Source: Candidatus Omnitrophota bacterium (GTDB lineage: Bacteria > Omnitrophota > Gorgyraeia > JACQQV01). Taken from it: DNA of 64,000 nucleotides. Where the stretch lies: NCBI GenBank assembly GCA_016206785.1, contig JACQQV010000008.1, forward strand, positions 4,402 to 68,401, read 5' to 3'. This document shows positions 1 through 64,000 of the stretch, piece after piece. How positions within the stretch are numbered: position 1 is the first letter of the stretch; the number at the start of each line of letters is the position of its first letter. The position numbers were made by a program, and so were the translations under genes. The notes under the pieces are model-generated. The model worked only from the letters and a program-made list of their open reading frames with translations. It was not told where the DNA came from and did no database searches.

Positions 1-676
1 CCATGAGGACCGCCGCTGCAAGGTCCCAGGGGGCCAGCCTCATTTCCCAAAAGCCATCAAACCGGCCACACGCCACATAGCATAGATCGATGGCCGCAGA
101 TCCTGCGCGACGGATCGCCCGTGCCTTTTTGATAAAGGATGAAAAATAGTTGAGATTGTTCCGTCTGGCGACGCGCACATCGTAGGGAAAACCGGTTGCA
201 AGGAGGCTTTTGTCGAGCTGCCTTTCCGTAGAGACATGGATCTTTTTTCCATTCAAGGTGGCACCTTTTTTTCTTTCTGCGATAAAAAGTTCACGAAGCA
301 TAGGGGCGTAAACAATGCCGAAGGAAACCTCTCGGTCGACCTCGAGGCCGATCGAAACACAAAAGAATGGAAAACCATGGGCGAAGTTTGTGGTTCCGTC
401 GATCGGATCAATAATCCATTTATAAGGAGAAGAGGTTTTTGAAAGGGAACCTTCCTCTGCAAGAATTTGGTGGTCTGGAAACTTTTTTAAGAGATTTTTG
501 ACAATAAAGGCTTCACTCTTTTTGTCGATGTCGGTCACGAGGTTAATGGCATGACTTCCTTTATGGTGGACGCTCCGGATCCGTCCGTAGTTTCGGAGGA
601 GCATCTCTCCCGCCGCTACGGCAATTTTGAGTGCGGTCGATCTTATCTTGGGAAGAGGAAACTGACTCCTTTTCAT
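1..676 (-). CDS. suhB: Inositol monophosphatase family protein (SuhB-like). 5' end is at 676; the 3' end is truncated by the window edge.
   Basis: Hand translation of the minus strand from ATG at 676 gives MKRSQFPLPKIRSTALKIAVAAGEMLLRNYGR...WIIDPIDGTTNFAHGFPFF. WIIDPIDGT is the IMPase metal-binding motif. The frame is open to position 1. It is absent from the ORF track because there is no stop codon in the window. Confidence 0.8.
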   Translation of the reverse strand, partial: MKRSQFPLPKIRSTALKIAVAAGEMLLRNYGRIRSVHHKGSHAINLVTDIDKKSEAFIVKNLLKKFPDHQILAEEGSLSKTSSPYKWIIDPIDGTTNFAHGFPFFCVSIGLEVDREVSFGIVYAPMLRELFIAERKKGATLNGKKIHVSTERQLDKSLLATGFPYDVRVARRNNLNYFSSFIKKARAIRRAGSAAIDLCYVACGRFDGFWEMRLAPWDLAAAVLM

Positions 677-1674
677 TTCCGGGAAGGGGGAGGGGGTGGT
701 TTGAGGTGGGAGTCAAAAAACTGGAGTGTCTTCACGCGAATAAAAGGGATTGCCAACGCGGAACTGTAATGCCCGAGTGGAACATAATAGGTTTCGGGAT
801 ACCCGAGGGCCTTGGCGAGTTTTCGGGCATGTTTTCTTCCCACCACAAAGTCGAACCACGCGATGAAAAGATACACCTTGCGGCTGTCGATGAAATGCGC
901 AAACTCCATCGGTTCAGAGATAATCGCCTTCCGAAGCTCTTCATGAAGTTCCTCAAGGGTAAGACCTTTTCTTTTCATGAACTGTTGCCGATACCGTTGG
1001 ATCGCTCCTTCGTGGGAATAACAGATGACATCCGCAAGGTTCCCCCCCGCCAAAGCGATCAAATGACATTTGACGCGTGGTTCTATCCCACCAAGGATGG
1101 TGTTTAATATTCCCCCAAAACTAATCCCATAGGTCCCGATCCTCTCCGGATCGATCCTCTCCTGACGTTCAAGCCAGTCCAGCGCCAGGCGAACCCGGAT
1201 GACAGAGGACCGGAGGTATTCCTCCACCTTGCTCAATTCTTGATCGGGAACAAGCCTCAGTCTTTGCCGGTGGACGATTGCGCAGGCATAGCCCCGGTTC
1301 GCAAAGTAGTTGGCGAAAGAACGCTCAATGCCGTAATTTTTCCCAAGGACCGGCGTAATCACAATCAGGGGATGCCGCCTCTTTTCTTTGGGTTCGTAAT
1401 AATGAATTACCAGGGAAGAGCGATGGCCGGGGAGATCTTCAACCTGGCGGAAAATAACCCGCTTTTCTGTATAGCGTTTATGACTTCTCAACGTGTGGAT
1501 GAGCGGTGTTACGGTCAGGGGAGGATAGCGATAGTAATGGACGAGATGGGCTGGTCTTTCTGTTGGAGGGGGTGGCTGCTTGAGACGTGCGACATGTGCG
1601 CAACTCGACTCGAAGAAGAAAAGGAGGACAAGGAGTAAGATAAACTTTTTCTTAAACTTTGGAGACCGCGTCAC
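673..1674 (-). CDS. Secreted alpha/beta-hydrolase (esterase/lipase-like).
   Basis: 333-aa ORF. N-terminal signal-like segment KKKFILLLVLLFFF. GISFGG nucleophile elbow (GxSxG). Ends 4 nt into the suhB-like start. Confidence 0.6.
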   Translation of the reverse strand: MTRSPKFKKKFILLLVLLFFFESSCAHVARLKQPPPPTERPAHLVHYYRYPPLTVTPLIHTLRSHKRYTEKRVIFRQVEDLPGHRSSLVIHYYEPKEKRRHPLIVITPVLGKNYGIERSFANYFANRGYACAIVHRQRLRLVPDQELSKVEEYLRSSVIRVRLALDWLERQERIDPERIGTYGISFGGILNTILGGIEPRVKCHLIALAGGNLADVICYSHEGAIQRYRQQFMKRKGLTLEELHEELRKAIISEPMEFAHFIDSRKVYLFIAWFDFVVGRKHARKLAKALGYPETYYVPLGHYSSALAIPFIRVKTLQFFDSHLKPPPPPSRK

Positions 1675-1742
1675 GAAGATGCCCTTAAGGTTATCCCCGT
1701 ATTATAGCGCAAAAAATGTGCAACGCAATGAAATAGTTCCTG

Positions 1743-1771
1743 TTGAATGAACCCTTTCTCCATGTTATACT
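1743..1771 (+). promoter_or_regulatory. Sigma70-type promoter for tRNA-Pro. TTGAAT-N17-TATACT.
   Basis: TTGAAT at 1743-1748, 17-nt spacer, TATACT at 1766-1771. This lies about 22 nt upstream of the tRNA 5' end. Confidence 0.6.
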
Positions 1772-1793
1772 GATAAGATTTAAGCCGTAGCCT

Positions 1794-1871
1794 CGGGATG
1801 TGGCTCAGCTTGGCTAGAGCGCTTGGTTCGGGACCAAGAGGTCGGTGGTTCAAATCCACCCATCCCGACCA
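1794..1871 (+). tRNA. tRNA-Pro (anticodon CGG) with encoded CCA.
   Basis: Acceptor stem CGGGATG/CATCCCG. D-arm GCTC..GAGC. Anticodon stem CTTGG/CCAAG with loop TTCGGGA. T-arm GGTGG-TTCAAAT-CCACC. Discriminator A followed by CCA. Confidence 0.85.
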
Positions 1872-1948
1872 AATTTTCGTCTTTCGTCGTTCGTGAAGCG
1901 TCGTTCGCTACGAGATACGCTTCACGAGCTACGCTTCACGAGAGTAAG

Positions 1949-2248
1949 GTGAAAGGGGAGAAAGTTAAGACGCAGCATAAGCGAATTCGTGTCTTTTATA
2001 CCGGGCGTGTCCAGGGGGTCGGATTCCGTTTTACCACGGAACAGATTGCCCTTTCACTTGGCATTACCGGTTGGGTGAAGAATCTTCCGGATGGAAAAGT
2101 GGAAGTGGTGGCAGAGGGAGAAGAAGCAAGACTGGTCAGTTTCCTTGAGAAAATCAAGAATGGCCCTATGAAGCCTTACCTCCGCGGGGTGGAGGTAGAG
2201 TGGGGAGAGGTCAAAGGGGAGTTTAAGGAGTTCGGCATTCGATTCTAA
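1949..2248 (+). CDS. acyP: Acylphosphatase.
   Basis: VQGVGFRFTTEQIALSLGITGWVKNLPDGKVEVVAEGEE is the acylphosphatase signature. The track ORF start at 1823 overlaps the tRNA, so the start is placed at in-frame GTG 1949, which is preceded by AAGG. Confidence 0.7.
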   Translation: MKGEKVKTQHKRIRVFYTGRVQGVGFRFTTEQIALSLGITGWVKNLPDGKVEVVAEGEEARLVSFLEKIKNGPMKPYLRGVEVEWGEVKGEFKEFGIRF

Positions 2249-2308
2249 AATGAAAAACGTATTTTTGAGTTTTGCGTTTTAAATTTTTAGTTGGGAGGTT
2301 TACTCCAT

Positions 2309-5517
<3,209 letters not shown>

Positions 5518-5543
5518 GAGAACCATTGGATTCGAGAGAAGTC

Positions 5544-6416
5544 ATGAAACTTTTTCTGGACCACCTTTCCATCGAGAGGGGTCTTTCCCAGAACACGTTG
5601 TCCGCCTACCAGGGGGACCTCGAGAGGTATTTTCGGTATCTCGAAAAGAAGGGACTCCCTTTAGAGAAAGGGGGAAAAGAGGAGATCCGGTCGTTTATGA
5701 TCTCCGAAAAGGAGAAAGGTCTTTCAGCGAGGTCGATCGGGAGGCGACTGGTCACCCTTCGAACCTTTCATCGATTTCTGATGGGGGAAAAGATTCTCAA
5801 GGAAGATCCGACAGCGCTTCTGGAATCTCCGAAACTTTGGCGAAAACTCCCAGACGTCCTGACGGTGGAAGAAGTCAATCGGTTATTGACCGCTCCGACC
5901 GGACGCCATTGGATGGCTTTACGAGACCGCGCTTTTTTGGAAATTTTGTATGCAGCGGGGCTTCGGGTATCGGAGGCCGCTTCCCTGAAACTCGAAGACC
6001 TTCATTTAGATGTCGGATTTCTCCGTTGTTTGGGGAAGGGGGGGAAAGAGCGGATCGTTCCAGTCGGGCAGTCGGCGATTCAGAGCCTCCGGCATTATCT
6101 GAATCGCGGTCGTCCGAGAATCGCCCGAGTAAAGGACAAAAATTTTCTTTTCCTTTCTCGGTTGGGAAAACACCTCTCCCGTCAAAGTCTTTGGAAGATT
6201 ATCCAGAAAAATGCGAGAGAAGCGCGTCTTAAAAAACGGATTACACCGCACACCCTGCGACATTCCTTTGCGAGCCATCTGTTGGAGCGGGGAGCGGATC
6301 TGCGGGTTGTTCAGGAGATGTTAGGTCATTCCGACATTTCAACGACCCAGCTGTATACCCATGTGGATAAGGGACGGCTCAAGGCGATTCATGAGAAATA
6401 CCACCCGAGGCCCTGA
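5544..6416 (+). CDS. xerD: Tyrosine site-specific recombinase XerD/XerC family.
   Basis: MKLFLDHLSIERGLSQNTLSAYQGDL N-terminal SAM-like domain. C-terminal R..HxxR..Y catalytic residues (LRHSFASHLLERGADLRVVQEMLGHSDISTTQLYTHV). Confidence 0.85.
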   Translation: MKLFLDHLSIERGLSQNTLSAYQGDLERYFRYLEKKGLPLEKGGKEEIRSFMISEKEKGLSARSIGRRLVTLRTFHRFLMGEKILKEDPTALLESPKLWRKLPDVLTVEEVNRLLTAPTGRHWMALRDRAFLEILYAAGLRVSEAASLKLEDLHLDVGFLRCLGKGGKERIVPVGQSAIQSLRHYLNRGRPRIARVKDKNFLFLSRLGKHLSRQSLWKIIQKNAREARLKKRITPHTLRHSFASHLLERGADLRVVQEMLGHSDISTTQLYTHVDKGRLKAIHEKYHPRP

Positions 6417-6419
6417 ACG

Positions 6420-6701
6420 ATGATTGTGGGAATTCTTCAGATTGAACTCCGCCTCCATGAGAGCCATTCATTGAAAGAGAAGAGGATGGTTCTCAAGGGA
6501 CTCAAGGATCGTCTTCATGAACGGTTTAATGTTTCTGTTTCCGAGATCGACCACCAGGATGCGTGGCAACGGGCCTTGATTGGCATTGCGACCATCGGAA
6601 CCGACAAGGTGTATGTGAATGGTCTTTTGTCAAAAGTCCTTGATTGGGTCACTGCCCATCGCGCGGTCGAACTGGTTTCAAGCCAGATGGAGATGTTATA
6701 A
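6420..6701 (+). CDS. DUF503 family protein (YlxP-like).
   Basis: 93-aa ORF located immediately upstream of rbfA, as in nusA-infB-ylxP-rbfA operons. Confidence 0.55.
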   Translation: MIVGILQIELRLHESHSLKEKRMVLKGLKDRLHERFNVSVSEIDHQDAWQRALIGIATIGTDKVYVNGLLSKVLDWVTAHRAVELVSSQMEML

Positions 6702-7062
6702 GATGAGCAATCGTCCGAACAAAGTTGCCATGGCCATTAAGGAGGAGATTAGTCAAATCCTCCTCCGTGAACTGAAGGATCCTCGCATCGGTTTTATTAC
6801 GGTCACACACGTCGAACTTACCCCTGATCTTAAGATCGCCCATATTTTCTACAGCATCCTGGGAGACGCGAAGGTTGTGGAGAATTCCGAACGGGCCTTA
6901 GAGGTCGCCAAAGGATATATCCGGAAACTTCTGGGAGACCGGATGAAGCTCCGATTCGTCCCGGAACTTCATTTCCGGAGAGACGATTCGATCGAGCAGA
7001 GCTTCCGCATCACGGAAATTTTGAATAGACTCAAAGGAGAGAAAGAGGACCATGCAAAGTAA
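6702..7062 (+). CDS. rbfA: Ribosome-binding factor A.
   Basis: MSNRPNKVAMAIKEEISQILLRELKDPRIGFITVTHVELTPDLKIAHIFYS matches the RbfA KH-like domain. ATG at 6702. Confidence 0.85.
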
Positions 7063-8047
7063 GGCGAAAATTATCGAAACGATCCGGCGCCACAAACGGT
7101 TTCTGATCTCCTCCCATATAAACCCTGAAGGGGATTCCCTGGGAAGTGCGTTGGCATTAAGGGGACTTCTTGTGAAATTGGGAAAGAAGGTAGAGGTGGT
7201 GTGGGATGGCCCTGTTCCTCCCGCTTACCGTTTTCTCCCTGGTACCTCGGTCATCAAAAGAAAACCTTCTTTTTCCTACGACACGGCCTTCATTGTCGAT
7301 TGTCCGACGCTCTCCAGGATCGGCCGCACCCAGCAATTCATCGATAAGAGAAAGCCGCTCTGTGCCATTGACCACCATATTTCGAATGAGCGTTTTGGGA
7401 CAGTCAACTGGGTTGACCCTGAAGCGGCCGCCGTCGGTGAAATGGTCTACTTCCTTTTCAAAATGTTTAAGGTCAAACCGGATCGGAATGACGCAACCAA
7501 CCTCTATGCTTCCATCGTGGGGGATACCGGTTCCTTTCGCTATTCCAACACGACACCCAAAATTCATCGGGTGGCTGCGGAACTGATAGCACTTGGGGTG
7601 AGTCCCGCGGTGATCTCAAACGCCCTTTACGAATCGACCTCTCTTCACTCGCGACGTCTTTTGGCCCTTGCGTTGGGAACACTCAAAGTCGATCGGGGCG
7701 GGAAAATGGCCTGGATCAAGGTGACGCAAAAGATGTTTTCAAAATGTCAGGCCACTTCGCAAGATTCAGAAGGATTTGTTGATTACCCTCGCTCCCTCAA
7801 GGGGGTTCAGGCCGCGGTACTCCTGCGGGAGGAAGAAGGGGGAGGGGTCAAGGTCAGTTTCCGCTCCAAGAGCGGTTTCGATGTCAACCGCATCGCCCGC
7901 CGCTTTGGAGGAGGAGGCCATCGCGCGGCGAGCGGTTGCTTCATTCGTGAGACCCTTCCAAAGGCGGAAGCGATGGTCCTTCAAGAAATCAGGAAAGCGC
8001 TTCGTGAAAATGCTGAAAGATCCGTCCGGTATACTCCTCATCGATAA
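7052..8047 (+). CDS. nrnA: DHH/DHHA1 phosphoesterase NrnA (oligoribonuclease/pAp phosphatase).
   Basis: DHH motif region (AIDHHISNERFG). C-terminal GGGH (FGGGGHRAASG). Confidence 0.75.
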   Translation: MQSKAKIIETIRRHKRFLISSHINPEGDSLGSALALRGLLVKLGKKVEVVWDGPVPPAYRFLPGTSVIKRKPSFSYDTAFIVDCPTLSRIGRTQQFIDKRKPLCAIDHHISNERFGTVNWVDPEAAAVGEMVYFLFKMFKVKPDRNDATNLYASIVGDTGSFRYSNTTPKIHRVAAELIALGVSPAVISNALYESTSLHSRRLLALALGTLKVDRGGKMAWIKVTQKMFSKCQATSQDSEGFVDYPRSLKGVQAAVLLREEEGGGVKVSFRSKSGFDVNRIARRFGGGGHRAASGCFIRETLPKAEAMVLQEIRKALRENAERSVRYTPHR

Positions 8048-8726
8048 GCCTGAGGGGGTCACCTCTCATGACGTGGTCGCCTGCGTCCGGAAGAACGGGC
8101 ACTTTAGCAAGGTGGGGCATGCAGGGACGCTGGATCCTTTGGCCACAGGACTTCTTGTCCTTTTGGTGGGAGGCGCCACTCACTATTTCTCTTTTTTAAT
8201 GCAAGGCGAGAAATCTTACGAAGCGATAGTGACTCTCGGCGTTTCGACAGAGACAGGGGATCGGGAAGGGAGAATCACCCGCTCCGCTTCTTATGAGGGG
8301 GTCACCTTGGAGAAAGTTCAGAAGGCATTTGAAACGCTTCAAGGGCCCCAAGAACAGATCCCTCCCATGTATTCGGCGATCAAATATCAGGGGAAGAGAT
8401 TGTATCAAATGGTTCGTAGAGGTGTTTCGGTTGAGAGGCGACCGCGACCCATTTTTATTCGCACCCTTGAACTCCTGGCCTTTCATCCTCCCACCCTTTC
8501 TTTCTTCCTAGTCTGCTCAAAGGGAACCTATGTGCGCGCCCTTGTCGAAACGATGGGAGAGAAGTGGGGATGCCCGAGTCATCTCTCAGCGCTCCGTCGT
8601 GTTCAGTCAGGTTTTTTCTCAGTTGCGGAAGCGGTCCTCTTTGAAAAAGTGCGTCGTCTGGATCGAAGCGCCCTCCTCCCTTTTCTCCGTGAACTTCCAG
8701 CATCCGACAGATCCTCCTTCAGATGA
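8010..8726 (+). CDS. truB: tRNA pseudouridine(55) synthase TruB.
   Basis: ILLIDKPEGVTSHDVV and GHAGTLDPLATGLLVL motifs. Start placed at ATG 8010, overlapping the nrnA end. Confidence 0.85.
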   Translation: MLKDPSGILLIDKPEGVTSHDVVACVRKNGHFSKVGHAGTLDPLATGLLVLLVGGATHYFSFLMQGEKSYEAIVTLGVSTETGDREGRITRSASYEGVTLEKVQKAFETLQGPQEQIPPMYSAIKYQGKRLYQMVRRGVSVERRPRPIFIRTLELLAFHPPTLSFFLVCSKGTYVRALVETMGEKWGCPSHLSALRRVQSGFFSVAEAVLFEKVRRLDRSALLPFLRELPASDRSSFR

Positions 8727-9700
8727 ACGTTTTTTTTGGGCTTCGCCACATCCAACGTCCCTTTCGTCGTCCCATCGTGACCCTCGGTGCCTTTGACGGG
8801 ATTCACCTTGCCCACCGATTCATTTTGCACAGGATCATCCAAAAGGCGCGCCGGGTGAAAGGGACTTCCCTCCTTGTCACCTTTGATCCCCACCCCCTCA
8901 AGATCCTCAGGCCCGATCGCCCTTTTTCTTCCTTAACCTGCATTGAACATCGTCTTAAGATTCTCTCTGAGTTGGGGCTTGACACCTGTGTGGTGCTTCG
9001 GTTCACAAAACAGTTCTCTCGACTTTCGGCGAAGGCCTTCATCGAAGAAATCCTTGTGGGAAAATTAGGAATCTCGGAACTTTGGGTCGGATTTAATTAT
9101 GCCTTCGGAAGAGACAGGGAAGGGAATATCCAGCTTCTTAAGGAGTATGGCAAACGGTACGGGTTCAGGGTGAGACAAATCCCTGAAGTGAAAATGGGGA
9201 AGAAGCGCTTCTCAAGCACCAAAATAAGAACGCTTATTGCCAGGGGGGATCTTACAACGGCTTCCCATTTTTTGGGTCGTCCGTACTCTCTTTACGGGAA
9301 GGTTGTGAAGGGAAGCGGTCGAGGGAAATGGCTTGGCTACCCCACCGCAAACCTGAAACCCTATCATGAAGCGATTCCCCCGAAGGGGGTTTACGGGGTC
9401 AAGGTGTTCCTTCCTCACAAGAGAAAGGGCTATACCGGAATTCTAAATATTGGGCATAGGCCGACGTTTGAAAAGAGAAGTCCTCTTACTCTGGAGGTGC
9501 ACCTTCTTGATTTTCGAGGGGATCTTTACGGCAGGAAAATCGAGGTCGCCTTTCTAAAGAAGATCCGTTCAGAGAGACTGTTTTCTACGAAAGAAGCTCT
9601 CCTTCAAAGGATCCGGTGTGACGAGGATATTGCAAGAAAGATGGCTACCGTTCCAGTCCCGTCAGCAGTTCTTCCAGGTCGAAGGGGTCTGCCTTGGTAA
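8723..9700 (+). CDS. ribF: Bifunctional riboflavin kinase/FMN adenylyltransferase.
   Basis: N-terminal FAD synthetase domain (GAFDGIHLAHR). C-terminal riboflavin kinase domain (GYPTANL...PTFE). Confidence 0.85.
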   Translation: MNVFFGLRHIQRPFRRPIVTLGAFDGIHLAHRFILHRIIQKARRVKGTSLLVTFDPHPLKILRPDRPFSSLTCIEHRLKILSELGLDTCVVLRFTKQFSRLSAKAFIEEILVGKLGISELWVGFNYAFGRDREGNIQLLKEYGKRYGFRVRQIPEVKMGKKRFSSTKIRTLIARGDLTTASHFLGRPYSLYGKVVKGSGRGKWLGYPTANLKPYHEAIPPKGVYGVKVFLPHKRKGYTGILNIGHRPTFEKRSPLTLEVHLLDFRGDLYGRKIEVAFLKKIRSERLFSTKEALLQRIRCDEDIARKMATVPVPSAVLPGRRGLPW

Positions 9701-9974
9701 ATCGAACTCCTGCATCAAATCCCTTTCCCCGGGGGTGGTTTTCCTTAAGCCACACCAACTCTCCTGAGGCGGTGGTAGGACGTGCGCGATGGGGGAGGTA
9801 AATGCGCAGGGAGAGCCGGCATCCCAAATCAAGCCTTTCCTTGACCTGAAATTGGATCCCGCCCAATGAAATATTCTTTGCCGTCGCTTCGCCCTTAACC
9901 CACCCTTTTCCAGGGACGGTGTATTCTACCTCTACCGGAAGATCAAGCCGTTCGAAGCTTCGCCCTTCTGTCAT
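9645..9974 (-). CDS. PilZ domain protein (c-di-GMP receptor).
   Basis: RxxxR (RSFER) and DxSxGG-type (NISLGG) motifs at the PilZ spacing. 109 aa. Confidence 0.65.
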   Translation of the reverse strand: MTEGRSFERLDLPVEVEYTVPGKGWVKGEATAKNISLGGIQFQVKERLDLGCRLSLRIYLPHRARPTTASGELVWLKENHPRGKGFDAGVRFTKADPFDLEELLTGLER

Positions 9975-10105
9975 ACCTTCACTTTACTTTGGATTTTATC
10001 TTCCGTCAAGCGTTATTTTCGGAGATCCGTTACCCCTATAAACCCAATATGTTGTGTGTGACAGAATGTCAAACCACAAAAAACAAAAAAAATTTTTTTT
10101 TCCTC

Positions 10106-10134
10106 TTGACAAGGGTGATCCCCTATGGCATACT
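10106..10134 (+). promoter_or_regulatory. dcw cluster promoter (Pmra). TTGACA-N17-CATACT with TGn.
   Basis: TTGACA at 10106-10111, 17-nt spacer, TGgCATACT at 10126-10134. An A8/T9 tract (UP-element-like) lies immediately upstream. Confidence 0.65.
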
Positions 10135-10135
10135 C

Positions 10136-10183
10136 AGTGGCGTTAAGTGGATAAAAGTGGAGGAAAGTGGTAAATTACAGTGG
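10136..10183 (+). promoter_or_regulatory. MraZ-type operator. Five direct AAGTGG repeats, four of them at exact 10-bp spacing.
   Basis: AGTGG at 10136, 10146, 10156, 10166 and 10179. They sit between the promoter and the mraZ start codon. Confidence 0.6.
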
Positions 10184-10212
10184 AGCATTCGTGCTTCTGA
10201 GTTGAGGGCCTA

Positions 10213-10659
10213 ATGTTCTATGGAGAATACGAACACACACTGGACCGAAAAGGTCGACTTATTGTCCCCTCGAAATTCCGTGAGGTGGCCCAGGCCCACT
10301 ACGTGGAAAAGTTTTTTGTCACAAGGGGGCTTGATAAATGCCTCTTCTTTTTCACGGAGGAGGAGTGGAAACTCCAGGAAGCAAAGTTTAAGTCTTTATC
10401 TTTCACGAAACCTGAAGCCCGTAAGTTCAACAGACTCTATTTTTCTGGAGCCTGTGAACTCACCGTGGACAAGCAGGGAAGAGTCTTAATTCCGAAGTAT
10501 CTGAAAGACTTTGCCGGGATTAAGCAGAATGTGGTCGTGATCGGGGTTTCAAACCGCATCGAGATCTGGGCGAAGGAAAAATGGAAGGAGTTCTACGAAG
10601 GGAACAAAGACTCCTTCGAAGACGTTGCAGATAAATTGGTAGATCCTTCCTCTGAATGA
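10213..10659 (+). CDS. mraZ: Transcriptional regulator MraZ.
   Basis: MFYGEYEHTLDRKGRLIVPSKFR. Two DUF199/MraZ repeats (..DKQGRVLIP..). Confidence 0.9.
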   Translation: MFYGEYEHTLDRKGRLIVPSKFREVAQAHYVEKFFVTRGLDKCLFFFTEEEWKLQEAKFKSLSFTKPEARKFNRLYFSGACELTVDKQGRVLIPKYLKDFAGIKQNVVVIGVSNRIEIWAKEKWKEFYEGNKDSFEDVADKLVDPSSE

Positions 10660-10660
10660 G

Positions 10661-11596
10661 GTGGAAGGGATTTTCAAGGGAACGGTAGGGGACTCGGAAC
10701 CCGAGACACTCCATCACGAAAGTGTACTCGCGAAAGAGGCGCTGGCGATTCTTTCTCCGGGTCCAGGAAAGACCATCGTGGACGCCACGGTCGGTCTAGG
10801 GGGTCATAGTCGATTGATTCTTGAAACCATTCAACCTACAGGGAGACTGATCGGCATCGACCGGGATGATCGGTCCCTGGCAGAGGCCGAAAAAAGACTT
10901 CATTCCTTTAAAGACTCCCTGGTTCTTATTCACGACAATTTCGCAAACTTAGGCAATATCCTCGAAAGCCTCAAGGTTCAGAAACTCGATGGCATCCTTT
11001 TTGACCTGGGGCTTTCTTCATTTCAGCTTTCGGAGGCGGACCGGGGGTTCAGTTTCTTAAGGGAAGGGCCTCTCGATATGCGAATGGACCTCCGCGGGAG
11101 AAGGACCGCCGCCGACTTGGTCAATCACAAAAGCGAGAAAGAACTTGATCGCATTCTTTGGGAATTTGGTGAAGAACGTTGGCATCGGAGGATCGCTCAG
11201 CGGATCGCGAAGGCGAGAAAAAGGGCACCCATAACCACTACTACCCAATTGGCCGAACTCGTTACGCGAGCGATCCCCCGTGCCACATTTACGCGAATTC
11301 ATCCCGCCACCCGAACCTTTATGGCCTTACGGATCGCAGTGAATCAGGAACTTGAGGCGCTGGACCAGGCGATCCGTCAGGCCCTTGATTTTTTAAATCC
11401 CGGTGCTCGAATCGTCGTGATTTCCTTTCATTCCCTCGAGGACCGGATCGTGAAGAACTGTTTCCGCGAGGCTGCAAGGGAAAGGCGGCTGGTCCTTGTG
11501 ACCAAAAAGCCGATCACCCCTTCCCTTGAGGAGATGCGGAAAAATCCCAGGTCTCGTGGTGCGAAACTCCGCAGTGCGGAAAAACCCTCCCCATGA
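10661..11596 (+). CDS. rsmH: 16S rRNA (cytosine1402-N4)-methyltransferase RsmH (MraW).
   Basis: HESVLAKEA..GGHS...GIDRD SAM-MTase motifs. Position in dcw cluster. Confidence 0.85.
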   Translation: MEGIFKGTVGDSEPETLHHESVLAKEALAILSPGPGKTIVDATVGLGGHSRLILETIQPTGRLIGIDRDDRSLAEAEKRLHSFKDSLVLIHDNFANLGNILESLKVQKLDGILFDLGLSSFQLSEADRGFSFLREGPLDMRMDLRGRRTAADLVNHKSEKELDRILWEFGEERWHRRIAQRIAKARKRAPITTTTQLAELVTRAIPRATFTRIHPATRTFMALRIAVNQELEALDQAIRQALDFLNPGARIVVISFHSLEDRIVKNCFREAARERRLVLVTKKPITPSLEEMRKNPRSRGAKLRSAEKPSP

Positions 11597-11946
11597 CGCT
11601 TCCGCGCATCCTTTTTCTCATCGCTGTTGTCACCTTCTCTGTTTGTCTTTATGTCCACGAGCAGGTCTCTAAGGTGATCCTTCTCTACGAGATACAACAT
11701 TACCAGAAGGAAAGGGTTGTACTGGATGACACCCACGATGTCTTGAGGTATCAAGTGAGCGCCCTCCAGTCTCCCAGATCCCTGGAGAGCCTTCTTGCCA
11801 AAAGAAACGTTCTTCTGGACCTGCCTGCAGACCATAAGGTTGTTCGTGTAGCCATGCGAGAGAGAAAGGAACCGCTCCCCACCAAGCAGAAGAACTTTCT
11901 GGAAATCTTCAGCACTACGAAAGTCGCAGAAGCGGGTTCGCGTTAA
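11593..11946 (+). CDS. ftsL: Cell division protein FtsL-like.
   Basis: Small bitopic protein (TM LFLIAVVTFSVCLYV followed by a coiled region) between rsmH and ftsI. Confidence 0.55.
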   Translation: MTLPRILFLIAVVTFSVCLYVHEQVSKVILLYEIQHYQKERVVLDDTHDVLRYQVSALQSPRSLESLLAKRNVLLDLPADHKVVRVAMRERKEPLPTKQKNFLEIFSTTKVAEAGSR

Positions 11947-11982
11947 CTCTCTTCTCTCCAAAACCTATTTTGAGGATGGGGC

Positions 11983-13716
11983 GTGTTTCGAAAGTCCCAA
12001 GCAGTCCGCCTGCGACTTATTTTTTCATTCTTCTTTATCCTCTACATCCTCTTAGCCGCCCGCCTGATAGGCCTACAACTTTTTGCTCATCCGTCACTCC
12101 TTAGGATTGCTGAATCCCAGCATTATCCGACCCTCTCTTTGGAGGCGCGGCGCGGGGCAATTCTTGATCGACAGGGAAAACCGTTTGCACTCACCCACGC
12201 AACCGATTCCCTCTTTGTGGCTTCGCGCGAGATTCCCAATAAGGAAGAAATTTCAAAGGCGTTGTCCCAAAGACTTCATTTAAGCCAACCCTTTCTTCTG
12301 GAGAGACTGAGACGGGACAAATCGTTTGTCTGGATTAAACGGAAATTGCCTTTCCAATTGTCCAGCGAAATCAAGCAGATGAAGTTGAAGGGGGTCGATT
12401 TTGTCAAGGAGACAAAAAGGGTCTATCCGGGGGGACCTCTGGCAAGCCATATTTTAGGGTTCACAGACATCGATCATAAAGGTCTTGAGGGGATTGAGCG
12501 CTATTATGATCGTCTCCTTCGGGGGGAGGATGGCTACCGCCAGGTCCTTCGAGATGCAAAACGACGGGCCCTTCCTTCTTTGGAGCTTAAGTATCAGAAA
12601 CCGGTCGATGGGTTGACCGTCGTCCTCACCCTCGACGAAGTCATCCAGCATATTGCGGAACGGGAATTGGACAAGGCGTATAAGAAATGGAAAGCGAGCG
12701 GTGCCACCATCATTGTCATGGATCCTTGGAACGGAGAGATCCTCGCTCTCGCCAACCGCCCCGCCTACGACCTCAATAGTCCCGGCTCTTCCTCAGGGGC
12801 CAGTCGTCGCAACCGCGCGATCACCGATCTTTTTGAGCCAGGGTCCGTCTTTAAAATCATTACCGCCGCCACTGCCCTTCAGGAAGGGGTGGTGAAGGAG
12901 GAAGACAAGATCTTTTGTGAAAATGGGGCTTACCGCGTTTCCAATCATATCCTTCATGACCATCATCCTCAAGGGACCCTCACCTTTCGTCAGGTGATTG
13001 AGAAATCAAGCAATATCGGGACGGTGAAGGTGGCCCAAAAAATAGGACCGGCGAGGCTCCATCAGTATATTCTGGCCTTCGGGTTCGGCCAAAAGACCGG
13101 CGTCGATCTACCGGGAGAAATCCCAGGAGTTGCGGTTCCTCCCAAGAAATGGTCGGGAACCAGTATCGCCAATATCCCGATCGGGCAGGGGATCGGGGTG
13201 ACGACCCTACAACTCGCCTCGGCCATGGCGGTCATCGCCAATGGAGGGAAATGGGTACGACCCCATCTCTTAAAGGAGATTTTGAGTTCAGAGGGAGGCG
13301 TGATACAATCATACTCAAAAGAGCCGGGTCGCCCTGTCCTTCGAGAAGAGGTCGCAGAGAGACTTCGGGAAATCCTCGTGGGGGCGGTGGGAGAGGGGAC
13401 GGGGAAACTCGCAAAACTGGAAGGGTATGATGCCGGAGGGAAAACCGGCACCTCTCAGAAGCTCGACGAAGACGGTCGTTATTCCCACTCAAAGTATGTG
13501 GCCTCCTTTGTTGGATTTGCTCCCAGCCGGAATCCCCGAATCGTCGTAGCCGTCATGTTGGATGAACCCCACGGTGCCTATTTCGGAGGGGTGGTGGCAG
13601 CCCCTGTTTTTCAAAACGTTGCCGGTCGAACCTTGCGCTATCTAGAAATTCCCCATGAACAAAAGACGGAGACGCAGATGGTCCTGCACAACGAATCCAA
13701 GAAAAACGCTCTATGA
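11983..13716 (+). CDS. ftsI: Peptidoglycan D,D-transpeptidase FtsI (PBP3).
   Basis: N-terminal TM. PBP dimerisation domain. SxxK (SVFK), SSN and KTGT motifs. Confidence 0.9.
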   Translation: MFRKSQAVRLRLIFSFFFILYILLAARLIGLQLFAHPSLLRIAESQHYPTLSLEARRGAILDRQGKPFALTHATDSLFVASREIPNKEEISKALSQRLHLSQPFLLERLRRDKSFVWIKRKLPFQLSSEIKQMKLKGVDFVKETKRVYPGGPLASHILGFTDIDHKGLEGIERYYDRLLRGEDGYRQVLRDAKRRALPSLELKYQKPVDGLTVVLTLDEVIQHIAERELDKAYKKWKASGATIIVMDPWNGEILALANRPAYDLNSPGSSSGASRRNRAITDLFEPGSVFKIITAATALQEGVVKEEDKIFCENGAYRVSNHILHDHHPQGTLTFRQVIEKSSNIGTVKVAQKIGPARLHQYILAFGFGQKTGVDLPGEIPGVAVPPKKWSGTSIANIPIGQGIGVTTLQLASAMAVIANGGKWVRPHLLKEILSSEGGVIQSYSKEPGRPVLREEVAERLREILVGAVGEGTGKLAKLEGYDAGGKTGTSQKLDEDGRYSHSKYVASFVGFAPSRNPRIVVAVMLDEPHGAYFGGVVAAPVFQNVAGRTLRYLEIPHEQKTETQMVLHNESKKNAL

Positions 13717-15215
13717 CGACGCTTGGGACACTTCTGTCAAATTTTGAAGTTTCCCTTTCCCAAAAGGAACTTTTATTACCGGTCCCCGCCGTCTCTTGTG
13801 ACTCGAAACAGGTGAGGGAAGGGGACCTTTTTGTCGCGGTCAAAGGGGCGACCACTGATGGTGCTTCCTATATTCCCGAGGCCCTTTCTCGTGGAGCGAG
13901 AATCATTGTGGCGGAAAAAGATTTTCCCTCTGAATCGGGGATCGTGAAGGTCGTTGTAAAAGACTCCCGCCACGCCTTGGCCCTTCTCGCAAACCGTTTC
14001 TATGAAAATCCGAGTGAGAAGCTACGGGTGATCGGGATTACCGGCACCAACGGGAAAACGACCGCCTCCTATCTCATCGAGTCGGTCCTTCAAAAAGCGG
14101 GATACGGAGTCGGTGTGATTGGAACGATCGCCCACCGGGTCGGGACAAGGGCGATTCCCGCCCAGAATACCACCCCTGGCCCTCCTGAACTTCAATCCCT
14201 TCTTTCTCAAATGGTCAAAGAAAAATTGACCTATGCAGTGATGGAAGTCTCGAGCCACGCCCTCGATCAGAAAAGGGTGGAGACGATCCGATTCGATGCC
14301 GCCCTCTTTATGAATCTTACCCAGGATCATCTGGATTACCACAAGACTCAAGAGGCCTATTTTCAGGCAAAGCGCCGCCTTTTTGAATCCTTGGATGAGA
14401 AATCTACTGCCATCCTCAACGCGGATAGCCCCTTTTGCGAAAGGATGATCCGTGTGACACGAGGACGGCATTTAACCTACGGACTTCATGAGAGGGCAGA
14501 CATTTATGCCACACCTCCTCAGACGTCGTCGTCGGGGAGTTGCCTTGACGTCACAACACCTGCGGGACCGTTGAAGGTCACCTCGAGGCTGATCGGCCTT
14601 CACAATGTCTACAATACCCTCGCCGCCATCGGCACAGCTCTTTCGCAGAGAATTTCTCTTCCGCTCATTCAAGAAGGGGTGCAAGCACTTTCAGGAGTTC
14701 CGGGTCGATTGGAGCGGATCGACGCGGGTCAACCTTTCAGAGTCTTCGTCGATTTCGCCCATACCGAAGATGCATTGCAACAGGTTCTTGCTTCTTTAAG
14801 ACCTCTCACAGCGAGGCGGATTCTTCTTGTTTTTGGGTGCGGAGGGGACCGGGACCGTCTGAAACGACCTCAAATGGCGAAGGTGGCGAGTGAGTTATCG
14901 GACCTTGTCATTGTCACCTCAGACAATCCGAGGAAAGAAGATCCCCGCGCAATTTTAAAAGAGATCGAAACCGGCTTCCCCCCTGATTTTCATCGGTATC
15001 ATCTGGAAGAAGACCGGGCCAAGGCGATTGAGAAGGCCCTCTACGAGGCGGAAGAAGGGGACACGGTCCTCATTGCCGGCAAGGGACATGAAGCCTATCA
15101 GATTTTTAAGGACCGGACCATTCCCTTTGATGATCGACAGGTTGCTTATGAGATCCTTTACCATTCAAGAATTGCTCAAGGCCACGGAGGGGCAGCTTCT
15201 CCACAGAGGGGCTAG
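13713..15215 (+). CDS. murE: UDP-MurNAc-tripeptide synthetase MurE.
   Basis: GITGTNGKTT P-loop. Mur ligase central and C-terminal domains (DNPR). Confidence 0.9.
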   Translation: MTTLGTLLSNFEVSLSQKELLLPVPAVSCDSKQVREGDLFVAVKGATTDGASYIPEALSRGARIIVAEKDFPSESGIVKVVVKDSRHALALLANRFYENPSEKLRVIGITGTNGKTTASYLIESVLQKAGYGVGVIGTIAHRVGTRAIPAQNTTPGPPELQSLLSQMVKEKLTYAVMEVSSHALDQKRVETIRFDAALFMNLTQDHLDYHKTQEAYFQAKRRLFESLDEKSTAILNADSPFCERMIRVTRGRHLTYGLHERADIYATPPQTSSSGSCLDVTTPAGPLKVTSRLIGLHNVYNTLAAIGTALSQRISLPLIQEGVQALSGVPGRLERIDAGQPFRVFVDFAHTEDALQQVLASLRPLTARRILLVFGCGGDRDRLKRPQMAKVASELSDLVIVTSDNPRKEDPRAILKEIETGFPPDFHRYHLEEDRAKAIEKALYEAEEGDTVLIAGKGHEAYQIFKDRTIPFDDRQVAYEILYHSRIAQGHGGAASPQRG

Positions 15216-16512
15216 CGAATCCTTCCGAGGCATTTCTATCGATACGCGCACCCTTCAGGAAGGCGATCTGTTCATCGCGATCAAGGGGAAACGGTTCGAG
15301 GGTCACGACTTTGTGGAGGAGGCTGTCCGTCGAGGGGCCTCAGGCGTCTTGGTTTCCAAAAAAGTCACACCCCTGTCCCCAAAAGTCGCCCTTCTTGTCG
15401 TGCCGGATACCCTCGCAGCGCTCGGCGCGATCGCTTCTTACCACCGAAAACAGTTTTCGATCCCTGTGATTGCCGTGACCGGCTCAAACGGAAAGACGAC
15501 CACCAAGGAAATGATTAGCCATCTCCTTTCCAGCCTCGGCCCTGTTTTAAAGAATGAAGGGACAAAAAATAATCGGATCGGCGTTCCCTTAACCCTCCTC
15601 TCCCTTGAAAGAGACCACCAGTTCGCTGTGTTGGAGTTGGGGATGAGCGAACCGGGAGAGATCGGGATTCTTTCCAGAATGGCTGCTCCCTCAACGGCTC
15701 TCGTGACCAATATCGGTCCCGTGCATCTGGCGCTTCTTAAGGAGCTCGGAACGGTATTTGCCTGTAAGATGGAGATTTTGGAAGGACTTGAGAAAGGGGG
15801 CACTCTCGTCCTAAACGGAGAGGACCCCTATCTCAAAGAAGTCCGTTCGCCCTCCCATCGGGTTGTTTTCTTCGGAAAGGGGAGCCCTTTGAGTGTTTCT
15901 GGGATCGAACAAAGGGAAGAAGGAATCTTTTTCCGCTGCGAGGACCTTCAGGGATTTCTTCCTCTTTTGGGCGAGCAGAATGTTGAGAACGCACTTGCGG
16001 CGATCGCTGTGGCAGATCTCCAGGGCATGTCGCCCTCTCTTTCCATCCAGCGTCTCAAGTCTTTTCGGGGGCTTGAAGGACGGATGAGGCCAAAAAGGAC
16101 GGGAGGCATCGAATGGATCGACGATACGTACAATGCGAACCCGGAGTCAATGCGGCGGGCTGTTGAAAGTTTGAAAGGCCTTTCTGCGACGGGAAGACGG
16201 GTCCTTATCATGGGAGATATGTTGGAATTGGGGGAGAAGGCACAGGCCTACCATGAAACAGTGGGGGAGAAAGTGGCCACTTCCAACATTGACCTATTTG
16301 TGACGGTGGGCCCCCTTTCTCGGTTTGCCCATGAAAAGGCGAAATCGTTAGGGATGAATGGACAGCGTTCGGCTCATTTTAGCACCACGCACGAGGCAGC
16401 GCAGTATCTTGCGGAAACGACGAAACAGGGGGACCGGATTTTGATCAAGGGGTCACGGGGAATGAAAATGGAGGAAGTGATCATTGCTGTATCATCTGCT
16501 TTATCCTCTTAA
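15148..16512 (+). CDS. murF: UDP-MurNAc-pentapeptide synthetase MurF.
   Basis: GSNGKTTTKEM P-loop. Mur ligase domains. Start ambiguous between ATG 15130 and 15148, both overlapping the murE 3' end. Confidence 0.85.
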   Translation: MRSFTIQELLKATEGQLLHRGASESFRGISIDTRTLQEGDLFIAIKGKRFEGHDFVEEAVRRGASGVLVSKKVTPLSPKVALLVVPDTLAALGAIASYHRKQFSIPVIAVTGSNGKTTTKEMISHLLSSLGPVLKNEGTKNNRIGVPLTLLSLERDHQFAVLELGMSEPGEIGILSRMAAPSTALVTNIGPVHLALLKELGTVFACKMEILEGLEKGGTLVLNGEDPYLKEVRSPSHRVVFFGKGSPLSVSGIEQREEGIFFRCEDLQGFLPLLGEQNVENALAAIAVADLQGMSPSLSIQRLKSFRGLEGRMRPKRTGGIEWIDDTYNANPESMRRAVESLKGLSATGRRVLIMGDMLELGEKAQAYHETVGEKVATSNIDLFVTVGPLSRFAHEKAKSLGMNGQRSAHFSTTHEAAQYLAETTKQGDRILIKGSRGMKMEEVIIAVSSALSS

Positions 16513-17572
16513 GGAAATCTTTTTTGGATTCAATGTCTTTCGGTATCTCACCTTCCGTGCCGCTGGCGCCAGCATCACCGCATTCCTCTTGAGTGTCTTG
16601 ATCGGCCCGCTGATTTATCGAAAGATCAAAGCGTTGAGGGTAAGTGAAGATGCGGTTCGAGAGCATGCGCCCTCTCTGACAAAACTCCACCGGAGCAAGA
16701 AGGGAACTCCGACCATGGGGGGACTTGCGATCCTTTTCTCCCTCCTCGGTTCAACGCTCCTCTGGGCCAATCTGAGTAACCCCTATATTCTTCTTCTCCT
16801 CACCGTAAGCATCTGGTTGGGATTGGTGGGGCTTCTGGATGACACCCTCAAGTTCGTGATGAGAAGCTCGCGGGGATTGGCCGCTTCGACAAAATTTTTG
16901 GGCCAGATCATTGCAGGAACCGGGATCGCTCTTTTTCTTTACTTCGCCCCCGATTGGAACAAAATCCTCACCGTTCCCTTTTTGAAAAACTTCAACTTGG
17001 AGCTCGGCCTTCTCTACATTCCGTTTGTCATCCTGGTGATCGTCGGCTCCTCGAATGCGGTGAATCTCACCGATGGATTGGATGGCTTGGCGGTCGGATG
17101 CGTCATTATGGTGGCGATTAGCTACAGCATTCTCGCCTATCTCACCGGGCATGTGAAGTTTAGCGAGTACCTGAAGATTCCTTATGTGGCGGGAAGTGGA
17201 GAATTGGCAATCTTTTGCAGCGCCCTGGTCGGGGCGGGGCTCGGATTTCTCTGGTATAACTGTCATCCGGCCGAGGTCTTCATGGGAGATACCGGCTCGC
17301 TCTCTTTGGGAGGGGTGATCGGGACCGTGGCGGTTTTGATCCATAAGGAACTCGTTCTTTTTATCGCGGGAGGCATCTTTGTGGCGGAGGCGTTCAGCGT
17401 GATCCTTCAGATCCTTTCTTTTAAACTCACCGGAAAAAGAATTTTCTTAATGTCTCCCCTCCATCACCATTTTGAACTGAAGGGATGGGATGAGACAAAG
17501 GTGACCATTCGATTCTGGATCGTCGGCGCGATCCTGGTTTTTTTGAGTCTATCGACGTTAAAGTTGCGTTAA
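16484..17572 (+). CDS. mraY: Phospho-N-acetylmuramoyl-pentapeptide transferase MraY.
   Basis: FNVFRYLTFRAAGA N-terminus. Polytopic. DDxxK / NAVNLTDGLDGLA motifs. Confidence 0.9.
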   Translation: MLYHLLYPLKEIFFGFNVFRYLTFRAAGASITAFLLSVLIGPLIYRKIKALRVSEDAVREHAPSLTKLHRSKKGTPTMGGLAILFSLLGSTLLWANLSNPYILLLLTVSIWLGLVGLLDDTLKFVMRSSRGLAASTKFLGQIIAGTGIALFLYFAPDWNKILTVPFLKNFNLELGLLYIPFVILVIVGSSNAVNLTDGLDGLAVGCVIMVAISYSILAYLTGHVKFSEYLKIPYVAGSGELAIFCSALVGAGLGFLWYNCHPAEVFMGDTGSLSLGGVIGTVAVLIHKELVLFIAGGIFVAEAFSVILQILSFKLTGKRIFLMSPLHHHFELKGWDETKVTIRFWIVGAILVFLSLSTLKLR

Positions 17573-17573
17573 A

Positions 17574-18944
17574 ATGATCAATCTCTCCGGAAAAAAGGTG
17601 ACTGTGGTCGGGTTAGGAAAGAGCGGACTTTCCGCCTGCCAGCTCCTTTTAAGAGAGGGGGCCGAAGTCTTTGTCTCTGAAGCGCGGTCAGACCCTTCTC
17701 TGAAGCAAGCGGCCGAAGTTCTCACAAGAAAAGGTGTTTCAATGGAATTCGGGGGGCATACCCGGGAGTGGATTAGAGGGAAAGATCTTGTTGTCATGAG
17801 CCCCGGTGTTCCTTTCTCAAGCCCTCCTTTCCAGTGGGCGCAGTCAGAAAAGATCCCGATCCTCAGTGAAATTGAATTGGGTTATCTTTTTTGCAAAGGA
17901 AAGATCATCGCAGTGACCGGTAGTAACGGAAAGTCCACAACGGTCACCCTTCTGGGTAAAATGTTGGAAGAGGGAGGGAAGAGAAGTTTTGTGTGTGGAA
18001 ATATCGGAGAACCCTTCTGTAACCATGTCCTTAAGGTGTCGGAGAAAGATTGGGTGGTTCTGGAGGTGAGCTCCTTTCAGCTGGAGCAGTGCCATTCCTT
18101 TAAGCCCCACATTGCAATCCTTTTGAATCTCTCACCCAATCATTTGGACAGGCATCCTTCGTTGGAGAATTATATTTCAGTAAAACGCCGTATCGCCCAA
18201 TGTCAAAAGAAGGAAGACTATTTTTTGCTGAATGCCGACGATCCTCTCGCCCCAGAAGTGGGGAAAGGGTCTCTTTCCCAAAAACGGTATTTTAGTCGTA
18301 CCAAAAAAGTGAAAGGAGTTTTCCTGAAAGGAAGGGACATCTTCTCTTCTCTCAATGGCAGAGAGGAAAAGGTTTGTACCTTCCAAGGGTTTCGACTTCC
18401 CGGGTCCCATAATGAAGAAAACGCCCTTGCAGCGATCGTGGCTGCTCTCCTGGCGGGTGTGAAACCCTTTGCGGTTCAGAAGACTCTCGCGACCTTTGAA
18501 GGCCTCCCGCACCGGATCGAGTTTGTGGAGGAGATCGAGGGAGTCCGTTTTGTCGATGATTCGAAATCGACGACGGTGGCAAGTACCCTCCGCGCGATCG
18601 ATGCCCTCTCTGGTCCCCTTCTTTTGATCGCAGGGGGACGGGAGAAGAACGAAGATTTCCGGTCACTCCAACACCCCCTTCTCAAAAAGGTGAAGCGGAT
18701 TTTCCTTATCGGAGAGGCCAAAGAAAAGATCCGCTCCGCTCTCGCAGGGTCTGTAGAAACCACTCTTGCCGCTACCCTTGAGGAGGCGGTCGCGCTCGCC
18801 TTTGAGGCCTCCCAGGCGGGAGAGACAGTGCTCCTTTCTCCGATGTGCACGAGTTTCGATATGTTTAGAGATTTTGAGGAGCGGGGGGATCATTTCAAAG
18901 AAAATGTTGCGATGCTTAAGGCAAGGAAACTGCATGCGTGCTGA
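17574..18944 (+). CDS. murD: UDP-MurNAc-L-Ala--D-Glu ligase MurD.
   Basis: Rossmann N-terminus (VVGLGKSGLS). GSNGKSTT P-loop. Confidence 0.9.
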   Translation: MINLSGKKVTVVGLGKSGLSACQLLLREGAEVFVSEARSDPSLKQAAEVLTRKGVSMEFGGHTREWIRGKDLVVMSPGVPFSSPPFQWAQSEKIPILSEIELGYLFCKGKIIAVTGSNGKSTTVTLLGKMLEEGGKRSFVCGNIGEPFCNHVLKVSEKDWVVLEVSSFQLEQCHSFKPHIAILLNLSPNHLDRHPSLENYISVKRRIAQCQKKEDYFLLNADDPLAPEVGKGSLSQKRYFSRTKKVKGVFLKGRDIFSSLNGREEKVCTFQGFRLPGSHNEENALAAIVAALLAGVKPFAVQKTLATFEGLPHRIEFVEEIEGVRFVDDSKSTTVASTLRAIDALSGPLLLIAGGREKNEDFRSLQHPLLKKVKRIFLIGEAKEKIRSALAGSVETTLAATLEEAVALAFEASQAGETVLLSPMCTSFDMFRDFEERGDHFKENVAMLKARKLHAC

Positions 18945-20115
18945 ACGGACAGGACTTTTTGTCGTCACCTGTGCTTTGATTTCGATCGGGATCATCATGA
19001 TCTACTCGGCGAGCGCCATCTATGCCTACGAGAGGTATCAAGACAGTTTTTATTTCCTTAAGAGACACCTGATGTATTTGGGGGTCGGTTTTTTGGCGAT
19101 GATGGCGACCCTCGCTTTTCCGTACAGGAAAATTCGTTATTTTGCCAAACCGTTCCTTTTGACGTCGATCGTCCTTTTGCTCCTTGTCCTCATCTCGCCA
19201 TTAGGGAAAGAGAGCGGAGGAGCAAGCCGTTGGTTTCGCGTCGGTCCCTTTAGTTTCCAGCCGAGTGAAGCCGCGAAGATCGCCTTCTTTATCTATTTGG
19301 CAGATATTCTGTCACGGAAGAAAAATGACCTCGATGATTTCATTCATGGCTTCCTTCCACCCCTTCTGGTGCTCGGCGTCATCATCCTCCTGATTCTCCT
19401 GCAGCCCGATCTTGGCACTGCCCTCACCTTTGCCGTCGTGACGCTTCTCATGCTTTTCCTGGCCGGCGTGCGACTCCGTTATCTACTCATGACCCTCGCT
19501 TCTTTTCTACCTGCATTTCTTTTCTTGATCTTAACCAAGCCGTACCGTTTAAGACGCATCATCGCGTTTCTCGATCCATGGCAGGATCCCCAAGGGTCAG
19601 GCTTTCAGATCATCCAATCGTTTCTGGCTCTGGGATCTGGAGGTCTGTCAGGGGTGGGGTTGGGGCAATCCAAACAAAAACTTTTTTATCTTCCTGCCTG
19701 CCATACCGATTTCATCTTTTCGATTATCGGGGAAGAACTGGGACTCTGGGGAACGCTGGCGGTTCTTTTCCTCTTCGTTCTTTTTTCTTGGTACGCGTTT
19801 CAGATGCTCCGCAGGGTTCAGGACCGTTTTGGCCGTCTTTTGGGATTCGGGATCGCTTCGGTCATGACCTTTGAGGCGCTGGTGAATATCGGTGTGACCT
19901 GCGGGGCCATCCCGACCAAAGGGCTCCCTCTCCCATTCGTCAGTTACGGAGGAAGCGCCTTGGTGTTCAATTTGGTGGGGGTGGGGCTTCTTTTGAATAT
20001 CTCCCGATACGGGATGGAAAGTTCTTCTGTTTTTTCTTCCAATATCTTGGAGGCGGGCGAAAACTATTTTGTTCCCAAGAGCCTCCGTTTTCAGATCTGG
20101 AGAAAAAAAGGATGA
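18934..20115 (+). CDS. ftsW: SEDS peptidoglycan glycosyltransferase FtsW.
   Basis: 10-TM SEDS protein. RWFRVGPFSFQPSE and PLPFVSYGGSA motifs. Start at ATG 18934. Confidence 0.85.
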   Translation: MRAERTGLFVVTCALISIGIIMIYSASAIYAYERYQDSFYFLKRHLMYLGVGFLAMMATLAFPYRKIRYFAKPFLLTSIVLLLLVLISPLGKESGGASRWFRVGPFSFQPSEAAKIAFFIYLADILSRKKNDLDDFIHGFLPPLLVLGVIILLILLQPDLGTALTFAVVTLLMLFLAGVRLRYLLMTLASFLPAFLFLILTKPYRLRRIIAFLDPWQDPQGSGFQIIQSFLALGSGGLSGVGLGQSKQKLFYLPACHTDFIFSIIGEELGLWGTLAVLFLFVLFSWYAFQMLRRVQDRFGRLLGFGIASVMTFEALVNIGVTCGAIPTKGLPLPFVSYGGSALVFNLVGVGLLLNISRYGMESSSVFSSNILEAGENYFVPKSLRFQIWRKKG

Positions 20116-21218
20116 AAGTTGTCATTGCGTGCGGGGGGAGCGGAGGTCATCTGTATCCAGGTCTCTCTCTGGCGGCGACCCTCCGAGAACAACGGAAGGA
20201 TGTGGAAACGATTTTTGTCGTGACCCGAAAACCTCTCGATCGCAAGATCGTCGGAAAGGAAAAAATGGTTCTCGCCCTTCCGGTCGTCGGCATGCCACCC
20301 ATTTTTTCCTGGCGCTTCCCAATTTTTCTAATTCAATTGACCTACTCCTTCATGCTTTGTCTTGCTTGGATGATCCGGATCCATCCCGATATCTTCGTGG
20401 GGTTCGGAGGATATGTGTCCGGGCCGGTCATTTTGACAGGGGTTCTCTTGCGGAAGCCGACGTTCATTCATGAGGAGAATCTTGTTCCTGGACGCGCCAA
20501 CCTCTTCCTTTCACGATGGGCCACGCGCGTCGGTGTCGCCTTCGAGGAAACCCAAAAGTTTTTCCGTCGACCGGTGATCCATGTCGGAAATCCCCTGAGG
20601 AAAGACCTTGCGCCTCTACAGCCGGCCGAAGCGCGCGAGGCCTTGGGACTCAAGAGGGATCATTTCACCCTTTTGGTCATGGGAGGAAGTCAGGGGGCCC
20701 ACCGGCTCAACCGGGCGATGGTAGAACTTTTTGAAAGGTTTCCTCACAGAGAACGTGCCGATCTCCAACTCATTCATCTGGCGGGTGAAAAAGACGCCTT
20801 GTGGGTCGAAGAACGGTATCGGTCCCTTGAAGTGATTGCCCGTGTCTATCCCTTCCTTCAAAGAATGGGGGAAGCGTACAGTGCAGCGGATCTTGTGATT
20901 GCCCGGGGCGGGGCGATGACCATTACGGAAATTGCTCACTTCCGAAAGGTAGCCCTTCTTGTCCCCCTTGCCCTTGCGAGAAATCATCAGGGGGAAAATG
21001 TCCGGTATCTTGCCCGTCACGGAGCCTGCCTCTGTTATGAGGAAGAGAGCATCGCCACAGAGTCTTTTCTTCGAGAGATCTTGAGTCTTAAAAAGGATGA
21101 TGCTCGCCGGAAAGTACTTTCAGAAACGCTCGCTTCGCTCTGTCCCAATAGAAGTGCCGGGCGTCTCGCACAGGAGGTCATCGCCTTGACCCAGAAGGAG
21201 ACTGCCCATGTCGCCTGA
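20112..21218 (+). CDS. murG: UDP-GlcNAc:lipid I transferase MurG.
   Basis: GGSGGHLYP N-terminal motif. GT28 fold. Confidence 0.9.
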   Translation: MKVVIACGGSGGHLYPGLSLAATLREQRKDVETIFVVTRKPLDRKIVGKEKMVLALPVVGMPPIFSWRFPIFLIQLTYSFMLCLAWMIRIHPDIFVGFGGYVSGPVILTGVLLRKPTFIHEENLVPGRANLFLSRWATRVGVAFEETQKFFRRPVIHVGNPLRKDLAPLQPAEAREALGLKRDHFTLLVMGGSQGAHRLNRAMVELFERFPHRERADLQLIHLAGEKDALWVEERYRSLEVIARVYPFLQRMGEAYSAADLVIARGGAMTITEIAHFRKVALLVPLALARNHQGENVRYLARHGACLCYEEESIATESFLREILSLKKDDARRKVLSETLASLCPNRSAGRLAQEVIALTQKETAHVA

Positions 21219-22626
21219 TGCGCTTTCGAGAAAGAGATTTCATTTTGTGGGGATCGGCGGTATCGGCATGAGCGGACTCGCCCATCTCCTTTTGGCGAAG
21301 GGGCGCCAGGTGAGCGGGTCGGATGTGAAGCGTTCCTCTCTCCTTTCAAGACTTGAGAAAGAGGGAGCAAAAATTTTTATCGGTCACCGACGGGAACATA
21401 TTACGGACGCAGAAGTTTTGATTTACTCTTCCTGTATCCGTCCAGATAATCCTGAAAGGGAGGAAGCTGCGCAAAGGTCTCTCCTCAGCCTTTCAAGGGG
21501 CGAGCTCCTTTCCCTTCTTTTTAAAGAAAAGAGAACCGGTGTCGCCGTCTCAGGGTCCCATGGAAAGACCACGACGACGGCACTCGCCGCCTGGCTCCTG
21601 CGGAAGGGGGGGCTCGATCCTTCTTTCCTCATCGGAGGCGTTTCCCACAACCTGGATGGAAATGCAGCAATGGGACGAGGAGATTATTTTGTGACGGAAG
21701 CGGATGAGAGCGACGGTTCTTTTTTAGCCCTAACACCCACTTACAGCATTGTGACCAATATGGATGCCGAGCATCTTGATTTTTATGAGACGCTTGAGAA
21801 GTCTCTCGATGCCTATGCCGCTTTTCTCGATAAAACGAAAGGGACCCTTTTCGTCTCCTCGGATTGCCCGAATACGCAAAAGGTGCTTAAGAAACTCGGC
21901 ACGCGTCCTATCGTCACCTTCGGTCTTACCCAAGGGGCGCACTATTTTCCAACCTTAATCGAGCGGGAGGGACGTTCCTCCCGTTTTGACTGTATCGCCC
22001 ATGGCGAGCGTCTCGGCTCGTTTCTCCTCAATCTGCCGGGACTCCATAATATTACGAATGCCCTCGCCGTCATCGCCCTCGGCGGGGAGCTTGAAATTCC
22101 CGTACCCGTCCTACAGGAAGCGATCGAGACCTTCGACGGAGTCCAAAGAAGATTGGAAATGAAACAGTTTCCGGCACTCACCATCGTGGAAGATTACGCA
22201 CATCATCCCGCCGAGATTGAGGCGACTCTCGAGGCCTTGCGGGGGATGGGGAACGGGCGTCGCATCGTCAGCGTTTTTCAACCCCATCGTTACACCCGGA
22301 CCCGTCTTTTGGCGGAACGCTTTGGCAGTTGTTTTCAGAATGCAGATCTTTTGATCGTCACGGAAATCTACGCCGCGAGCGAAGCTCCGATTCCGGGGGT
22401 GGATGCAGAAACCATTCTGGGCGAGGTACGGCGGGCAGGAAAAAATAAGGAACTTCTTTTCGTCCCTAAAAAGGAGATCATCTCACGCCTCTTAGAGATT
22501 TTAAGACCCAAAGACATCCTCGTTGTGATGGGAGCGGGAGATGTGGGCGAGGTTGCCCGCGAGATGTCACGCTTATGTTCACAAGGAACTCTTTCGTGGA
22601 TCCACAGACCCTCCGAGACCACTTAA
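21208..22626 (+). CDS. murC: UDP-MurNAc--L-Ala ligase MurC.
   Basis: FVGIGGIGMSGLA and GSHGKTTTT motifs. Confidence 0.9.
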   Translation: MSPDALSRKRFHFVGIGGIGMSGLAHLLLAKGRQVSGSDVKRSSLLSRLEKEGAKIFIGHRREHITDAEVLIYSSCIRPDNPEREEAAQRSLLSLSRGELLSLLFKEKRTGVAVSGSHGKTTTTALAAWLLRKGGLDPSFLIGGVSHNLDGNAAMGRGDYFVTEADESDGSFLALTPTYSIVTNMDAEHLDFYETLEKSLDAYAAFLDKTKGTLFVSSDCPNTQKVLKKLGTRPIVTFGLTQGAHYFPTLIEREGRSSRFDCIAHGERLGSFLLNLPGLHNITNALAVIALGGELEIPVPVLQEAIETFDGVQRRLEMKQFPALTIVEDYAHHPAEIEATLEALRGMGNGRRIVSVFQPHRYTRTRLLAERFGSCFQNADLLIVTEIYAASEAPIPGVDAETILGEVRRAGKNKELLFVPKKEIISRLLEILRPKDILVVMGAGDVGEVAREMSRLCSQGTLSWIHRPSETT

Positions 22627-23507
22627 GCGAACAGATTCAGTCGACGATGCTCCTCGATGAGCCGTTGTCACGGCATACCTCGCTCCGGATAGGAGGTCCT
22701 GCATGGGCCTGGATTTGGGTGAAAGACCTCGAGAATCTTCTTAAAATTCTTCAGTTTTCAAAAGAAGAAAACCGTCCTGTCACCCTCATGGGGGGCGGCT
22801 GTAATATCCTTCCGAAGGACAAAGGGTATGAGGGCATCGTTCTCAACCTACGGACCCCCTTTTTCCGACGGATGGAGCTGGGGGGAGAGACAACGCTTCG
22901 CGTTGGAGCGGGGGTCTCTTTGGAAGAACTCGTCGCGTTTACGAGAAGGAAGGGACTAGGAGGTCTTGAGATGATGACGGGGGTTCCGGGAACGGTGGGA
23001 GGGGCGATCGCCGTCAATGCCGGAAGCCACGACCGGTCGATCGGTGATCAGGTCGAAGAAATCGTTTTTCTGAACGCCAAGAAAGAGGTGGTTCGGCTTC
23101 GAAAAGGGGAGATCCATTTTGAATATCGTGCCTCCAATCTGGCCAATGGAATTATTCTTGAGTCGAAACTGAAAGTCGCGCCGGTCAATCGCGCCCAACT
23201 GGATGAACAGTGTCGGCAATTCCTGATTTATAAAAAAAATACACAGGATTTGGTGAGACCGAGTGCGGGATGCATCTTCAAGAATCCAAAAAATGGTCAC
23301 AAAACGAGTGGAGAACTCATTGATCTCTCGGGACTGAAGGGACTACGAATCGGAGATGCGCAGGTTTCGGAGAAGCATGCCAATTTTATCGTGAATCTGG
23401 GTCACGCCACTTCGGACCATGTCTTTGCACTGATCGATCGGGTCCGGCAGAGGGTGAAAAAAGATCATCGCTGCGAATTAGAACTGGAGGTTCGGCTCTT
23501 GGCATGA
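22575..23507 (+). CDS. murB: UDP-N-acetylenolpyruvoylglucosamine reductase MurB.
   Basis: FAD-binding RIGGPA. C-terminal MurB domain. Start could also be the internal ATG near 22644. Confidence 0.85.
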   Translation: MFTRNSFVDPQTLRDHLSEQIQSTMLLDEPLSRHTSLRIGGPAWAWIWVKDLENLLKILQFSKEENRPVTLMGGGCNILPKDKGYEGIVLNLRTPFFRRMELGGETTLRVGAGVSLEELVAFTRRKGLGGLEMMTGVPGTVGGAIAVNAGSHDRSIGDQVEEIVFLNAKKEVVRLRKGEIHFEYRASNLANGIILESKLKVAPVNRAQLDEQCRQFLIYKKNTQDLVRPSAGCIFKNPKNGHKTSGELIDLSGLKGLRIGDAQVSEKHANFIVNLGHATSDHVFALIDRVRQRVKKDHRCELELEVRLLA

Positions 23508-24496
23508 AGTCGCTTACCGAAAAAGAACGTGAAGTCTTATCAGATCTCCGTCGGTCAAAGACGATCGGCGTTCTCATGGGAGGGTCCTCTTCCGAACGGG
23601 ACATCTCTCTCAAATCAGGTGCAGCGGTTTTAACACACCTCTCAGAGGGGGGGTATCGGGTGGAACCGTGTGCCTTTGACAGGGAAGAGGAATTACCCGT
23701 TCAATTAAAGAAGAAAAGAATTCAGCTCGCCTTTTTGGCCCTTCACGGAAAATTTGGAGAAGACGGAACGGTTCAGGCCCTTTTGGAATCTTTAAAGATT
23801 TCTTATACCGGCTCGGATGTTTTGGCGAGCCGGCGGGCGATTGACAAATGGGCTGCCAAAGAGACGTTTCGCAAGAAAGGACTTCTGACCCCCGTTTCGT
23901 GGATGGTGAAACCCTCAGATCCGATCCCTTCTTCAGGCTTTTCCTTTCCCATCGTCGTAAAACCGGTGTGTCAGGGATCGAGCATCGGGCTTTCCATTGT
24001 AGATCGTCCGGAGGAGTTACCGGAGGCGGTCAAGAAGGCTTTTCAGTTTGATGCCCGTGTTCTTCTTGAGGAATATATCCGAGGATCAGAGCTCACGGTA
24101 GGGATTCTCGGAGAAGAGGCCCTTCCGGTGATCCAGATTCTCCCGGGAAACCGTTGCTATGACTATGAAGCCAAGTACACAAGTGATAAGACCCAGTTTC
24201 TGATTCCGGCGCCGATCGATGATGGGACTACCTGCTCAGTTCAGGAAGCTGCGCTTCAGGCCCATGAGGCGTTGGGATGTTCTTCCTTTTCTCGGGTCGA
24301 CCTTCTTTTGAATGAGGAAGGACAACCCGTCATCTTGGAAGTCAACACGATTCCGGGAATGACAGCACGGAGCCTCCTTCCCAAGGCCTGTGAGGCGGCG
24401 GGGATCTCTTTTCTAGAACTGTGCGAGCGATTGCTTCTCATGGCGCTTTTCAAAACAAAGACACAGGGCATCCATGCCGAAAAAAAATCCCAGTAA
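23504..24496 (+). CDS. ddl: D-alanine--D-alanine ligase.
   Basis: ATP-grasp. LHGKFGEDGTVQ and EVNTIPGMT motifs. Confidence 0.9.
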   Translation: MKSLTEKEREVLSDLRRSKTIGVLMGGSSSERDISLKSGAAVLTHLSEGGYRVEPCAFDREEELPVQLKKKRIQLAFLALHGKFGEDGTVQALLESLKISYTGSDVLASRRAIDKWAAKETFRKKGLLTPVSWMVKPSDPIPSSGFSFPIVVKPVCQGSSIGLSIVDRPEELPEAVKKAFQFDARVLLEEYIRGSELTVGILGEEALPVIQILPGNRCYDYEAKYTSDKTQFLIPAPIDDGTTCSVQEAALQAHEALGCSSFSRVDLLLNEEGQPVILEVNTIPGMTARSLLPKACEAAGISFLELCERLLLMALFKTKTQGIHAEKKSQ

Positions 24497-25286
24497 ACCG
24501 ACCAAAAAGAAGAAAAGAGACTTCCCCCTCGGAAACTTTTTTGTAGGGATCGTGGGAAGGATGCTGCGGATTGGCATTCCGCTGGCCTTCTTTGGATTTT
24601 TCTTCTTTTTCCTTTCAAAGGCTACACTTCATTTCTTGAGTCGTTCTCCCTATTTTTCCATTGAAACCGTGGAGGCCTCTTCCTCGAAGAGCGGCTTTGC
24701 GTTTCAGGACCAGAGCCTGATGGGTTCTCTCCTGGGTCGGAATATCTTTTCGGTCGATCTTTCCGCCCTCCAAGAGGAGGTCAAGGAAAAACATCCCGAA
24801 CTCCTCACCGCAAAGGTCGAGCGCACCTTTCCTAACCGCATCCGTATCGATGTCACGCCGCGTACGCCTGTCGCCCAAGTCCAGAGCGGCGGTTATTTAT
24901 TGGTAGACAAAGACGGCGTCATCCTTCCATTTCCCCAAGGTCCTCATGAGAAGAATCTCCCGATCATCGTCGGTGTCCAAGAAAAACTGGAACGGCTTCA
25001 AGTCGGATATCAGCTCGTCTCCAAGGCATTGGATGAGGCGCTTCTCTTTGTTGAGACGATTGAAAAACTGCCGGAGTTTTCCCGTTACGTCCACACCATT
25101 GATGTCAGCGACTACAAAAACCTTTCTTTCAGGACGACGGAAGGACTGGAGGTCAAGGTGGGTCACGGAGACTTTAAAGAGAAGTTGTACCGCTTTGACC
25201 GCACGCGGGTCACGCTCGGCGGTCGGATCGGGGAGGTCAAGTATATCGATCTTCGATTTGACGAAGTCGTCATCGGTTCCCGATAA
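24474..25286 (+). CDS. ftsQ: Cell division protein FtsQ (POTRA).
   Basis: Lys-rich N-terminus, single TM, POTRA/FtsQ domain. Position between ddl and ftsA. Confidence 0.75.
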   Translation: MPKKNPSKPTKKKKRDFPLGNFFVGIVGRMLRIGIPLAFFGFFFFFLSKATLHFLSRSPYFSIETVEASSSKSGFAFQDQSLMGSLLGRNIFSVDLSALQEEVKEKHPELLTAKVERTFPNRIRIDVTPRTPVAQVQSGGYLLVDKDGVILPFPQGPHEKNLPIIVGVQEKLERLQVGYQLVSKALDEALLFVETIEKLPEFSRYVHTIDVSDYKNLSFRTTEGLEVKVGHGDFKEKLYRFDRTRVTLGGRIGEVKYIDLRFDEVVIGSR

Positions 25287-25299
25287 GGACTCTTTTCGA

Positions 25300-26502
25300 A
25301 TGAAGAAGAACTGGATGTGTGGCATTGAGATGGGATCGAGCAAGATGGTTGGCTCGGTCGGCAGGATCAAGGGAACGACCCTTTCCATTTTTGGGGCTGC
25401 CTGGGTGGATGCCGGCGGGATGACGAAAGGGGTTGTCTCAGATTTAGGAGAGGCCTCCTCAGCCATGAAGGAGCTGGTGGACCGTCTCGAATTTCAAACC
25501 AAACTCCGTCTGGAAGGAACCCTTTTGGGTGTGCAGGGATCGCATCTTGAATGTGTGAGCATTCAGGGAAAAGATCTGATTTCTGAGAAAGGAAGAGAGA
25601 TTGCCTCACGGGAAGTTCGGCGGGCGCTTCAAGCAGCTCAATCGGTTTCTCTGCCGATGAATCGCCGGGCCCTCCACGCCCTCCTTCAGGGTTACGACGT
25701 GGATGGTCAAGAAGGGATTCGTAACCCGATCGGGATGTACGCGACCCGATTCAGAGTTCATCTTAAAGTGATCACAGGAAACAGTTCTTTTATTCAAAAT
25801 GCGGTGACATGCGTCAATCGGGCGGGACTCGAGGTGGAGGGGATTGTCTTTTCAGGGTATGCCACAGCGCTCGCCGTTTTGGAAAGGGAAGAGCGAAATT
25901 TTGGGTGTGGTCTTCTTGAAATCGGTGAAGGGACAAGTAGTTTCCTCGCCTTTCGGGGTGGAGGGGTGACGCACCTTAAGGTTTTTCCCGTCGGAGGAGA
26001 ACTCATTACCCAACAGATTGCCGAGCGTTTTCAGATTCCCCTTCAGGAAGCAGAGACCCTGAAGAAACAGTACGGCTCCCTGATCTTAAGTAGCTCTGCA
26101 AAAGATCATGAATTTCTTGTGAGCGACGGCACCCGTCAAAAGGTCATTCGGCGGGCGGAACTTTGCGAGGTCATCCAAGGAGCCGTGGAAAAGCTCCTGC
26201 AGACTTTTAAGAAGGAGGTCAAAGAACTCCCTTCTCCCAACGCAACCCTTATTCTGGCGGGAGGCACAGCCCTCCTGGAAGGGATGGTGGAAGGGACGAG
26301 CCAATTTTTTCAGTGCCGTGTGCGTCTCGGCGAAGTTCAAGAGGTCCATTCTACCAAGCCTCTCCCGCTTCCTTTTGCCACTTCCGTCGGTCTTCTCCGG
26401 TACGGATACGAAAAACAAAAAGAAGGAAAGGAACTTCTTCCAGAAGGGCCTGTCGGGAAAGCCTTCACGAAGGTCAAAGAACTTTTTCTGGATTATTTTT
26501 AG
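25300..26502 (+). CDS. ftsA: Cell division protein FtsA (actin-like).
   Basis: CGIEMGSSKMVGSV N-terminus. ILAGGTALLEGM. Actin-fold motifs. No ftsZ follows. Confidence 0.85.
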   Translation: MKKNWMCGIEMGSSKMVGSVGRIKGTTLSIFGAAWVDAGGMTKGVVSDLGEASSAMKELVDRLEFQTKLRLEGTLLGVQGSHLECVSIQGKDLISEKGREIASREVRRALQAAQSVSLPMNRRALHALLQGYDVDGQEGIRNPIGMYATRFRVHLKVITGNSSFIQNAVTCVNRAGLEVEGIVFSGYATALAVLEREERNFGCGLLEIGEGTSSFLAFRGGGVTHLKVFPVGGELITQQIAERFQIPLQEAETLKKQYGSLILSSSAKDHEFLVSDGTRQKVIRRAELCEVIQGAVEKLLQTFKKEVKELPSPNATLILAGGTALLEGMVEGTSQFFQCRVRLGEVQEVHSTKPLPLPFATSVGLLRYGYEKQKEGKELLPEGPVGKAFTKVKELFLDYF

Positions 26503-28421
26503 TAAAGACCGGCAGGGTTAAAGATAATTTCGATTTCTTCAGGGGGGTTCTCGATCCTGATGAATCCTAAATCATCCCCCTCCAGATCTTCCTTCCCAAT
26601 CTTCCGCTCCGGGTAAGTTCGGATTCCTGGAGACCAGTGATACTTCAAGATCACCTCACCCGCCTCAGCCTCCACCTCTTTTAAAGAGATCCGGTTAAAA
26701 TCGGCAGAGACCCTTCCCGAACCTTTTAGAAAAAAGCTCCCGGTGTGATGGATCTGGTAGCAAGCGAAAGGACCGATCAACGCCTCTTCCTTAAGATAGG
26801 AAGGAGATAGGTGTCTTAAGTATTTCTTCGCCATTTGGCTAAAGCAGATGACCCATCGGATATTATAACGATCTACGTACTCCCGGAAGGCTGCGGAGGA
26901 AAGTTGTTCAATCGGCTTTCCTAAGAGTCTTCCATCCGTGAAGCCCATGAGGAGAAGTTGAGAAGGGACCTCAGGGGTAGGAGGGGTAATGACCTCCCTT
27001 CCGGTTAAAAGAGGGACAATGGCGGGAAGATGGGTCCCCCAATACACATGGTGAGGATGGTCGCTATCCTCCATCAAGAGACGTCCTTCTTGACCCCTAT
27101 TTTTTTGTACCCAGGCCAGAAGCCGATCAAGTTCTAGCGGCCTCATGGAAGTGGTGAGGGGGGAAGATGAGGCAAAGTTTTTCTCTTTAAGGAAGAGGCG
27201 TTTGACGCAGAAGGTATAGCGATTTTTATCGGTGGCGATACTCTGAAGGAGACCCAGAAGGATGATTCCATAAAAAAGGAGGAGAGAAGCCTTTTGAAGA
27301 TCGAGAGAGATAACCTTTTTTCCTTGCCGGCGCAACAGATCGAAAAACTGCGAACCCTTTTCGGCGATCAAGGCTGAGGCCGGAACCGACAGAAAAAGTG
27401 AGAGGGGCCAATCATAGCGATGTCTCTGAAGGAGGAGGGCGGTAGGCCCTTTGAGGAAAAACATGAAACTGAAGAGAAGGGCGATACCGACGGCAAAGGG
27501 GACTGCGGCGTTAAACTTCCTCCGGAACCATCTCCCCGTTCCCCAGAGGCCTAACATGAGAAGGAGAATCCGTGAAGCATCCTGATGGAGATACCAGGCG
27601 GAGAGCGTCGGCGGTTTCTCAAGGAACGCCCCAGAGAGGGCCGTGTGGAGAAAAGAGCGATAATGGAAATAGGGAAGAATCCAGAAAAGATTTGCGGCCA
27701 CGGTGACAAAGAGACCGAGCCCACCCAGGAGAGGGATCCCCCTCGGTTTTCTCTTCAGGGCACAAAGTAACAGCATCACGGCGGGAGGGAAGAGAATGCT
27801 GAAGGTCACCGTGTGGATCAAAAGGGCGAACGCCCCCCATAAGCAGAAAAGGAAAAAGGAGCGTAAGGTCCGTGCTTCGAGAAAATGAAGAAGGGTCACA
27901 AGGGCGAGGAGTGCCGGTGGACAGGCGAGGATATAGGAAATAGAACCCCACCGGACACTTGAGATATTTGGAATTTTCCAGAAGAAGAGCATTCCGAGGA
28001 TCCCGGCAATTGCAATAGAGGAAGAACGGAGTTTTAACGCCTTGGTGGCAGCCATGATCCAAAAAGGAAAAGTCAAGAGACCGATCAAGATATAAAGTTT
28101 CAGGAGTTCGGCAGCGTCTGCGAAAGGAAAAAGGAGAGAAAGCACCTGTTCCCCTTTGGAACTACTGATGGCAAAGGGATAATAGGGATAGCCAGCAAGA
28201 TGATACGGGCTGTAACCCCACAGCGTTCGCGAGGTCTTAAAGAGGATCCGTGCGTCATAAAGAGAAGAAGAGCGAAACGCATAGTCATCGGTGAGAAGCG
28301 GTCTTCCACTTCCCCATTCAAAGAAGGAGACGAAGCCGAGTATCCCAAAAAGATGCAAGGCATAGAAAAGAACAAAAAGAGATACAACAGGACGCTTCCA
28401 AAGAAGTTCAAAGGGTTTCAT
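26499..28421 (-). CDS. Large polytopic membrane protein, putative GT-C-type glycosyltransferase, with a ~250-aa C-terminal soluble domain.
   Basis: 640-aa ORF. At least 10 predicted TM segments over the first ~400 aa. Convergent with ftsA. Function unknown. Confidence 0.4.
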   Translation of the reverse strand: MKPFELLWKRPVVSLFVLFYALHLFGILGFVSFFEWGSGRPLLTDDYAFRSSSLYDARILFKTSRTLWGYSPYHLAGYPYYPFAISSSKGEQVLSLLFPFADAAELLKLYILIGLLTFPFWIMAATKALKLRSSSIAIAGILGMLFFWKIPNISSVRWGSISYILACPPALLALVTLLHFLEARTLRSFFLFCLWGAFALLIHTVTFSILFPPAVMLLLCALKRKPRGIPLLGGLGLFVTVAANLFWILPYFHYRSFLHTALSGAFLEKPPTLSAWYLHQDASRILLLMLGLWGTGRWFRRKFNAAVPFAVGIALLFSFMFFLKGPTALLLQRHRYDWPLSLFLSVPASALIAEKGSQFFDLLRRQGKKVISLDLQKASLLLFYGIILLGLLQSIATDKNRYTFCVKRLFLKEKNFASSSPLTTSMRPLELDRLLAWVQKNRGQEGRLLMEDSDHPHHVYWGTHLPAIVPLLTGREVITPPTPEVPSQLLLMGFTDGRLLGKPIEQLSSAAFREYVDRYNIRWVICFSQMAKKYLRHLSPSYLKEEALIGPFACYQIHHTGSFFLKGSGRVSADFNRISLKEVEAEAGEVILKYHWSPGIRTYPERKIGKEDLEGDDLGFIRIENPPEEIEIIFNPAGLY

Positions 28422-30496
28422 TGCACTTTAAGTGTTTCAACTCGTTTTAGATTCTCAACGGTCTCGTTGGCATAGGGATTCACCTTTAAAATATCCTTGA
28501 ATTCCTTCTCTGCTTTTTCAAGTTCACCCTTCTCTGCATAAAGAATTCCGAGGGCGTTATGCGCTGAAAGATAAGCGGCGTCAAAAGGGCTCACACGACG
28601 ATATTCTTTTTCCGCGTAGAGCCACTGTTTCCTGCTCGCATAAAGCCTTCCCAGTTGGAATCGGCTTTCTCCAAAATGAGGATTCAGCCTCACACTCTCC
28701 TTGAATTCTTTGAGAGCCAGGTCTTCCTTTCCCATGAGGGTATAGAGAACCCCTAGACTATAACGGAAGAGGTAGACTGTGGGTTGAAGGGCCACCGCCT
28801 GACGATAGGCGGATAACGCCTCTTCAAGTTTTCCTTGTTGACGGAGGAGATTTCCAAGGTTGTGATAAATGAGAGCACTCCGGGGTGAACGAGAAAGGTT
28901 TTTTCTGTAGAGAACCTCTGCTTTATCCACGATCCCCATCTTTCCATAAAAATCAGCGAGCCTTAGTTCAGCCGTCGAATCTTCAGCATTCAAAGGAATG
29001 GGGTCCTTTGCCAGATCGATGGCGTGAGCATGGAGGATGGGGCGATTTTCAGGGCTTTTCTTCATAAAAATGATGATCTGTTCATCCAGATAAATGGGGA
29101 CCCATTCAGCATCGCGGGAGAGCCAGCGTAGAAAGTTCGCTTGTTTTTGGATCGTGTGATCCAAGATGCAGAAGTTAATGTTGTACTTTTCCACCCATTT
29201 CGGCCAGAAAGCCGGAACATTGAAGAGGTGAAAAAGTTCTTGGAAGAAAGATGCTCCATAGACTTCGAGTCGCCCATCCATGAAGACCTTCCTTTCCGGG
29301 TAAAGGCGCCAGATGAGGTAATTTCCAACGTCCAGACCCGAGTTAAAGAAATTCCCGGGGAGATCACTTTCTGCAATAAAATTTGCTGCTTGAATGCAAT
29401 AGCGGTGTTCCGAAACGCCCAGGCCAAATCTTTTGTGAAGTCCTTCGTGGACATAAAAGGCGTTCGTTACAAAGGGGAGCGGCAGAAGAAGCGTCAAGGA
29501 GAAGAGAAGGTGCGTTTTCACGCCTTCTAAAAAACGCAGCCTTTCGTGAGAAAGGCCTTCAAGATTTTTAAGGAGAAGGAAACAACAAACGAAGGAAAAG
29601 GGAGCGATATTCCTTCTCGCTAAGAGAGAAAGGAAGGCAAAGATCAAAAATAAGACACCGTGAGAATAAGAGAAGCGTTTATGGTTTAGAAGAAAGGAAA
29701 AAGAGGTAAGAAGTAATAACGTTTTGTAAAGAAGGAGGGTGATACTCGCGTCATAGGTCGCGAGAGGCCTCGTGAATTCACCGATCCCCGCTGTGAAGAT
29801 TTCAATTTCACCGCTAATCCGGCTGTAAAGCGTCAGGGGAAAGAGGGATCCCTTCACGCCATACGGATTCACAAGCGTTGCAGCACTGGAGAGGAGAAAA
29901 AAGAGAAGGAGTCTTGCAGGGAACGATTTTTTCTCACAGATTTCACCGACGCAGAAAGCCCCGATGGCCAAGAGTCCAAAGATGAAGAGGCTGTGGCTAT
30001 TGACCCAAAGGATCTGAAGCAATGGGAGGAGGAACAGTCGTTTCGTGGGGCCCCGACGCTCCTTTTCAAGGATTAAAAGGGTAATGACCAGAAGAAGGAA
30101 ACTGAGCACCTCCGGTCGCTCAACGAGACGTTCGTGAGCTGTCCAGAGGGTTAAGGAAAGGATGGGGAGAAGAAGCAATGGTTCGATTTTTCGATAGAAA
30201 AATCGGAAGAGAAGAAAAAAGGTGAGTGTGGCAATGAAGACCTTAAAAAAAATGATCCCGTTAATCCCGAGCAGCTTGTAAAAAAAATAGATGAGGAGTT
30301 GAAAAAACCAGGAGAGATCGATCCAGGGATGGGTGGAGACGGTATAAGAGAAAAGGTCTATCCGAGGAATCGCATGGTGCTTCCAAATCCACTCCCCTGT
30401 TTTTAAATGCCACCAGACATCATAGGCCCAAAGGGTGTGGGTGACGGAGAGGATGACCCCAAGAAAAAAGAGAAAAATGATTACTTTCTCTCTCAT
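28418..30496 (-). CDS. Polytopic membrane protein (GT-C/PMT-like N-terminal region) with a C-terminal TPR repeat domain.
   Basis: The track ORF (to 31240) overlaps the bona fide pilB on the other strand, so the start is placed at ATG 30496 (MREKVIIFLFFLG...). Multi-TM N-terminal half. C-terminal TPRs (ALIYHNLGNLLRQQGKLEEALSAYRQAVALQP...). Confidence 0.5.
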   Translation of the reverse strand: MREKVIIFLFFLGVILSVTHTLWAYDVWWHLKTGEWIWKHHAIPRIDLFSYTVSTHPWIDLSWFFQLLIYFFYKLLGINGIIFFKVFIATLTFFLLFRFFYRKIEPLLLLPILSLTLWTAHERLVERPEVLSFLLLVITLLILEKERRGPTKRLFLLPLLQILWVNSHSLFIFGLLAIGAFCVGEICEKKSFPARLLLFFLLSSAATLVNPYGVKGSLFPLTLYSRISGEIEIFTAGIGEFTRPLATYDASITLLLYKTLLLLTSFSFLLNHKRFSYSHGVLFLIFAFLSLLARRNIAPFSFVCCFLLLKNLEGLSHERLRFLEGVKTHLLFSLTLLLPLPFVTNAFYVHEGLHKRFGLGVSEHRYCIQAANFIAESDLPGNFFNSGLDVGNYLIWRLYPERKVFMDGRLEVYGASFFQELFHLFNVPAFWPKWVEKYNINFCILDHTIQKQANFLRWLSRDAEWVPIYLDEQIIIFMKKSPENRPILHAHAIDLAKDPIPLNAEDSTAELRLADFYGKMGIVDKAEVLYRKNLSRSPRSALIYHNLGNLLRQQGKLEEALSAYRQAVALQPTVYLFRYSLGVLYTLMGKEDLALKEFKESVRLNPHFGESRFQLGRLYASRKQWLYAEKEYRRVSPFDAAYLSAHNALGILYAEKGELEKAEKEFKDILKVNPYANETVENLKRVETLKVQ

Positions 30497-30526
30497 AACG
30501 GATACTATACCAAAGGATAGCGTTCG

Positions 30527-30555
30527 TTGACAAGGTGAATATATTATGCTATACT
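30527..30555 (+). promoter_or_regulatory. Consensus sigma70 promoter of the pilB1-pilC1 operon. TTGACA-N17-TGcTATACT.
   Basis: TTGACA at 30527-30532, 17-nt spacer, TATACT at 30550-30555. AAGGAGGAG RBS and GTG start follow. Confidence 0.65.
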
Positions 30556-30583
30556 TAAAGAGGTTACGAAAAAGGAGGAGGTC

Positions 30584-32263
30584 GTGACGCAGACAAAAAG
30601 GTCGATTGGGAAGACGCTTGTGGAAGCGGGCCGACTTTCCAGTGAGGAACTCAGGCAGGCCGAAGAAGAGGCCCGCCAAAAGAACCTTTCCCTGGATGAG
30701 GTCCTGATCCGCAATAACTTCATTTCTCAGGAAGAAAGAGGGGTGCTGTTGGCGGATCAGATGGGGGTCCTCTATGTCGATCTTGAAAATTATCTGGTCG
30801 ACCCCGCCGCCATTGCCCTTGTTTCTGAAGCTTTTGCTAAAAAACATTCCTTGGTTCCCCTTTTCCGGATCGGAAACACCTTGACCGTGGCCATGGCCAA
30901 TCCTCAGGATGTTCTTGTCATCGATGATCTTCGTCAGAAGACCAAATGTGAAATCGAACCCTGCTATACCACCGTCGGTGCCATTCAAAATGCGATCGAT
31001 CAATATTACGGAGTGAGCGGTTCTCTCGAAGAATTGATCAAAGACATCGATCGAGAGAAACTGGCGCAGGAAGCCCAACGGAAGGGGAGGACGCCGGAAC
31101 AGATCGCGGAGGAGGCCCCTATCATTAAACTGGTCAATATGATTGTGATGCAGGCGATCCGCGATCGGGCAAGCGACATCCATGTGGAACCTGCAGAAAC
31201 CGTTCTCCGCATCCGGTATCGTATTGACGGTATCTTGCACGAAATCGTAACCACTCCCCTCGAATTGCAGCCACCGATCGTCTCCCGCATCAAGATCCTT
31301 TCAAAAATGGATATCGCAGAAAAGAGGATTCCACAGGACGGCCGTTTTCAAATGAAGAGCGAGGGGAAAGAAATAGACCTTCGCGTCTCTTCCTTTCCGA
31401 CCGTCTACGGAGAAAATGTGGTGATGCGTCTTCTCGATCGAAGCAATCTCCTCTTAAGCCTCGAGGATATCGGTTTTCCAACGGCAACGCTCAAAAATTA
31501 TAATCAACTGATCCATCGGCCCTACGGCATTATCTTGGTGACCGGACCGACGGGGAGTGGCAAAACCACGACCCTCTATGCCACCCTCCAAGCCATCAAT
31601 ACCGTCGCAAAGAATATCGTTACGATCGAGGACCCTGTCGAATATCATTTGGAACTGGTCCGCCAATGTCAAGTCAACCCGAAAGTGGGTCTGACCTTTG
31701 CCAATGGACTTCGTTCGATCGTCCGCCAAGACCCGGACATCGTGATGGTGGGCGAGATCCGTGATATGGAAACCGCCGAGATCGCGATTCATGCGGCCCT
31801 CACCGGCCAACTCGTTTTCTCAACCCTTCACACCAATGACGCCCCCTCTGCGGTGACACGCCTCGTCGATATGGGGATAGAACCCTTTTTGCTCTCCTCC
31901 TCGGTCGTTGGCGTTTTAGCACAGCGTCTGGTCCGTATCATCTGTCTGAAATGCAAAGCCTCTTATACACCTCCTGCCGAACTCTTGAAAGAGTTAAACC
32001 TGCCGCTCAACACCCTCTTCTACCGGGGAAAGGGATGCAGCCATTGCAAGAATACCGGGTACCGGGGACGGCTCGGTATCTTTCAACTGATGCTCATGAC
32101 CGCGGAAGTGAGGGAGCTTATCTTAAAGAATAGTTCTGCAGACCAAATCCGGAAGGAGGCCCATAGAGCGGGAATGATCACCCTCCGTGACGACGGTCTC
32201 GACAAAGCCCGCCAAGGCATCACGACCGTCGAAGAGGTCCTCCGAGTGACTCAGGAAGTATAA
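30584..32263 (+). CDS. pilB: Type IV pilus / T2SS assembly ATPase (PilB/GspE family).
   Basis: N-terminal GSPII_E_N domain. Walker A GPTGSGKTTT. Asp box. His box. Tetracysteine Zn motif (CLKC...CSHC). Confidence 0.9.
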   Translation: MTQTKRSIGKTLVEAGRLSSEELRQAEEEARQKNLSLDEVLIRNNFISQEERGVLLADQMGVLYVDLENYLVDPAAIALVSEAFAKKHSLVPLFRIGNTLTVAMANPQDVLVIDDLRQKTKCEIEPCYTTVGAIQNAIDQYYGVSGSLEELIKDIDREKLAQEAQRKGRTPEQIAEEAPIIKLVNMIVMQAIRDRASDIHVEPAETVLRIRYRIDGILHEIVTTPLELQPPIVSRIKILSKMDIAEKRIPQDGRFQMKSEGKEIDLRVSSFPTVYGENVVMRLLDRSNLLLSLEDIGFPTATLKNYNQLIHRPYGIILVTGPTGSGKTTTLYATLQAINTVAKNIVTIEDPVEYHLELVRQCQVNPKVGLTFANGLRSIVRQDPDIVMVGEIRDMETAEIAIHAALTGQLVFSTLHTNDAPSAVTRLVDMGIEPFLLSSSVVGVLAQRLVRIICLKCKASYTPPAELLKELNLPLNTLFYRGKGCSHCKNTGYRGRLGIFQLMLMTAEVRELILKNSSADQIRKEAHRAGMITLRDDGLDKARQGITTVEEVLRVTQEV

Positions 32264-32266
32264 ACC

Positions 32267-33502
32267 ATGCCGGTATACCGATACAAGGTGCGTGACGCCT
32301 CGGGACAGGCCATCACCGGCACTGTGGCGATGGAGTCTCCGGAGGCGACCGCACGGCATTTAGAGGAAAAGGGATATATCCCGATTTCCATCGAGGAGGA
32401 AGGGGCTGTCAGCACGATGCTGAAACCCTCTTCTTTCAGAACCCGCTTCGCCTCCGTCAAAGACAAAGATCTCAATTTCTTTACCCGTCAGATGGTGACA
32501 CTCACAAAAGCAGGGATTCCCCTCGTGGCGGGCCTTCAAACCCTCAGGGACCAAACCGCGAGTGGAACCCTGAAAGGGGTCATCGCCGCTGTGGTGAGCG
32601 ATCTTGAGAGAGGAGAAAGTTTCTCAAGCGCCCTTTCCCACCATCCCCGCGTCTTTTCGGAGCTTTATGTGGCGATGGTGAGGGCGGGGGAAGCGACGGG
32701 ACAGTTGGATGAAATCTTATTCCGTCTGGTAGAACTCGGGGAGTATGACACCTATGTAAAATCGAAGATCAAGACCGCCACCTTCTATCCTAAGCTCATC
32801 ATGAGTATCATGTTTCTCGCGTTTCTCTTCATCACCACTTTTGTTCTCCCCCGTTTCGCCTCCTTTTTTCAACAGGCGGGGGTGGAACTCTTATGGACGA
32901 CGAAATTTCTCCTCTGGTTAAACTTTGCGTTACGGAATTACTGGTATGCGGCGATCGCCATCGTCGGAATGTTTGTCTACGGATTCCGTTATTTTTTAAA
33001 GACGAAGGTTGGGAGGAGACTGTGGGACACGGTGAATCTGAAGATCCCCGTTTTCGGAACGCTCTTTCACCAATTTGCGATGTCTCGTTTCTCACGTGTC
33101 CTCTCCATTACGAGTAGGAGCGGCGTTCCCATTCTTGAATCCCTTGAAATCGTTTCCCGTTCTGTAGGAAATGTCACGATCTCCTCCGAGGTCTTGAGAC
33201 TTCGGGAATCGGTTCGTCGAGGGGAAGGTCTTGCGAAGCCCATGTCGGAAGGTAAGCTTTTTCCTCCCATTGTGATCCGGATGGTCTCTGTCGGCGAGGA
33301 GACGGGGAAGTTGGATGAACTCCTTTTGCGGGTTTCGGAATACTACGATTTTGAAGTGGACAATGCCATTCAAAAGCTGACCATCTTGATCGAGCCGATT
33401 CTCCTCGTTGTTCTCGGCGGTATGGTTCTCTTTCTCATCCTTTCCATTTTTGTGCCGCTCCTCCGGTTCTACACCAAGATTGCCGGAGGAGGGGGAAGAT
33501 AA
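32267..33502 (+). CDS. pilC: Type IV pilus / T2SS inner-membrane platform protein (PilC/GspF family).
   Basis: Two GspF repeats. 3 TM. ~410 aa. Immediately downstream of pilB. Confidence 0.9.
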   Translation: MPVYRYKVRDASGQAITGTVAMESPEATARHLEEKGYIPISIEEEGAVSTMLKPSSFRTRFASVKDKDLNFFTRQMVTLTKAGIPLVAGLQTLRDQTASGTLKGVIAAVVSDLERGESFSSALSHHPRVFSELYVAMVRAGEATGQLDEILFRLVELGEYDTYVKSKIKTATFYPKLIMSIMFLAFLFITTFVLPRFASFFQQAGVELLWTTKFLLWLNFALRNYWYAAIAIVGMFVYGFRYFLKTKVGRRLWDTVNLKIPVFGTLFHQFAMSRFSRVLSITSRSGVPILESLEIVSRSVGNVTISSEVLRLRESVRRGEGLAKPMSEGKLFPPIVIRMVSVGEETGKLDELLLRVSEYYDFEVDNAIQKLTILIEPILLVVLGGMVLFLILSIFVPLLRFYTKIAGGGGR

Positions 33503-33514
33503 AGGGGCTGACCC

Positions 33515-33543
33515 TTGACAAAAAACGGATCGTCAGGTATACT
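33515..33543 (+). promoter_or_regulatory. Consensus sigma70 promoter. TTGACA-N17-TATACT.
   Basis: TTGACA at 33515-33520, 17-nt spacer, TATACT at 33538-33543. It begins 12 nt after the pilC stop. Confidence 0.65.
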
Positions 33544-33550
33544 CTTCAGA

Positions 33551-33651
33551 AGACAAGATCCGAAAAAGGCACACCCGGGGAAACCCGGGGCCGCAAAGCT
33601 ATGGGTCTAAAGCCCCTGGGCATGACCGCCAAGCGTACCGAGGGTATGATC
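33551..33651 (+). ncRNA. Candidate c-di-GMP-I (GEMM-like) riboswitch aptamer / structured leader.
   Basis: GGCACA-CCCGGG-GAAA-CCCGGG-G-CCGCAAAGC at 33568-33599 mirrors the GEMM GGCAAA-P2-GNRA-P2-GACGCAAAGC core. A UCUAAAG...UAUGAUC tetraloop-receptor-like pair follows. See findings. Confidence 0.4.
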
Positions 33652-33686
33652 GCCAAGCTGCCGAAGGCAGGCTTGGCATTTTTTTT
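33652..33686 (+). terminator. Intrinsic terminator (expression platform of the leader).
   Basis: GCCAAGCUGCC-GAAG-GCAGGCUUGGC hairpin followed by an 8-U tract. Confidence 0.8.
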
Positions 33687-33746
33687 CGCCAGAAATTAAA
33701 GCATCTTAGAAAGTTTTGCATTTGGACATTTGCACAAAAATTTGGC

Positions 33747-33775
33747 TTGATTTTTCTACAACATTGTGTTAAAAT
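33747..33775 (+). promoter_or_regulatory. Proximal pilA promoter. TTGATT-N17-TGtTAAAAT (extended -10).
   Basis: TTGATT at 33747-33752, 17-nt spacer, TAAAAT at 33770-33775 preceded by TG. GGGAGG RBS before ATG 33804. Confidence 0.45.
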
Positions 33776-33803
33776 TAAAGATCGAAGAAGGGAGGTAGCG
33801 TTT

Positions 33804-34319
33804 ATGGAAAGAACAAAGAAACGGACTCATCGTGGGTTCACGTTGATTGAACTTGTCATCGTGATCACCATTCTAGCGATCTTGGCTGCTGTGGCTATTC
33901 CAGCCTTCCAGAACCTTACCACTCAGGCGAGGAACGCAGGAACCAATGGGGCGCTTGGGGGACTTCGGAGCGCACTCGCCGTCTATAGAGCGAACGCGAT
34001 TTCAGCGGGTTGCGATCCTGCTGGAACAACAGGATTAGCCGCAACCGACTGTTGGCCGAGACTTGTAGATATAACGTCGAATAGCGTGATGGAGAATAAC
34101 ATTGTTCCTGCGAACCCTTGGGCTGTTACAGCAGGGATGACCGCTGCGGAGTCCAGTGGTATCGAGGCTGCCACTTCGGCACAGGCGGCCGCCCGTACCG
34201 TCGATGGCACTGGTGCTGGATGGCGATACTATATTGCAGACAATGCGACTCCCAATGGGATCATCTACGCCAATAGCACTTCAAACGGTGGAGGGACAGC
34301 CACAGAGAATACTTTCTAA
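33804..34319 (+). CDS. pilA: Type IV major pilin (PilA-like).
   Basis: Class III signal MERTKKRTHRG|FTLIELVIVITILAILAAVAIPAF with Glu+5. Ala/Thr/Gly/Ser-rich C-terminal region. Two Cys. Confidence 0.85.
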   Translation: MERTKKRTHRGFTLIELVIVITILAILAAVAIPAFQNLTTQARNAGTNGALGGLRSALAVYRANAISAGCDPAGTTGLAATDCWPRLVDITSNSVMENNIVPANPWAVTAGMTAAESSGIEAATSAQAAARTVDGTGAGWRYYIADNATPNGIIYANSTSNGGGTATENTF

Positions 34320-34344
34320 CAGGATTCTATGTCGTTGCATGACA

Positions 34345-34380
34345 AAAGAGCTGGGGAGAAAACCCAGCTCTTTTATTTTT
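34345..34380 (+). terminator. Intrinsic terminator after pilA.
   Basis: AAGAGCUGGG-GAGAAAA-CCCAGCUCUU hairpin followed by UUAUUUUU. Confidence 0.8.
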
Positions 34381-34384
34381 CAGT

Positions 34385-36103
34385 TTGAAAGAGAGCCGCT
34401 TCATTAAAACCCCCTTCATCTTTTTTCTGCTTTTACTCGGGACCATCCTCTACTGGAATAGTCTTCAAACCCCTTTTATGTGGGATGAGAATTTCCTCAT
34501 CATCAAAGATCCGAGGGTGCATGCGTGGTCTCGATTTCTGGACATCTTTCGAGAACCCTTTCAAAGTAGAGAATCCGGCTTTTCAACATACCACCGTCCC
34601 TTCGTCACCCTCTCCTTCCGCATCGACCATCTCTTTTGGAAGCTGAATCCCCTCGGATACCATCTTACCAATCTGTTATTTCATCTTTCAAACACCCTTT
34701 TGGTCTACCTGTTATTCAGACGCCTGTTCCAGAGACCGTCTCTTTCTTTCTGGGGGGCCTTTCTCTTTTTGGCCCATCCGGCCCATGTGGAAGCGGTCAC
34801 CTATATTCCGGGACGGGTCGATCTCATCTCCTTTTTCTTTTTTCTTTGCAGTTTCCACTTTTACCTGAAAGGGAAAGCGCTCGAACAAACAGTTTGGTCT
34901 TATGCGTTATCCCTCCTTTTTTACCTTTTTGCGCTCCTCTCAAAAGAGATGGCGGCCTCTCTTCCACTTCTTGTTTTTTCCTATACACTTTTCGTGGATT
35001 TGAAAAAGACAAAACATAAAGATGCTGAACGAATTCTTTTGTTGGGATTCTTTCTTCTTTTGATCGCCTGGCTCCTTTTTCGTCAGTGGATTGTGATTCA
35101 AGTTCCATTGAAGACTCTCTTGGATCTTCCCCATCTTTTAAGAAGAGTCCTTGTGCTCCCGGTCGTGTTGTGGGCCTATCTCAACATTTGGTTTTTCCCC
35201 TGGCCTCTCTATATGGATCGGATGATTCCGATCATTCCTCTTGGGTTCCTTCCCTATCTTGTGGCATGGATTTTTCTTTTCCTTTGCGTGATCGGAATCT
35301 TTCTTTCTCTGCATCGGCCCCTCGAGAGATTTTGGCTTCTTTGGATCGGCTGGACGCTGCTTCCCGTGATTCACATCGTTCCGATCTACCTCAAATACCC
35401 CGACTCTCTTTTTATTGCAGAGCATTTTCTCTATTTCTCAAGTGTCGGAATCATCGGACTCCTCTTGTGCCGCTTCGGTCATTTCCTGGTTGCACAAAAC
35501 GGACACGAGGACCTCCCACCGAAAGGAGTTCTGGTATGGGGAGTCCTCTTAACTTGTTTCTCGTTTCTGGTGATCTGGAGGAATGGGGAATTTAGAGACC
35601 GCATTATCTTTTTTGAACAGACCGTCCGACATGCGCCCTGGGACAGCCGTGCCCATAATCAGCTGGGTCTTGCGTATCTTGAAAGAGGAAACTTGGAGAA
35701 GGCTGGGAAGTTATTTCGAAGGTCTGTCTCCTTAGCTCCCAACCCGAGTCCCTATGGGAACCTTGGAATTCTTGCGCAACAACAAGGGAAGATCGAGGAA
35801 GCGATTCAGTATCATCAAAAGGCGCTTGATCTGCTTCCAGGATATAGCGTCGCTCTTTTTAACCTTGGGAATCTGTACGCCCATCAGAAAGAATGGGATA
35901 AGGCGATTCAATTTTATGAGAATGCGGTAGAGAGCGATCCAGATCTCCTACAGAGTTACATAGAGGTAAGCCGCCTTTACTGGAAATTGGGGAAAATAAA
36001 AGAGGCACTTGGCGCAGTCCATCAGGGACTCCAAAAAGATCCTTCAGATCCCCATCTTCAGAGAATCAAAAGGTGGATCGAGGATGGGCCTTCTAACCCA
36101 TAG
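34385..36103 (+). CDS. TMTC-like (DUF1736 + TPR) GT-C family membrane protein, putative protein O-glycosyltransferase.
   Basis: WDENFLIIKDP, YHRPFVTLSF and NPLGYHLTNLLFH motifs typical of the DUF1736/TMTC family. ~11 TM. C-terminal TPRs. The TTG start sits in the terminator U-tract, so the start is uncertain. Confidence 0.6.
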   Translation: MKESRFIKTPFIFFLLLLGTILYWNSLQTPFMWDENFLIIKDPRVHAWSRFLDIFREPFQSRESGFSTYHRPFVTLSFRIDHLFWKLNPLGYHLTNLLFHLSNTLLVYLLFRRLFQRPSLSFWGAFLFLAHPAHVEAVTYIPGRVDLISFFFFLCSFHFYLKGKALEQTVWSYALSLLFYLFALLSKEMAASLPLLVFSYTLFVDLKKTKHKDAERILLLGFFLLLIAWLLFRQWIVIQVPLKTLLDLPHLLRRVLVLPVVLWAYLNIWFFPWPLYMDRMIPIIPLGFLPYLVAWIFLFLCVIGIFLSLHRPLERFWLLWIGWTLLPVIHIVPIYLKYPDSLFIAEHFLYFSSVGIIGLLLCRFGHFLVAQNGHEDLPPKGVLVWGVLLTCFSFLVIWRNGEFRDRIIFFEQTVRHAPWDSRAHNQLGLAYLERGNLEKAGKLFRRSVSLAPNPSPYGNLGILAQQQGKIEEAIQYHQKALDLLPGYSVALFNLGNLYAHQKEWDKAIQFYENAVESDPDLLQSYIEVSRLYWKLGKIKEALGAVHQGLQKDPSDPHLQRIKRWIEDGPSNP

Positions 36104-36122
36104 CACTTATAACGATAAATTC

Positions 36123-36151
36123 TTGCAAAAATTTTTGGACCGTGCTATAAT
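36123..36151 (+). promoter_or_regulatory. Sigma70 promoter. TTGCAA-N17-TGcTATAAT.
   Basis: TTGCAA at 36123-36128, 17-nt spacer, TATAAT at 36146-36151 with extended TG. Confidence 0.6.
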
Positions 36152-36182
36152 CCTTTACCATAAAAAGGGTTAATCTCAAACG

Positions 36183-37868
36183 ATGGGGGTGAAACCGACA
36201 AAAAAAAGGGTAGGACGGAAGACTGAACTTTTTTGGCTCAATACCCTCTATGAAATCGTTCGAGATGTCAATTCAACCTTAGGCCTCAAAAGCACCTTAA
36301 AGACGATTGTTGAAAAGGCAAAGACACTCCTTAAAGTCGAACGGGCTTCTCTCATGCTTCTCGATAAGAAAGGGAAGACGCTCACCATCCATTTTGCGGA
36401 GGGCCTCTCCCCCTTGATTCTCCGCAATACGCGCATCAGGATCGGCGAAGGCGTTTCCGGATGGGTGGCTCAAAAGGGGAAGCCGCTTCTCATCCAAGAC
36501 ATTAGCAAAGACCGGCGCTTCAAGAAAAAAGAAGGGGCCCGCTACTCCACCGATTCCCTCCTTTCGGTTCCCCTCAAGGTCAAAGGAAAAACAATCGGCG
36601 TTTTAAATGTCAACAATAAAAGAGGAAGGAAGATTTTTACCCACGACGACCTGGAACTTTTAACCGCCCTTGCCGATGAAGCGGCGATCGCCATCCACAA
36701 TGCAACGCTTTATGATGAACTGGTCCAGGTGAATGAGCGTCTCAAGGAACTCGATAAACTGAAATCCGATTTTGTGGCGAAGGTCTCCCATGAACTTCGA
36801 ACCCCTCTTGCCACAACCCGTTACTTTATTACCGCGGTGCGGGGGGAGACCCAGAACACAGGCGCAACCCGCCAGAAAGAATACCTGGGCCTCATCGAAG
36901 ACAACCTTGACCGACTCACGCGGCTCATTGATAATCTCCTCGATTTTTCCAAGATGGAGGTGGGACGGTTTGAACTGAAGAAGGAGCGCGTCGATCTTTT
37001 ATCGATTGCGCGGTCGGCGATCGAAACCCTCCGAAGAAAAGGAGAGGAAAAGGAGATCGCCTTGGTGCTCTTAAGTCCAGGAAAAGTTCCTCCCACCTAT
37101 TTGGATCAGGACCGGATGACCCAAGTAGTCACGAATCTCGTCGACAATGCGATCAAGTATACCCCTTCAAAGGGGTCTGTTTCGGTTGAGATCAAAAGGG
37201 GGAACGGGAATATTCTCCTCACTGTTCGAGATACCGGGGTCGGGATCCGTTCGTCCGATCAGGAAAGGCTTTTCGAAAAGTTCCGGCAGCTCGGACCGAG
37301 CATCCCCCACGAAAAAGGGGTAGGGTTGGGGCTCGCCATTGTGAAAGAGATTGTAATACTTCACAAAGGAAAGATCTGGGTAAAATCGCAGGAAGGGAAG
37401 GGGAGCACATTCACCATCTCCCTTCCGGTTTTAAGCGACGAAGAATTTTTTATGGAGAGGTTGTCGCAGGAAATTCAGAAGGCGCGTGAAAACGGGGATT
37501 TCCTCTCCCTCGTGATTTTAGGAATTGCAAATTTCGAGCATCTTAAAGAAAATATCGGAGAAGAAGGGATGGAATCCCTTTTGGATGAGATCGCCCGCCT
37601 GGTGAAGGAAACGGTCCGCCGACCGAGCGACATCGTCGCCAGTTACAAGCAGGGGAAGGTGATCGCCATTTTAGCGGGTGCCGATAAGGCGGGGGCACTC
37701 GCGCTTGCAGAACGTGTGAAAAAGACGATCCTTTCTCAGCCTTTTCCGATCAAGGGTTCCCCGGTTTCACCGGAACTTCAGTTCGGGATCGGGACCTTTC
37801 CGGAGGATGGAGGAAGCCAAGAAGAATTGGTGAAGCAGGCAGAAAAAAGTTTATACGGTCATTCCTAA
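36183..37868 (+). CDS. GAF-sensor histidine kinase with a C-terminal degenerate GGDEF domain (RxxD I-site retained).
   Basis: GAF (LLKVERASLMLLD...GEGVSGWV). HisKA H-box (SHELRTPL). HATPase_c (NLVDNAIKYT...GVGLGL). C-terminal GGDEF fold with A-site SYKQGK in place of GG(D/E)EF, preceded by RPSD (RxxD). Confidence 0.7.
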   Translation: MGVKPTKKRVGRKTELFWLNTLYEIVRDVNSTLGLKSTLKTIVEKAKTLLKVERASLMLLDKKGKTLTIHFAEGLSPLILRNTRIRIGEGVSGWVAQKGKPLLIQDISKDRRFKKKEGARYSTDSLLSVPLKVKGKTIGVLNVNNKRGRKIFTHDDLELLTALADEAAIAIHNATLYDELVQVNERLKELDKLKSDFVAKVSHELRTPLATTRYFITAVRGETQNTGATRQKEYLGLIEDNLDRLTRLIDNLLDFSKMEVGRFELKKERVDLLSIARSAIETLRRKGEEKEIALVLLSPGKVPPTYLDQDRMTQVVTNLVDNAIKYTPSKGSVSVEIKRGNGNILLTVRDTGVGIRSSDQERLFEKFRQLGPSIPHEKGVGLGLAIVKEIVILHKGKIWVKSQEGKGSTFTISLPVLSDEEFFMERLSQEIQKARENGDFLSLVILGIANFEHLKENIGEEGMESLLDEIARLVKETVRRPSDIVASYKQGKVIAILAGADKAGALALAERVKKTILSQPFPIKGSPVSPELQFGIGTFPEDGGSQEELVKQAEKSLYGHS

Positions 37869-38261
37869 ATGGGACAGAAAAGAATCCTTGTCGTCGAAGA
37901 TGAAGCAGATTTTTCAAAAGCCCTGAGGGCAGTGCTTGAGGGCCAGGGTTTCGAGGTCCATACAGCCGCCACAGGCAAGGAAGGGCTTTTCCTTGCCAAA
38001 AGCATTACGCCAGACCTCATCATTCTCGATGTGATGCTTCCTGAAATTGACGGCTACAAGGTCTGCCGTCTCCTTAAGTTCGACGAACGCTACAACAAAA
38101 TTCCGATCATCATGCTGACCGCCCGTGCCCAAGAGGAAGACAAGAACCTGGGGCAACAAACCGGTGCAGATGCCTACCTGGTCAAAGGTCAAAAGCCTGA
38201 AGTGCTGATCGAGCAGATCAAAGCGATTCTTGCAAAAGGTCCTTCTCTCCCGCCCGCTTAA
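37869..38261 (+). CDS. Stand-alone response-regulator receiver (CheY-like).
   Basis: ILVVEDEADF...ILDVMLPEIDG...IIMLTA...DAYLVK receiver motifs. 130 aa. No output domain. Confidence 0.8.
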   Translation: MGQKRILVVEDEADFSKALRAVLEGQGFEVHTAATGKEGLFLAKSITPDLIILDVMLPEIDGYKVCRLLKFDERYNKIPIIMLTARAQEEDKNLGQQTGADAYLVKGQKPEVLIEQIKAILAKGPSLPPA

Positions 38262-38287
38262 TCTTCTTAAATCTTTTTATCACCTAT

Positions 38288-38315
38288 TGACTTTTTAAAA
38301 CTCTCATGATATACT
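38288..38315 (+). promoter_or_regulatory. Sigma70 promoter. TTGACT-N16-TGaTATACT.
   Basis: TTGACT at 38288-38293, TATACT at 38310-38315. Confidence 0.6.
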
Positions 38316-38338
38316 TTTAACAGATATTTAGAAAGTTC

Positions 38339-38373
38339 ACCCCGTTAGAAAGGGTGTAACTTTCTAACGGGGT
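38339..38373. repeat. 14-bp perfect inverted repeat ACCCCGTTAGAAAG-N7-CTTTCTAACGGGGT (copy 1 of 3).
   Basis: Arms at 38339-38352 and 38360-38373. Lies in the 5' UTR immediately before the AAAGGAG RBS of the HTH gene. Confidence 0.85.
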
Positions 38374-38384
38374 AAAGGAGCCGG

Positions 38385-38609
38385 ATGAAACAGGTCGCTT
38401 TTGCAAGGTCGAATTCCCAACTCATGACGGTCGAGGAGGTTGCCCGTTATCTTGGAATTCATGCCATCACCGTTTATCGGATGCTCAAGAAAACAGACAT
38501 CCCTGCCACCAAACTGTTAGGGAAGTGGCGTTTTAAGAAGGATGTCCTGGACCGCTGGCTCGAATCCCGGATGGAGGAAAGATCTCTTCCCCTCAAACGG
38601 AGAAGGTGA
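38385..38609 (+). CDS. Excisionase-family helix-turn-helix DNA-binding protein (HTH_17-like).
   Basis: MTVEEVARYLGIHAITVYRMLKKTDIPATKLLGKWRFKKDVLDRWLE matches the excisionase-family HTH domain. 74 aa. The stop is 4 nt before the pilB2 start. Confidence 0.65.
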   Translation: MKQVAFARSNSQLMTVEEVARYLGIHAITVYRMLKKTDIPATKLLGKWRFKKDVLDRWLESRMEERSLPLKRRR

Positions 38610-38613
38610 AGCG

Positions 38614-40287
38614 ATGCCGAGGCAGAAGAATCTATCTTTAGAAGAGGTGATCCTGGCCAAGGGACTGTTGGATCCTGAACGGCTGGAAAGGGCCAAAAAA
38701 GAATCAGAAAACTCGAAGGAATCTCTTCAGAAAACTTTGATCCGGCTGGGATATCTTACAGAAGAATTACTCATTCCTCTTTTGGAGGAACGGTCCGGCC
38801 TTCCCTACGTGGATCTCGATACCTACACGATGGACCCCGAACTCATTAAGCTCATTCCGGAGGCGGTTGCGCGCCGGTATCAACTGATCCCTCTTTTTAA
38901 GATCGGAAAGATCCTCACGGTGGCGATGGCAGATCCCTCCAACTATTTTGCCCTCGATGAAATACGCCTTAAGGCCCATTGCGATGTGGAGGCGGTCGTG
39001 AGTACCGAAGAGAAGATCCGACAGGCGATCGACCAACACTATGGTACTGGTGGTTCCATGGAAGCATTGGTGAAGTCGATTACCCAGCGGACGATGGATC
39101 TGGGGGATGAAAAATTGGTAGAAGAAGCCCCCATTATCCAACTCGTCAACCTCCTCATTTCCCAAGCGGTCCGGGAAAGGGCGAGCGATATCCATATTGA
39201 GCCGGAGACAGACACATTGCGCATCCGCCTTCGGATTGATGGCGTTCTTCATGAAATTCCTGCTCCCCCGAAGGAATTGGAACGGGCGGTGATCTCCCGG
39301 ATCAAGGTCCTTTCAAAGATGGACATCGCAGAAAGAAGAATTCCTCAGGATGGACGTTTCAGGGTGCAGGTCGATCACAAAGAGATTGATCTGCGCGTTT
39401 CAACGATTCCAAGCCATCATGGAGAGAATGTGGTCATGAGGCTTCTGGATACAGCGACCGTCTTGATCGGCCTCGAGGAACTCGGTCTTCCGCATGATGC
39501 CTTTGAACCCTTTCATCATCTGATCCACCGGCCGCATGGCATCATTCTTGTGACAGGTCCCACAGGAAGCGGGAAGACAACGACACTTTATGCGTGTCTC
39601 AATAAAATCAGCACCCTTGAAAAAAATATCATCACGATTGAAGATCCGATCGAATATGAAATGGAAGTCATCCGCCAAATGCAGGTCAATCCCAAGATCG
39701 GCGTTACCTTTGCAAACGGCCTCCGCTCCATCTTAAGGCAAGACCCAGACATCATCATGGTCGGCGAGATCCGTGATGTAGAGACTGCAGAGATGGCGAT
39801 TCACGCGGCCCTCACAGGACATCTTGTTTTCTCAACCCTTCATACCAACGATGCCCCGGGGGCGCTTACCCGTCTTATGGACATGGGTGTTGAGCCATTC
39901 CTTATCGCCTCTTCTGTGATCGGGATCGTGGCCCAGCGGCTCGTCCGACTCATCTGCCCGCAATGCAAAAAATCGTATGTCCCTTCCCAAGAACTTTTGA
40001 AGACATTAAGGCTTCCTCTCGGGAAGGGCCCCATTCCCCCTCTGTATCGGGGAGAAGGATGCCGTTTCTGCAAGGAGACAGGATACAAAGGAAGGACCGC
40101 GATTTTTGAACTGATGGTCATGGAGGAGGAAATCCGGGAACTGGTGATTCAGAGAGCCTCTTCGCCAAAAATGAAGGATGCGGCCTGTCGGAAGGGCATG
40201 CAGGTTTTGAGGGAGGATGGCCTGGCCAAGGCGATGGCAGGAATTACTTCGATTGAAGAAGTGCTTCGTGTGACGCAGGACGAGTAA
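38614..40287 (+). CDS. gspE: Second PilB/GspE-family secretion ATPase.
   Basis: Walker A GPTGSGKTTT. Asp and His boxes. CPQC...CRFC Zn motif. N-terminal GSPII_E_N-like domain. The track start at 38542 overlaps the HTH gene, so the start is ATG 38614. Confidence 0.9.
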   Translation: MPRQKNLSLEEVILAKGLLDPERLERAKKESENSKESLQKTLIRLGYLTEELLIPLLEERSGLPYVDLDTYTMDPELIKLIPEAVARRYQLIPLFKIGKILTVAMADPSNYFALDEIRLKAHCDVEAVVSTEEKIRQAIDQHYGTGGSMEALVKSITQRTMDLGDEKLVEEAPIIQLVNLLISQAVRERASDIHIEPETDTLRIRLRIDGVLHEIPAPPKELERAVISRIKVLSKMDIAERRIPQDGRFRVQVDHKEIDLRVSTIPSHHGENVVMRLLDTATVLIGLEELGLPHDAFEPFHHLIHRPHGIILVTGPTGSGKTTTLYACLNKISTLEKNIITIEDPIEYEMEVIRQMQVNPKIGVTFANGLRSILRQDPDIIMVGEIRDVETAEMAIHAALTGHLVFSTLHTNDAPGALTRLMDMGVEPFLIASSVIGIVAQRLVRLICPQCKKSYVPSQELLKTLRLPLGKGPIPPLYRGEGCRFCKETGYKGRTAIFELMVMEEEIRELVIQRASSPKMKDAACRKGMQVLREDGLAKAMAGITSIEEVLRVTQDE

Positions 40288-40288
40288 G

Positions 40289-41500
40289 ATGCCGGTCTAT
40301 ACCTACAAAGCGCGTGATGCATTCGGTCATGTGATTCATGGAAGGATGGAAGCGAAGGACGAGGAGACTCTTGCCACCCGGCTTAAAAAGCTCGGGTTTC
40401 TGGCTACCGCCCTTCGGGAGAAGACCGAGACCTTCGCGATCGAAGACCTCCTCGAGACATTCCGGCGGGTGAAGGAAGATCACCTTGTCATGACGACATT
40501 ACAACTCTCCAAGATGGTCCGTGCAGGGATCCCTCTTCTGGATACCTTAAAAACGCTCACCGATCAGACAGAAGACCGTTATTTTCGGGCAGTCCTCGCC
40601 GACGTGTCGAGGAACGTGGAAGGGGGGAGCGCTCTTTCTGAAGCACTTTCTCAATATCCCCGCATCTTTGATGCAGGGTATGTGAGTATTGTGAAGGCGG
40701 GTGAGACGAGCGGAAAACTTCCGGATGTTCTCGAAAGAATCGCGCAGCTTTTAGAGGATCGTCTGGAGCTCAAGCAAAAAATTAAAACAGCGCTCATGTA
40801 TCCCTGTGTTTTGCTTGTCTTCGGGGTTTGTCTCTCCGGTTTTATGGTGGTTTATCTTTTGCCCTCATTTATGGATATTTTTCAGAAGGCGAAAGTTCCC
40901 CTTCCCAGCCCGACGCAATTCCTCTACGACGTAAGCCAATTCCTCCGTCACTGTTGGGGGCTGATCCTCTTTGTCGTTCTTTCTCTCCCGTTTATCTGGC
41001 AGTCTCTCCTTCATTGGAAAAAGAGCCACATTCTCATCGACCGGTTCTTTTTGGAGTTCCCGCTTTTCGGGCCGCTCGTCCGTCAGGTCACGGTCACCCG
41101 ATTCGCCCAGAATCTTGAAACACTCCTTTCAAGCGGCGTACCGATCTTAGAGGCGTTGGATGTGGCGAAAAAGACCTCAGGGAATCTTGTCATGATGGAG
41201 GTTCTGGAGAAGGCGCAGGCGCGGGTCTCTCAAGGAGAATCTTTGGCGAAACCGCTCAAGGAGAGCAAGGAGTTTCCCCTCATGCCGGTTCATATGATTG
41301 CGGTGGGAGAGGAGTCTGGGACGCTCGATGAGATGCTCGGCCATATCGCCAGTTTCTACCAAAAGACGGTGGATCATGCCATTAAACAGCTCACTGCGCT
41401 GGTAGAGCCCCTCTTTCTCATTCTCATGGGAGGGATGGTCGGTTTTATCATGGCCTCCCTTCTTCTTCCGATCTTTAGGATGGTTAAACTCATTCAATAA
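40289..41500 (+). CDS. gspF: Second PilC/GspF-family platform protein.
   Basis: Two GspF repeats, 3 TM, ~400 aa. Confidence 0.9.
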   Translation: MPVYTYKARDAFGHVIHGRMEAKDEETLATRLKKLGFLATALREKTETFAIEDLLETFRRVKEDHLVMTTLQLSKMVRAGIPLLDTLKTLTDQTEDRYFRAVLADVSRNVEGGSALSEALSQYPRIFDAGYVSIVKAGETSGKLPDVLERIAQLLEDRLELKQKIKTALMYPCVLLVFGVCLSGFMVVYLLPSFMDIFQKAKVPLPSPTQFLYDVSQFLRHCWGLILFVVLSLPFIWQSLLHWKKSHILIDRFFLEFPLFGPLVRQVTVTRFAQNLETLLSSGVPILEALDVAKKTSGNLVMMEVLEKAQARVSQGESLAKPLKESKEFPLMPVHMIAVGEESGTLDEMLGHIASFYQKTVDHAIKQLTALVEPLFLILMGGMVGFIMASLLLPIFRMVKLIQ

Positions 41501-41503
41501 AGG

Positions 41504-41532
41504 TTGACAAAAAAGGAAAATTGTGGTATTCT
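41504..41532 (+). promoter_or_regulatory. Sigma70 promoter. TTGACA-N17-TGgTATTCT.
   Basis: TTGACA at 41504-41509, 17-nt spacer, TATTCT at 41527-41532. AAGGGGGAG RBS follows, before ATG 41606. Confidence 0.6.
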
Positions 41533-41605
41533 ATAAAGTTGGTATTTCATAGTCTCACAATGAGATAGGTGAATTTTCCATAGGCGAAAAAAGGGGGAGT
41601 GACAA

Positions 41606-42103
41606 ATGACCAAAAAAAGTGCTTTTACCCCGTTAAAGATGAAATCTTTAACGGGGTTTACCCTTATTGAACTGATGATCGTCATGGCGGTGATTGCGAT
41701 CTTAATCGGTATCATCCTCCCGATGGTTGGGGGGTTTCGAGAAGAGGCGAACATCAACCGGGCGAGGGGAGATTTGTCCACGTTACGAACCGCGATGGAG
41801 TCTTATTATATTCACCACAGTAACGCCTATCCGCCAGCGCTTACCGGACTCACCGACACGACGACAAATCCGAAGATTGTCACAAGAATTCCGGATGATC
41901 CTTTTTTGCCGGGAACGACCTATCAGGTTCTTTACAGTACCAATAACCAGTTCTACGCGCTCTGGTCGGTTGGACCGGGGGGAACAGCTTCTGTCACAGC
42001 AGTAGCAAACACAGGGGGTGTGACCCAAGCCCAAGGAGCGGGGGCTCGGAACCCGATCTGGGTTGCCAATGGGGATGAACAGACTCCTGCCGAATCCCCT
42101 TAA
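41606..42103 (+). CDS. gspG: GspG-like major pseudopilin (prepilin-type N-terminal cleavage/methylation domain).
   Basis: G|FTLIELMIVMAVIAILIGIILP with E+5. RARGDLSTLRTAMESYY resembles the GspG helix. Two candidate starts, ATG 41606 (strong RBS) or ATG 41639. Confidence 0.8.
   Translation: MTKKSAFTPLKMKSLTGFTLIELMIVMAVIAILIGIILPMVGGFREEANINRARGDLSTLRTAMESYYIHHSNAYPPALTGLTDTTTNPKIVTRIPDDPFLPGTTYQVLYSTNNQFYALWSVGPGGTASVTAVANTGGVTQAQGAGARNPIWVANGDEQTPAESP
41627..41657. repeat. 14-bp perfect inverted repeat ACCCCGTTAAAGAT-gaa-ATCTTTAACGGGGT (copy 2) enclosing ATG 41639.
   Basis: Arms at 41627-41640 and 41644-41657. The second arm encodes KSLTG of the prepilin leader. Confidence 0.85.
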
Positions 42104-42150
42104 CCTCTGAGGAGCCCGTTCATTTTAACGGTTGGAAACAAGAAAACTTC

Positions 42151-42179
42151 AGGCCCCTTTCTGCAAGAAGGGGCTTTTT
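42151..42179 (+). terminator. Intrinsic terminator between the gspG-like and gspI-like genes.
   Basis: GCCCCUU-UCUGCAAGA-AGGGGC hairpin followed by UUUUUUG. Confidence 0.7.
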
Positions 42180-42201
42180 TGTTTGAGGTCTTATTTTCAA
42201 G

Positions 42202-42630
42202 ATGACCCAAAAAGGATTTACCCCGTTAGAGATGAAATCTCTAACGGGGTTTACCCTGATTGAACTGATCCTTGCTATTATTCTTTTTGCAGGGGCGACG
42301 GTCCCTCTCCTCCTCGCTCTCAATCAGGGGCTTTTTGCCACCACCTATTCGGAACATCGTCAGATCGCCGTAGGTCTCGCCCTCAATGAACTGGAGGATG
42401 TGGAACGGGATGCGGGACAAAATTGCGGTCGGTGGGATCGGGTGAGGAACGCCGCCAAGGCCCCCATTGCGGATTTTCCGACATTCCAAAGGCAAATTGT
42501 TGTTTCGAATCCTCCCGGTACGGATACGAATTTAAAAGAGGTGCGCGTCATCGTCTATTGGACGGATCAGGTAGAAAATTCAGCAACGCTTGTCACTTAT
42601 TTTGTGAACAATCCGAACGGTTGCCCATGA
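42202..42630 (+). CDS. gspI: GspI/PilV-like minor pseudopilin.
   Basis: G|FTLIELILAIILFAGA with E+5. ~140 aa. Candidate starts ATG 42202 (no RBS) or ATG 42232 (inside the hairpin). Confidence 0.7.
   Translation: MTQKGFTPLEMKSLTGFTLIELILAIILFAGATVPLLLALNQGLFATTYSEHRQIAVGLALNELEDVERDAGQNCGRWDRVRNAAKAPIADFPTFQRQIVVSNPPGTDTNLKEVRVIVYWTDQVENSATLVTYFVNNPNGCP
42220..42250. repeat. 14-bp perfect inverted repeat ACCCCGTTAGAGAT-gaa-ATCTCTAACGGGGT (copy 3) enclosing ATG 42232.
   Basis: Arms at 42220-42233 and 42237-42250. It differs from copy 2 by a compensated A/G plus T/C pair. Confidence 0.85.
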
Positions 42631-43271
42631 AAAAAAGTGGTTTAACCCTTATGGAACTGATGCTCGTTATGATTGGGATGTCGATCCTGTTTGGCGTCGG
42701 CGTCTTCGCTTTTCTGGCCGCTTCCAAAGCGGTCCAGAGGCAGCAGGAAAGAATTTCACCGGGAGAGGAACTTTCACAGGGACTGCAGAAGGTGGCGCGG
42801 GAACTTCGGGAAGCGGCCGATGATGCCATCGGAGATTCGAACGGAACGATCACACAGTCTAGTAGTACCGGCGGTAGCGGGAATATTGCCAACACCATTC
42901 GATATCAGGATGTGGAGGATAATCAATTTTACGTCCTCTATCTTTATGGCATTGATGGTGATTCTTCTACGCCAGATGATACCGTTTTCGACAGCTCGTA
43001 CATTTCTACCGTCCTTTATCAGTTACGATTAGCACCTGCCGCGGGATTCACGTATGGTTCAGGAAGAATTTTGGCGCGAACCATCATGTCTCCCAATGCG
43101 TCGGACCCGGTCGATCAGGCGGTGATTCAGCGGGGAAGCGGTCGTGAGCAGCGACGGATCGAACTCATACTGACCGCAACACAGATTTCTGGAGCAGTTT
43201 CTCAAAAAAGCGAGAAGGTCAAAATGCGCCTTATGATCCGTCCAAGAAATCAGGGAAACTCAGTCATTTAG
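42627..43271 (+). CDS. GspJ/PilW-like minor pseudopilin.
   Basis: MKKSGLTLMELMLVMIGMSILFGV prepilin-type N-terminus. Start ATG 42627 overlaps the upstream stop (ATGA). Confidence 0.65.
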   Translation: MKKSGLTLMELMLVMIGMSILFGVGVFAFLAASKAVQRQQERISPGEELSQGLQKVARELREAADDAIGDSNGTITQSSSTGGSGNIANTIRYQDVEDNQFYVLYLYGIDGDSSTPDDTVFDSSYISTVLYQLRLAPAAGFTYGSGRILARTIMSPNASDPVDQAVIQRGSGREQRRIELILTATQISGAVSQKSEKVKMRLMIRPRNQGNSVI

Positions 43272-43281
43272 GAGAAAAGGA

Positions 43282-43749
43282 ATGAACCTGAGGAATCACA
43301 GAGGGGTGACCCTTCTCCTTGTTTTTATCTTGATGATCGCTCTCCTCGGCCTTGTCTCTTCTTTTCTTTTCATGGCGATGGTGCAGGCCCGTCATTCAGG
43401 AGGGCATCTCGATGATGAGAAAGCCTTTTACGTGGCTCAAGCGGCACTGCGAAGAGGGGTCTGGCGCCTTCTTTATACGGAACCCCCTCCTCTTACGAAT
43501 TGGAGACTTAACGACGGAACTTGGCCGAAAACTGAACCATCGGGTTCCATGGACACGGGAGATGGGATGACCGGGACTTATTCTCTCACGGTGACACTGA
43601 CGGCCCTCGACGGAGGCCCTTGGAATGTTACCTTTGACGCGACCGGTACCATGCATGGTATTTCCCGTCGGGTTCAGCGCATCTACCGTTCTACAAACCT
43701 CAATGTGAACGCTTTAACGCCTGTCTTTAACTCATGGAAAGAAATTTGA
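43282..43749 (+). CDS. GspK/PilX-like minor pseudopilin (short).
   Basis: RGVTLLLVFILMIALLGLV (GspK-type, no Glu+5). DEKAFYVAQAALRRGVW helix. Confidence 0.6.
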   Translation: MNLRNHRGVTLLLVFILMIALLGLVSSFLFMAMVQARHSGGHLDDEKAFYVAQAALRRGVWRLLYTEPPPLTNWRLNDGTWPKTEPSGSMDTGDGMTGTYSLTVTLTALDGGPWNVTFDATGTMHGISRRVQRIYRSTNLNVNALTPVFNSWKEI

Positions 43750-45419
43750 ACAACATCCTTCGTCGCATCGATTGGAAGAAAGGGATTGAAAAAATCCCGT
43801 GGAAAAGGGAAGAGTTTGTCCTCAGTCTCGACATCGGGACGAGTGCCATCAAGTGGGTTCTTTTGAGAAATTCAAAGGAAGGACCCCTTTTTTTGGAAGG
43901 GGGGATGGAAGATCCGAAAAACCTCCGGGCGATTCTTGAGAAAAAGGCGACGTCCAAAAAGTGCAGGGTGCGGATCGCGATCTCGGGGCCAAAGGTTCTT
44001 TTAAAAAGGGTCCTTCTTCCCAAGATGCCACCTCAAGAGATTGAGACGGCCTTGCGTTGGCAGGTGAAAGAGGAAATCCCTTTTCCGATTCAAGAAGTCT
44101 ATCTTGATTTTCAGGAGATTCGCTCTATTGAAAAGGAAGGAAAGCATCTCCTTGATCTTCTGGTGGGGGTCGTCCATAAAGAATTGGTCGATTCCCTTTT
44201 AAGTATCGGTCCCTTTGAGATAGACACGATTGAGCCGGCTCTCCTTCTTCTTCCCCGTCTTTTTTCCCTTGAAAAGAGAAACGATTATGCACTCATCGAT
44301 TTGGGCGCCTCCACCACCCATGTCGGCATTTTTCATGAAGGGATATTGGAGATGGCAAGGGAGATCTCGATTGGAGGAGAGACCCTGACCCAGGCCTTAA
44401 CCTGTGAAATCATGATTGGGGAAAAGAAATGCTCCCTGGGGAAAGAAGAGGCGGAAAAGGCAAAACTCTCTTACGGTATTTCTCAAGAGACTTCCACCGC
44501 TTCCGTCGGTACGGAGATGCCGCCGGAGAAATTGTGGGTTCTCATGCGGCCGATTCTTGAAAGACTTCTTGGGGATCTGGAACGTTTCTTCCAGTTTTAC
44601 GAGAAGAGAGATCCTCCTCGCGAAATTCAAGAAGTCTGGGTCACCGGAGGCGGTGCCGGCCTTCAGCATCTCGACGATCTTCTGAAGAGGCATCTCGGTC
44701 TTGCACCTGAAGGACTTTCCTTTTTGAGTCAATTTCGTTTTTCGCAAGGCTTTTTGAGAGACACCCCCCAGGAGGAGATTGAAAGGCGTCTGGGTGTGGC
44801 TGTGGCGGCGGCCCTTCCTCGGAAAGAGATCATCAATTTTCTCCCGCCCTCTGTGAAGGCTTCGCGGCAATGGCGGTTTCGGGTCCGGATGACAAAAACC
44901 GCTTCTTTCTTGACCATCATTTTTTTGGCAGGGTTTCAGCTTTTCTTTGCCATCGAGAGGGTGGCATTGAAAAACGCGATTCAAAAGAAAAAGAAAATCT
45001 GGGAGGAACTCGCTTCCCAGCGGGAGACCTATATGCGTTGGATGGACAAGAAGAAGCATGCCGAAAAGGTGGTTCAAACGTTTTCAAATTTTTTGGAGAG
45101 AGAACCTCTGTGGGAGGGAGTCTTAAAAGAACTTTCTTGGCTCGTTCCGAAAGCGGTTTCTTTAAAGGAGCTCAAGATGGAAAACGGTTCTTTAAGTCAA
45201 GGAAAGAAGAACTACCGGGTTCATCTCAAGGGGGAGGTGGGAGGGTCAAAGGAATCGGCAGAGGAGACCCTCACCCATTTCTTGGAGGCGCTTGAAGCTT
45301 CTCCCTTCTTTGAGGGAATCCGACTTGTTTCGACGGAAGGGGAGGCCTCTTCCGAAGGAGGGATTCCATTTGAAGTTACCGGCCAGCTTGAATTGGAAGG
45401 CGCTTCAAAAGAGGATTGA
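43734..45419 (+). CDS. GspL-like assembly protein: PilM-type actin-like cytoplasmic domain fused to a PilN-type TM and periplasmic domain (copy 1).
   Basis: LSLDIGTSAIKWVLL and ALIDLGASTTHVGIF actin-fold motifs. Then TM SFLTIIFLAGFQLFFAI and a coiled-coil periplasmic region. Confidence 0.7.
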   Translation: MERNLNNILRRIDWKKGIEKIPWKREEFVLSLDIGTSAIKWVLLRNSKEGPLFLEGGMEDPKNLRAILEKKATSKKCRVRIAISGPKVLLKRVLLPKMPPQEIETALRWQVKEEIPFPIQEVYLDFQEIRSIEKEGKHLLDLLVGVVHKELVDSLLSIGPFEIDTIEPALLLLPRLFSLEKRNDYALIDLGASTTHVGIFHEGILEMAREISIGGETLTQALTCEIMIGEKKCSLGKEEAEKAKLSYGISQETSTASVGTEMPPEKLWVLMRPILERLLGDLERFFQFYEKRDPPREIQEVWVTGGGAGLQHLDDLLKRHLGLAPEGLSFLSQFRFSQGFLRDTPQEEIERRLGVAVAAALPRKEIINFLPPSVKASRQWRFRVRMTKTASFLTIIFLAGFQLFFAIERVALKNAIQKKKKIWEELASQRETYMRWMDKKKHAEKVVQTFSNFLEREPLWEGVLKELSWLVPKAVSLKELKMENGSLSQGKKNYRVHLKGEVGGSKESAEETLTHFLEALEASPFFEGIRLVSTEGEASSEGGIPFEVTGQLELEGASKED

Positions 45420-45978
45420 GAAAAGAGATCTTCTTCTGATAGGAGCCGTGGGGGCCCTTTTCTTCCTTCTTCTCCTTTATGGGTTTTGGTTTCGTCCCCG
45501 TCTCCGGCTGATTCAGGGACTCTCTCGGGAACTTCAGACGCTCCGGATCCAAATCAGGGATGCGCAGCTCTTGGAGAATGTGTCCCGCATCCAGAATGAA
45601 ATTTCCGAGATCGAGAAGACCTACGGAGGAAGATTTTTCAAGCGGAATGAAATCCCACGCGCCTTGGAATTTTTGAAGGATTACCTCACAAAATATCGCT
45701 TGGACATTCTGTTTCTTAAACCTGAATTGAAGGAGGATCTCTCTCCTTTTGTCTTGGGTCCCACTCTTTTCCTGGATACCATTCCTGTTCGCCTTCGCCT
45801 CAAAGGGGATTATGTAGATACGGGACGCTTTTTAGGAAGCCTTAAGGAACTTCCTTTTCTAACAACCGTGGAACTTCTTCAGATGGGGAGCCCTCAAACG
45901 GTCTATCCGAAAGTGGAAACTCAGCTCACGTTATTCCTTTATCTTGAAAGACAAGAAGGAGCCGTTCGTGGAAGGTAA
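45388..45978 (+). CDS. GspM/PilO-like bitopic protein (copy 1).
   Basis: TM LLLIGAVGALFFLLLLYGFWF, a coiled coil and a C-terminal domain. Start uncertain (track TTG 45292; TTG 45388 proposed). Confidence 0.55.
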   Translation: MNWKALQKRIEKRDLLLIGAVGALFFLLLLYGFWFRPRLRLIQGLSRELQTLRIQIRDAQLLENVSRIQNEISEIEKTYGGRFFKRNEIPRALEFLKDYLTKYRLDILFLKPELKEDLSPFVLGPTLFLDTIPVRLRLKGDYVDTGRFLGSLKELPFLTTVELLQMGSPQTVYPKVETQLTLFLYLERQEGAVRGR

Positions 45979-46405
45979 AAAGCAGAAGATCCTCATCCTT
46001 TTTGCCCTTTGCCTTGTGGTGATGGGCGTCTGGTCCCGCGTGCTGTTGAAAAAAAGAGTGCTTAAGATGCAGGGCCCGCCACAGACAGAAGAAAGGGCCT
46101 TCTCCGGGAGAAGCACTTCCCTTTCGTCGCGGTCGCTCAGGAAACTTCAAGAGGGAAAGATGGTCAAAGAGTGGAACCGAAATCCTTTCCTTGCGATCGG
46201 GAAAGAAAAAGAGGCGACCTACCTCTCAGGGCTTTCTTTGACCGGGATCCTCTGGGATAAGGATCGGCCCCTCGCCATGATTAATAACGTTGTCGTGAGC
46301 GTCCATGATACGATCGATAGTTATACCATCAAAGAGATCGCCTCTGATGCTGTGGTCCTTGAACGGGACGGCGAAGAATATGTCCTTCGATTGGGGGCGA
46401 AATAA
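45968..46405 (+). CDS. PilP/GspC-HR-like protein (copy 1).
   Basis: N-terminal TM. C-terminal beta-domain LTGILWDKDRPLAMINNVVVSVHDTIDSYTIKEIASDAVVLERDGEEYVLRL. GTG 45968 is preceded by AAGGAG. Confidence 0.6.
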   Translation: MEGKKQKILILFALCLVVMGVWSRVLLKKRVLKMQGPPQTEERAFSGRSTSLSSRSLRKLQEGKMVKEWNRNPFLAIGKEKEATYLSGLSLTGILWDKDRPLAMINNVVVSVHDTIDSYTIKEIASDAVVLERDGEEYVLRLGAK

Positions 46406-46424
46406 GGGGGCCCTGTTCTTCCCG

Positions 46425-46453
46425 TTGACATCCTGAGAGATGTATGCTAACTT
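46425..46453 (+). promoter_or_regulatory. Sigma70 promoter. TTGACA-N17-TGcTAACTT.
   Basis: TTGACA at 46425-46430, 17-nt spacer, TAACTT at 46448-46453. Precedes the second gspL-like gene. Confidence 0.5.
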
Positions 46454-46475
46454 GTTGTGTTATAGGATGTAAGAA

Positions 46476-48179
46476 ATGAAGCCACCCGCCACAAAGATCC
46501 CGTTGGAAAAGATAAAATTGAGCAAAAAGGAAACCCTCTCACTCTTAAGTTATGCCTTGGGAGTGGGTGAGAAGCCGGGTCCCTTTGCCGCTCTCTCCGT
46601 CGGAAACCGTTCTTTAAAATTGGTGGAGGTCATGGTTGAAGAAGGGAAACGGGAACTCTTGGGGCATTGGTTTAAGGAAATTTTCATCAGGGAAGATCTT
46701 GCGGAGGATCTGAGACAGAAGGAGCTTCAAAAAAGCGCCATCGCTTTTTTGAAAGGGTGCCCGATCTCTTCCAGGAAAATCCACCTCGGTTTTGGAGCAG
46801 AGGTGATGCCTGTGAAGAAGGTGACTGTTCCAGAGATGCCGAAGGAAGAACTTCCTCAGGCCCTCCGATGGGCGGTCCGTGCCCAGCTCCCCTTTGATGT
46901 AGAACGGGCCCTCTTCGAATTTGACATCTTAAGTACAGTGGGAAGGAAGCAAGAGGCCGTTGTCGTCTCTGCCCGCGAGGGGCTTCTCACGGAGTGGGTG
47001 TTTACGATGCAGGAGGCAGGTTACCACGTGGCCAGTATCACATCCAATCCATTATCCCTTTTGGCCTGGATGAAAGAAGGGAATATTCTTTCAGGGCCAG
47101 ATCCGATCGCTTTGTTGGACATCGGGACCCTGCGCACCTCTCTTTATATTTCGATCCATGGGAAGCCCAGTTTTATACGGGAGCTGGACATCGGGGGTGA
47201 GGCCATCACTCAAGCCTTGACCCGTCCCCTCGCGACGGAGAGGGGGGAGCTCAAACTGGGTTACGAAGAAGCCGAACAGCTCAAACGTTCTTACGGCTTT
47301 CCTCTGGAAGGGCAGATCTCCGATGAAAAAGTCAATGCCTCTCAAATAGTTTCTTTAATGCGTCCTCTTCTGGAACGGCTGGCGAGCGAGATCAGACGCT
47401 CTTTTGATTATTATCAGGAAGAATTTGAAGGTCGGGTCCAGAAGGTTTACCTGTTGGGGGGTTCTTCCCACCTCAAACATCTCACCGACTTTCTTTCGGA
47501 AAAATTGGTCCTTTCGGTCGAGATCCTTCCTTTACCCCCAGGGTTTCTCTGGCAGACGCAGAAGATCAACGAGGCGGATCTCCGCGAACGTTTGCCCCTC
47601 CTCGCCCCTGCTCTCGGTCTGGCGTTTCAGGAGGGGAGGGGATTTAACCTTTTGCCATCCCGCTTCCGACTGAAGAAATCGCAGAAGGTCGAGCGGATCG
47701 CGATGAGGATCTCCACGATCGTCATCGTCTTCATGCTTTTCATCGTTTTTTCTTATCGATTGAAAGAGGTCGGTTCACTGGAGAGGCAGCGCTCCCTTTC
47801 GCAGTCCTCCTGGAAGGCGATCCAGGAGATCGAAACGATGAAACAGGCGCTTAAGGAGCGAAGAGGGGTCGTTGCGAAAATCAAAGAGGGGCACCCTTAT
47901 CTCTTGGAGACTCTCTCGGAAATCTCCAGTCTTCTTCCCCCGCATGCAGTGCTTGATAAGATCTCACAACCGCGGGGAACCGCCGAACTCCATTTTTCAG
48001 GGACGATTTTCGGGTTGCATGAGAAGTCTACGGAGGTTCTACTGGGAGAACTGATCTCCAGTTTTGAAAAATCTCCTTTTGTTAAAGAGGTGAAGTTGGT
48101 TTCATTCCAGCGGGATGAGACGTACGATCGGCCTGCCAGTAATTTTGAAATTTTTTTCCGGTTAAAGGTGCACCAATGA
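46476..48179 (+). CDS. GspL-like PilM+PilN fusion protein (copy 2).
   Basis: LLDIGTLRTSLYISI and ELDIGGEAITQAL actin-fold motifs. TM ISTIVIVFMLFIVFSY. Periplasmic coiled coil. Confidence 0.7.
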   Translation: MKPPATKIPLEKIKLSKKETLSLLSYALGVGEKPGPFAALSVGNRSLKLVEVMVEEGKRELLGHWFKEIFIREDLAEDLRQKELQKSAIAFLKGCPISSRKIHLGFGAEVMPVKKVTVPEMPKEELPQALRWAVRAQLPFDVERALFEFDILSTVGRKQEAVVVSAREGLLTEWVFTMQEAGYHVASITSNPLSLLAWMKEGNILSGPDPIALLDIGTLRTSLYISIHGKPSFIRELDIGGEAITQALTRPLATERGELKLGYEEAEQLKRSYGFPLEGQISDEKVNASQIVSLMRPLLERLASEIRRSFDYYQEEFEGRVQKVYLLGGSSHLKHLTDFLSEKLVLSVEILPLPPGFLWQTQKINEADLRERLPLLAPALGLAFQEGRGFNLLPSRFRLKKSQKVERIAMRISTIVIVFMLFIVFSYRLKEVGSLERQRSLSQSSWKAIQEIETMKQALKERRGVVAKIKEGHPYLLETLSEISSLLPPHAVLDKISQPRGTAELHFSGTIFGLHEKSTEVLLGELISSFEKSPFVKEVKLVSFQRDETYDRPASNFEIFFRLKVHQ

Positions 48180-48778
48180 ATCTTCCAACACCTCTCAGCA
48201 AGATCTTCAAGGCTCGATTCAGTCATCGCGAACTGGTCCTCTGGTCGATCGGCCTCATTCTTTTCATCGTTCTTTTTATACAGTTTTTCATTATCCCGGC
48301 TGGCCATCGCGCCCTCCGACTCAAGAAAGAAATTGCCGTCATGAAAACACGCTATCAACAACTGGTCGCGCAAGAGGGATCTTTGGAGCAGACCATCATT
48401 TCCCTGCAGAAAGAGCTCACGAGCCTGGAAGAGAGTCTTCCCCACCAAGAGAAAATTTCAGGAATTCTAAAGGCCCTCTCGGAGAAGGCCAGTCATTTGG
48501 GCATTCAGGTTATTTCGATACGTCCCGAATCGGCCGTCCCTTACCCCAATGCGACAAATCCCCTCCTTTTGGGCGGTCGGTCTTGCGAGGCCCTTTCGAT
48601 TCAGATGGAACTTCGGTGTTCCTATCGGGTGCTGGGAGGATACCTCACCTCGATTGAACAGGCATTTCCCTCCGCGATTACGATAGACGGAGTGAATATT
48701 CAAAAGGAGGGTGGGAAATCTTCCACCCTGAAGGTAACCCTTTTTGTGACAACCTATCTTTTCGGAAATTCTCCGTAA
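48176..48778 (+). CDS. GspM/PilO-like protein (copy 2).
   Basis: TM LVLWSIGLILFIVLFIQFFII, a coiled coil and a C-terminal domain. ATGA overlap with the upstream gene. Confidence 0.6.
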   Translation: MNLPTPLSKIFKARFSHRELVLWSIGLILFIVLFIQFFIIPAGHRALRLKKEIAVMKTRYQQLVAQEGSLEQTIISLQKELTSLEESLPHQEKISGILKALSEKASHLGIQVISIRPESAVPYPNATNPLLLGGRSCEALSIQMELRCSYRVLGGYLTSIEQAFPSAITIDGVNIQKEGGKSSTLKVTLFVTTYLFGNSP

Positions 48779-48786
48779 GGTTCCCT

Positions 48787-49251
48787 ATGGCTGGCGACCC
48801 GCAGAAAGAAAGAAGGAAAAAGATCATCGCAGTCGTCCTTGTCTGCTTCTTTCTCCCCCTTCTCTGGTATAACGTGCATCGTGCGCAGAAGAGTATTTCT
48901 CCGGTGCCACAAACGATGCCTCCGCAAGAAACACCTCCCTCTCCCGCCTCTTCTGAAGCGTTGACGGCAACGGAACTTCTCACGTGGAAACGGGATCCTT
49001 TTATTTTGGGTATCGGGAAAGAAGGTGAGCTTCCGACATTGCAACTCAAGGTGAGCGGGATTATCTACGATGAGACACGGCCTGAAGCGACCTACGCGAT
49101 TATTAATGAAGAGGTAGTCCGGATCGGGGATAACCTCCACGGGATTAAGGTGATCGACATTCAACCCGATTATGTGCGTCTCAAGAAATTTAACCAAGAA
49201 GTGATCCTTTATCTTTACCAGGAAAAAGTCACAGGGGAAGAGGGAGAATGA
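48787..49251 (+). CDS. PilP/GspC-HR-like protein (copy 2).
   Basis: TM. Pro-rich linker. LKVSGIIYDETRPEATYAIINEEVVRIGDNLHGIKVIDIQPDYVRLK beta-domain. Confidence 0.6.
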   Translation: MAGDPQKERRKKIIAVVLVCFFLPLLWYNVHRAQKSISPVPQTMPPQETPPSPASSEALTATELLTWKRDPFILGIGKEGELPTLQLKVSGIIYDETRPEATYAIINEEVVRIGDNLHGIKVIDIQPDYVRLKKFNQEVILYLYQEKVTGEEGE

Positions 49252-49257
49252 GAGGGG

Positions 49258-49938
49258 TTGGGAATCAGGGAAAAGATTTTATCCATTCGAGAAAGGATTG
49301 AGCGCTCCAAACGGAATGCCCCGGAGTTAAACACCCCTGTTCTTTTGGTGGGGGTTACAAAGGGGGTCGGACTTGAGAGACTTCGAGAGGCGATTCAAGG
49401 AGGACTCGGTGATCTGGGAGAGAATCGCGTTTTAGAAGCGCAAGGAAAAATCTCCCACGTACAGGAGGGTGTTCAGTGGCACATGGTGGGACACCTCCAA
49501 AGAAATAAGGTGAGAGATGCGATACAACTTTTCCATCTTATCCACTCGGTCGATTCTCTTCGCTTGGCCCAAGCGATTGAGAAAGAGGCCTCTCTCGTTG
49601 GAAAAGAAGTTCCGGTCCTCCTCCAGGTAAACCTTCAGGGGAAAACCGCTCCGTTTGGCGCTTCTGTGGACTCCGCGGCATTTCTTGTGAAAGAAATTTC
49701 TTCATTGAAACATCTGAAACTCTCGGGACTCATGACGATCGCCCCCCTCACGGAAGATCCAGAAAAGACGCGTCCTTATTTTAGACGCCTCTGGGAATTG
49801 AAGAAAGCGCTTGAGAGAGAAAACCCTTCGCTGGCATTGCGGTACCTTTCGATGGGAATGAGTCAAGATTTTGAGGTCGCCATCGAAGAAGGGGCAAATG
49901 TGGTGAGGATTGGAAGGGCTATTTTTGGTACAGGGTAA
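49258..49938 (+). CDS. yggS: PLP homeostasis protein YggS/YlmE family.
   Basis: LLVGVTKGV...HMVGHLQRNKV...RIGRAIFG alanine-racemase-N fold. Confidence 0.8.
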   Translation: MGIREKILSIRERIERSKRNAPELNTPVLLVGVTKGVGLERLREAIQGGLGDLGENRVLEAQGKISHVQEGVQWHMVGHLQRNKVRDAIQLFHLIHSVDSLRLAQAIEKEASLVGKEVPVLLQVNLQGKTAPFGASVDSAAFLVKEISSLKHLKLSGLMTIAPLTEDPEKTRPYFRRLWELKKALERENPSLALRYLSMGMSQDFEVAIEEGANVVRIGRAIFGTG

Positions 49939-49962
49939 AAGGTACAAAGTACAAGGGAAAGC

Positions 49963-50778
49963 GTGAAGACATTACGAAGAGTGACGATCGGGATTATCGG
50001 CGGGGGAAATATGGGAGAGGCGTTATTGTCCGGTCTCCTGAACCATCGTCTTGTTTCGAAGAACCAGATAGGGGTGGGGGAAGAGGCCGCTTCAAAACGG
50101 AAATCCCTCGCAAGGCGTTACGGTGTTTTTGTGACTGCGGACAATCGGCGGCTCGCTGATCGGAGTGGGGTAGTGATTCTTGCGGTAAAACCGCAACAGA
50201 TGGAAAAGGTGCTGAAGGGGATTTTCCCTCTTTGGAAAAGGCCCCTTGTCATTTCCATTGCGGCAGGGGTGCGGCTCTCGTTTCTGAGAAGGCACTTGGG
50301 AGATCTTCCGATGATCCGTGTCATGCCGAATCTGGCGGCGGCCGTCGGAGAGGCGATCTCAGCCATGTCTCAAGGACGCTTCGCCACCCGATCCCATCGC
50401 TTCATGGCAGAAGCGATCTTTCAATCTGTCGGTGAGACGGTCTGGGTGGAGGAATCGAAGTTGGATGCTGTGACGGCTCTCAGCGGAAGCGGCCCTGCCT
50501 ATGTGGCAAGTTTTATGAGAGCGCTTGAGGAAGGCGCTCGGCAGGTCGGTCTTCCACGGGATCTTTCTCTCCGTCTCATTCAGAAGACCTTTCAGGGGAG
50601 CCTCACTTACCTCCTCAAGAAAGGGCTTGATCCCAATTCCTTTATTCAAAAAGTCGCCTCCAAAGGAGGAACCACGGAAGCGGCCCTTCGGGTGTTTCGG
50701 TCTCGTCGTCTTTCTCAAACCGTTGCCTTGGCCCTCCGCCGGGCTGCGGCACGTTCACGGCAACTTTCGAAAGGGTGA
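49963..50778 (+). CDS. proC: Pyrroline-5-carboxylate reductase.
   Basis: IGIIGGGNMGEALLSG Rossmann. C-terminal P5CR dimerisation domain (GGTTEAAL). Confidence 0.85.
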   Translation: MKTLRRVTIGIIGGGNMGEALLSGLLNHRLVSKNQIGVGEEAASKRKSLARRYGVFVTADNRRLADRSGVVILAVKPQQMEKVLKGIFPLWKRPLVISIAAGVRLSFLRRHLGDLPMIRVMPNLAAAVGEAISAMSQGRFATRSHRFMAEAIFQSVGETVWVEESKLDAVTALSGSGPAYVASFMRALEEGARQVGLPRDLSLRLIQKTFQGSLTYLLKKGLDPNSFIQKVASKGGTTEAALRVFRSRRLSQTVALALRRAAARSRQLSKG

Positions 50779-50782
50779 AGCC

Positions 50783-51085
50783 ATGTTTATTCTCTCGAAT
50801 TTTCTGGCGAGTGTGGCACGTCTTTTGGAAGTCGCACTCACCATTTTCTACTGGTTGATGCTCATCCGGTGCCTGATCAGTTGGGTGAACCCCGATCCTT
50901 ATAATAGCCTTGTACAATTTCTCTACAAAGTGACGGAACCGGTTTTAGCACCCATCCGACGGGTGATCCCGATGGCATGGGGAATAGGTTTTGATCTTTC
51001 TCCCCTCATCGCCTTTTTACTTCTACTCTTCCTTCAATCTTTTTTGGTCAGAACCCTCCTCGATCTCGCGGCACGCATCAGGTAA
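50783..51085 (+). CDS. yggT: YggT family membrane protein.
   Basis: ~100 aa, 2 TM. LIRCLISWVNPDPYNSLVQFLYKVTEPVLAPIRRVIP. Confidence 0.75.
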   Translation: MFILSNFLASVARLLEVALTIFYWLMLIRCLISWVNPDPYNSLVQFLYKVTEPVLAPIRRVIPMAWGIGFDLSPLIAFLLLLFLQSFLVRTLLDLAARIR

Positions 51086-51098
51086 CCCAGGAACGGTG

Positions 51099-51920
51099 AT
51101 GAAGGACTTAAGAGAGAAAATCGGAGAATCGCTTGAAGCGGTTCAAAGAAAGGCCAAAGGGAAATGGGAGATCGGGATCATTTTGGGAACAGGTCTGGGC
51201 CAATTGGCACGAAAGGTCACCCAGAAAAAGGAGATGGATTATCAGGAGATTCCTCATTTTCCTCACACGACCGCCCTGACGCATACCGGGCGGCTCATCC
51301 TCGGTAAGATCGGGAAAAAAAGGGTGGTGGCCATGGAAGGGCGGTTCCATTATTATGAAGGGTATTCTCTTGCAGAGGTGACCTACCCGGTCCGGGTGAT
51401 GCACCAATTGGGCTGTCGCGCTTTAATCGTTTCCAACGCCGCCGGCGGTCTCAATCCCAACTTTTCGGGGGGGGACCTCATGGTGATTACCGATCATATC
51501 AATCTCATGGGGGTGAATCCACTTATCGGACCGAATGAAGAATGGTTGGGGTCCCGGTTTCCGGATATGTCTGAACCGTACGACACCCGCCTCATTCGGG
51601 TGGCGGAGTCGGTCGCATCTTCCCTCCGGATGAAATTGCACAGAGGGGTCTATGTCGGTGTCACAGGCCCGAACCTTGAGACAAAAGCCGAATACCGGTT
51701 TCTCAGACAGATCGGCTCAGATGCGGTCGGGATGTCCACCGTTCCGGAGGTGATCGTTGCACGCCATTGCGGCATGCGTGTGCTGGGGATCAGTTGCATC
51801 ACGGATCTCTGTGATCCCGATGCCCTGGAAGTGGCTGATATTGAAAAAATCATTCGTGTCGCGAAGGCGTCCGAGCCGAAATTGACGAAACTTGTTATGA
51901 AAGTTATCGAATCTCTGTGA
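51099..51920 (+). CDS. punA: Purine nucleoside phosphorylase (PNP/MTAP family).
   Basis: IGIILGTGLG...GRFHYYEGY...STVPEVIVARHCGMRVLGISCITD motifs. Confidence 0.8.
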   Translation: MKDLREKIGESLEAVQRKAKGKWEIGIILGTGLGQLARKVTQKKEMDYQEIPHFPHTTALTHTGRLILGKIGKKRVVAMEGRFHYYEGYSLAEVTYPVRVMHQLGCRALIVSNAAGGLNPNFSGGDLMVITDHINLMGVNPLIGPNEEWLGSRFPDMSEPYDTRLIRVAESVASSLRMKLHRGVYVGVTGPNLETKAEYRFLRQIGSDAVGMSTVPEVIVARHCGMRVLGISCITDLCDPDALEVADIEKIIRVAKASEPKLTKLVMKVIESL

Positions 51921-52098
51921 GGCGGGTCCTGGCTCCTGGTGTGGTTCGTCGCACCGCTTGCGGCGCCCAGCGTGCGCCGCTGCGCTTGAATGCTCGGCCT
52001 CGCTCCTCCCCGCCTTCGGCGGGGGTGACCATGCCCGCTCGGCCTGCGCACATACGTCTCACCACAACCAGTCGCCACTCGCTCCAAATGGATGACCC

Positions 52099-54870
52099 AT
52101 GATTGAAAAAATGGACTACAAATCGACGCTGAATTTACCGAAAACCGATTTCCCGATGAAGGCAAATCTCAACACCCTCGAACCGAAGATGCTCGCCTAC
52201 TGGGAGCATCAGAATCTCTACGGGGAGATCCGGGAAAAAAGAAAGACAAAACCGAAATATATCCTCCATGATGGACCCCCCTATGCCAATGGAGACATCC
52301 ATATCGGGCATGCCCTGAACAAGATCCTCAAGGACATTATCGTGAAGTATGAGACGATGAAAGGTCTGGATGCCCCTTATGTGCCGGGATGGGATTGTCA
52401 TGGAATGCCGATCGAGCATGCCCTCTTTGAGAAACTCGGGAAGAAAAAACAGGATATCGACCGGATCGCGTTTCGGGAAAAGGCAAAAGAGTTTGCACTT
52501 CAATTTGTGGACAAGCAACGGGAGCAATTCAAGCGGCTAGGCGTTTTTGGAGACTGGAAACGACCCTATCTGACCCTGGACCCCAAGTATGAAGAGAGGA
52601 TCATTCGGGTTTTCAAGGAGCTTTATCTTAAAGGGTATATTTACCGACGGAAAAAGCCGGTTTACTGGTGTGCCACCTGCGAGACGGCTCTCGCAGAAGC
52701 GGAGGTGGAATACGAGGATCGGCAGGATACTTCGATTTATGTGAAATTTGAAATTTCAAAAGGGCTTTATTTTGTCATCTGGACGACGACCCCCTGGACA
52801 CTTCCTGCAAATCTCGCGGTGGCCCTCCATCCGGGAAAAAGATATCATGCCGTCGAAGTTGGGAAACGGGAGACTTGGATCTTGGCGGAAGAACGGGTCC
52901 ACCCGGTCCTTGAGAGTCTGGGGAGGAAAGCGGTCACGACGGTCTGGTCTCAGGAAGGAGAAAAACTCATCGGAACAAAATATATCCGGCCCTGTTCTTC
53001 AGAATTAGGGCAGGCGGTCGTCTCAGAATTTGTCTCTATGGAGGAAGGGACCGGCATCGTGCATATCGCCCCTGGCCACGGAGAGGAAGATTATCACATA
53101 GGACTTAAAAATAACCTCCCCATTTTTTCTCCAGTCGATCAGAGCGGAAATTTTACAGAGGAAGCCCCTCTTCCTTTTCTCAAAGGAAAAAATGTTTTTC
53201 AAGCCAACGGTGAGATCATTCAGGAACTGAAGAAAAGGGAAACACTCCTTTTCGAAGAAAAGATTTCTCACTCCTACCCCCATTGCTGGCGCTGCAAGGA
53301 GCCGATCATTTTTCGTGCGACGGAGCAATGGTTCTTGAATGTCGAGAAAGAGGATTTACGGAAACGTCTCCTTGAGGCGACGGAATCCGTGACCTGGACC
53401 CCCGGCTACGGAAAGAGCCGGATTCAGGGCATGCTCTCTGCGAGGCCTGACTGGTGTCTTTCAAGACAGAGGTATTGGGGGACACCGATTCCGATTGTTA
53501 CCTGCAGCCGTTGCAAAAAGGTCGTCGAGGAACGTTCTTTTTTTGACCGGGTGGAGAAAATTTTTGGCGCGGTCGGATCGGATGCGTGGTTTAAGAAACC
53601 TGTGGAAGAGTTTCTGCCGAAGGGGTTCCGATGTCCCTGTGGCTCCGTCCAATTTGAAAAGGAGGAGGATATTCTGGATGTCTGGTTCGAGTCAGGGGTA
53701 AGTTATGAAGCGGTCTTGAAAACAGATACGGAGCGTCTCGGTTATCCCGCTTCTCTGTATTTGGAAGGGTCTGATCAACATCGGGGATGGTTTCAAGTAT
53801 CGCTTATCCCTGCGGTCGCCAATGAAGGGAAGCCCCCTTACCGCCAAGTTTTGACCCACGGTTTTGTGATGGATGGCGAAGGACTCAAGATGTCAAAGTC
53901 GAGGGGGAATGTGGTGAGTCCTCAGGAGGTGATTGAGAAATATGGCGCAGATGTTCTGCGTCTCTGGGTCTTTTCAAGCCAATACGGCGAAGATGTTCGG
54001 ATCTCAGAGGAAATTCTGGAGCGGACCGCAGATGCCTATCGCAAAATTCGCAACACATTTAAATACCTTTTGGGAAATCTCTACGATTTTCGGAAAGAGG
54101 ACCTCCTAGAACATCGCCGTCTCCTGGAAGTGGACCGGTGGGCCCTTTCGAAACTGGCGGAACTCCTCCAGAGGGTGACGGAGGCGATGGAGAGTTTCGA
54201 ATTCCACAAAGCGCACCAAGCGATCCACCAATTCTGTGTGGTAGAGATGTCTTCTTTTTATCTTGATATTTTGAAGGATCGGCTATATACTTTAAAGTTC
54301 GACGACCTCAAGCGGCGTTCGGCCCAAACCGCTCTTTACCATATTTTAAATAGTCTCGCACGGATCCTGGCCCCCGTTCTCTCCTTTACCGTGGAAGAGG
54401 TTGCGCAGACGCGGACGGTCGAAACGGCTTCGATGCATCTTCTGGATTGGCCCAAGCCGGAAAAGGGATGGTTGGACCCCTCTCTGGAGAAGCGATGGGA
54501 GACCCTGCTTCTTTTAAGGGATGGGGTGCTCAAAGAAATCGAGAAGTTCCGCGCGGAAGGGAAGTGCGGCAGCTCTCTAGAGACCTCTCTCCGTTTCTTC
54601 CTCCAGAAGGGGGGAAGCTTTGATTGGCTTGAAGGAGAGGGTGAAGCTCTAACGATGCTTCTTATCGTTTCGGATGTCGCCTTTGAAAAGGTGGCGCAAC
54701 TTCCAGCGGGGAGTCCTCTTCCAGTGCTGGAGGGGATCGGCGTCCAGGTGGAGCGCTCCAGCGGAAAAAAATGTCTCCGATGTTGGAACTGGCGCCAGAG
54801 CGTCGGTAACGACCCGGAGCATCCCAAACTGTGCGATCGGTGTACTCATGTCATTCGATCACTTTCTTAA
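52099..54870 (+). CDS. ileS: Isoleucine--tRNA ligase.
   Basis: HIGH (PYANGDIHIGH). KMSKS. CP1 editing domain. C-terminal Zn finger (CLRCWNW...CDRC). Confidence 0.95.
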   Translation: MIEKMDYKSTLNLPKTDFPMKANLNTLEPKMLAYWEHQNLYGEIREKRKTKPKYILHDGPPYANGDIHIGHALNKILKDIIVKYETMKGLDAPYVPGWDCHGMPIEHALFEKLGKKKQDIDRIAFREKAKEFALQFVDKQREQFKRLGVFGDWKRPYLTLDPKYEERIIRVFKELYLKGYIYRRKKPVYWCATCETALAEAEVEYEDRQDTSIYVKFEISKGLYFVIWTTTPWTLPANLAVALHPGKRYHAVEVGKRETWILAEERVHPVLESLGRKAVTTVWSQEGEKLIGTKYIRPCSSELGQAVVSEFVSMEEGTGIVHIAPGHGEEDYHIGLKNNLPIFSPVDQSGNFTEEAPLPFLKGKNVFQANGEIIQELKKRETLLFEEKISHSYPHCWRCKEPIIFRATEQWFLNVEKEDLRKRLLEATESVTWTPGYGKSRIQGMLSARPDWCLSRQRYWGTPIPIVTCSRCKKVVEERSFFDRVEKIFGAVGSDAWFKKPVEEFLPKGFRCPCGSVQFEKEEDILDVWFESGVSYEAVLKTDTERLGYPASLYLEGSDQHRGWFQVSLIPAVANEGKPPYRQVLTHGFVMDGEGLKMSKSRGNVVSPQEVIEKYGADVLRLWVFSSQYGEDVRISEEILERTADAYRKIRNTFKYLLGNLYDFRKEDLLEHRRLLEVDRWALSKLAELLQRVTEAMESFEFHKAHQAIHQFCVVEMSSFYLDILKDRLYTLKFDDLKRRSAQTALYHILNSLARILAPVLSFTVEEVAQTRTVETASMHLLDWPKPEKGWLDPSLEKRWETLLLLRDGVLKEIEKFRAEGKCGSSLETSLRFFLQKGGSFDWLEGEGEALTMLLIVSDVAFEKVAQLPAGSPLPVLEGIGVQVERSSGKKCLRCWNWRQSVGNDPEHPKLCDRCTHVIRSLS

Positions 54871-54884
54871 TTGAGGAGGTTTCA

Positions 54885-55271
54885 ATGAACAAAAAGGAAT
54901 TTGAGACGTTTCGAGAGATGCTTTTGGAGAAACGTCAGTCGGTCCTTGAGAATATTCAGCAGATTGAGAAGAACACTCTCAAGAAATCTCCGCGGGAGGC
55001 GAGCGGGGATCTCTCCGGCTACACCTACCATATGGCGGACATGGCGACGGACAATTATGACACGGAACTTTCTCTCAACCTCGCTTCGAGCGAACAACGG
55101 GTCCTTCACGAAATCGATGAGGCCTTGAAGCGGATTGAAGAGGGAACCTACGGCGATTGTCTCGACTGTGGTAAGAAAATCAGTCAGCAGCGGCTCAAGG
55201 CGGTTCCCTACACCACTTATTGCATTACCTGTCAGGAGAAGCAGGAGAAAAAGGAGAAGGAAAAGATGTGA
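54885..55271 (+). CDS. DksA/TraR family C4-type zinc-finger protein.
   Basis: Coiled-coil N-terminus. CLDCGKKI...CITC zinc finger. GAGGAGG RBS. Confidence 0.75.
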   Translation: MNKKEFETFREMLLEKRQSVLENIQQIEKNTLKKSPREASGDLSGYTYHMADMATDNYDTELSLNLASSEQRVLHEIDEALKRIEEGTYGDCLDCGKKISQQRLKAVPYTTYCITCQEKQEKKEKEKM

Positions 55272-55699
55272 TTCGGATCATTCTCCTTGTTGTTTTTCTC
55301 CTCGACCAGCTCTCAAAGAGTTTTGTTCTTCGTCATATGTCCCTCAACCAATCGATTCCCGTTCTTCCGCCGATATTCTCGATCACCCTCATCGCCAACA
55401 CGGGGGTTGCCTTCGGCCTTTTTAAGGAAAAATCGGACCTCTTTGTCTGGGTGGGTCTCCTCGTCCTTTTCTGGATTTATCAAGTGACGCGACATACCCC
55501 CCTCGAAAACCGATGGGCCAAGGTCGGAGTGGGGCTTATCTCCGGGGGGGCGCTGGGGAATCTTTTGGATCGGCTCCGCCACGGCTATGTCGTCGATTTT
55601 TTAGATTTCCGCGTCTGGCCCGTTTTTAACATTGCGGATAGTTGCATTTTCATCGGGACGCTCCTTTTTCTCATCGTCTGTTTTAAACCGTCTCATTAA
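55268..55699 (+). CDS. lspA: Lipoprotein signal peptidase II.
   Basis: 4 TM. NTGVAFGLF and FNIADSCIFIG motifs. GTG start overlaps the dksA-like stop. Confidence 0.85.
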   Translation: MIRIILLVVFLLDQLSKSFVLRHMSLNQSIPVLPPIFSITLIANTGVAFGLFKEKSDLFVWVGLLVLFWIYQVTRHTPLENRWAKVGVGLISGGALGNLLDRLRHGYVVDFLDFRVWPVFNIADSCIFIGTLLFLIVCFKPSH

Positions 55700-55701
55700 C
55701 G

Positions 55702-56433
55702 ATGCATCCAATCCTTTTTTCAGTCTGGATTTTTACCATTTATTCCTTCGGAACGCTCTTGGCGGTGGGGTATCTCTTCGCCGCATTCCTCCTCTTCCGA
55801 GACGCCCGTCGAAGGGGAAAGGACCCTGCGTCCCTCCTCGATCTTGGGACAGGTCTTCTTCTTTCGGGGCTTTTGGGGGCACGGCTCCTCTATATTTTTC
55901 TTCATCTGGAAGAGTATCTGGAGGACCCCTTAGAAGTTTTCAGGCTCCAGCGTGGGGGTCTTGTTTTCTATGGGGGGCTTGCCGCGGCAGTTGTCTTCGC
56001 AATCCTTTTTATCCAACGGAAAAGACTTCCTCTTTGGCAGACCCTGGATGAGATCGTTCCCTATGCGACTTTGGTTCAGGCATTTGGACGGATCGGTTGT
56101 TTTCTCAATGGCTGCTGTTATGGAAAACCGACCCTCTCCCGAATCGGTATTCTTTTCCCAGGGCACCCCGTTCCACTTCATCCGACTCAGCTTTACGAAT
56201 CGTTTTCTCTTTTCATTCTTTTTATTCTGTTTCGCTCCCTGGCTCAAAAAAGGGCCCTTCCCGTCGGGAGACTCTTTGTCCTCTATCTTTTTTCTTACGG
56301 ACTCCTCAGATTTATCGTAGAATTTTTTAGGGGGGATCAGGACCTTTGGATGTGGGGATGGACTCTTCCACAGGGGGTCAGTCTTTTCCTCATAGGTCTT
56401 TCTCTCATGCTTTGGAAGAGAGGTCTTTCGTGA
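55702..56433 (+). CDS. lgt: Prolipoprotein diacylglyceryl transferase.
   Basis: FGRIGCFLNGCCYGKP signature. Polytopic. Confidence 0.85.
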   Translation: MHPILFSVWIFTIYSFGTLLAVGYLFAAFLLFRDARRRGKDPASLLDLGTGLLLSGLLGARLLYIFLHLEEYLEDPLEVFRLQRGGLVFYGGLAAAVVFAILFIQRKRLPLWQTLDEIVPYATLVQAFGRIGCFLNGCCYGKPTLSRIGILFPGHPVPLHPTQLYESFSLFILFILFRSLAQKRALPVGRLFVLYLFSYGLLRFIVEFFRGDQDLWMWGWTLPQGVSLFLIGLSLMLWKRGLS

Positions 56434-57338
56434 AACAGCACTACGCCTTCACGGTTCAAGGTCATCCAGGGAAACGACTCGACCGCTACCTTCTCGATCA
56501 TCTTCCAAAGACTATTTCTCGGTCTCAACTCCATCGACTCTTTGATCAAGGAAAGGTTCAAGTCAATGGGAAGGCGATCAAGCCTCACCATGCTGTGGCT
56601 GCAGGGGAGACAATCGAAGTGGACTATCTTCCTCCCCCAGGTCCCTCACTCCTTCCAGAGCATCTGCCGCTTACGATCGTCTTTGAAGACCCTTATCTTT
56701 TGGTCATCGACAAGGAGGCGGGGAGGGTGGTGCATCCTGCGGCGGGGAACTGGTCTGGCACGTTGGTGAACGCGCTTCTTTACCATGCCGAGGAACTTTC
56801 AACGCTCTCTGGACCTTTTCGGCCTGGCATTGTCCACCGGCTCGATAAAGACACTTCAGGTCTCCTGGTCTGCGCAAAGAATGACGTGGTTCACAGAGAC
56901 CTTGCAGAGCAGTTTGAGAAAAGAGCGATCCAGAGGAGTTATCTTGCCCTTGTGAAAGGGATCGTTCAATTTGACGAAGGGGTTGTTGATCTTCCGATCG
57001 GTCGTTCCCGGCGTGATCGGAAAAAATTTTCGGTACGGGTGATAGAAGGGAAGGTGGCGGTCACCCATTACGAAGTGATCAAACGACTGAAAGATTTCAC
57101 GTTTTTGAAACTGAGACTTGAGACCGGCAGAACCCATCAGATCCGGGTCCATATGGCGCATCTCGGCCATCCCCTTCTGGGAGACCGTACCTACGGCTCG
57201 GCGCAGGGCCTCTCCCGTCAGGCGCTTCATGCACAGACCCTGGGATTTTATCATCCCATCACGAAAGAATTCCTGGAGTTTGAAAGTCCCCTTCCCGAGG
57301 ACATGAAACGGTTGGTTGAAAAGGGGTCTCTCCGATGA
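56430..57338 (+). CDS. rluD: 23S rRNA pseudouridine synthase RluD family.
   Basis: S4 domain. HRLDKDTSGLLV catalytic Asp motif. Confidence 0.85.
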   Translation: MKQHYAFTVQGHPGKRLDRYLLDHLPKTISRSQLHRLFDQGKVQVNGKAIKPHHAVAAGETIEVDYLPPPGPSLLPEHLPLTIVFEDPYLLVIDKEAGRVVHPAAGNWSGTLVNALLYHAEELSTLSGPFRPGIVHRLDKDTSGLLVCAKNDVVHRDLAEQFEKRAIQRSYLALVKGIVQFDEGVVDLPIGRSRRDRKKFSVRVIEGKVAVTHYEVIKRLKDFTFLKLRLETGRTHQIRVHMAHLGHPLLGDRTYGSAQGLSRQALHAQTLGFYHPITKEFLEFESPLPEDMKRLVEKGSLR

Positions 57339-58624
57339 AGATGGAAAACTTAACCGTTTCTCCGATTCAAAAATTCTCAAAGACCCTTCCCCTGCCGGGG
57401 GATAAATCGATCTCCCATCGGGCCGCGATGCTGGGAGCGATCGCAAAGGGAAAAACCGAAATCCGGAATTTTCTCGTTGCCGAAGACTGCCTCCACACCG
57501 TCAAAGCGTTTCAAAAAATGGGAGTCGAAACCTCTTTTCAAGGGAAAGATCAGTTGACCATTAAGGGAAGAGGACTCCATGGACTTAAAAGACCCGGCGG
57601 ACCGATTTATCTCGGAAATTCTGGGACCTCGATGCGGCTCCTCTTGGGAATTCTTGCAGGACAACCTTTTTCTGCAACTGTTACCGGAGATCCTTCTCTT
57701 TCACAGAGGCCGATGCGACGCGTCGTCTTTCCGTTGGAGAAGATGGGTGCAGCCATCGAGGGGAAGGGAGGAGAGCATTTTGCACCGCTGACCATTCGGG
57801 GAGGCGTCCTTAAGGGAATTCGTTATCACCTGCCGGTGCCGAGTGCACAGGTTAAATCAGCAATCCTTCTCGCAGGATTATATGCAGAGGGAATAACGTC
57901 GGTGATCGAATCGTCTAAGACAAGGGACCACACAGAAAGGATGCTTCAGCATTTTGGGAAAAAACTTGCCGTGAGGGGCTTAACTGTTTCTCTCAAAGGG
58001 AATGGAGAACTGGAAGGATCCCGCGTGGCGGTTCCAGGAGACATTTCAAGCGCCGCCTTTTTCATTGTTCTGGCGAGTGCCTTGGAAGGATCAAAACTCA
58101 TTGTGCACAATGTCGGGGTCAATCCAACGCGCATCGGATTTATCCGGGTCCTTAAGCGGATGGGGGCAGACATCACCCTTATTCCAAAAAAAGAAAGCCG
58201 CGAGAAAGGAGAACCGGAGGGGGACATCGAGGTGAGAGGAAGGAATCTTAAGGGTACCACCGTGCTCGCTTCGGAAATTCCGGGTCTCATTGATGAGCTT
58301 CCGATCCTCATGGTTGCCGGAGCCTGCGCGAAAGGGAAGACCCAATTCCAACAGGCCTCGGAACTCCGGGTCAAAGAGACCGACCGGATCTACTCCATGG
58401 TGACCAATCTGCGAAAGATGGGAGTCTCCATTTGGAATGAGTCGGATGACGTGATCATCGATGGAGGTAAGCCATTTCATGGCAGTACGTTACAGAGTTA
58501 CAAAGACCACCGGACCGCCATGAGCCTTGCCGTGGCGGGTCGACTCGCCCAGAAGGGGAAGACCCTCATTCGGGATGTCGCCTGCATCCGAACCTCGTTT
58601 CCCGACTTTATAAATTTGATTTGA
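57335..58624 (+). CDS. aroA: 3-phosphoshikimate 1-carboxyvinyltransferase (EPSP synthase).
   Basis: [16 protein letters not shown] and [11 protein letters not shown] motifs. Confidence 0.9.
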
Positions 58625-58648
58625 CACTCCCCTCCTGCGGAGTATAAT
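58621..58648 (+). promoter_or_regulatory. Sigma70 promoter for the mre operon. TTGACA-N16-TATAAT.
   Basis: TTGACA at 58621-58626 overlaps the aroA stop. TATAAT at 58643-58648. Confidence 0.6.
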
Positions 58649-58685
58649 AAAAGATTGCAATTTTTTACTCCTTTCGGAGAAAAAG

Positions 58686-59795
58686 ATGGTCGTCAAACTC
58701 TTTCCAAACGGGAAAACGCCTGAAGCCCTTCTCAAAGGGATGGAGCTGGCCAAAAGATCCTACCAATATGTGGCCAGCCTTTTCTCGAACGACATGGGGA
58801 TCGATCTCGGAACCGCGAATACGTTGATCTATCTGCGGGGGAAGGGGATTGTCCTCTGTGAACCCTCCGTTGTGGCGATCAAGAAGGGGAGCTCCAAAGT
58901 CTGCGCGGTCGGAGAAGAGGCGAAGCGGATGCTCGGTCGCACCCCTGGAAATATTGTAGCCATCCGTCCGATGAAAGACGGGGTCATCACCGATTTCGAA
59001 GTTACGGAAGGGATGCTCCGTCATTTTATTCGCAAGGTTCAGACGCGCACGGTCCTGACTTCTCCGCGGATTGTGGTCGCAGTTCCCTCGGGTCTCACAG
59101 AAGTGGAACGGCGGGCGGTAAAAGATTCTGCCTTAAGTGCCGGGGCGAGCAAGGTGATTCTCGTCGAGGAACCTCGCGCGGCTGCCATCGGCGTCGGACT
59201 TCCGATTTATGAGCCTTTCGGCAATATGGTCATCGACATCGGCGGAGGGACCACCGAGATGGCGGTCTTGTCTTTGGCCGAAATTGTGGTGAGCCGCAGT
59301 ATCCGGGTGGGCGGCGATGAAATGGACGAAGCGATCATCCAATACCTTCGGAAAACCTACAATCTCATGATCGGTGAGAGGACGGCCGAAGAGATCAAAA
59401 TCAAAATAGGGTCGGCCTATCCTCTGGATGAGGAACTCAAGATGGAAGTGCGGGGACGGGACCTGGGAGCCGGCCTTCCCAAGATGCAGGTGGTGGCCTC
59501 GGAAGAGGTGCGCGAAGCCCTGCAGGATCCGATTACACAAATTGTCGATACGGTCCGTTCTACGTTGGAATCGACCCCGCCTGAACTTTCGGCGGATCTC
59601 ATTGAACGGGGAATCATCTTGGCAGGGGGGGGAGCGCTTCTGCGGGGAATTGACAAACTCCTTACGGAAGAGACGGGACTTCCTGTGCATGTGGCGGACG
59701 ATCCTCTGACGGCGGTGGCACTCGGGACAGGGATGGTCATGGATGAGCCCCGTTACCTTCGCATCCTCATGGAGGACAGCCGCCTCACCTCGTAG
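58686..59795 (+). CDS. mreB: Rod-shape determining actin homolog MreB.
   Basis: [10 protein letters not shown]...DIGGGTTE motifs. GGAGA RBS before ATG 58686. Confidence 0.9.
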
Positions 59796-59805
59796 GTCCT
59801 CCGTG

Positions 59806-60591
59806 ATGCACTTTTCCAGAAAACGACTTTTTGCAATAGGCCTTCTCCTTCTTTTTTTCCTTTCTCTTCTTTTTGGAAATAGCCCTCCGTTTCGTCTCTT
59901 GCGCACCTCGATCGCCGATCCTTCATTCACGCTTTTACGCGTAAGCACTCTTTTCTTGAATGACCTCCTTTACCTTTCCCGAAATTCACGCCTCGTGGGA
60001 GAAAACCGTCTCCTCAAAAGAAAAGTCGCCTTGCTCAAAGAGGAGGTTTCTTCTCTCCAAGAAGATCTCCAGCAGTCTCATCGCTTCTCCCTCTTTTCAG
60101 AATTCCAAAAAGCCCACTCGGAGACGAGGGGGCTTTTTTGTCGCATTATCGGGAGGGACCCTTCCCGCTGGAACCAAATCATTCTTCTGGACAAGGGAAA
60201 AAAAGAGGGGTTGCAGGAAGACATGGCGGTCTTGGGGATGGAGGGGCTTGTGGGAAGGTTGATCCAGGTGGAGGAGAGTTGGAGCAAGGCGCTTCTCATC
60301 ACCGATCCGAATTCAAAAGTAGGGGCGGTCCTGGAGCGGAGTCGAGAAGTGGGTCTTTTGGTTGGCGAGTCGCGGGGGCTTCTCTTCATGGAATATCTCT
60401 CCCCAGGCGCGGATGTCCGCGAAGGAGATCGGGTCTTGACAGCGGGGTTTGGAGAAATTTTTCCCAAGGGGATTGTCATCGGTGAGGTGGTTGGTTTCGG
60501 AAGAAGGGAAGAAGATCTTCTCATGTATGCGTTGGTGAAGCCGATTGAGCGGCTCTCCCAACTGGAAGAGGTGCTGTGCGTCCAACGATAG
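59806..60591 (+). CDS. mreC: Rod shape-determining protein MreC.
   Basis: N-terminal TM, coiled coil, beta-domains (GDRVLTAGFGEIFPKGIVIGEV). Confidence 0.8.
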   Translation: MHFSRKRLFAIGLLLLFFLSLLFGNSPPFRLLRTSIADPSFTLLRVSTLFLNDLLYLSRNSRLVGENRLLKRKVALLKEEVSSLQEDLQQSHRFSLFSEFQKAHSETRGLFCRIIGRDPSRWNQIILLDKGKKEGLQEDMAVLGMEGLVGRLIQVEESWSKALLITDPNSKVGAVLERSREVGLLVGESRGLLFMEYLSPGADVREGDRVLTAGFGEIFPKGIVIGEVVGFGRREEDLLMYALVKPIERLSQLEEVLCVQR

Positions 60592-61007
60592 TTTTTCTTT
60601 TTATTTTTCTTCAGTCTCTCTTCGGGAAATGGATGATCTGGAGTCGTATCTTTCCGGAAGGGGATCTCGCGTGCCTTGTCCTTTTGTCTTATACGATGGG
60701 GCCTTTCAAAGGCGCTTCTTTGGGGGGCGCGGCGGGTCTTTTCCGGGACGCCCTCTCGAGCCACCCTTTCGGAGTCGACATCGTTCTCTTCGGGGGGATC
60801 GGTTTGTTCTCCGGGTTTCTGGGACAACGCCGACGTTTTGGGCTCCCTTGGCAAAAAGTGGTGCTGATCTTTATGGCGGTCCTCCTGAGAGATGCCTTTT
60901 TTATCGGTTCATCGTTTCATTTCCTCTCTGATTATCAAGACTCTGTTTTTCCGAGCGCAACGCTCACAGCCCTCCTTGGCGTAATCCTTTTATTCTTTTT
61001 TCCATGA
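60576..61007 (+). CDS. mreD: Rod shape-determining protein MreD.
   Basis: Small polytopic protein. Position between mreC and mrdA. Confidence 0.6.
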   Translation: MRPTIVFLFIFLQSLFGKWMIWSRIFPEGDLACLVLLSYTMGPFKGASLGGAAGLFRDALSSHPFGVDIVLFGGIGLFSGFLGQRRRFGLPWQKVVLIFMAVLLRDAFFIGSSFHFLSDYQDSVFPSATLTALLGVILLFFFP

Positions 61008-62695
61008 GGATAAGACATCTCGAAAAAATCCTGTCGTCCCTTTTCTTCCTTCTCCTCCTTGGACTTTTAATCCTTCAGGTCTTTCAAGGAAAGTCGTACC
61101 GCCTTCAGAGCCAAGGCAACATCATTCGGCTCATTCCGATGCCGGCTCCCCGGGGAGAGATTTCCGATCGGAATGGGGTCCTCCTTGCCGATACCCACCT
61201 CACCTTGGACCTCGCCCTTATCCCTCAAGAGACAAAGAATTTGAACGCATTGGTAGAGAAACTCTCGAGGATCCTTGGGGTGGATCGGGAGAGGATGTTT
61301 CAGGTCTATGCCAAAGGGCTCTCCGCCCCTTTTACACCGGTTCCCGTCGTGAAAGATATCTCCAAGGAGATGGCGATCTCTCTTGAGGAGAGGCGGGACC
61401 TTCCGGGGACCGTGGTGATGAATACCCCCCATCGCCGTTATCTGTATGGGATAGAAACGGCGCATCTTCTTGGAAGGCTGGGCGAGATCGACCCCTGGGA
61501 ACTGGAACGGTTGCGTCCTTATGGATACAAGATGAAGGACCTCTTGGGGCAAGGAGGGATCGAAGAATCGTTTGACAATTACCTGAGGGGGGAGGATGGC
61601 GGCGTTCAACTCAAAGTGAACAATAAAGGATTCAAGGTGGAGACACTTGGGTCTCGTCGGCCTGTCAAAGGAAAAGATTTGGCCCTCACTCTCGATATCC
61701 GCCTTCAGGGCTTTATCACTTCGCTCCTTCAGGGACGGCCTTCGGCGGTTTGCGTGATGAACCCCCAAACGGGCGAAATTTTGGCACTGGCCAGTTCTCC
61801 TTCCTTTGATCCCAACGGAGATATTTCTCCTCTTCTCCATTCGCAGGAGAGACCTTTCCTCAATCGGGTGACGCAAGGCCTCTATCCTCCCGGCTCTACC
61901 TTTAAAGTGGCGATTGCGGCCACGGCCCTTGAAACAAGAAAGATAGGCGAACAGACGTCGTTTTTTTGCCCAGGGTCTCTCACCCTCGGGAAAGATCAAT
62001 TTGATTGTTGGAGGGAAGGGGGCCACGGGGAACAGCGCCTCATCGGTGCTCTCCAACATTCCTGCAATGTGTTTTTCTACCATGCGGGTCTCCTCACAGG
62101 ACCGGATCTCATCGCAGAGTATGCCCGCTTTTTTGGATTTGGAGAGAAATCGTCTCTTGAACTTCCCCATGAGGCGAAAGGGTTTGTTCCAAATTCTCTT
62201 TGGAAGCGGTTGGCCAAGCGGGAAAGATGGTACGACGGGGAAACGGTGAACTTTGCGATCGGTCAAGGGTACCTTACGGTCACACCCCTCCAAGTCCTCC
62301 GCATGGCTTCTGCGATCGCCACCGATGGGAAACTCGTCGACCCTTATCTGGTGAAGCGGATTGGCGTTTTGGAAACGAAGGCAGGAAAAACGCGTCACCT
62401 TCCCCTCTCAAAAAAGACGCTTGCGGCGATCCAAGAAGGGATGTTTCTCGTCGTCAATTCAGATGAAGGAACAGGACGATACGCAGCGGTGCCAGGTCTT
62501 GAAATCGCCGGCAAGACCGGCACAGCGCAGGTGCATGGCAAGGCCCCCCATGCCTGGTTCGTTGGATACAGTCCCAGCCGCGATCCCCGAGCCAGTCTTG
62601 TGGTGTTTATGGAGCATGGAGGAAAAGGAGGTCTTGTGGCCAGTCAAATTGCCGCATCCATTTTTCAGAAGATGAAGGAGTTGGAACTCTTGTGA
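61004..62695 (+). CDS. mrdA: Peptidoglycan D,D-transpeptidase MrdA (PBP2).
   Basis: STFK (SxxK). SCN-type. KTGTAQ motifs. Confidence 0.9.
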   Translation: MRIRHLEKILSSLFFLLLLGLLILQVFQGKSYRLQSQGNIIRLIPMPAPRGEISDRNGVLLADTHLTLDLALIPQETKNLNALVEKLSRILGVDRERMFQVYAKGLSAPFTPVPVVKDISKEMAISLEERRDLPGTVVMNTPHRRYLYGIETAHLLGRLGEIDPWELERLRPYGYKMKDLLGQGGIEESFDNYLRGEDGGVQLKVNNKGFKVETLGSRRPVKGKDLALTLDIRLQGFITSLLQGRPSAVCVMNPQTGEILALASSPSFDPNGDISPLLHSQERPFLNRVTQGLYPPGSTFKVAIAATALETRKIGEQTSFFCPGSLTLGKDQFDCWREGGHGEQRLIGALQHSCNVFFYHAGLLTGPDLIAEYARFFGFGEKSSLELPHEAKGFVPNSLWKRLAKRERWYDGETVNFAIGQGYLTVTPLQVLRMASAIATDGKLVDPYLVKRIGVLETKAGKTRHLPLSKKTLAAIQEGMFLVVNSDEGTGRYAAVPGLEIAGKTGTAQVHGKAPHAWFVGYSPSRDPRASLVVFMEHGGKGGLVASQIAASIFQKMKELELL

Positions 62696-63768
62696 GAAAG
62701 AGAGATCCTCTTTTTTGGACAGTCCTTCTTCTCTGTTTTCTGGGACTTTTGTCCCTCTATAGTGCGAGTCCTGATCGCTCTTTTTCTCTTAGGGGAAATT
62801 TTGCGTTGCGACAATGCCTCTGGATGATTGTCGCCTTTTCTTTGTTTTGGGTCACTTTCTCTGTGGACTATAAGAAATTTTACGACCTTGCCTATCTTCT
62901 ATACGGGATGAATGTACTCCTTCTTGTCCTTGTCCTTCTTCTGGGAAGGGCAACCCGTCTCGGCGCCCAGCGGTGGTTGGGGGTGGGGCCCTTTGCGTTT
63001 CAACCGTCGGAGTTTATCAAGATCACCCTTGTCTTGGCGGCCGCCCGATTCTTAAGCGGAAAGGACCTTCATGCTTGCGGATGGCGAACCCTTTTGGGCG
63101 CATTCCTTTTGGCAGCCTTTCCGGCACTTTTGATTCTCAAAGAACCGCATCTCGGCACCTCTCTCATCCTTTTCCCAATACTCCTCGGGATGCTGTATGC
63201 GGCGAACTTACGGCGGGACTTTTTCCTCTGGATTCTTTTTATGGCCCTCATCGTCAGCCCTCTCGGCTGGTTCATCCTCAAAGAGTATCAGAAGAACCGG
63301 CTTCTCATCTTCATCAATCCCAATCTTGATCCCTTAGGGGCAGGGTATTCGGTGATTCAATCCCGCATTTCGCTCGGTTCAGGATGGCTTTTCGGAAAGG
63401 GATACCTTTCCGGCACCCAGAGTCAACTGAACTTTCTCCCTGAACGTCACACCGATTTCATCTTTTCCGTGATCGGGGAGGAGTGGGGGTTTCTTGGCAC
63501 CAGTTTTCTTATCTTTTTATACCTCTTTCTTGTCAAAAGGGGTCTTGCCATCGCTGCCCGGGCCCGGGAAGCATTCGCCCAGCTCGTTGTAGCGGGGCTC
63601 ACCACCCTCCTGGCAGGCCACATTTTTGTGAATATCGCCATGACCATGGGGTTCCTTCCGGTCGTAGGACTCCCTCTTCCTTTCCTAAGTTATGGAGGGA
63701 GTTGGCTCACCAGTTGTCTCATCTCAGTCGCGCTCATCCTGAACGTGGGAACCGAGCATAGTCGTTAA
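62692..63768 (+). CDS. mrdB: SEDS peptidoglycan glycosyltransferase RodA.
   Basis: SEDS. RWLGVGPFAFQPSE. PLPFLSYGGS. Confidence 0.9.
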   Translation: MRKRDPLFWTVLLLCFLGLLSLYSASPDRSFSLRGNFALRQCLWMIVAFSLFWVTFSVDYKKFYDLAYLLYGMNVLLLVLVLLLGRATRLGAQRWLGVGPFAFQPSEFIKITLVLAAARFLSGKDLHACGWRTLLGAFLLAAFPALLILKEPHLGTSLILFPILLGMLYAANLRRDFFLWILFMALIVSPLGWFILKEYQKNRLLIFINPNLDPLGAGYSVIQSRISLGSGWLFGKGYLSGTQSQLNFLPERHTDFIFSVIGEEWGFLGTSFLIFLYLFLVKRGLAIAARAREAFAQLVVAGLTTLLAGHIFVNIAMTMGFLPVVGLPLPFLSYGGSWLTSCLISVALILNVGTEHSR

Positions 63769-63820
63769 ATACCTCGCTTTGCTCCCTGTCTGCCGACAGG
63801 CAGGCGTAAGTCACGTTCTC

Positions 63821-63849
63821 ATTGACAAAACCTCTTGTTTATGCTATAC
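63821..63849 (+). promoter_or_regulatory. Consensus sigma70 promoter. TTGACA-N17-TGcTATACT.
   Basis: TTGACA at 63821-63826, 17-nt spacer, TATACT at 63844-63849. Confidence 0.6.
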
Positions 63850-63935
63850 TTACACCAGTTTATAAAATGTAACTTATATCAGAGGTGCTTTTGGACAAAA
63901 GAGAGGTTCCTAAGTACTTTCGGATAGGGGAGGTG

Positions 63936-64000
63936 ATGGAAAACTCCAACCTTTCCCGACAGGTGATCCATAACTATACCCAACTCGATCTCATCCGGGA
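63936..64000 (+). CDS. Hypothetical protein, 5' end only (truncated by the window edge).
   Basis: GGAGG RBS then ATG 63936 (MENSNLSRQVIHNYTQLDLIR...). Open to the end of the window. Confidence 0.4.
   Translation, partial: MENSNLSRQVIHNYTQLDLIR

Follow-up and report, generated by a model that had tools for sequence, protein, structure and literature searches.

In the window (the whole 64-kb stretch of Omnitrophota DNA that was analysed), a type IV pilus operon, consisting of pilB-pilC and then pilA, is followed by the gene of a membrane protein, C, and stands divergently to those of two others, A and B (Table 1). The reading towards which we lean, with modest confidence, is that C is a glycosyltransferase dedicated to the pilin, which it glycosylates, and that A and B are two further GT-C enzymes which make up a pair of their own. 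If C does glycosylate the pilin, the TfpW style of modification, by a GT-C enzyme carrying a TPR domain, would extend from a few Proteobacteria to Omnitrophota, and with an enzyme closer in its motifs to the O-mannosyltransferases of animals, the TMTC proteins. Members of the Omnitrophota are tiny and, it is believed, host-dependent, a way of life in which pili would matter for attachment. Current understanding is not overturned by this locus, and the functional assignments are predictions: gene order, folds, motifs and synteny are what the analysis shows, while topology, sugar donor, substrates and regulatory logic are inferred. A sequence-only reading had proposed a candidate pilin O-glycosylation module here; its open reading frames were confirmed, and the back-to-back promoters, the leaderless start of B and the terminator after pilA were all located where it had placed them.

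Table 1. Features of the pilus locus, in window coordinates.
Feature	Position	Strand	Description
Protein A	26499-28421	-	640 aa ORF; about 10-11 TM helices and a C-terminal beta-rich domain (about residues 425-640)
Protein B	28418-30496	-	692 aa ORF; predicted 11-TM GT-C-fold module (1-350), small alpha/beta domain (355-480), TPR (about 490-690)
Promoter-like site of B	30504-30533	-	TTGTCA-18-TG-n-TATAGT; 10/12 matches
Promoter-like site of pilB-pilC	30527-30555	+	TTGACA-17-TATACT; 11/12 matches
pilB, pilus extension ATPase	30584-32263	+	Pfam MshEN and T2SSE (T2SSE E 9e-141)
pilC, platform protein	32267-33502	+	Pfam T2SSF, E 7e-60
Promoter-like site	33515-33543	+	TTGACA-17-TATACT; 11/12 matches; would drive the riboswitch-pilA transcript
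c-di-GMP-I-family riboswitch aptamer	33559-33666	+	Best model the GGC variant RF03167
Terminator hairpin with U8 (riboswitch expression platform)	33650-33686	+	3' strand of the aptamer doubles as its 5' arm
pilA, type IV pilin	33804-34319	+	171 aa; Pfam N_methyl
Intrinsic terminator after pilA	34344-34384	+	12-bp stem and T run (34344-34374); abuts the TTG start of C
Protein C	34385-36103	+	572 aa, TTG start; predicted 11 TM (residues 1-405) and C-terminal TPR (about 420-570)
Sensor kinase (context only)	36183-37868	+	GAF, HisKA/HATPase and GGDEF domains

Its motifs and its relatives place C among the GT-C glycosyltransferases of TMTC/PMT type; its TPR domain is predicted to be periplasmic. 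Seven active-site motifs are described for TMTC proteins (M1 to M7: DD; SHKSYRP; RxD; KE(T/Q)xxT; DW; PxxP; ERxxY; PMC7801869, Table 4). Five of them were recognised in C by eye against that table: M1 as D34-E35, M2 as S67-T-Y-H-R71-P72, M3 as R144-V-D146, M4 as K187-E188-M-A-A-S192 and M7 as E346-H-F-L-Y350, with residue numbers that nearly coincide with those of TMTC3. The invariant or near-invariant residues of the C family are D34, R71, P72, H131, P132, E136, R144, D146, E188, E346 and Y350. D34, directly followed by E35, is invariant across 44 family sequences, and corresponds to the conserved catalytic Asp/Glu that GT-C enzymes have in a long extracytoplasmic loop after TM1. C resembles the eukaryotic O-mannosyltransferases TMTC1-4 (GT-C/PMT clan, DUF1736 + TPR) also in a predicted 11-TM N-terminal domain followed by a C-terminal TPR domain. 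It differs from them in falling below the Pfam DUF1736 and PMT_2 models, in lacking a clear counterpart of M5 (DW) and M6 (PxxP), and in being bacterial, with pilin rather than cadherins as its presumed substrate.

The family is large: 481 homologues were collected, and a later genome scan, with a profile made from a 9-sequence alignment, gave 527 relatives or more, with several to a genome. Many paralogues can occur in one genome, and some members stand in tandem arrays with TMEM260_N+TPR proteins. The earlier label of C as a DUF1736 protein was not borne out by Pfam, which found no DUF1736 or PMT_2 in C (TMTC_DUF1736, PF08409, had no match at E≤1), and among the membrane domains of 26 relatives TMTC_DUF1736 was matched by two only (8.8e-6). 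In the same 26, PMT_2 was found in seven (best E 1.3e-11) and PMT in one (2.3e-5). The broader claim of three GT-C-type membrane proteins was supported, for C through the TMTC motifs and these matches of its relatives, for A and B through the fold search and the profile-profile link described below. Compared by hhalign with the A and B families, the C family gave a probability below 10%, which puts C in another GT-C family than those two.

An AF2 model of C was obtained with a pLDDT of 91 and a pTM of 0.91. When the full model was searched against the PDB with Foldseek, the result was swamped by TPR proteins, which took all of the first 50 places. A full-length profile search returned TPR proteins only, and an HMM profile of the membrane domain found nothing at E≤10 among PDB sequences. 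From the AF2 helices and the positive-inside rule, applied by hand, we infer a cytoplasmic N-terminus, 11 TM helices and an extracytoplasmic TPR domain. In such a topology the putative active-site residues (D34-E35, Y69-H70-R71-P72, R144/D146, K187-E188 and E346/Y350) would lie on the periplasmic face, where the TPR domain would hold the substrate.

TfpW of Pseudomonas aeruginosa group IV (Pa5196/PA7) is a GT-C pilin D-arabinofuranosyltransferase required for pilin glycosylation. The protein, 646 aa long, combines 11 TM helices and a DDX motif with a TPR domain in the periplasm, and is encoded immediately after pilA. Set against this published description only, C is alike in the position of its gene directly 3' of the major pilin gene, in its predicted topology (N-terminus in the cytoplasm, some 11 TM helices and, in the periplasm, a large C-terminal TPR domain), and in the DDx-type acidic motif of its first periplasmic loop, W-D34-E35. 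By analogy with TfpW, the sugar used by C would come on a polyprenyl-phosphate carrier, and Ser/Thr residues of the pilin would receive it on the periplasmic side, ahead of assembly. The two systems differ in phylum, Omnitrophota versus Proteobacteria, and no D-Araf biosynthesis genes are present in the window. The TMTC-type motifs of C suggest a hexose (mannose-like) donor, not arabinofuranose as in TfpW. A search of the 64-kb window for sugar-donor genes (GT2 synthase, flippase) found none. With PglL and TfpO (PilO), C would share a role in periplasmic O-glycosylation of type IV pilin, and the TfpO gene also comes right after pilA; however, those enzymes are of another fold and family (Wzy_C). 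No Wzy_C domain was found in A, B or C, the sole trace being Wzy_C_2 at E 0.0066 within the TPR region of C.

Two of the three membrane proteins carry TPR repeats, as first read: Pfam places them in B and C. The partial NCBIfam matches of these TPR regions to PilW, Tgl and GltE could mean that the proteins are not enzymes but factors of pilus assembly, or secretin pilotins of the PilF/PilW/Tgl kind. We regard this as highly improbable, as the matches are far below the curated cut-offs and concern TPR repeats only, while the membrane domains keep invariant residues of catalytic type, and GT-C motifs or fold. Pilotins of the PilF/PilW/Tgl type are lipoproteins, not 11-TM proteins.

The presumed substrate has the pilin leader MERTKKRTHRG, followed by FTLIE, with F at +1 and E at +5. 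Its C-terminal half, noted earlier as rich in Ala, Thr, Ser and Gly, is indeed so: in the mature protein this half is 53% A/T/S/G and 21% S+T, compared with 26% and 12% for eight other genes of the window. Glycosylation of the pilin is plausible. Sequons of the type NAT and NST are also present in the pilin. The gap between pilA and C is 65 bp, and a hairpin homologous to the pilA terminator is found 3' of pilA in the related locus L001 as well; C would be expressed at a low level, through read-through of this terminator. The pilA orthologues of L001 and L002 are 60-65% identical to that of the window.

The order pilB-pilC-pilA-C is kept in L001 and L002, and pilA-C in L003. Among 71 eligible genome loci, 14 had a pilin ORF ending at most 300 bp upstream of the C homologue. 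The 604 kb scanned contained 29 pilin-like ORFs, of which 20 stand directly beside a C homologue. Such adjacency occurs about 30 times as often as expected by chance, and in the tree most of the homologues next to a pilin group together, in particular clades that include the window's own. This conserved and mostly tree-clustered adjacency, together with the TfpW-like position and architecture, makes the proposal that C acts on the pilin encoded beside it a credible one. About 80% of the sampled C-family members are not beside a pilin, and the family as a whole is therefore not pilin-specific. It could be that C is a PMT/TMTC-like enzyme which O-glycosylates other, or many, periplasmic proteins, the position after pilA offering just a convenient transcript and the pilin not being a substrate; the much expanded, often tandemly arrayed family, most of it without pilin linkage, would fit. 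We judge this unlikely, given the excess of pilin adjacency in the window's own and other clades, the second pilin that follows the enzyme gene in six loci, and the precedent of TfpW. A pilin-dedicated C remains our preferred reading.

Upstream of pilA lies a riboswitch of the c-di-GMP-I family (Rfam clan CL00126), which is absent from the sequence-only reading as given. The covariance model RF03167 aligned over its full length (model positions 1-80 of 80) with 68.5 bits, above its gathering score of 59, and E 8.5e-15. The ligand-free minimum-energy fold contains the terminator of the expression platform. As the 5' arm of this terminator is the 3' strand of the aptamer, an ON switch is predicted, such that pilA would be turned on when the riboswitch binds its ligand. 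The region before pilA in L001 showed no riboswitch, and a search by eye for a sigma-54 promoter (GG-N10-GC) upstream of pilA in the window gave no match. The GGDEF domain of the sensor kinase encoded after C makes it a possible local source of c-di-GMP; the same kinase gene lies after the C paralogues in L002.

We now turn to A and B, which in our models and profile comparisons are translationally coupled paralogues of GT-C fold, from two families without significant Pfam match. The start of A overlaps the stop of B by 4 nt (ATGA), and in four lineages the two genes either overlap, by 4 nt or 1 nt, or stand 3 nt apart. The A family numbers 2293 cluster representatives at E≤1e-3. A itself had no match in Pfam or NCBIfam, and PTPS_related was weakly matched by 2 of 51 family members (5.8e-4). 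The membrane part of B gave no Pfam family, neither in the window protein nor in 45 relatives. In B, the residues D26, H30, N166, H168, R295, D407 and R409 are invariant, and D26 and H30, invariant in 45 sequences, correspond to the acidic loop of GT-C enzymes. In A such a loop is seen in part: of 51 sequences, 34 have D46 and 41 have D71, and the window's A has S71 in place of this common D71, so that it may be non-catalytic. Aligned by hhalign, the two families gave a probability of 94% and E 9.4e-8 with a 51-sequence A profile; an earlier comparison with 13 A sequences had been negative, and significance appeared with the larger profile.

For the fold, residues 1-500 of B and the whole of A were modelled as one artificial concatenation. 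The model was good for B and for the C-terminal domain of A, and poor for residues 30-95 of A (pLDDT 30-40 in the EL1 loop). In a Foldseek search of the PDB, the top 21 matches were all GT-C proteins (STT3, AglB, PglB, AftA, DPY19, ArnT), each at probability 1.0, with E-values between 1e-4 and 1e-2, and ALG12, Pmt4 and EmbA-EmbB came in lower rows. These matches are to the fused model, the half concerned not being reported, and we extend the GT-C result to both proteins because of the profile homology between them. HMM profiles of the two membrane domains found chance-level matches only among PDB sequences (E 0.6-3). Both families can be flagged as candidate GT-C glycosyltransferases, which helps annotation, as A alone has about 2300 cluster representatives.

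The top matches to STT3, AglB and PglB, with the sequons of the pilin, had prompted the idea that A or B is an N-oligosaccharyltransferase. This was rejected, as there is no WWDYG motif: a regular expression for WWD or W.D.G found none in A, B or C, and the likeness to STT3, PglB and AglB does not go beyond the GT-C fold.

The link of A and B to the pilus is weak. The arrangement A-B / pilB-pilC-pilA-C is kept in L001. In L087, L088 and L089, the A-B pair adjoins ftsA and GT2 genes, without adjacent pilus genes. Its divergent neighbour in L087 and L088 is not pilB but a beta-helix protein under riboswitch control; in L089 the pair faces a riboswitch whose gene is off the contig. The tie is weakened precisely because the pair stays with ftsA/GT2 in these relatives and faces a beta-helix protein. 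No pilus context was found at the distant A and B homologues examined. The inclusion of A and B in a pilin module was thus not borne out.

The small GT2 proteins encoded beside A-B in relatives (228-235 aa) have AglJ, dolichyl-phosphate hexose transferase, PpgS and ArnC as best matches. Since relatives carry such a synthase beside the pair, A and B most likely use polyprenyl-phosphate-hexose donors, and what they glycosylate is probably a component of the envelope or surface, not necessarily the pilin. This GT2 neighbour recalls the three-component systems of extracytoplasmic glycosylation, made of a polyprenyl-phosphate GT2 synthase, a flippase and a GT-C transferase. The pair departs from them in that a flippase was not found, the window lacks the GT2 genes, and two GT-C proteins, one with TPR, stand instead of one. 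A more elaborate proposal, which we hold to be quite unlikely, is that A and B are a heteromeric, TPR-guided periplasmic glycosylation machine from two undescribed GT-C families. Joined by a GT2-methyltransferase and the polyprenyl-phosphate-hexose synthase, this machine would decorate surface structures controlled by c-di-GMP: the pilus here and in L001, and a 1519-aa beta-helix adhesin in L087 and L088. In it, A could be the partner without catalytic activity, as the common D71 is missing.

It could also be that A, B and C jointly build the pilin glycan, one initiating and the others extending or branching it in the periplasm, with the shared divergent promoter tying their regulation to that of pilus assembly. 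We see this as a minor possibility. In its favour, all three proteins are of GT-C type, TPR repeats occur in both B and C, L001 keeps the gene arrangement, and TfpW is believed to require polymerising as well as transferring activity. However, the association with ftsA/GT2 away from pilus genes, and the distant homologues, argue against it, and so does the promoter region. A promoter scan found 20 promoter-like sites compared with 8.8 ± 3.3 in shuffled sequences, the two divergent sites being among the best, and their -35 boxes overlap on opposite strands. The spacing between -35 and -10 of B, 18 nt in the window, is not kept in L001, where the -35 sits 24 nt from the -10. The claim that the shared -35 implies co-regulation was therefore not sustained, and the overlapping boxes could as well mean competition between the two promoters. 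We retain the view of A and B as a pair separate from the pilin-dedicated C. In the window, the TATAGT box of B lies 7 nt before its ATG at 30496 and has a TG upstream, which would give a leaderless mRNA. From the wider spacing in L001, B would rely on this extended -10, which is also present 7-9 nt before the ATG in L001 and L089, and ambiguous in L087. Both hexamers of the pilB-pilC promoter are kept in L001.

The membrane part of C, the 572-aa protein encoded 3' of pilA, matched no Pfam or NCBIfam family (PMT_2, TMTC_DUF1736 and PMT all failed to match). Domain content assumed in the sequence-only reading, such as DUF1736 in C, was not shown by Pfam, and TPR repeats alone were detected. A homologue search returned 481 detectable relatives of C, and among 26 members trimmed to the membrane domain (alignment A2), seven matched PMT_2 (best E 1.3e-11), two TMTC_DUF1736 (8.8e-6) and one PMT (2.3e-5). 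The family residues that are invariant or nearly so (D34, R71, P72, H131, P132, E136, R144, D146, E188, E346 and Y350) coincide with the published active-site motifs of TMTC enzymes, M1-M7 (PMC7801869): M1, DD, with D34-E35; M2, SHKSYRP, with S67-T-Y-H-R71-P72; M3, RxD, with R144-V-D146; M4, KE(T/Q)xxT, with K187-E188-M-A-A-S192; and M7, ERxxY, with E346-H-F-L-Y350. In this comparison M5 and M6 had no clear counterpart in C. The motif numbering of human TMTC3 is almost identical. On these residues and the matches of the relatives we assign C to the TMTC/PMT-type GT-C enzymes, the closest enzyme family by motifs being TMTC/PMT_2. The AlphaFold model of C was confident (pLDDT 91, pTM 0.91), and its helices, together with the positive-inside rule, predict 11 TM helices, an inside N-terminus and an outside TPR domain. 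In a PDB search with this model, the list was filled by TPR proteins.

[quoted passage not shown] C matches each of these published features of position and architecture. By this analogy, pilA-tfpW is the closest known system, and glycosylation of the pilin by C is plausible. The proposal of a pilin glycosylation module made of pilA and three GT-C-type proteins holds for the GT-C folds and plausibly for C, but was over-extended for the two minus-strand membrane proteins A (640 aa) and B (692 aa) and for their co-regulation with the pilus genes. The leader of the pilin is of class III (MERTKKRTHRG/FTLIE), and its C-terminal half is indeed rich in Ala, Thr, Ser and Gly (53% versus 26% in other window genes; S+T alone, 21% versus 12%).

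The order pilB-pilC-pilA-C is kept in two orthologous metagenome contigs, L001 and L002. L001 also retains the pilA/C terminator. In L002, the closest relative, C is duplicated in tandem, and the kinase and response regulator pair is also found 3' of the C paralogues. A scan of GTDB species genomes gave at least 527 C relatives; most come from Omnitrophota, and a single genome often has several. Arrays of four TPR membrane proteins in tandem also occur, one with a TMEM260_N domain. Eighty loci were kept, 71 of them with enough upstream sequence for a pilin count; in 14 of the 71, a GFTLIE-type pilin ORF ended at most 300 bp upstream of the C homologue on the same strand, where about 0.5 pilin-adjacent loci were expected by chance (our estimate from pilin ORF density). 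Six loci had a second pilin just 3' of the C homologue, and 20 of the 29 pilin-like ORFs in the 604 kb scanned directly flank one. In a tree built by neighbour joining, the homologues next to a pilin mostly cluster, with 11 in one clade of 15, and the clade of the window C is another pilin-adjacent group. Some members of this expanded family are therefore specifically pilin-associated; the family overall is not.

Positions of the features discussed, by sequence
Feature	Sequence	Position	Strand	Remark
ddl, ftsQ, ftsA	window	left of A		end of cell-division (dcw) cluster
ftsA/A overlap	window	26499-26502		convergent, 4 nt
A	window	26499-28421	minus	640 aa
B	window	28418-30496	minus	692 aa
B extended -10 region	window	30494-30509	minus
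B extended -10 region	L001	8700-8727
B extended -10 region	L089	330-350
TTGTCA of B	window	30533-30528	minus	overlaps pilB -35 box
pilB promoter	window	30527-30555	plus	TTGACA-17-TATACT
pilB	window	30584-32263	plus	divergent from B
pilC	window	32267-33502	plus
Promoter to terminator of riboswitch	window	33515-33686	plus	between pilC and pilA
Promoter of riboswitch-pilA unit	window	33515-33543	plus	strong promoter-like site
c-di-GMP-I-family aptamer	window	33559-33666	plus	RF03167, 68.5 bits vs 59, E 8.5e-15
Riboswitch terminator	window	about 33650-33686
pilA	window	33804-34319	plus
Pilin sequons	window	34242-34280		residues 147-159
Terminator pilA/C	window	34344-34374		12-bp hairpin + T run
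C	window	34385-36103	plus
GAF-HisKA-HATPase-GGDEF hybrid kinase	window	36183-37868	plus	directly 3' of C
Kinase + response regulator	window	36183-38261	plus	regulator after kinase
Second pilus or type II secretion-like set	window	38542-48778	plus
c-di-GMP-I-family riboswitch	L001	2930-3015	minus	after C gene
c-di-GMP-I-family riboswitch	L003	4249-4382	plus	after C gene
Three small genes	L002	2544-3320		between pilC and pilA
GT2 / GT2-methyltransferase region	L001	12627-16607		between ftsA and A
GT2 / GT2-methyltransferase region	L087	9135-11658		between ftsA and A
GT2 / GT2-methyltransferase region	L089	4412-8942		between ftsA and A
Beta-helix gene and riboswitch	L087	335-5130	minus	c-di-GMP-I-GGC, 64.2 bits
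c-di-GMP-I riboswitch	L089	79-222	minus	its gene off contig
Array of four TPR membrane proteins	L085	4843-13881

On re-check of the window, the sequence-level statements of the sequence-only reading were all borne out, among them the pilB promoter, the back-to-back -35 boxes, the pilA/C terminator and the effectively leaderless start of B (TG-n-TATAGT, 18 nt after TTGTCA and ending 7 nt 5' of the B ATG). The region holds 20 promoter-like sites, versus 8.8 +/- 3.3 in shuffles, and those of pilB and B are among the best. An extended -10 box (TGnTATAGT, TATGAT or TATAAT) precedes the B ATG by 7-9 nt in the window, L001 and L089, and the case of L087, another A-B locus, is ambiguous; the B mRNA appears to be leaderless in three lineages. 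In L001 the -35 to -10 spacing of B is 24 nt. Since the shared -35 geometry is lost there, the co-regulation of B-A with pilB that this geometry had suggested is not supported by conservation.

Between pilC and pilA the window also holds a riboswitch to which the proposal of a pilin glycosylation module makes no reference. In its terminator the 3' strand of the aptamer serves as the 5' arm, and this terminator is present in the fold without ligand, so an ON switch is predicted for pilA. A comparable c-di-GMP riboswitch lies 5' of pilA1 in Clostridioides difficile, and the downstream GGDEF kinase could be a local source of c-di-GMP. C starts directly 3' of the pilA terminator with neither a recognisable promoter nor a Shine-Dalgarno sequence, and is probably made by read-through of that terminator. 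In L001 and in L003, a genome locus of a C relative, a riboswitch of this family follows the C gene, in L001 ahead of an operon that includes two N_methyl (minor-pilin-like) genes; its position within the pilus locus thus varies. In L002 the stretch between pilC and pilA, which in the window holds the riboswitch, is occupied by genes for three small proteins of 65, 136 and 61 aa, the 136-aa one belonging to DUF6036. The second pilus or type II secretion-like set of the window comprises pilB2 and pilC2, a GspG-like pseudopilin, a PilX-like protein, a PilM-PilN fusion and PilO, as well as another PilM and another PilO; the ORFs scanned there showed no secretin gene.

The membrane parts of A and B matched no Pfam or NCBIfam family, B giving TPR repeats alone, and the NCBI entries 100% identical to them are annotated just as 'hypothetical protein HY590_00960' (A) and 'tetratricopeptide repeat protein' (B). 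The A family counts 2293 cluster representatives at E<=1e-3, its Pfam traces being solely two weak PTPS_related matches; the B-type membrane domain is also found on its own, in proteins of ~480 aa without Pfam match. A profile of 51 A sequences matched the B profile over the N-terminal module (94% probability, E 9.4e-8; A 37-245 versus B 17-211), placing A D46 opposite the invariant D26 of B. The C family could be aligned by profile comparison to neither. As structural query we used an AlphaFold model of an artificial concatenation, B(1-500)+A, in which B (pLDDT about 90) and the A C-terminal domain were good and the first loop of A poor. Its best 21 Foldseek matches in the PDB, to one or the other half of the fusion, were all GT-C proteins (STT3, AglB, PglB, AftA, DPY19 and ArnT; probability 1.0, E 1e-4 to 1e-2), with ALG12, Pmt4 and EmbA-EmbB further down the list. 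Because A and B are homologous by profile, the assignment covers both, and the model and profiles together identify them as two GT-C-fold families without significant Pfam match. Residue 71 of A is S in the window and Asp in 41 of the 51 relatives, so the window A might be catalytically inactive.

Strict-sense N-oligosaccharyltransferases are ruled out for A and B, as the WWDYG motif is absent. The pilin carries two N-x-S/T sequons, N147-A-T and N157-S-T, similar but not identically placed in the two orthologous pilins; they are curious given STT3, AglB and PglB as top structural matches of proteins that lack this motif.

The stop of B and the start of A overlap (ATGA), and three other lineages have an equally tight junction. 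In L001 and in three further loci of relatives (L087-L089), the pair stands between ftsA and a divergent neighbour, with two further genes. One is a small AglJ/DPM1-like GT2 of 228-235 aa, whose best matches, all below curated cut-offs, were AglJ, dolichyl-phosphate hexose transferase, PpgS and ArnC; all four make polyprenyl-phosphate sugars, the donors for GT-C enzymes. The other is a GT2-methyltransferase, replaced in L001 by a GT2+GT4 protein and a separate methyltransferase gene. L089 has an additional sulfatase-domain protein between ftsA and A. The window lacks both genes, and its ftsA and A abut.

In orthologous loci the pilin-C pair was conserved. A-B stands beside pilB just in the window and L001, and no pilus context was found for distant A and B homologues. 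A-B is thus a conserved module of glycosylation type whose pilus association is lineage-specific. Opposite B, L087 and L088 have the gene of a 1519-aa beta-helix protein, preceded by a c-di-GMP-I-GGC riboswitch, and L089 has another c-di-GMP-I riboswitch. That A-B is a machine acting on c-di-GMP-controlled surface structures we consider rather improbable. One B-like protein belongs to a tandem array that includes a TMEM260_N+TPR protein.

Follow-up and report, generated by a model that had tools for sequence, protein, structure and literature searches.

An Omnitrophota locus with a probable nested pair of complete type IV filament gene sets of ancient divergence

The DNA analysed here, a 64,000-nt window of a Candidatus Omnitrophota contig, carries a locus that probably houses two type IV filament gene sets (Table 1). 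Each set would be complete, their divergence would be ancient, and one would lie nested within the other. There is a good chance that these nested Omnitrophota machines are transcribed independently. System 1 would comprise PilB1, PilC1, the major pilin PilA, a histidine kinase (HK) and receiver (REC) pair and the alignment subcomplex MN2-O2-P2. System 2 would comprise an HTH_17 protein, PilB2, PilC2, the major pilin G, three minor pilins and MN1-O1-P1, and would lie between the REC gene and MN2. The locus represents a variation on a known machine type and not a new one.

Gene content of the locus

The ORF content, as seen in Pfam and NCBIfam profile searches, matched the gene order given in an earlier sequence-only reading of this DNA. 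Two ATPase-platform pairs, seen as T2SSE and T2SSF matches, were confirmed, and so were the single visible set of minor pilins, the mixture of T4P and T2SS family signals and two intact, diverged sets of a PilM-PilN fusion (MN), a PilO-like (O) and a PilP-like (P) protein. The GspI, GspJ and GspK names held only in part: pilin-like ORFs are found at those positions, but the names rest on sub-threshold matches. Each core part occurs exactly twice in the locus.

All ORFs of the locus are intact. In comparison with L010, dN/dS was 0.02-0.22 for 14 genes, which run from the TPR membrane protein gene into the N-terminal portion of MN2 (0.12 for MN1, 0.16 for O1 and 0.18 for P1), indicating purifying selection. 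Intact ORFs and dN/dS together show both gene sets to be functional. MN1 and MN2 align collinearly over their full length with 27% identity, and BLASTP within the window detected no similarity between O1 and O2 or between P1 and P2 at E <= 1e-3. The triplets are, by these comparisons, diverged and not recent copies. PilM-PilN fusions are common (>2000 clusters). A windowed scan placed a single transmembrane (TM) segment in MN1 (389-407), MN2, P1, P2 and O2. It found no segment in O1, a protein with an ambiguous start.

Table 1. Coordinates of the genes and signals of the locus in the window
Feature	Position	Strand	Evidence or remark
Two divergently transcribed multi-pass membrane proteins	26499..30400	-	5' limit of second gene approximate
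Promoter-like site before pilB1	30527..30555	+	TTGACA-17-TATACT, 11/12, TG
PilB1 extension ATPase, T2SSE core, MshEN-type N-terminus	30584..32263	+	Pfam T2SSE 9e-141, MshEN 5e-21
PilC1 platform protein	32267..33502	+	Pfam T2SSF x2
Promoter-like site for pilA transcript	33515..33543	+	TTGACA-17-TATACT, 11/12
c-di-GMP-I-clan riboswitch aptamer in pilA leader	33559..33666	+	Best model RF03167, c-di-GMP-I-GGC
Terminator hairpin and U-run overlapping aptamer 3' strand	33652..33687	+	MFE fold; expression platform
PilA major pilin	33801..34319	+	Leader MERTKKRTHRG/FTLIELV; N_methyl 2e-09
Strong terminator after PilA	34344-34374		Terminator scan
Multi-pass membrane protein, C-terminal TPR repeats	34385..36103	+	7 hydrophobic segments; TPR families match
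Promoter-like site before HK	36123-36151		Promoter scan
GAF-HisKA-HATPase histidine kinase, degenerate GGDEF	36183..37868	+	Pfam
Single-domain response regulator (REC)	37869..38261	+	Pfam 5e-26
System 2 promoter-like site before HTH gene	38287..38315	+	TTGACT-17-TATACT, TG
Palindromic element copy 1	38339..38373	.	5'UTR of HTH gene
HTH_17 (excisionase-family) DNA-binding protein	38385..38609	+	Pfam HTH_17 8e-17; 5 nt upstream of pilB2
PilB2 extension ATPase, T2SSE and MshEN	38614..40287	+	Pfam
PilC2 platform protein	40289..41500	+	Pfam T2SSF x2
Promoter-like site before pilin G	41504-41532		Promoter scan
Major pilin G, GspG/T2SSG-like	41606..42103	+	N_methyl and T2SSG
Palindromic element copy 2	41627-41657		In frame, leader peptide of pilin G
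Strong terminator after pilin G	42151-42176		Terminator scan
Minor pilin, weakly GspI-like	42202..42630	+	Sub-threshold profile match
Palindromic element copy 3	42220-42250		In frame, leader peptide of GspI-like minor pilin
Minor pilin, J position	42627..43271	+	Leader MKKSG/LTLMEL, sequence reading; 55% identity to L004 orthologue
Minor pilin without Glu5, K position, PilX_N-like	43282..43749	+	PilX_N 1.9e-4; sequence reading
MN1, PilM-TM-PilN fusion, GspL/MshI-like architecture	43734..45419	+	PilM_2 5e-24, PilN 4e-06
O1, PilO/GspM-like	45292..45978, start uncertain 45292-45448	+	PilO 1.5e-4; gene call in L001
P1, PilP/GspC-HR-like bitopic protein	45944..46405, alternative start 45968	+	CdsD_C 1.5e-6, T2SSB 2.5e-4, T2SSC 5.6e-3
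Weak promoter-like site before MN2	46425..46453	+	Perfect TTGACA, 17-nt spacer, weak TAACTT, TG upstream
MN2, PilM-TM-PilN fusion	46476..48179	+	PilM_2 1e-19, PilN 5e-3
O2, PilO/GspM-like	48176..48778	+	PilO 2e-09, T2SSM_b 2e-4
P2, PilP/GspC-HR-like bitopic protein	48787..49251	+	AlphaFold C-terminal domain fold

Single-system and nested relatives

Four related Omnitrophota lineages encode a single system with the layout pilB-pilC-pilA … HK-RR-MN-O-P-yggS, RR being the response regulator. Its genes are orthologues of B1, C1, pilA, HK, RR and MN2-O2-P2 (41-71% identity), and system 1 would be what the window has in common with these relatives at this chromosomal site. L002 and L006, whose upstream genes can be seen, have the order B-C-pilin-(pilin-like/minor-pilin genes)-HK-RR-MN-O-P-yggS, and there the MN-O-P triplet goes with the orthologues of B1, C1 and pilA; in L013, L015 and L016, RR is directly followed by MN-O-P-yggS. 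PilB1 is 71% identical to the sole ATPase of L002, and the corresponding identities are 66.5% for PilC1, 57% for PilA, 62% for HK, 71% for RR, 52% for MN2, 41% for O2 and 51% for P2. The L002 B, C, MN, O and P proteins are 55, 35, 26, 26 and 28% identical to B2, C2, MN1, O1 and P1, respectively. Within the locus, PilB2 is 56% identical to PilB1, and PilC1 is 36% identical to C2.

The nested layout, with the block HTH-B2-C2-G-I-J-K-MN1-O1-P1 between RR and MN2, is kept in four lineages: that of the window, L004, L010/L011 and L014. In a neighbour-joining tree, MN1-type and MN2-type proteins formed separate clades (100% bootstrap each), and the nested genomes formed a 100%-supported subclade inside the MN2 clade. 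By parsimony on this tree, system 2 may have been inserted, or it may have been lost in the single-system lineages.

Placement among T4aP, MSH and T2SS

Both systems are intermediate among T4aP, MSH and T2SS, as judged from profiles and gene order. By ATPase and PilM domain they come closest to T4aP and their gene order is like that of T2SS, while the MSH order is seen in the distant MshL-linked relative L012, whose locus is also headed by an HTH_17 gene. PilB1 scored 657 bits with the NCBIfam PilB model and 630 bits with GspE, both slightly under the cut-offs, and PilB2 scored 636 bits with PilB. The nearest solved structures for PilB2 were T4aP PilF/PilB over the full length (~520-529 bits), which outscored the GspE core (~449 bits). 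Those nearest to MN2 were the T4aP PilM structures 2YCH and 3JC8, with GspL absent among them.

It is unlikely that the two systems divide the labour, with system 2 working as a type II secretion system (E-F-G-I-J-K-L-M-C, with a pseudopilus and no retraction) and system 1 as a surface pilus. The E-F-G-minor pilins-L-M order of system 2 is that of a T2SS, and PilT is absent nearby. Among NCBIfam models, its platform protein matches GspF best (377 bits for PilC2, under the cut-off of 424), its major pilin GspG, its I protein GspI and its P protein GspC, all under their cut-offs, and PilB2 reaches 626.5 bits against the GspE cut-off of 630.25. However, T4aP PilB/PilF give a better alignment with PilB2 than GspE does, and one that spans its full length, and the MN proteins match PilM and PilN, not T2SSL/GspL, above threshold. 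System 2 contains no GspD, GspH, PDZ-bearing GspC or GspK domain. Gene order does not discriminate, since system 1 of the single-system relatives shares the E-F-G-minor pilins-…-L-M-C order; PilA too has GspG as its best match.

One machine or two

The sequence-only reading had interpreted the triplets as a tandem L-M-C duplication beside one machine. Both sets might then form one heteromeric or double-ring alignment complex that serves a single filament and is acted on by both ATPase/platform pairs. The triplets adjoin, 70 nt apart with a weak promoter, one minor-pilin set is visible and the arrangement is kept in four lineages. Nevertheless, such a composite machine is very unlikely: MN2-O2-P2 is orthologous to the sole triplet of the four single-system relatives, which have this triplet alone with B1/C1/A-type genes, the core parts are paired throughout, the two sets fall in different clades and each has its own major pilin, promoter and terminator. 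With two nested systems, the triplets are adjacent because one complete system lies inside another.

The alternative raised in the same reading, that two machines may share pseudopilins, finds some support in the pilin-gene content of the relatives. Single-system relatives have their own pilin-like/minor-pilin genes after pilA; instead of these, the nested genomes (window and L010) have TPR membrane proteins before HK. System 1 of the nested genomes would lack minor-pilin genes in cis and may borrow those of system 2. As no minor pilins of its own are visible in the window, system 1 may lack autonomy.

Secretin, prepilin peptidase and assembly

A Pfam scan of the large ORFs across the 64 kb showed no secretin, Peptidase_A24 or PilT-type protein, in agreement with the earlier observation that secretin, PilD and PilT are missing from the 19-kb locus. 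No secretin was detected by tblastn with an MshL secretin query. Eight related lineages likewise showed none around the locus in the flanks that were fetched, at most 10 kb to each side. The GspC-HR/PilP/GspB fold is known to bind the N0 domain of secretins, and secretin genes are often unlinked. The P1/P2-type family profile matches the GspC HR domain 2LNV. PilP, GspB and GspC-HR were the top six structure matches (probability >= 0.98) of the modelled C-terminal domain of P2 (AlphaFold, pLDDT 83-89), which is conserved in the P1 sequence. Since P2 is predicted to have this docking fold, a secretin is likely encoded elsewhere in the genome. P proteins docking on a non-secretin partner, or an envelope that needs no secretin, would suit the flanks of the eight lineages and the 'Nitrospirota'-labelled relative L007, where MN-O-P is followed by V-type ATPase genes and no secretin, but the P-domain fold, the frequency of unlinked secretin genes and the MshL secretin immediately after MN-O-P in the distant homologue L012 make this quite improbable. 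RcpA-type genes (Tad system) reported in Omnitrophota (PMC10066038) also argue against it.

By homology, each hexameric ATPase would drive its own platform protein, and processed pilins would be pulled from the inner membrane and polymerised. In each fusion, the PilM half, which is actin-like and cytoplasmic, would clamp the motor, and the periplasmic PilN half would pair with the PilO-like protein. Through its GspC-HR/PilP-fold domain, the bitopic P protein would dock on N0 of the secretin encoded elsewhere, and the prepilin peptidase would likewise be supplied in trans. As there is no PilT nearby, the machines probably make adhesive filaments that do not retract, or else short pseudopili.

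Transcription and signalling

Promoter-like sites with 10-11/12 matches precede B1, pilA, HK, HTH and pilin G. The one before the HTH gene is conserved in three genomes (window, L004 and L010), and an HTH_17 gene is found at the equivalent position in L004 and L010. The promoter-like sites and terminators show the systems as separate predicted transcription units. For the promoter proposed earlier for the second triplet, the motif is readable but falls under the scan threshold.

Expression and activity appear to be tied to a cyclic dinucleotide, with candidate inputs at the pilA riboswitch, the MshEN-type N-termini of both ATPases and the receptor-like GGDEF domain of the kinase. The aptamer matched the full model (1-80) at 68.5 bits, above the gathering score of 59 (E 4e-14), and is missing at the equivalent spot in L002. 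The terminator scan matched 33659-33678, followed by T8; this terminator would compete with the aptamer, and we infer an ON switch. The GGDEF domain is degenerate, as previously described, with KQGKV in place of GGDEF, and keeps the RxxD I-site (RPSD). The L013 kinase has an identical degenerate motif. The tandem MshEN motifs of the ATPases match at 7-8/11 positions and are partly degenerate, with 26-29 bits for the NCBIfam c-di-GMP motif model (cut-off 38). The c-di-GMP-I-type riboswitch, the I-site kept in the degenerate GGDEF and a palindromic element in prepilin leaders are newly found here.

Palindromic element and membrane proteins

Two prepilin leaders carry the 33-nt palindromic element as an in-frame insertion. 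Copy 1 is absent from the same spot in L004 and L010.

The TPR membrane protein encoded after PilA is conserved in L010 and is possibly a pilin-modifying or assembly factor. Its hydrophobic segments and TPR repeats fit the TMTC-like label given to it earlier at the level of architecture only, and its membrane domain has no family match in Pfam or NCBIfam. Its AlphaFold model is confident in the TPR part only. The two membrane proteins divergently transcribed upstream of pilB1 are possibly associated with the locus. One of them has TPR repeats, and its pairwise alignment with the 572-aa TPR membrane protein shows 25% identity.

Gene content of the locus

An ORF listing combined with family searches bore out the gene map that a sequence-only reading had drawn for the pilus locus. 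A PilB/GspE-family ATPase (B1) and a PilC/GspF platform protein (C1) open the locus, and the prepilin gene pilA is third in order. There follow a 572-aa multi-pass membrane protein with TPR repeats at its end, a GAF-HisKA-HATPase kinase (HK) with a GGDEF domain, a protein with a single REC domain (RR) and, between REC and a second ATPase (B2), a 74-aa HTH_17 protein. B2 precedes a second platform (C2), a T2SSG-like prepilin (G) and three more pilin-like ORFs (I-, J- and K-like), the last of which lacks Glu5. Two successive triplets come next, each consisting of a PilM_2+PilN fusion of approximately 560 aa (MN1 and MN2), a PilO-like protein (O1 and O2) and a small, TM-anchored protein (P1 and P2) with weak matches to T2SSC, T2SSB and CdsD_C.

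Positions of features in the window and in related loci
Sequence	Feature	Position	Strand
Window	dcw cluster	10661-26502	
Window	Multi-pass membrane proteins ahead of pilB1	26499-30400	-
Window	Membrane protein, first	26499-28421	-
Window	Membrane protein, second (TPR repeats)	28418-~30400	-
Window	940-aa ORF	28418-31240	-
Window	Promoter-like sites in divergent region	30504-30555	both
Window	Pilus locus	30584-49251	
Window	Riboswitch	33559-33666	+
Window	Riboswitch region with terminator hairpin, end	33687	+
Window	pilA, true start	~33801	
Window	Terminator after pilA	34344-34374	+
Window	572-aa membrane protein	34385-36103	+
Window	Kinase HK	36183-37868	
Window	Palindromic element	38339-38373	
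Window	B2, true start	~38614	
Window	Palindromic element	41627-41657	
Window	Terminator after pilin G	42151-42176	+
Window	Palindromic element	42220-42250	
Window	Promoter claimed for the second triplet	46425	
L002	421-aa protein	6582-7847	
L015	471-aa protein	3211-4626	
L007	MN-O-P triplet and following genes	3373-6451	
L010	Two membrane proteins in tandem	1-2286	
L004	Palindromic element	5244-5274	
L004	Palindromic element	5807-5868	
L004	Palindromic element	13184-13212	

According to family searches, the rest of the window consists of housekeeping genes: ligA, an integrase-family recombinase gene (xerC/D-like by context), truB, ribF and the dcw cluster; yggS, proC, yggT, a PNP-family gene, ileS, lspA and lgt; and a pseudouridine synthase gene, an EPSP-synthase-family gene, mreB, mreC, a PBP2-type gene and a RodA-type gene. 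The dcw cluster comprises mraW, an ftsI-type PBP gene, murE, murF, mraY, murD, ftsW, murG, murC, murB, ddl, ftsQ and ftsA, where it ends, with no ftsZ after ftsA and the adjoining genes on the opposite strand. A 940-aa minus-strand ORF overlaps pilB1 by approximately 650 nt. Its first 280 or so codons are probably spurious, and the true start of the gene probably lies near 30400, which would leave a divergent promoter region of approximately 180 nt; promoter-like sites occur there on both strands ahead of pilB1.

Two nested systems

The two triplets had been read as a tandemly duplicated module of diverged paralogues. We compared the genomic context of homologues of MN1 and MN2, and the second triplet turned out instead to be orthologous to the sole triplet of relatives with a single system. 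In four lineages (L002/L006, L013, L015 and L016), such a system occupies the same site on the chromosome and is directly followed by yggS-proC-yggT-(PNP)-ileS-lspA-lgt. L002/L006 are two near-identical MAG contigs of approximately 151.5 kb (GCA_964374045.1 and CAMTXH01), and the order in L002 is pilB-pilC-pilin, four small ORFs (mostly pilin-like), a 421-aa protein, HK, RR, MN, O, P and yggS. In L015, the matching stretch is visible from the pilin-like genes and a 471-aa protein onwards, while in L013 and L016 MN-O-P-yggS lies directly 3' of RR. Because of its clean BLASTP orthology to the single system of L002, MN2-O2-P2 is grouped with B1, C1 and PilA as system 1.

BLASTP identity of proteins of the single-system relative L002 to their counterparts in the window
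L002 protein	System 1	System 2
PilB	B1, 71%	B2, 55%
PilC	C1, 66.5%	C2, 35%
Pilin	PilA, 57%	
HK	HK, 62%	
RR	RR, 71%	
MN	MN2, 52%	MN1, 26%
O	O2, 41%	O1, 26%
P	P2, 51%	P1, 28%

Judged by sequence comparison, the run HTH-B2-C2-G-I-J-K-MN1-O1-P1 is a second full system (system 2) lying between RR and MN2. The two-machine result corrects the annotation and modelling of the locus and serves as a cautionary example, in which a seeming 'duplicated sub-module' proved to be two whole machines once relatives were compared. Double loci as such are not unheard of (Denise et al.).

The nested layout is kept in three further lineages: L004, whose MN2 is 62% identical to that of the window; L010/L011, with an MN1 80% identical to MN1 of the window; and L014, a MAG labelled TA06 in which the gene after P1 is of the MN2 type (54% identity to MN2). 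GCA_022562655.1 is one of the genomes with this layout. In a neighbour-joining tree of MN proteins (200 bootstraps), the MN1 and MN2 types formed separate clades supported at 100% each, which were sisters relative to two more distant fusions (84%), and the nested genomes made up a 100%-supported subclade within the MN2 clade. On this tree, a single arrival of system 2 in the nested subclade would be the most parsimonious history, the alternative being that system 2 was lost in the single-system lineages. No insertion scars were found around system 2. Nor was a stand-alone system 2 found: a metagenome scan for the MN1 family gave only L010 again, and a scan of genome contigs for the MN2 family returned five loci only. 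The idea that the HTH_17 protein is the excisionase of a recent mobile insertion was rejected, since the gene is kept under purifying selection in the nested lineages compared; its value as a marker of recent insertion is further countered by the HTH_17 gene of the distant system L012.

Sequence divergence indicates that the split between the two systems is ancient. Within the window, BLASTP identity is 56% for B1/B2, 36% for C1/C2 and 27% for MN1/MN2, and neither O1/O2 nor P1/P2 gave a match at E ≤ 1e-3. The earlier description of the triplets as diverged paralogues rather than recent copies agrees with the 27% identity of MN1 and MN2 and with their separate clades, which rule out a recent tandem duplication. 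A degenerate second copy, which that reading had named as a finding that would refute it, is ruled out by dN/dS values of 0.02-0.22 against L010 for the 14 genes compared. These start with the TPR membrane gene, take in HK and system 2, and end in the N-terminal part of MN2; neither triplet is decaying. The original observation is confirmed and its interpretation partly supported.

Secretin and prepilin peptidase

The reported lack of a secretin, a prepilin peptidase and PilT held for the large ORFs of the 64-kb window when these were searched with Pfam, and T2SSE-family proteins in the window are limited to the two PilB-like ATPases of approximately 560 aa. A tblastn search with the MshL secretin of L012 gave no match in the window or in the first-compared Omnitrophota loci; in a gammaproteobacterial locus, the same search does pick up a secretin gene where one is expected, after MN/O/P. 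No secretin is recorded among the Pfam families of called genes in the later-compared related loci, and the supplements of Seymour et al. make no mention of pilQ or a secretin.

A profile of nine P sequences matches the HR domain of GspC (2LNV, E 0.009). The AlphaFold model of P2 has a confident C-terminal domain (pLDDT 83-89), whose top six fold matches are M. xanthus PilP, GspB, the HR domain of GspC complexed with GspD, PulC HR, P. aeruginosa PilP and LspC, with a probability of ≥ 0.98 each, followed by matches of ≤ 0.6. This domain is conserved in sequence in P1, and Pfam detected no PDZ domain in the P proteins. Sequence and model predict that the P proteins keep a secretin-docking module. 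We infer that a secretin and a prepilin peptidase are encoded elsewhere.

In L007, a relative from a MAG labelled Nitrospirota, an MN-O-P triplet (MN 37% identical to that of L012) is directly followed not by a secretin but by genes for V-type ATPase subunits (I, c/K and E). This neighbourhood recalls the co-location of pilus loci with unusual rotary ATPases reported in Omnitrophota (PMC10066038).

Minor pilins and flanking membrane proteins

In the single-system relatives, the pilin and HK are separated by a row of small genes, most of them pilin-like, which ends with the gene for a protein of 421-471 aa. The L002 protein has a K-like N-terminus resembling the K-like pilin of the window, and in both L002 and L015 there are weak matches to F5/8 type C (discoidin) domains in the middle of the protein. 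This candidate tip adhesin is absent from the window. A role in attachment to hosts has been proposed for the pili of Omnitrophota (PMC10066038). In the window and in L010, the nested relative in which this stretch is readable, TPR membrane proteins stand before HK in place of the pilin-like row. The I-, J- and K-like pilins of system 2 are not orthologous to the L002 set, with local matches of approximately 29% only, and no minor pilins are encoded in cis for system 1 of the window, which keeps alive the idea of pseudopilins shared between two machines. A joint reading along these lines, which we regard as rather unlikely, would make the machines interdependent, both being primed by the one I-J-K set and both P proteins docking on one trans-encoded secretin. 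System 1 may have lost its own minor-pilin and tip set after system 2 came to lie inside it, and one cell would then produce two filaments (PilA and G) that have their priming and exit parts in common and are subject to cyclic-dinucleotide control. More radically, the lineage would have no secretin at all.

Multi-pass membrane proteins flank the pilus genes. Of the two on the minus strand, the first has no family match; the second, which contains TPR repeats, is distantly paralogous to the 572-aa protein (25% identity). L010 carries two such membrane proteins in tandem. The membrane domains of the flanking proteins matched no Pfam or NCBIfam family, and the AlphaFold model of the 572-aa protein is unusable, with a pLDDT of approximately 33 in the membrane domain; the earlier 'TMTC-like' label, and with it a GT-C glycosyltransferase identity, is therefore unsupported. 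The TPR parts score weakly, well under cut-off, on the pilotin-type models PilW and Tgl.

Class of the machines

Neither system, as far as sequence comparisons indicate, is a clean member of any named class. Both would be best called generic T4aP-derived filaments with fused alignment proteins of the GspL/MshI type.

T4aPs have been reported to be nearly universal in Omnitrophota (PMC10066038). The window systems resemble those of Thermus, Myxococcus and Pseudomonas in their ATPases, which are nearest to solved PilF/PilB over the full length (for B2, approximately 520-529 bits, followed by the GspE catalytic core at approximately 449 bits); in the cytoplasmic domain of MN, for which the closest solved structures to MN2 are PilM of Thermus and Myxococcus (2YCH and 3JC8), with no GspL among the matches up to E = 1; in their Pfam matches to PilM_2, PilN and PilO; and in the PilP fold of the modelled P2 domain. 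Unlike in T4aPs, PilM and PilN are fused in both copies instead of separate, P is TM-anchored and not a lipoprotein, the genes all lie in one T2SS-like colinear block, and PilQ, PilT, PilD and PilY1 are lacking in cis. PilB is the highest-scoring family for both ATPases, at 657 (B1) and 636 bits (B2), which is nevertheless under the equivalog cut-off of 675.65; on the GspE model TIGR02533 they reach 629.8 and 626.5 bits, respectively, against a cut-off of 630.25.

The likeness to T2SSs lies in the gene order E-F-G-(I-J-K)-L-M, in the absence of a retraction ATPase, in the GspC-HR-like domain and in the L-type fusion architecture, PulL having been described as a PilM+PilN fusion (PMC10191384). 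The order E-F-G-minor pilins-L-M-C is T2SS-like in system 2 and likewise in the single-system relatives. Gsp models (GspF, GspG, GspI and GspC) are the best matches of the platforms, both major pilins, the I-like pilin and the P proteins, all of them sub-threshold: the G-like pilin scores 55 bits against a cut-off of 89 and the I-like pilin 21 against 44. Scores of the MN proteins are far under cut-off (T2SSL, E 0.012; GspL, 15-22 bits against 65), and the M-like matches of the O proteins are weak. In contrast to T2SSs, the window has no GspD, family searches found no GspH in the pseudopilin set, the C-like protein lacks both PDZ and coiled-coil regions, and the ATPases have a long N-terminus of the PilB/MshE type. 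The K-like pilin, of 155 aa, matches only PilX_N (1.9e-4) and lacks the T2SSK domain, and the J-like pilin has no match in Pfam or NCBIfam.

With MSHA (T4eP), said to be confined to a few Proteobacteria (PMC10191384), the systems share the triplet of an MN fusion, an O-like and a P-like protein, MshEN-type ATPase N-termini, the lack of PilT and a cyclic-di-GMP theme. They differ in lacking MshL, the MshM-like AAA protein and soluble MshN, and in their order, E-F-pilins-MN-O-P as against I-J-K-L-M-N-E-G. No MSH-specific model of NCBIfam gave a match, and tblastn with the MshL-, MshM- and MshN-like proteins of L012 gave only P-loop and generic TPR matches in the window. L012 itself (MN 25-30% identical) encodes HTH_17, HK, RR, a platform, pilins, MN, O and P, followed by a secretin, an AAA protein, a TPR protein and an ATPase, an arrangement that follows MSH loci between MshI and MshE. 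The L012 secretin is part of a large family annotated by JGI as MshL, including that of a 'Deltaproteobacteria' MAG, and a search for its homologues was filled with Desulfobacterota-type MshL.

The best NCBIfam models for MN1 and MN2 are the Amuc_1101 family of PilM-like proteins, from a pilus-like cluster of Akkermansia (Verrucomicrobiota), and pilM, both far under cut-off. The match to Amuc_1101 extends past the PilM domain (profile positions 8-458 of 608), but the scores on NF045709 (105.7 and 116.3 bits against a cut-off of 650) mean that the MN proteins are not members. The PilM-PilN fusion is common: a profile of both MN types retrieved 2017 clusters at 50% identity (E ≤ 1e-30), and nearly all of the top 150 are 520-600 aa long with an end-to-end profile match. 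This large family (>2000 clusters) is essentially uncharacterised, and it bears in this respect on how T2SS- and MSH-type layouts arose from T4aPs. Here, in a PVC-related phylum, T4aP-like motors and PilM/PilN/PilO signatures are joined with a T2SS-like fused L architecture and gene order. The locus is not a new kind of machine; it is an unusual arrangement (nested, riboswitch-gated and secretin-unlinked) of a widespread, little-studied filament type intermediate between T4aP, T2SS and MSH.

Probable cyclic-dinucleotide control

Four observations point to control of the locus by cyclic dinucleotides. The 'leader' between C1 and pilA is a riboswitch of the c-di-GMP-I clan, best matched by the GGC variant RF03167 (68.5 bits, with a gathering score of 59, over all 80 model positions). 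It belongs to the 5' leader of pilA and has a promoter-like site 16 nt upstream. In the minimum-energy fold, the 3' strand of the aptamer is taken up by an 11-bp hairpin, behind which stand eight U in a row. Ligand binding would therefore be expected to block termination, and the riboswitch would probably act as an ON switch for the major pilin PilA. The full-length match, the position in a major-pilin leader and the intrinsic terminator that follows are as in GEMM/c-di-GMP-I riboswitches of pilus and motility genes; unlike in these, the best model is the GGC variant, with a putative ligand assignment, and the second hairpin carries a 31-nt insertion. No such riboswitch was detected ahead of the orthologous pilin gene in L002.

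The GGDEF domain of HK is degenerate, as had been noted from the sequence alone. It reads RPSD-IVASY-KQGKV, so that the active site is lost and the RxxD I-site is kept exactly five residues upstream of KQGKV; the L013 kinase shows the same lost active site and kept I-site. This pattern suggests a histidine kinase to which a c-di-GMP receptor domain has been joined. The N-termini of both ATPases are of the MshEN type, with only partly conserved tandem 24-residue motifs (7-8/11 positions), which score 29.1 and 26.4 bits on the c-di-GMP motif model NF053729 (cut-off, 38). With its two filaments, its riboswitch-gated pilin and its kinase resembling a c-di-GMP receptor, the locus lends itself to concrete, testable hypotheses of regulation.

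Transcription units and a palindromic element

The intergenic gaps upstream of B1, pilA, HK, HTH and pilin G contain promoter-like sites with 10-11/12 matches, and the HTH promoter (TTGACT-17-TATACT) is kept in L004 and L010. The promoter claimed for the second triplet has a perfect -35 hexamer, but its -10 is weak (TAACTT, with TG upstream), and the site fell under the scan threshold. The two strongest plus-strand terminators directly follow pilA and pilin G, as is usual for major pilin genes with high expression.

Both the window and L004 contain a palindromic element of approximately 33 nt with the core ACCCCGTTA[GA]AGAT-GAA-ATCT[CT]TAACGGGGT and the search pattern ACCCCGTTARAG-N-CTYTAACGGGGT. 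The half-site occurs six times in the window against 0.15 expected, always within system 2. Palindromes acting as conserved operators of the HTH protein were considered and rejected: the element is missing at all three sites in L010, the closest relative, and from the HTH leader of L004. In the window, two copies lie in frame within the leader-peptide codons of pilins G and I, where they add 11 residues (F[TPLKMKSLTGF]TLIEL), are flanked by the direct repeat TTTACCC and re-create the canonical G/FTLIEL cleavage site. L004 has the element in G and I (two in I), together with another in-frame copy of 33 nt within yggS. By analogy with Rickettsia palindromic elements, it looks like a tiny in-frame palindromic mobile element, and its copies in prepilin leaders would represent a small, unusual case of repeat DNA tolerated in coding sequence.

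Follow-up and report, generated by a model that had tools for sequence, protein, structure and literature searches.

A predicted class I c-di-GMP riboswitch with a duplicated aptamer 3' half upstream of a type IV pilin gene in Omnitrophica

What lies between pilC and the pilin gene pilA of this Omnitrophica contig, and could it control pilin expression? The window (the whole 64,000-nucleotide stretch analysed, whose numbering is used throughout, with all features described here on the + strand) had been read in an earlier note as carrying a GEMM-I aptamer and an intrinsic terminator before the major pilin gene, a reading borne out by covariance-model matches and by compensatory changes in orthologous leaders. 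The pilC stop codon is at 33500-02, and a putative upstream promoter (promoter P1, 33515..33543) starts 12 nt downstream, as had been claimed. Its -35 (TTGACA, 33515-20) and -10 (TATACT, 33538-43) elements are separated by a 17-nt spacer and match 11/12 consensus positions; transcription probably starts near 33550. The leader is ~137 nt long and ends in the anticipated terminator (33652..33686), composed of a hairpin at 33652-33677 (5' arm 33652-62, loop GAA 33663-65 and 3' arm 33666-77 with G33670 bulged), an A and a U8 tract (33679-86). The pilA start codon (ATG, 33804) lies 118 nt past the U-tract, close to the ~115 nt estimated earlier, and is preceded by a Shine-Dalgarno sequence (GGGAGG, 33790-95). 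The gene (33804..34319) codes for a 171-aa type IV (pre)pilin with a Pfam N_methyl match (E = 1.7e-9) and has a predicted proximal promoter of its own (promoter P2, 33747..33775; TTGATT-17-TAAAAT with a TG upstream). A sigma-54 promoter before pilA was considered by visual inspection and rejected, the GG-to-GC spacing being wrong.

An Rfam scan of both strands of the 64-kb window gave a match to RF03167 at 33559-33666 (68.5 bits, E = 4.3e-14; gathering score, 59), one more match of the same clan above its gathering score, and a single tRNA as the only remaining match. Since clan competition masks the lower-scoring model, the canonical c-di-GMP-I model RF01051 was scored on the shortened stretch 33564-33641 alone, where it reached 53.6 bits against a threshold of 35 in the register termed copy a below; in that register RF03167 gave 58.9 bits against its gathering score of 59. 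The check suggested in the earlier note, a covariance-model match above the gathering score across 33560-33650, was thus positive. In the orthologous leaders L004, L007, L009/10, L012 and L017, RF01051 scored 58-66 bits (58.4-65.6). This observation is far beyond chance. Judged by its sequence, the DNA that separates pilC from the pilin gene reads as a genuine class I c-di-GMP riboswitch with a transcription terminator, and the leader is predicted to bind c-di-GMP. As to class, it is an ordinary member of a known family, a routine result that any Rfam-based annotation could find.

In the RF03167 alignment the P1 5' strand UCCG occupies 33559..33562, with C33561 and G33562 pairing with the CG of either of two 3' halves, and the A-rich J1/2 (33563-67) follows directly. 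The sequence AUCCGAAAA of the P1 5' strand region is kept in 8/9 leaders and the CG/CG pairs of P1 in 9/9. G33568 aligns to Vc2 G20, a ligand-contact position that is a conserved G in both RF01051 and RF03167. Both models place the P2 hairpin at 33569..33594, closed by G33569-C33594 and C33570-G33593, with a stem of CCCGGG (33574-79) paired with CCCGGG (33584-89) and capped by a GAAA tetraloop (33580-83). The J2/3 adenines (33595..33596) are invariant in 9/9 leaders, and A33595 aligns to Vc2 A47, the intercalating base. The succession GGCACA-CCCGGG-GAAA-CCCGGG-GCC-GCAAAGC that had been read at 33568-33599 is indeed there. The P3 5' strand (AGCUAUGGGUC, 33597-607), here called Y, is common to both folds described below, and the tetraloop-receptor 5' strand UCUAAAG, previously recognized but misplaced at 33609-15, aligns to both models at 33606-12.

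The roles of Vc2 G20, A47 and C92 and of a Watson-Crick C-G pair that connects helices P2 and P3 have been described (PMC4744006). Equivalents of all three ligand contacts are present, namely G33568, A33595 and either C33638 (copy a) or C33661 (copy b). The G and the A are invariant in 9/9 leaders, and the junction C occurs in 8/9 copies of a and 5/5 full copies of b. The interhelical partner of C33592, within the P2 hairpin, is G33628 (copy a) or G33652 (copy b); the pair, at alignment columns 36 and 74, is C-G in 9/9 leaders, an invariance that demonstrates its presence but not covariation. A GNRA tetraloop on P2 with a receptor in P3 defines type I c-di-GMP-I RNAs (PMC11218506), and here the GAAA loop is accompanied by UCUAAAG with CAUGA (33621-25) or UAUGA (33645-49), receptor strands that align to the receptor columns of RF01051.

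Scans with PilC of genome and metagenome contigs yielded 4 loci, and further orthologues were obtained by protein search and exact-protein look-ups. The resulting leader set (n = 9, mutually related) consists of the window and eight orthologous leaders from related Omnitrophica contigs, all eight of which carry the same aptamer. Across the nine, compensatory double changes were found at 6/6 pairs of the P2 stem and at 1 pair of P3, and 93.4% of cells were paired, against 24-41% with the partners slid. The covariation score was 0.252 versus 0.109 in shuffles, none of which reached it (0/500). Y is invariant apart from a G -> A change in L017 that is compensated in copy a. The -35, spacing and -10 of the upstream promoter recur in 12 related loci, and this promoter stays with the leader even where genes have been inserted after pilC (L003, L012). 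All related leaders have a hairpin with a U7-8 tract in the corresponding position, and the proximal pilA promoter is kept in all related loci, including the leader-less L013 and L015/16. The gene downstream of the unit is always co-oriented and is a pilin gene for 7/9 aptamer-bearing leaders. In the closest relatives, L003 (89% PilC identity) and L005 (80%), the aptamer has been lost while promoter and terminator persist, from which it follows that the module is dispensable; L001 also has promoter and terminator without the aptamer. With full, partial, simple and deleted forms, this leader family displays gain, remodelling and loss among close relatives. Large insertions in J1/2 and beside the A47 position were seen in some orthologues.

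RF03167 is the top match for the window and L008, above its gathering score, as would be expected if the RNA were a specificity variant, that is, a 'c-di-GMP-I-GGC' riboswitch or a 3',3'-cGAMP (GEMM-Ib) riboswitch as in Geobacter. The consensus is GACGCGAAgC in RF03167 and GACGCAAAgC in RF01051, and the window reads GCCGCAAAGC. A33595 mismatches model position 37 of RF03167, where the two consensus sequences differ (GACGCGAA versus GACGCAAA): the conserved G of RF03167 is the canonical A (GCAAAGC) in the window and all orthologues, 9/9 leaders. G versus A at the A47 equivalent is probably what defines the GGC variant, and the name, to go by the printed consensus, seems to stand for the G20/G47/C92 positions. 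Moreover, RF01051 is the best model for most orthologues and for the window's copy-a register, and RF03167 tops the scores probably because it models P1 and tolerates a long P3 insertion. cGAMP-selective GEMM-I RNAs typically carry an A at the G20 position, which is G in 9/9 leaders. A change of a key pocket nucleotide is mentioned for the cGAMP riboswitch in an excerpt of PMC9481103. The canonical nucleotides at the ligand contacts therefore argue for a c-di-GMP sensor, not a GGC variant, and altered ligand specificity appears very improbable. Hardly credible is the coding of a 32-aa peptide (MGLKPLGMTAKRTEGMIAKLPKAGLAFFFARN, 33601-33699), which the earlier note had offered as an alternative. 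An ATG-initiated reading frame exists, but the homologous ATG yields 14-63 aa in frames that diverge after ~6 codons owing to 1-nt indels (e.g., UAAAG versus UAAG), there is no Shine-Dalgarno sequence, and conservation tracks base pairing rather than codons.

The expression platform is unusual, the riboswitch itself being in a known class. The 5' two-thirds of the aptamer (P1 5' strand, G20 position, P2 with GAAA, A47 position and P3 5' strand) are single, whereas the 3' third (receptor strand, P3 3' strand, junction C and P1 3' strand) is double, which gives two mutually exclusive RNA folds. The copies form a direct repeat (33618-34 versus 33642-58, 88% identical), and both registers align to the full RF03167 model. 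Copy a (33621..33640) consists of the receptor strand CAUGA, the P3 3' strand GAC-CG-CCAAGC (33624-34), an extra G33635, U33636, A33637, C33638 as the 'C92' equivalent and the P1 3' strand C33639-G33640. Copy b (33645..33666) consists of the receptor strand UAUGA, the P3 3' strand GAU-CG-CCAAGC-U (33648-59), G33660, C33661 as the 'C92' equivalent and the P1 3' strand C33662-G33663 with AAG after it. A distal P3 segment, d (GCCCCUGGGC, 33612..33621), would fold back into a small hairpin at the apex in fold I; in fold II it would supply the 5' strand of a longer distal helix by pairing with the complementary d' (CCGAGGG, 33638..33644). Because this genome has hardly any spacer between the copies, d' overlaps the end of copy a. 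The blocks UACCGA (33636-41) and UAUGAUC (33645-51) had been located correctly but joined in one fold, although UACCGA belongs to copy a and UAUGAUC with its GAUC strand to copy b, so that the P3 and receptor drawn by eye mixed two folds. The duplicated 3' half, the overlap of copy b only with the terminator and pilA's own conserved promoter had been missed.

The copy a motif GCGUACCGA, including the 1-nt insertion, is conserved in 7/9 leaders, and all nine copies of a have the extra G. A full copy b is also present in L004, L008, L011 and L014, giving with the window five lineages spread over the PilC tree; these five share the consensus junction GCU-RC-CGRA, without the insertion. The pocket part of copy b is missing in four lineages (L009/10, L007, L012 and L017). 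Only copy b overlaps the terminator, whose 5' arm (33652-62) falls within its P3 3' strand, junction and first P1 nucleotide, in line with the mutual exclusion of terminator and aptamer that had been raised before. The same overlap is seen in L004, L008, L011 and L014.

Read from the alignment of the copy-b leaders, the Y:b helix has 60/60 standard pairs. As the register of the d:d' helix varies between sequences, duplex energies and shuffles were used for it instead of column-wise pair counts. The duplex energy is -11.4 kcal/mol in the window and ranges from -8.6 to -15.5 kcal/mol across six copy-b leaders; the complementarity is present in 6/6 of them, exceeds that of shuffles and shows covariation in L008. 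In nearest-neighbour calculations, which leave out tertiary contacts and ligand, folds I and II of the copy-b leaders are -7.3 to +1.7 kcal/mol apart before the terminator 3' arm is made, and about equal in the window. Once the arm is made, the balance tips by 3-12 kcal/mol towards fold I plus terminator, and fold II of the full-length window costs ~12 kcal/mol more than fold I. The copy a junction is predicted to be paired in fold I of the window (GUACC:GGUAU). RNAalifold returned only fold I plus terminator for the copy-b leaders, and the full-length minimum-energy fold always includes the terminator. Unconstrained minimum-energy folding did not recover the aptamer and was not counted as evidence for it. 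The simple-type leaders L007 and L012 had no convincing antiterminator; in L017 alone the truncated minimum-energy fold pairs the terminator 5' arm with distal P3. Computation thus established the duplication and its conservation, both pairing sets and the energy balance, as it did the class membership.

We regard an ON switch with two folds as the best explanation, with a probability of roughly 0.6, and infer from the arrangement of the copies which of them binds the ligand and in which direction regulation goes. Transcription of the leader would begin at the strong promoter that directly follows pilC, and the riboswitch would govern the terminator before the pilin gene. In fold I, copy a would complete the aptamer, so that copy b could build the terminator together with the 3' arm at 33666-77; in fold II, copy b would complete the aptamer, copy a would be looped out and d:d' would form, burying the terminator 5' arm. 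Without ligand, fold I plus terminator would prevail and transcripts from the upstream promoter would end at 33686. c-di-GMP would lock fold II, copy b having the consensus junction and copy a the conserved extra G at the pocket. The locked fold would conceal the junction nucleotides that nucleate the terminator, RNA polymerase would continue into pilA, and read-through would supplement the gene's own promoter, with more pilin at high c-di-GMP. The terminator apical stem pairs with the copy b junction or P1 strand in 4/5 full-b leaders, and in L008 the terminator overlaps only the junction/P1 part of b (UGCCGAAG:CUUCGGCA), so that only a ligand-closed pocket could block it. Given pilA's own conserved promoter, the switch would gate only upstream-promoter transcripts or read-through from pilBC, and since fold II of the window is the costlier by ~12 kcal/mol at full length, an ON effect, if there is one, must be kinetic. 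Copy a matches the aptamer well in its own right (53.6-66 bits) and has retained both the junction C and the P1 CG, so it may bind ligand too; ligand bound there would favour termination. The platforms of L009/10, L007, L012 and L017 fit only an OFF switch or no switch.

The same elements could be wired the opposite way. In an OFF switch, copy a would sense the ligand and copy b would be an antiterminator strand mimicking it: b would invade from the d:d' toehold, displace a from the P3 5' strand and sequester the terminator 5' arm, and c-di-GMP on the a-fold would block this exchange, so that the terminator could form, with less read-through into pilA. Copy a is the first to be transcribed, and its match to the canonical model extends to the tetraloop receptor; an antiterminator acting on the P3 5' strand requires a terminator 5' arm that resembles an aptamer strand. 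L009/10, in which copy b lacks the junction C and P1 strand, and L007, L012 and L017, which have the P3-strand mimic alone (AAC-AG-CCAGGU and similar), fit OFF logic only; in 4/6 leaders fold II matches or slightly exceeds fold I in stability as long as the 3' arm has not emerged, and ligand-gated strand exchange has a precedent in the yxjA purine riboswitch (PMC9756952). Nevertheless, five lineages keep the pocket residues U-R-C-CG-R-A in b, which a mere antiterminator does not need and which would let the ligand stabilise the wrong state. The L008 terminator does not overlap the Y:b helix, so that in this leader fold II without ligand could not stop termination, and in 4/5 full-b leaders the terminator apical stem begins in b's unpaired junction, a ready toehold for the 3' arm. 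Equal fold stability would also limit regulation to at most ~2-fold, and with almost no a-b spacer the window would leave almost no time for ligand capture. An OFF switch is therefore rather unlikely, although it merits serious attention; equilibrium energetics do not separate ON from OFF. An independent sRNA, the other alternative offered in the earlier note, is not needed as an explanation. It appears improbable that the unit serves mainly as a small RNA of its own (~137 nt) or is a relic in decay, with near-constitutive termination, pilA expressed from its own promoter only and any c-di-GMP binding changing the stability or trans-activity of a short RNA. The conserved pilA promoter, the leader-less relatives, the promoter and terminator retained without aptamer in L001, L003 and L005, the terminator in every full-length minimum-energy fold and the lack of a convincing antiterminator in simple-type leaders are consistent with it. 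On the other hand, the precise b/terminator overlap, the d:d' covariation and the balanced fold energies are hallmarks of a cis-acting switch, the unit is always directly upstream of a co-oriented gene (pilin in 7/9), and no candidate target complementarity was noticed in an unsystematic search.

For the preferred ON switch, we tentatively suggest a 'two-register' riboswitch, in which a single 5' half can team up with one or the other of two conserved 3' halves, with copy a as surrogate and copy b taking over in a ligand-dependent manner. Copy a, available first, would allow an early aptamer fold, hold the shared P3 strand, keep the terminator as default and possibly pre-capture the slowly binding c-di-GMP; takeover by copy b would proceed by strand exchange from the distal P3 end, and only with ligand. 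If true, this hand-over would address the short time that an ON switch has for ligand binding when sensor and terminator overlap. Our literature search found no description of such an aptamer-half decoy or hand-over platform for any riboswitch class. If it works as proposed, the duplicated 3' half would be a compact natural balanced two-state RNA switch, relevant to cotranscriptional folding studies and riboswitch design.

Comparison with known systems delimits what is familiar here. The leader shares with Vc2 and RF01051 the short P1, the G before the P2-closing GC pairs, the 6-bp P2 with GAAA, the CGCAAAGC junction, a P3 with the UCUAAAG/AUGA receptor, the interhelical C-G and the junction C before the P1 3' strand. 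It differs in the double 3' half, the 1-nt G insertion between P3 and junction in copy a, and the host phylum, Omnitrophica. RF03167, the best-scoring model for the window and L008, is alike in the primary sequence of P1, J1/2, P3 and the 3' junction UGCCGAAG, and has a G instead of an A right after the P2-closing pairs. In Clostridioides difficile, Cdi2_4 precedes pilA1, and c-di-GMP promotes terminator read-through and turns pilA1 on (PMC6366702), a biological precedent for the ON direction. A c-di-GMP leader with a terminator directly before a major type IV pilin gene, and the logic favoured here, are common to both, whereas Cdi2_4 is a class II aptamer of unrelated fold in a Firmicute, with no duplicated aptamer half described. 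In the purine riboswitch of Bacillus subtilis yxjA, as proposed here, a downstream strand displaces a formed aptamer helix and the ligand decides the outcome (PMC9756952). The invading strand in our case is a near-complete copy of the aptamer 3' half, including receptor, junction C and P1 strand, which makes the alternative fold itself aptamer-like, and in contrast to yxjA the invasion would begin at the distal P3 end. The 'ghost aptamer' of singlet glycine riboswitches makes tertiary contacts alongside the real aptamer. In the present leader, by contrast, the copies exclude each other as partners of a common 5' half. What they have in common is a partial, degenerate second aptamer copy retained for structural or energetic reasons, as far as portions of PMC5066625 and PMC6239177 describe it.

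These results place a predicted class I c-di-GMP riboswitch before a type IV pilin gene of the uncultured phylum Omnitrophica and suggest an RNA-level coupling of the pilin supply to c-di-GMP. As had been pointed out, the locus also codes for a GGDEF protein (GAF-HisKA-HATPase-GGDEF) and for two GspE/PilB ATPases, both of which carry MshEN domains. MshEN is counted among c-di-GMP targets in an excerpt of PMC12448109, and these PilB ATPases at the same locus may provide a protein-level link to c-di-GMP as well. In a literature search combining Omnitrophota and riboswitches, the two matches concerned the ComFB family of c-di-NMP receptor proteins. A scan of viral contigs with the conserved core detected no orthologue of the leader; it did reveal two canonical aptamers on one unrelated contig, along with two chance matches that fall within coding sequence.

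The leader lies between pilC (32267-33502, plus strand; T2SSF domain), which follows pilB (30584-32263, plus strand; T2SSE and MshEN domains), and the prepilin gene pilA (33804-34319, plus strand; 171 aa with an N_methyl motif). The encoded PilC is 100% identical to an NCBI protein labelled Candidatus Omnitrophica, which identifies the source as a MAG of that group. When the whole window was scanned against Rfam 15 at gathering thresholds, two matches were reported: a tRNA gene at 1794-1868 (66.6 bits) and RF03167 (c-di-GMP-I-GGC) at 33559-33666 on the plus strand (68.5 bits against a gathering score of 59, E = 4.3e-14, full model length). One further match of the same clan exceeded its own threshold and was masked by clan competition. 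A search of 33564-33641 alone brought up RF01051 (c-di-GMP-I) at 53.6 bits (gathering score, 35). The earlier note, which had proposed a c-di-GMP-I riboswitch here, was right in kind: the finding is real, borne out by the covariance model, and the feature is a new member of this class, preceding a pilin gene in an uncultured phylum. The class membership itself is ordinary because Rfam detects the feature. The core described there, GGCACA-CCCGGG-GAAA-CCCGGG-GCC-GCAAAGC, was read from the window at 33568-33599 as claimed; the UCUAAAG motif is also present, although at 33606-33612 rather than at the position first assigned. The suggestion that the segment encodes a 32-aa peptide was rejected, as the frame is not conserved and the frames diverge among leaders (14 to 63 aa).

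In the V. cholerae reference aptamer Vc2, c-di-GMP is contacted by G20, A47, and C92, and all GEMM-I aptamers share an interhelical C-G pair (PMC4744006). Alignment to the models placed these residues at G33568, A33595, and either C33638 or C33661, with C33592 pairing with G33628 or G33652; the alternatives arise from two copies of the aptamer 3' half, copy a (33621-33640) and copy b (33645-33666). A single conserved pocket position separates the printed consensuses of RF03167 (GACGCGAA) and RF01051 (GACGCAAA); there the window has the canonical A and mismatches RF03167. The feature was therefore filed as canonical c-di-GMP-I, the GGC-variant reading failing on this diagnostic nucleotide; RF03167 probably outscores RF01051 by modelling P1 and tolerating a long P3 insertion. 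A cGAMP-selective GEMM-Ib fails likewise on G33568, since a G at the G20 position speaks against that selectivity.

PilC orthologues of 66 to 89% identity were gathered from genome, metagenome, and assembly collections, and the same aptamer was found, between pilC and the following gene, in eight more distinct leaders of related Omnitrophica loci (L004, L007, L008, L009 [= L010], L011, L012, L014, and L017). Six were called as RF01051 at 38.8 to 65.6 bits and L008 as RF03167, while a large insertion kept L014 below the Rfam threshold. The G20-position G, the A47-position A, and the interhelical C-G were invariant in all nine leaders. In the alignment of the nine cores (A1), standard pairs filled 93.4% of cells, compared with 24 to 41% when partners were slid by 1 to 3 columns, and the covariation score was 0.252 versus 0.109 for shuffled alignments (0/500 as high), figures that overstate independence because the nine sequences are related. 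The compensatory support for P2 is unambiguous despite this relatedness: two-sided changes occurred at 6/6 pairs, with strands CCCGGG/CCCGGG, CCCGCC/GGCGG, CUACGG/CCGUAG, CCACAG/CUGUGG, and CCCGUC/GGCGGG. One P3 pair changed from G-C to A-U in L017, a leader with compensated P2 and P3 changes unique to it and, in copy a (L017:3890-3904, GCGUAUCGA), U instead of C at the C92 equivalent.

Some cores are elaborated. L011 (1914-1975) and L014 (3860-3925) carry an extra stem of about 60 to 70 nt (CCGCCUGCC...GGCGGGCAGG) between the P2-closing GC pairs and AAAGC, adjoining the A47 position, which lowers L011 to 38.8 bits, takes L014 below the threshold, and would make the junction four-way instead of three-way. 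In L004 (4310-4365), L007 (3827-3877), L011 (1819-1888), and L014 (3799-3834), J1/2 carries two extra hairpins (36 to 70 nt) that separate the conserved CCGAAAA from the G20 position; this insertion is absent (0 to 1 nt) from the window, L008, L009, L012, and L017.

The duplicated 3' half was not seen in the earlier note. Within the window, GGGCAUGACCGCCAAGC (33618-33634) is directly repeated as GGGUAUGAUCGCCAAGC (33642-33658), and the junction and P1 3' strand that follow read G-UAC-CGA (copy a) and U-GC-CGAAG (copy b). A full-length model alignment was possible with either copy: the copy-b register scored 68.5 bits (RF03167), with 33609-33645 taken as a P3-loop insertion, and the copy-a register 58.9 (RF03167) or 53.6 bits (RF01051). 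The duplication is old: a complete copy b (AUGAYYGCCARGYU-RC-CGRA) was also found in L004, L008, L011, and L014, and these full-b leaders span the PilC tree, its deepest and shallowest branches included. In L009/L010 copy b is reduced to its receptor and P3-strand part, and in L007, L012, and L017 only a P3-strand mimic is left (e.g., AAC-AG-CCAGGU), as the terminator 5' arm. Both copies, each recognisable by its distinct junction, persist across lineages of 68 to 100% PilC identity, which excludes a recent accidental duplication.

The segment directly 5' of copy b (d', 33638-33644) complements the distal 5' portion of P3 (d, 33612-33621) in 6/6 copy-b leaders: CCCCUGG/CCGAGGG in the window, CCCUGGGG/CCCCAAGG in L004, CCCCGAG/CUCGAGG in L008, CCCUGGGG/CCCCAGAGG in L011, CCCCGGG/CCUGGGG in L014, and CUGGG/CCCAG in L009. 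Duplex energies were -8.6 to -15.5 kcal/mol, better than with shuffled d' in each leader (a fraction of 0.002 to 0.08 of the shuffles equalled or beat the real d'). In L008, where d is divergent, it pairs well with the d' of the same leader but not with that of L004, L009, or L011. The common P3 5' strand formed 60/60 standard pairs with copy b (alignment A2). The repeat and both pairings therefore give two mutually exclusive folds. In fold I, copy a would complete the aptamer and copy b be left free; in fold II, copy b would complete it, with a longer distal helix and copy a looped out.

Sequence and folding placed a GC-rich terminator hairpin, followed by A and eight U, at 33652-33677 (plus strand). 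Its 5' arm (33652-33662) comprises copy b's P3 3' strand, junction (including C33661), and first P1 nucleotide; the 3' arm is 33666-33677. Under constrained folding, the two folds were nearly equal in energy for transcripts stopping before the 3' arm (II minus I, -2.2 for the window and -1.0, +0.7, -2.2, +1.7, and -7.3 kcal/mol for the other copy-b leaders), while at full length fold I with the terminator was favoured by 3 to 12 kcal/mol and was also the RNAalifold structure. This modelled energy profile is that expected of a switch decided during transcription. A conserved, duplicated 3' half that yields two balanced folds makes for an unusual expression platform, one that we did not find described.

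We favour an ON switch (probability about 0.6), in which c-di-GMP would stabilise fold II so that the terminator is not formed. The consensus junction is in copy b (5/5 full copies), whereas in 9/9 leaders copy a carries an additional G where P3 meets the junction, a systematic difference at the pocket. The unpaired pocket residues of copy b are conserved though they fall at different places in the terminator in different lineages, which also argues for ON. So does the start of apical terminator pairing within copy b's junction or P1 strand (4/5 full-b leaders); in L008 the overlap is confined to this part, so that preventing termination there would require a pocket closed by ligand. In C. difficile, pilin expression is switched on by c-di-GMP through a riboswitch and terminator (PMC6366702); this precedent and the MshEN domains on the PilB ATPases here point the same way. 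Against these stand the score of copy a, a good aptamer that retains the junction C and the P1 CG, the four lineages lacking copy b's pocket, which could be only OFF switches or inactive, and the little time available for fold II to capture ligand. An OFF switch, with read-through lowered by c-di-GMP, is a less likely model, and a constitutive terminator, sRNA, or relic is very improbable.

A near-consensus sigma-70-type promoter (TTGACA-17-TATACT, 33515-33543, plus strand; 11/12 positions) starts 12 nt past the pilC stop, and pilA is preceded by a promoter-like site of its own (TTGATT-17-TAAAAT with TG upstream, 33747-33775, plus strand), kept in every related locus including the leader-less L013 and L015/16. 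Riboswitch control is therefore limited to RNA started at the upstream promoter and to any RNA reading through from pilBC. Where genes are inserted after pilC (two ORFs at L003:2540-3140; a GIY-YIG domain gene at L012:1364-1600), this promoter travels with the leader. The closest relatives, L003 and L005 (89 and 80% PilC identity), keep the promoter, a P1 5' remnant, and the terminator without P2 and the P3 5' strand, and look like deletion derivatives; in L001 nothing but the promoter is present, followed by an unrelated hairpin with U8. In these aptamer-less loci (L001:4256-4320, L003:3140-3232, and L005:3740-3828) a strong hairpin with U7-8 follows the near-consensus promoter within 10 to 60 nt. 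By these comparisons the leader module undergoes rapid gain, remodelling, and loss.

Downstream of pilA are genes for a GAF-HisKA-HATPase-GGDEF hybrid protein (36183-37868), a stand-alone response regulator (37869-38261), and a second MshEN-T2SSE ATPase (38542-40287). Of the c-di-GMP components named in the earlier note, a GGDEF protein and ATPases with MshEN domains were confirmed; genes for c-di-GMP synthesis and protein-level sensing thus adjoin the riboswitch. A conserved block (33690-33745; AAATTAAAG..CTTAGAAAGTTT..TTTGGA..TTTGCACAAAAA) separates the terminator from the pilA promoter and recurs at the same place in L001, L003-L005, L007-L012, and L014, with a palindrome, TTCCATTTGGAA, in L005; a transcription factor controlling pilA may bind there. 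In L007 (4062-6236) and L011 (2127-4258), a protein of about 900 aa with no Pfam match follows the leader in place of pilin. A chance find with the conserved core pattern was a 41.5-kb viral contig (L019; IMG/VR UViG_2916912718_000002) carrying two canonical c-di-GMP-I aptamers, unrelated to the Omnitrophica leaders, at 2306-2392 and 2881-2968 (87.9 and 88.9 bits, about 575 nt apart).
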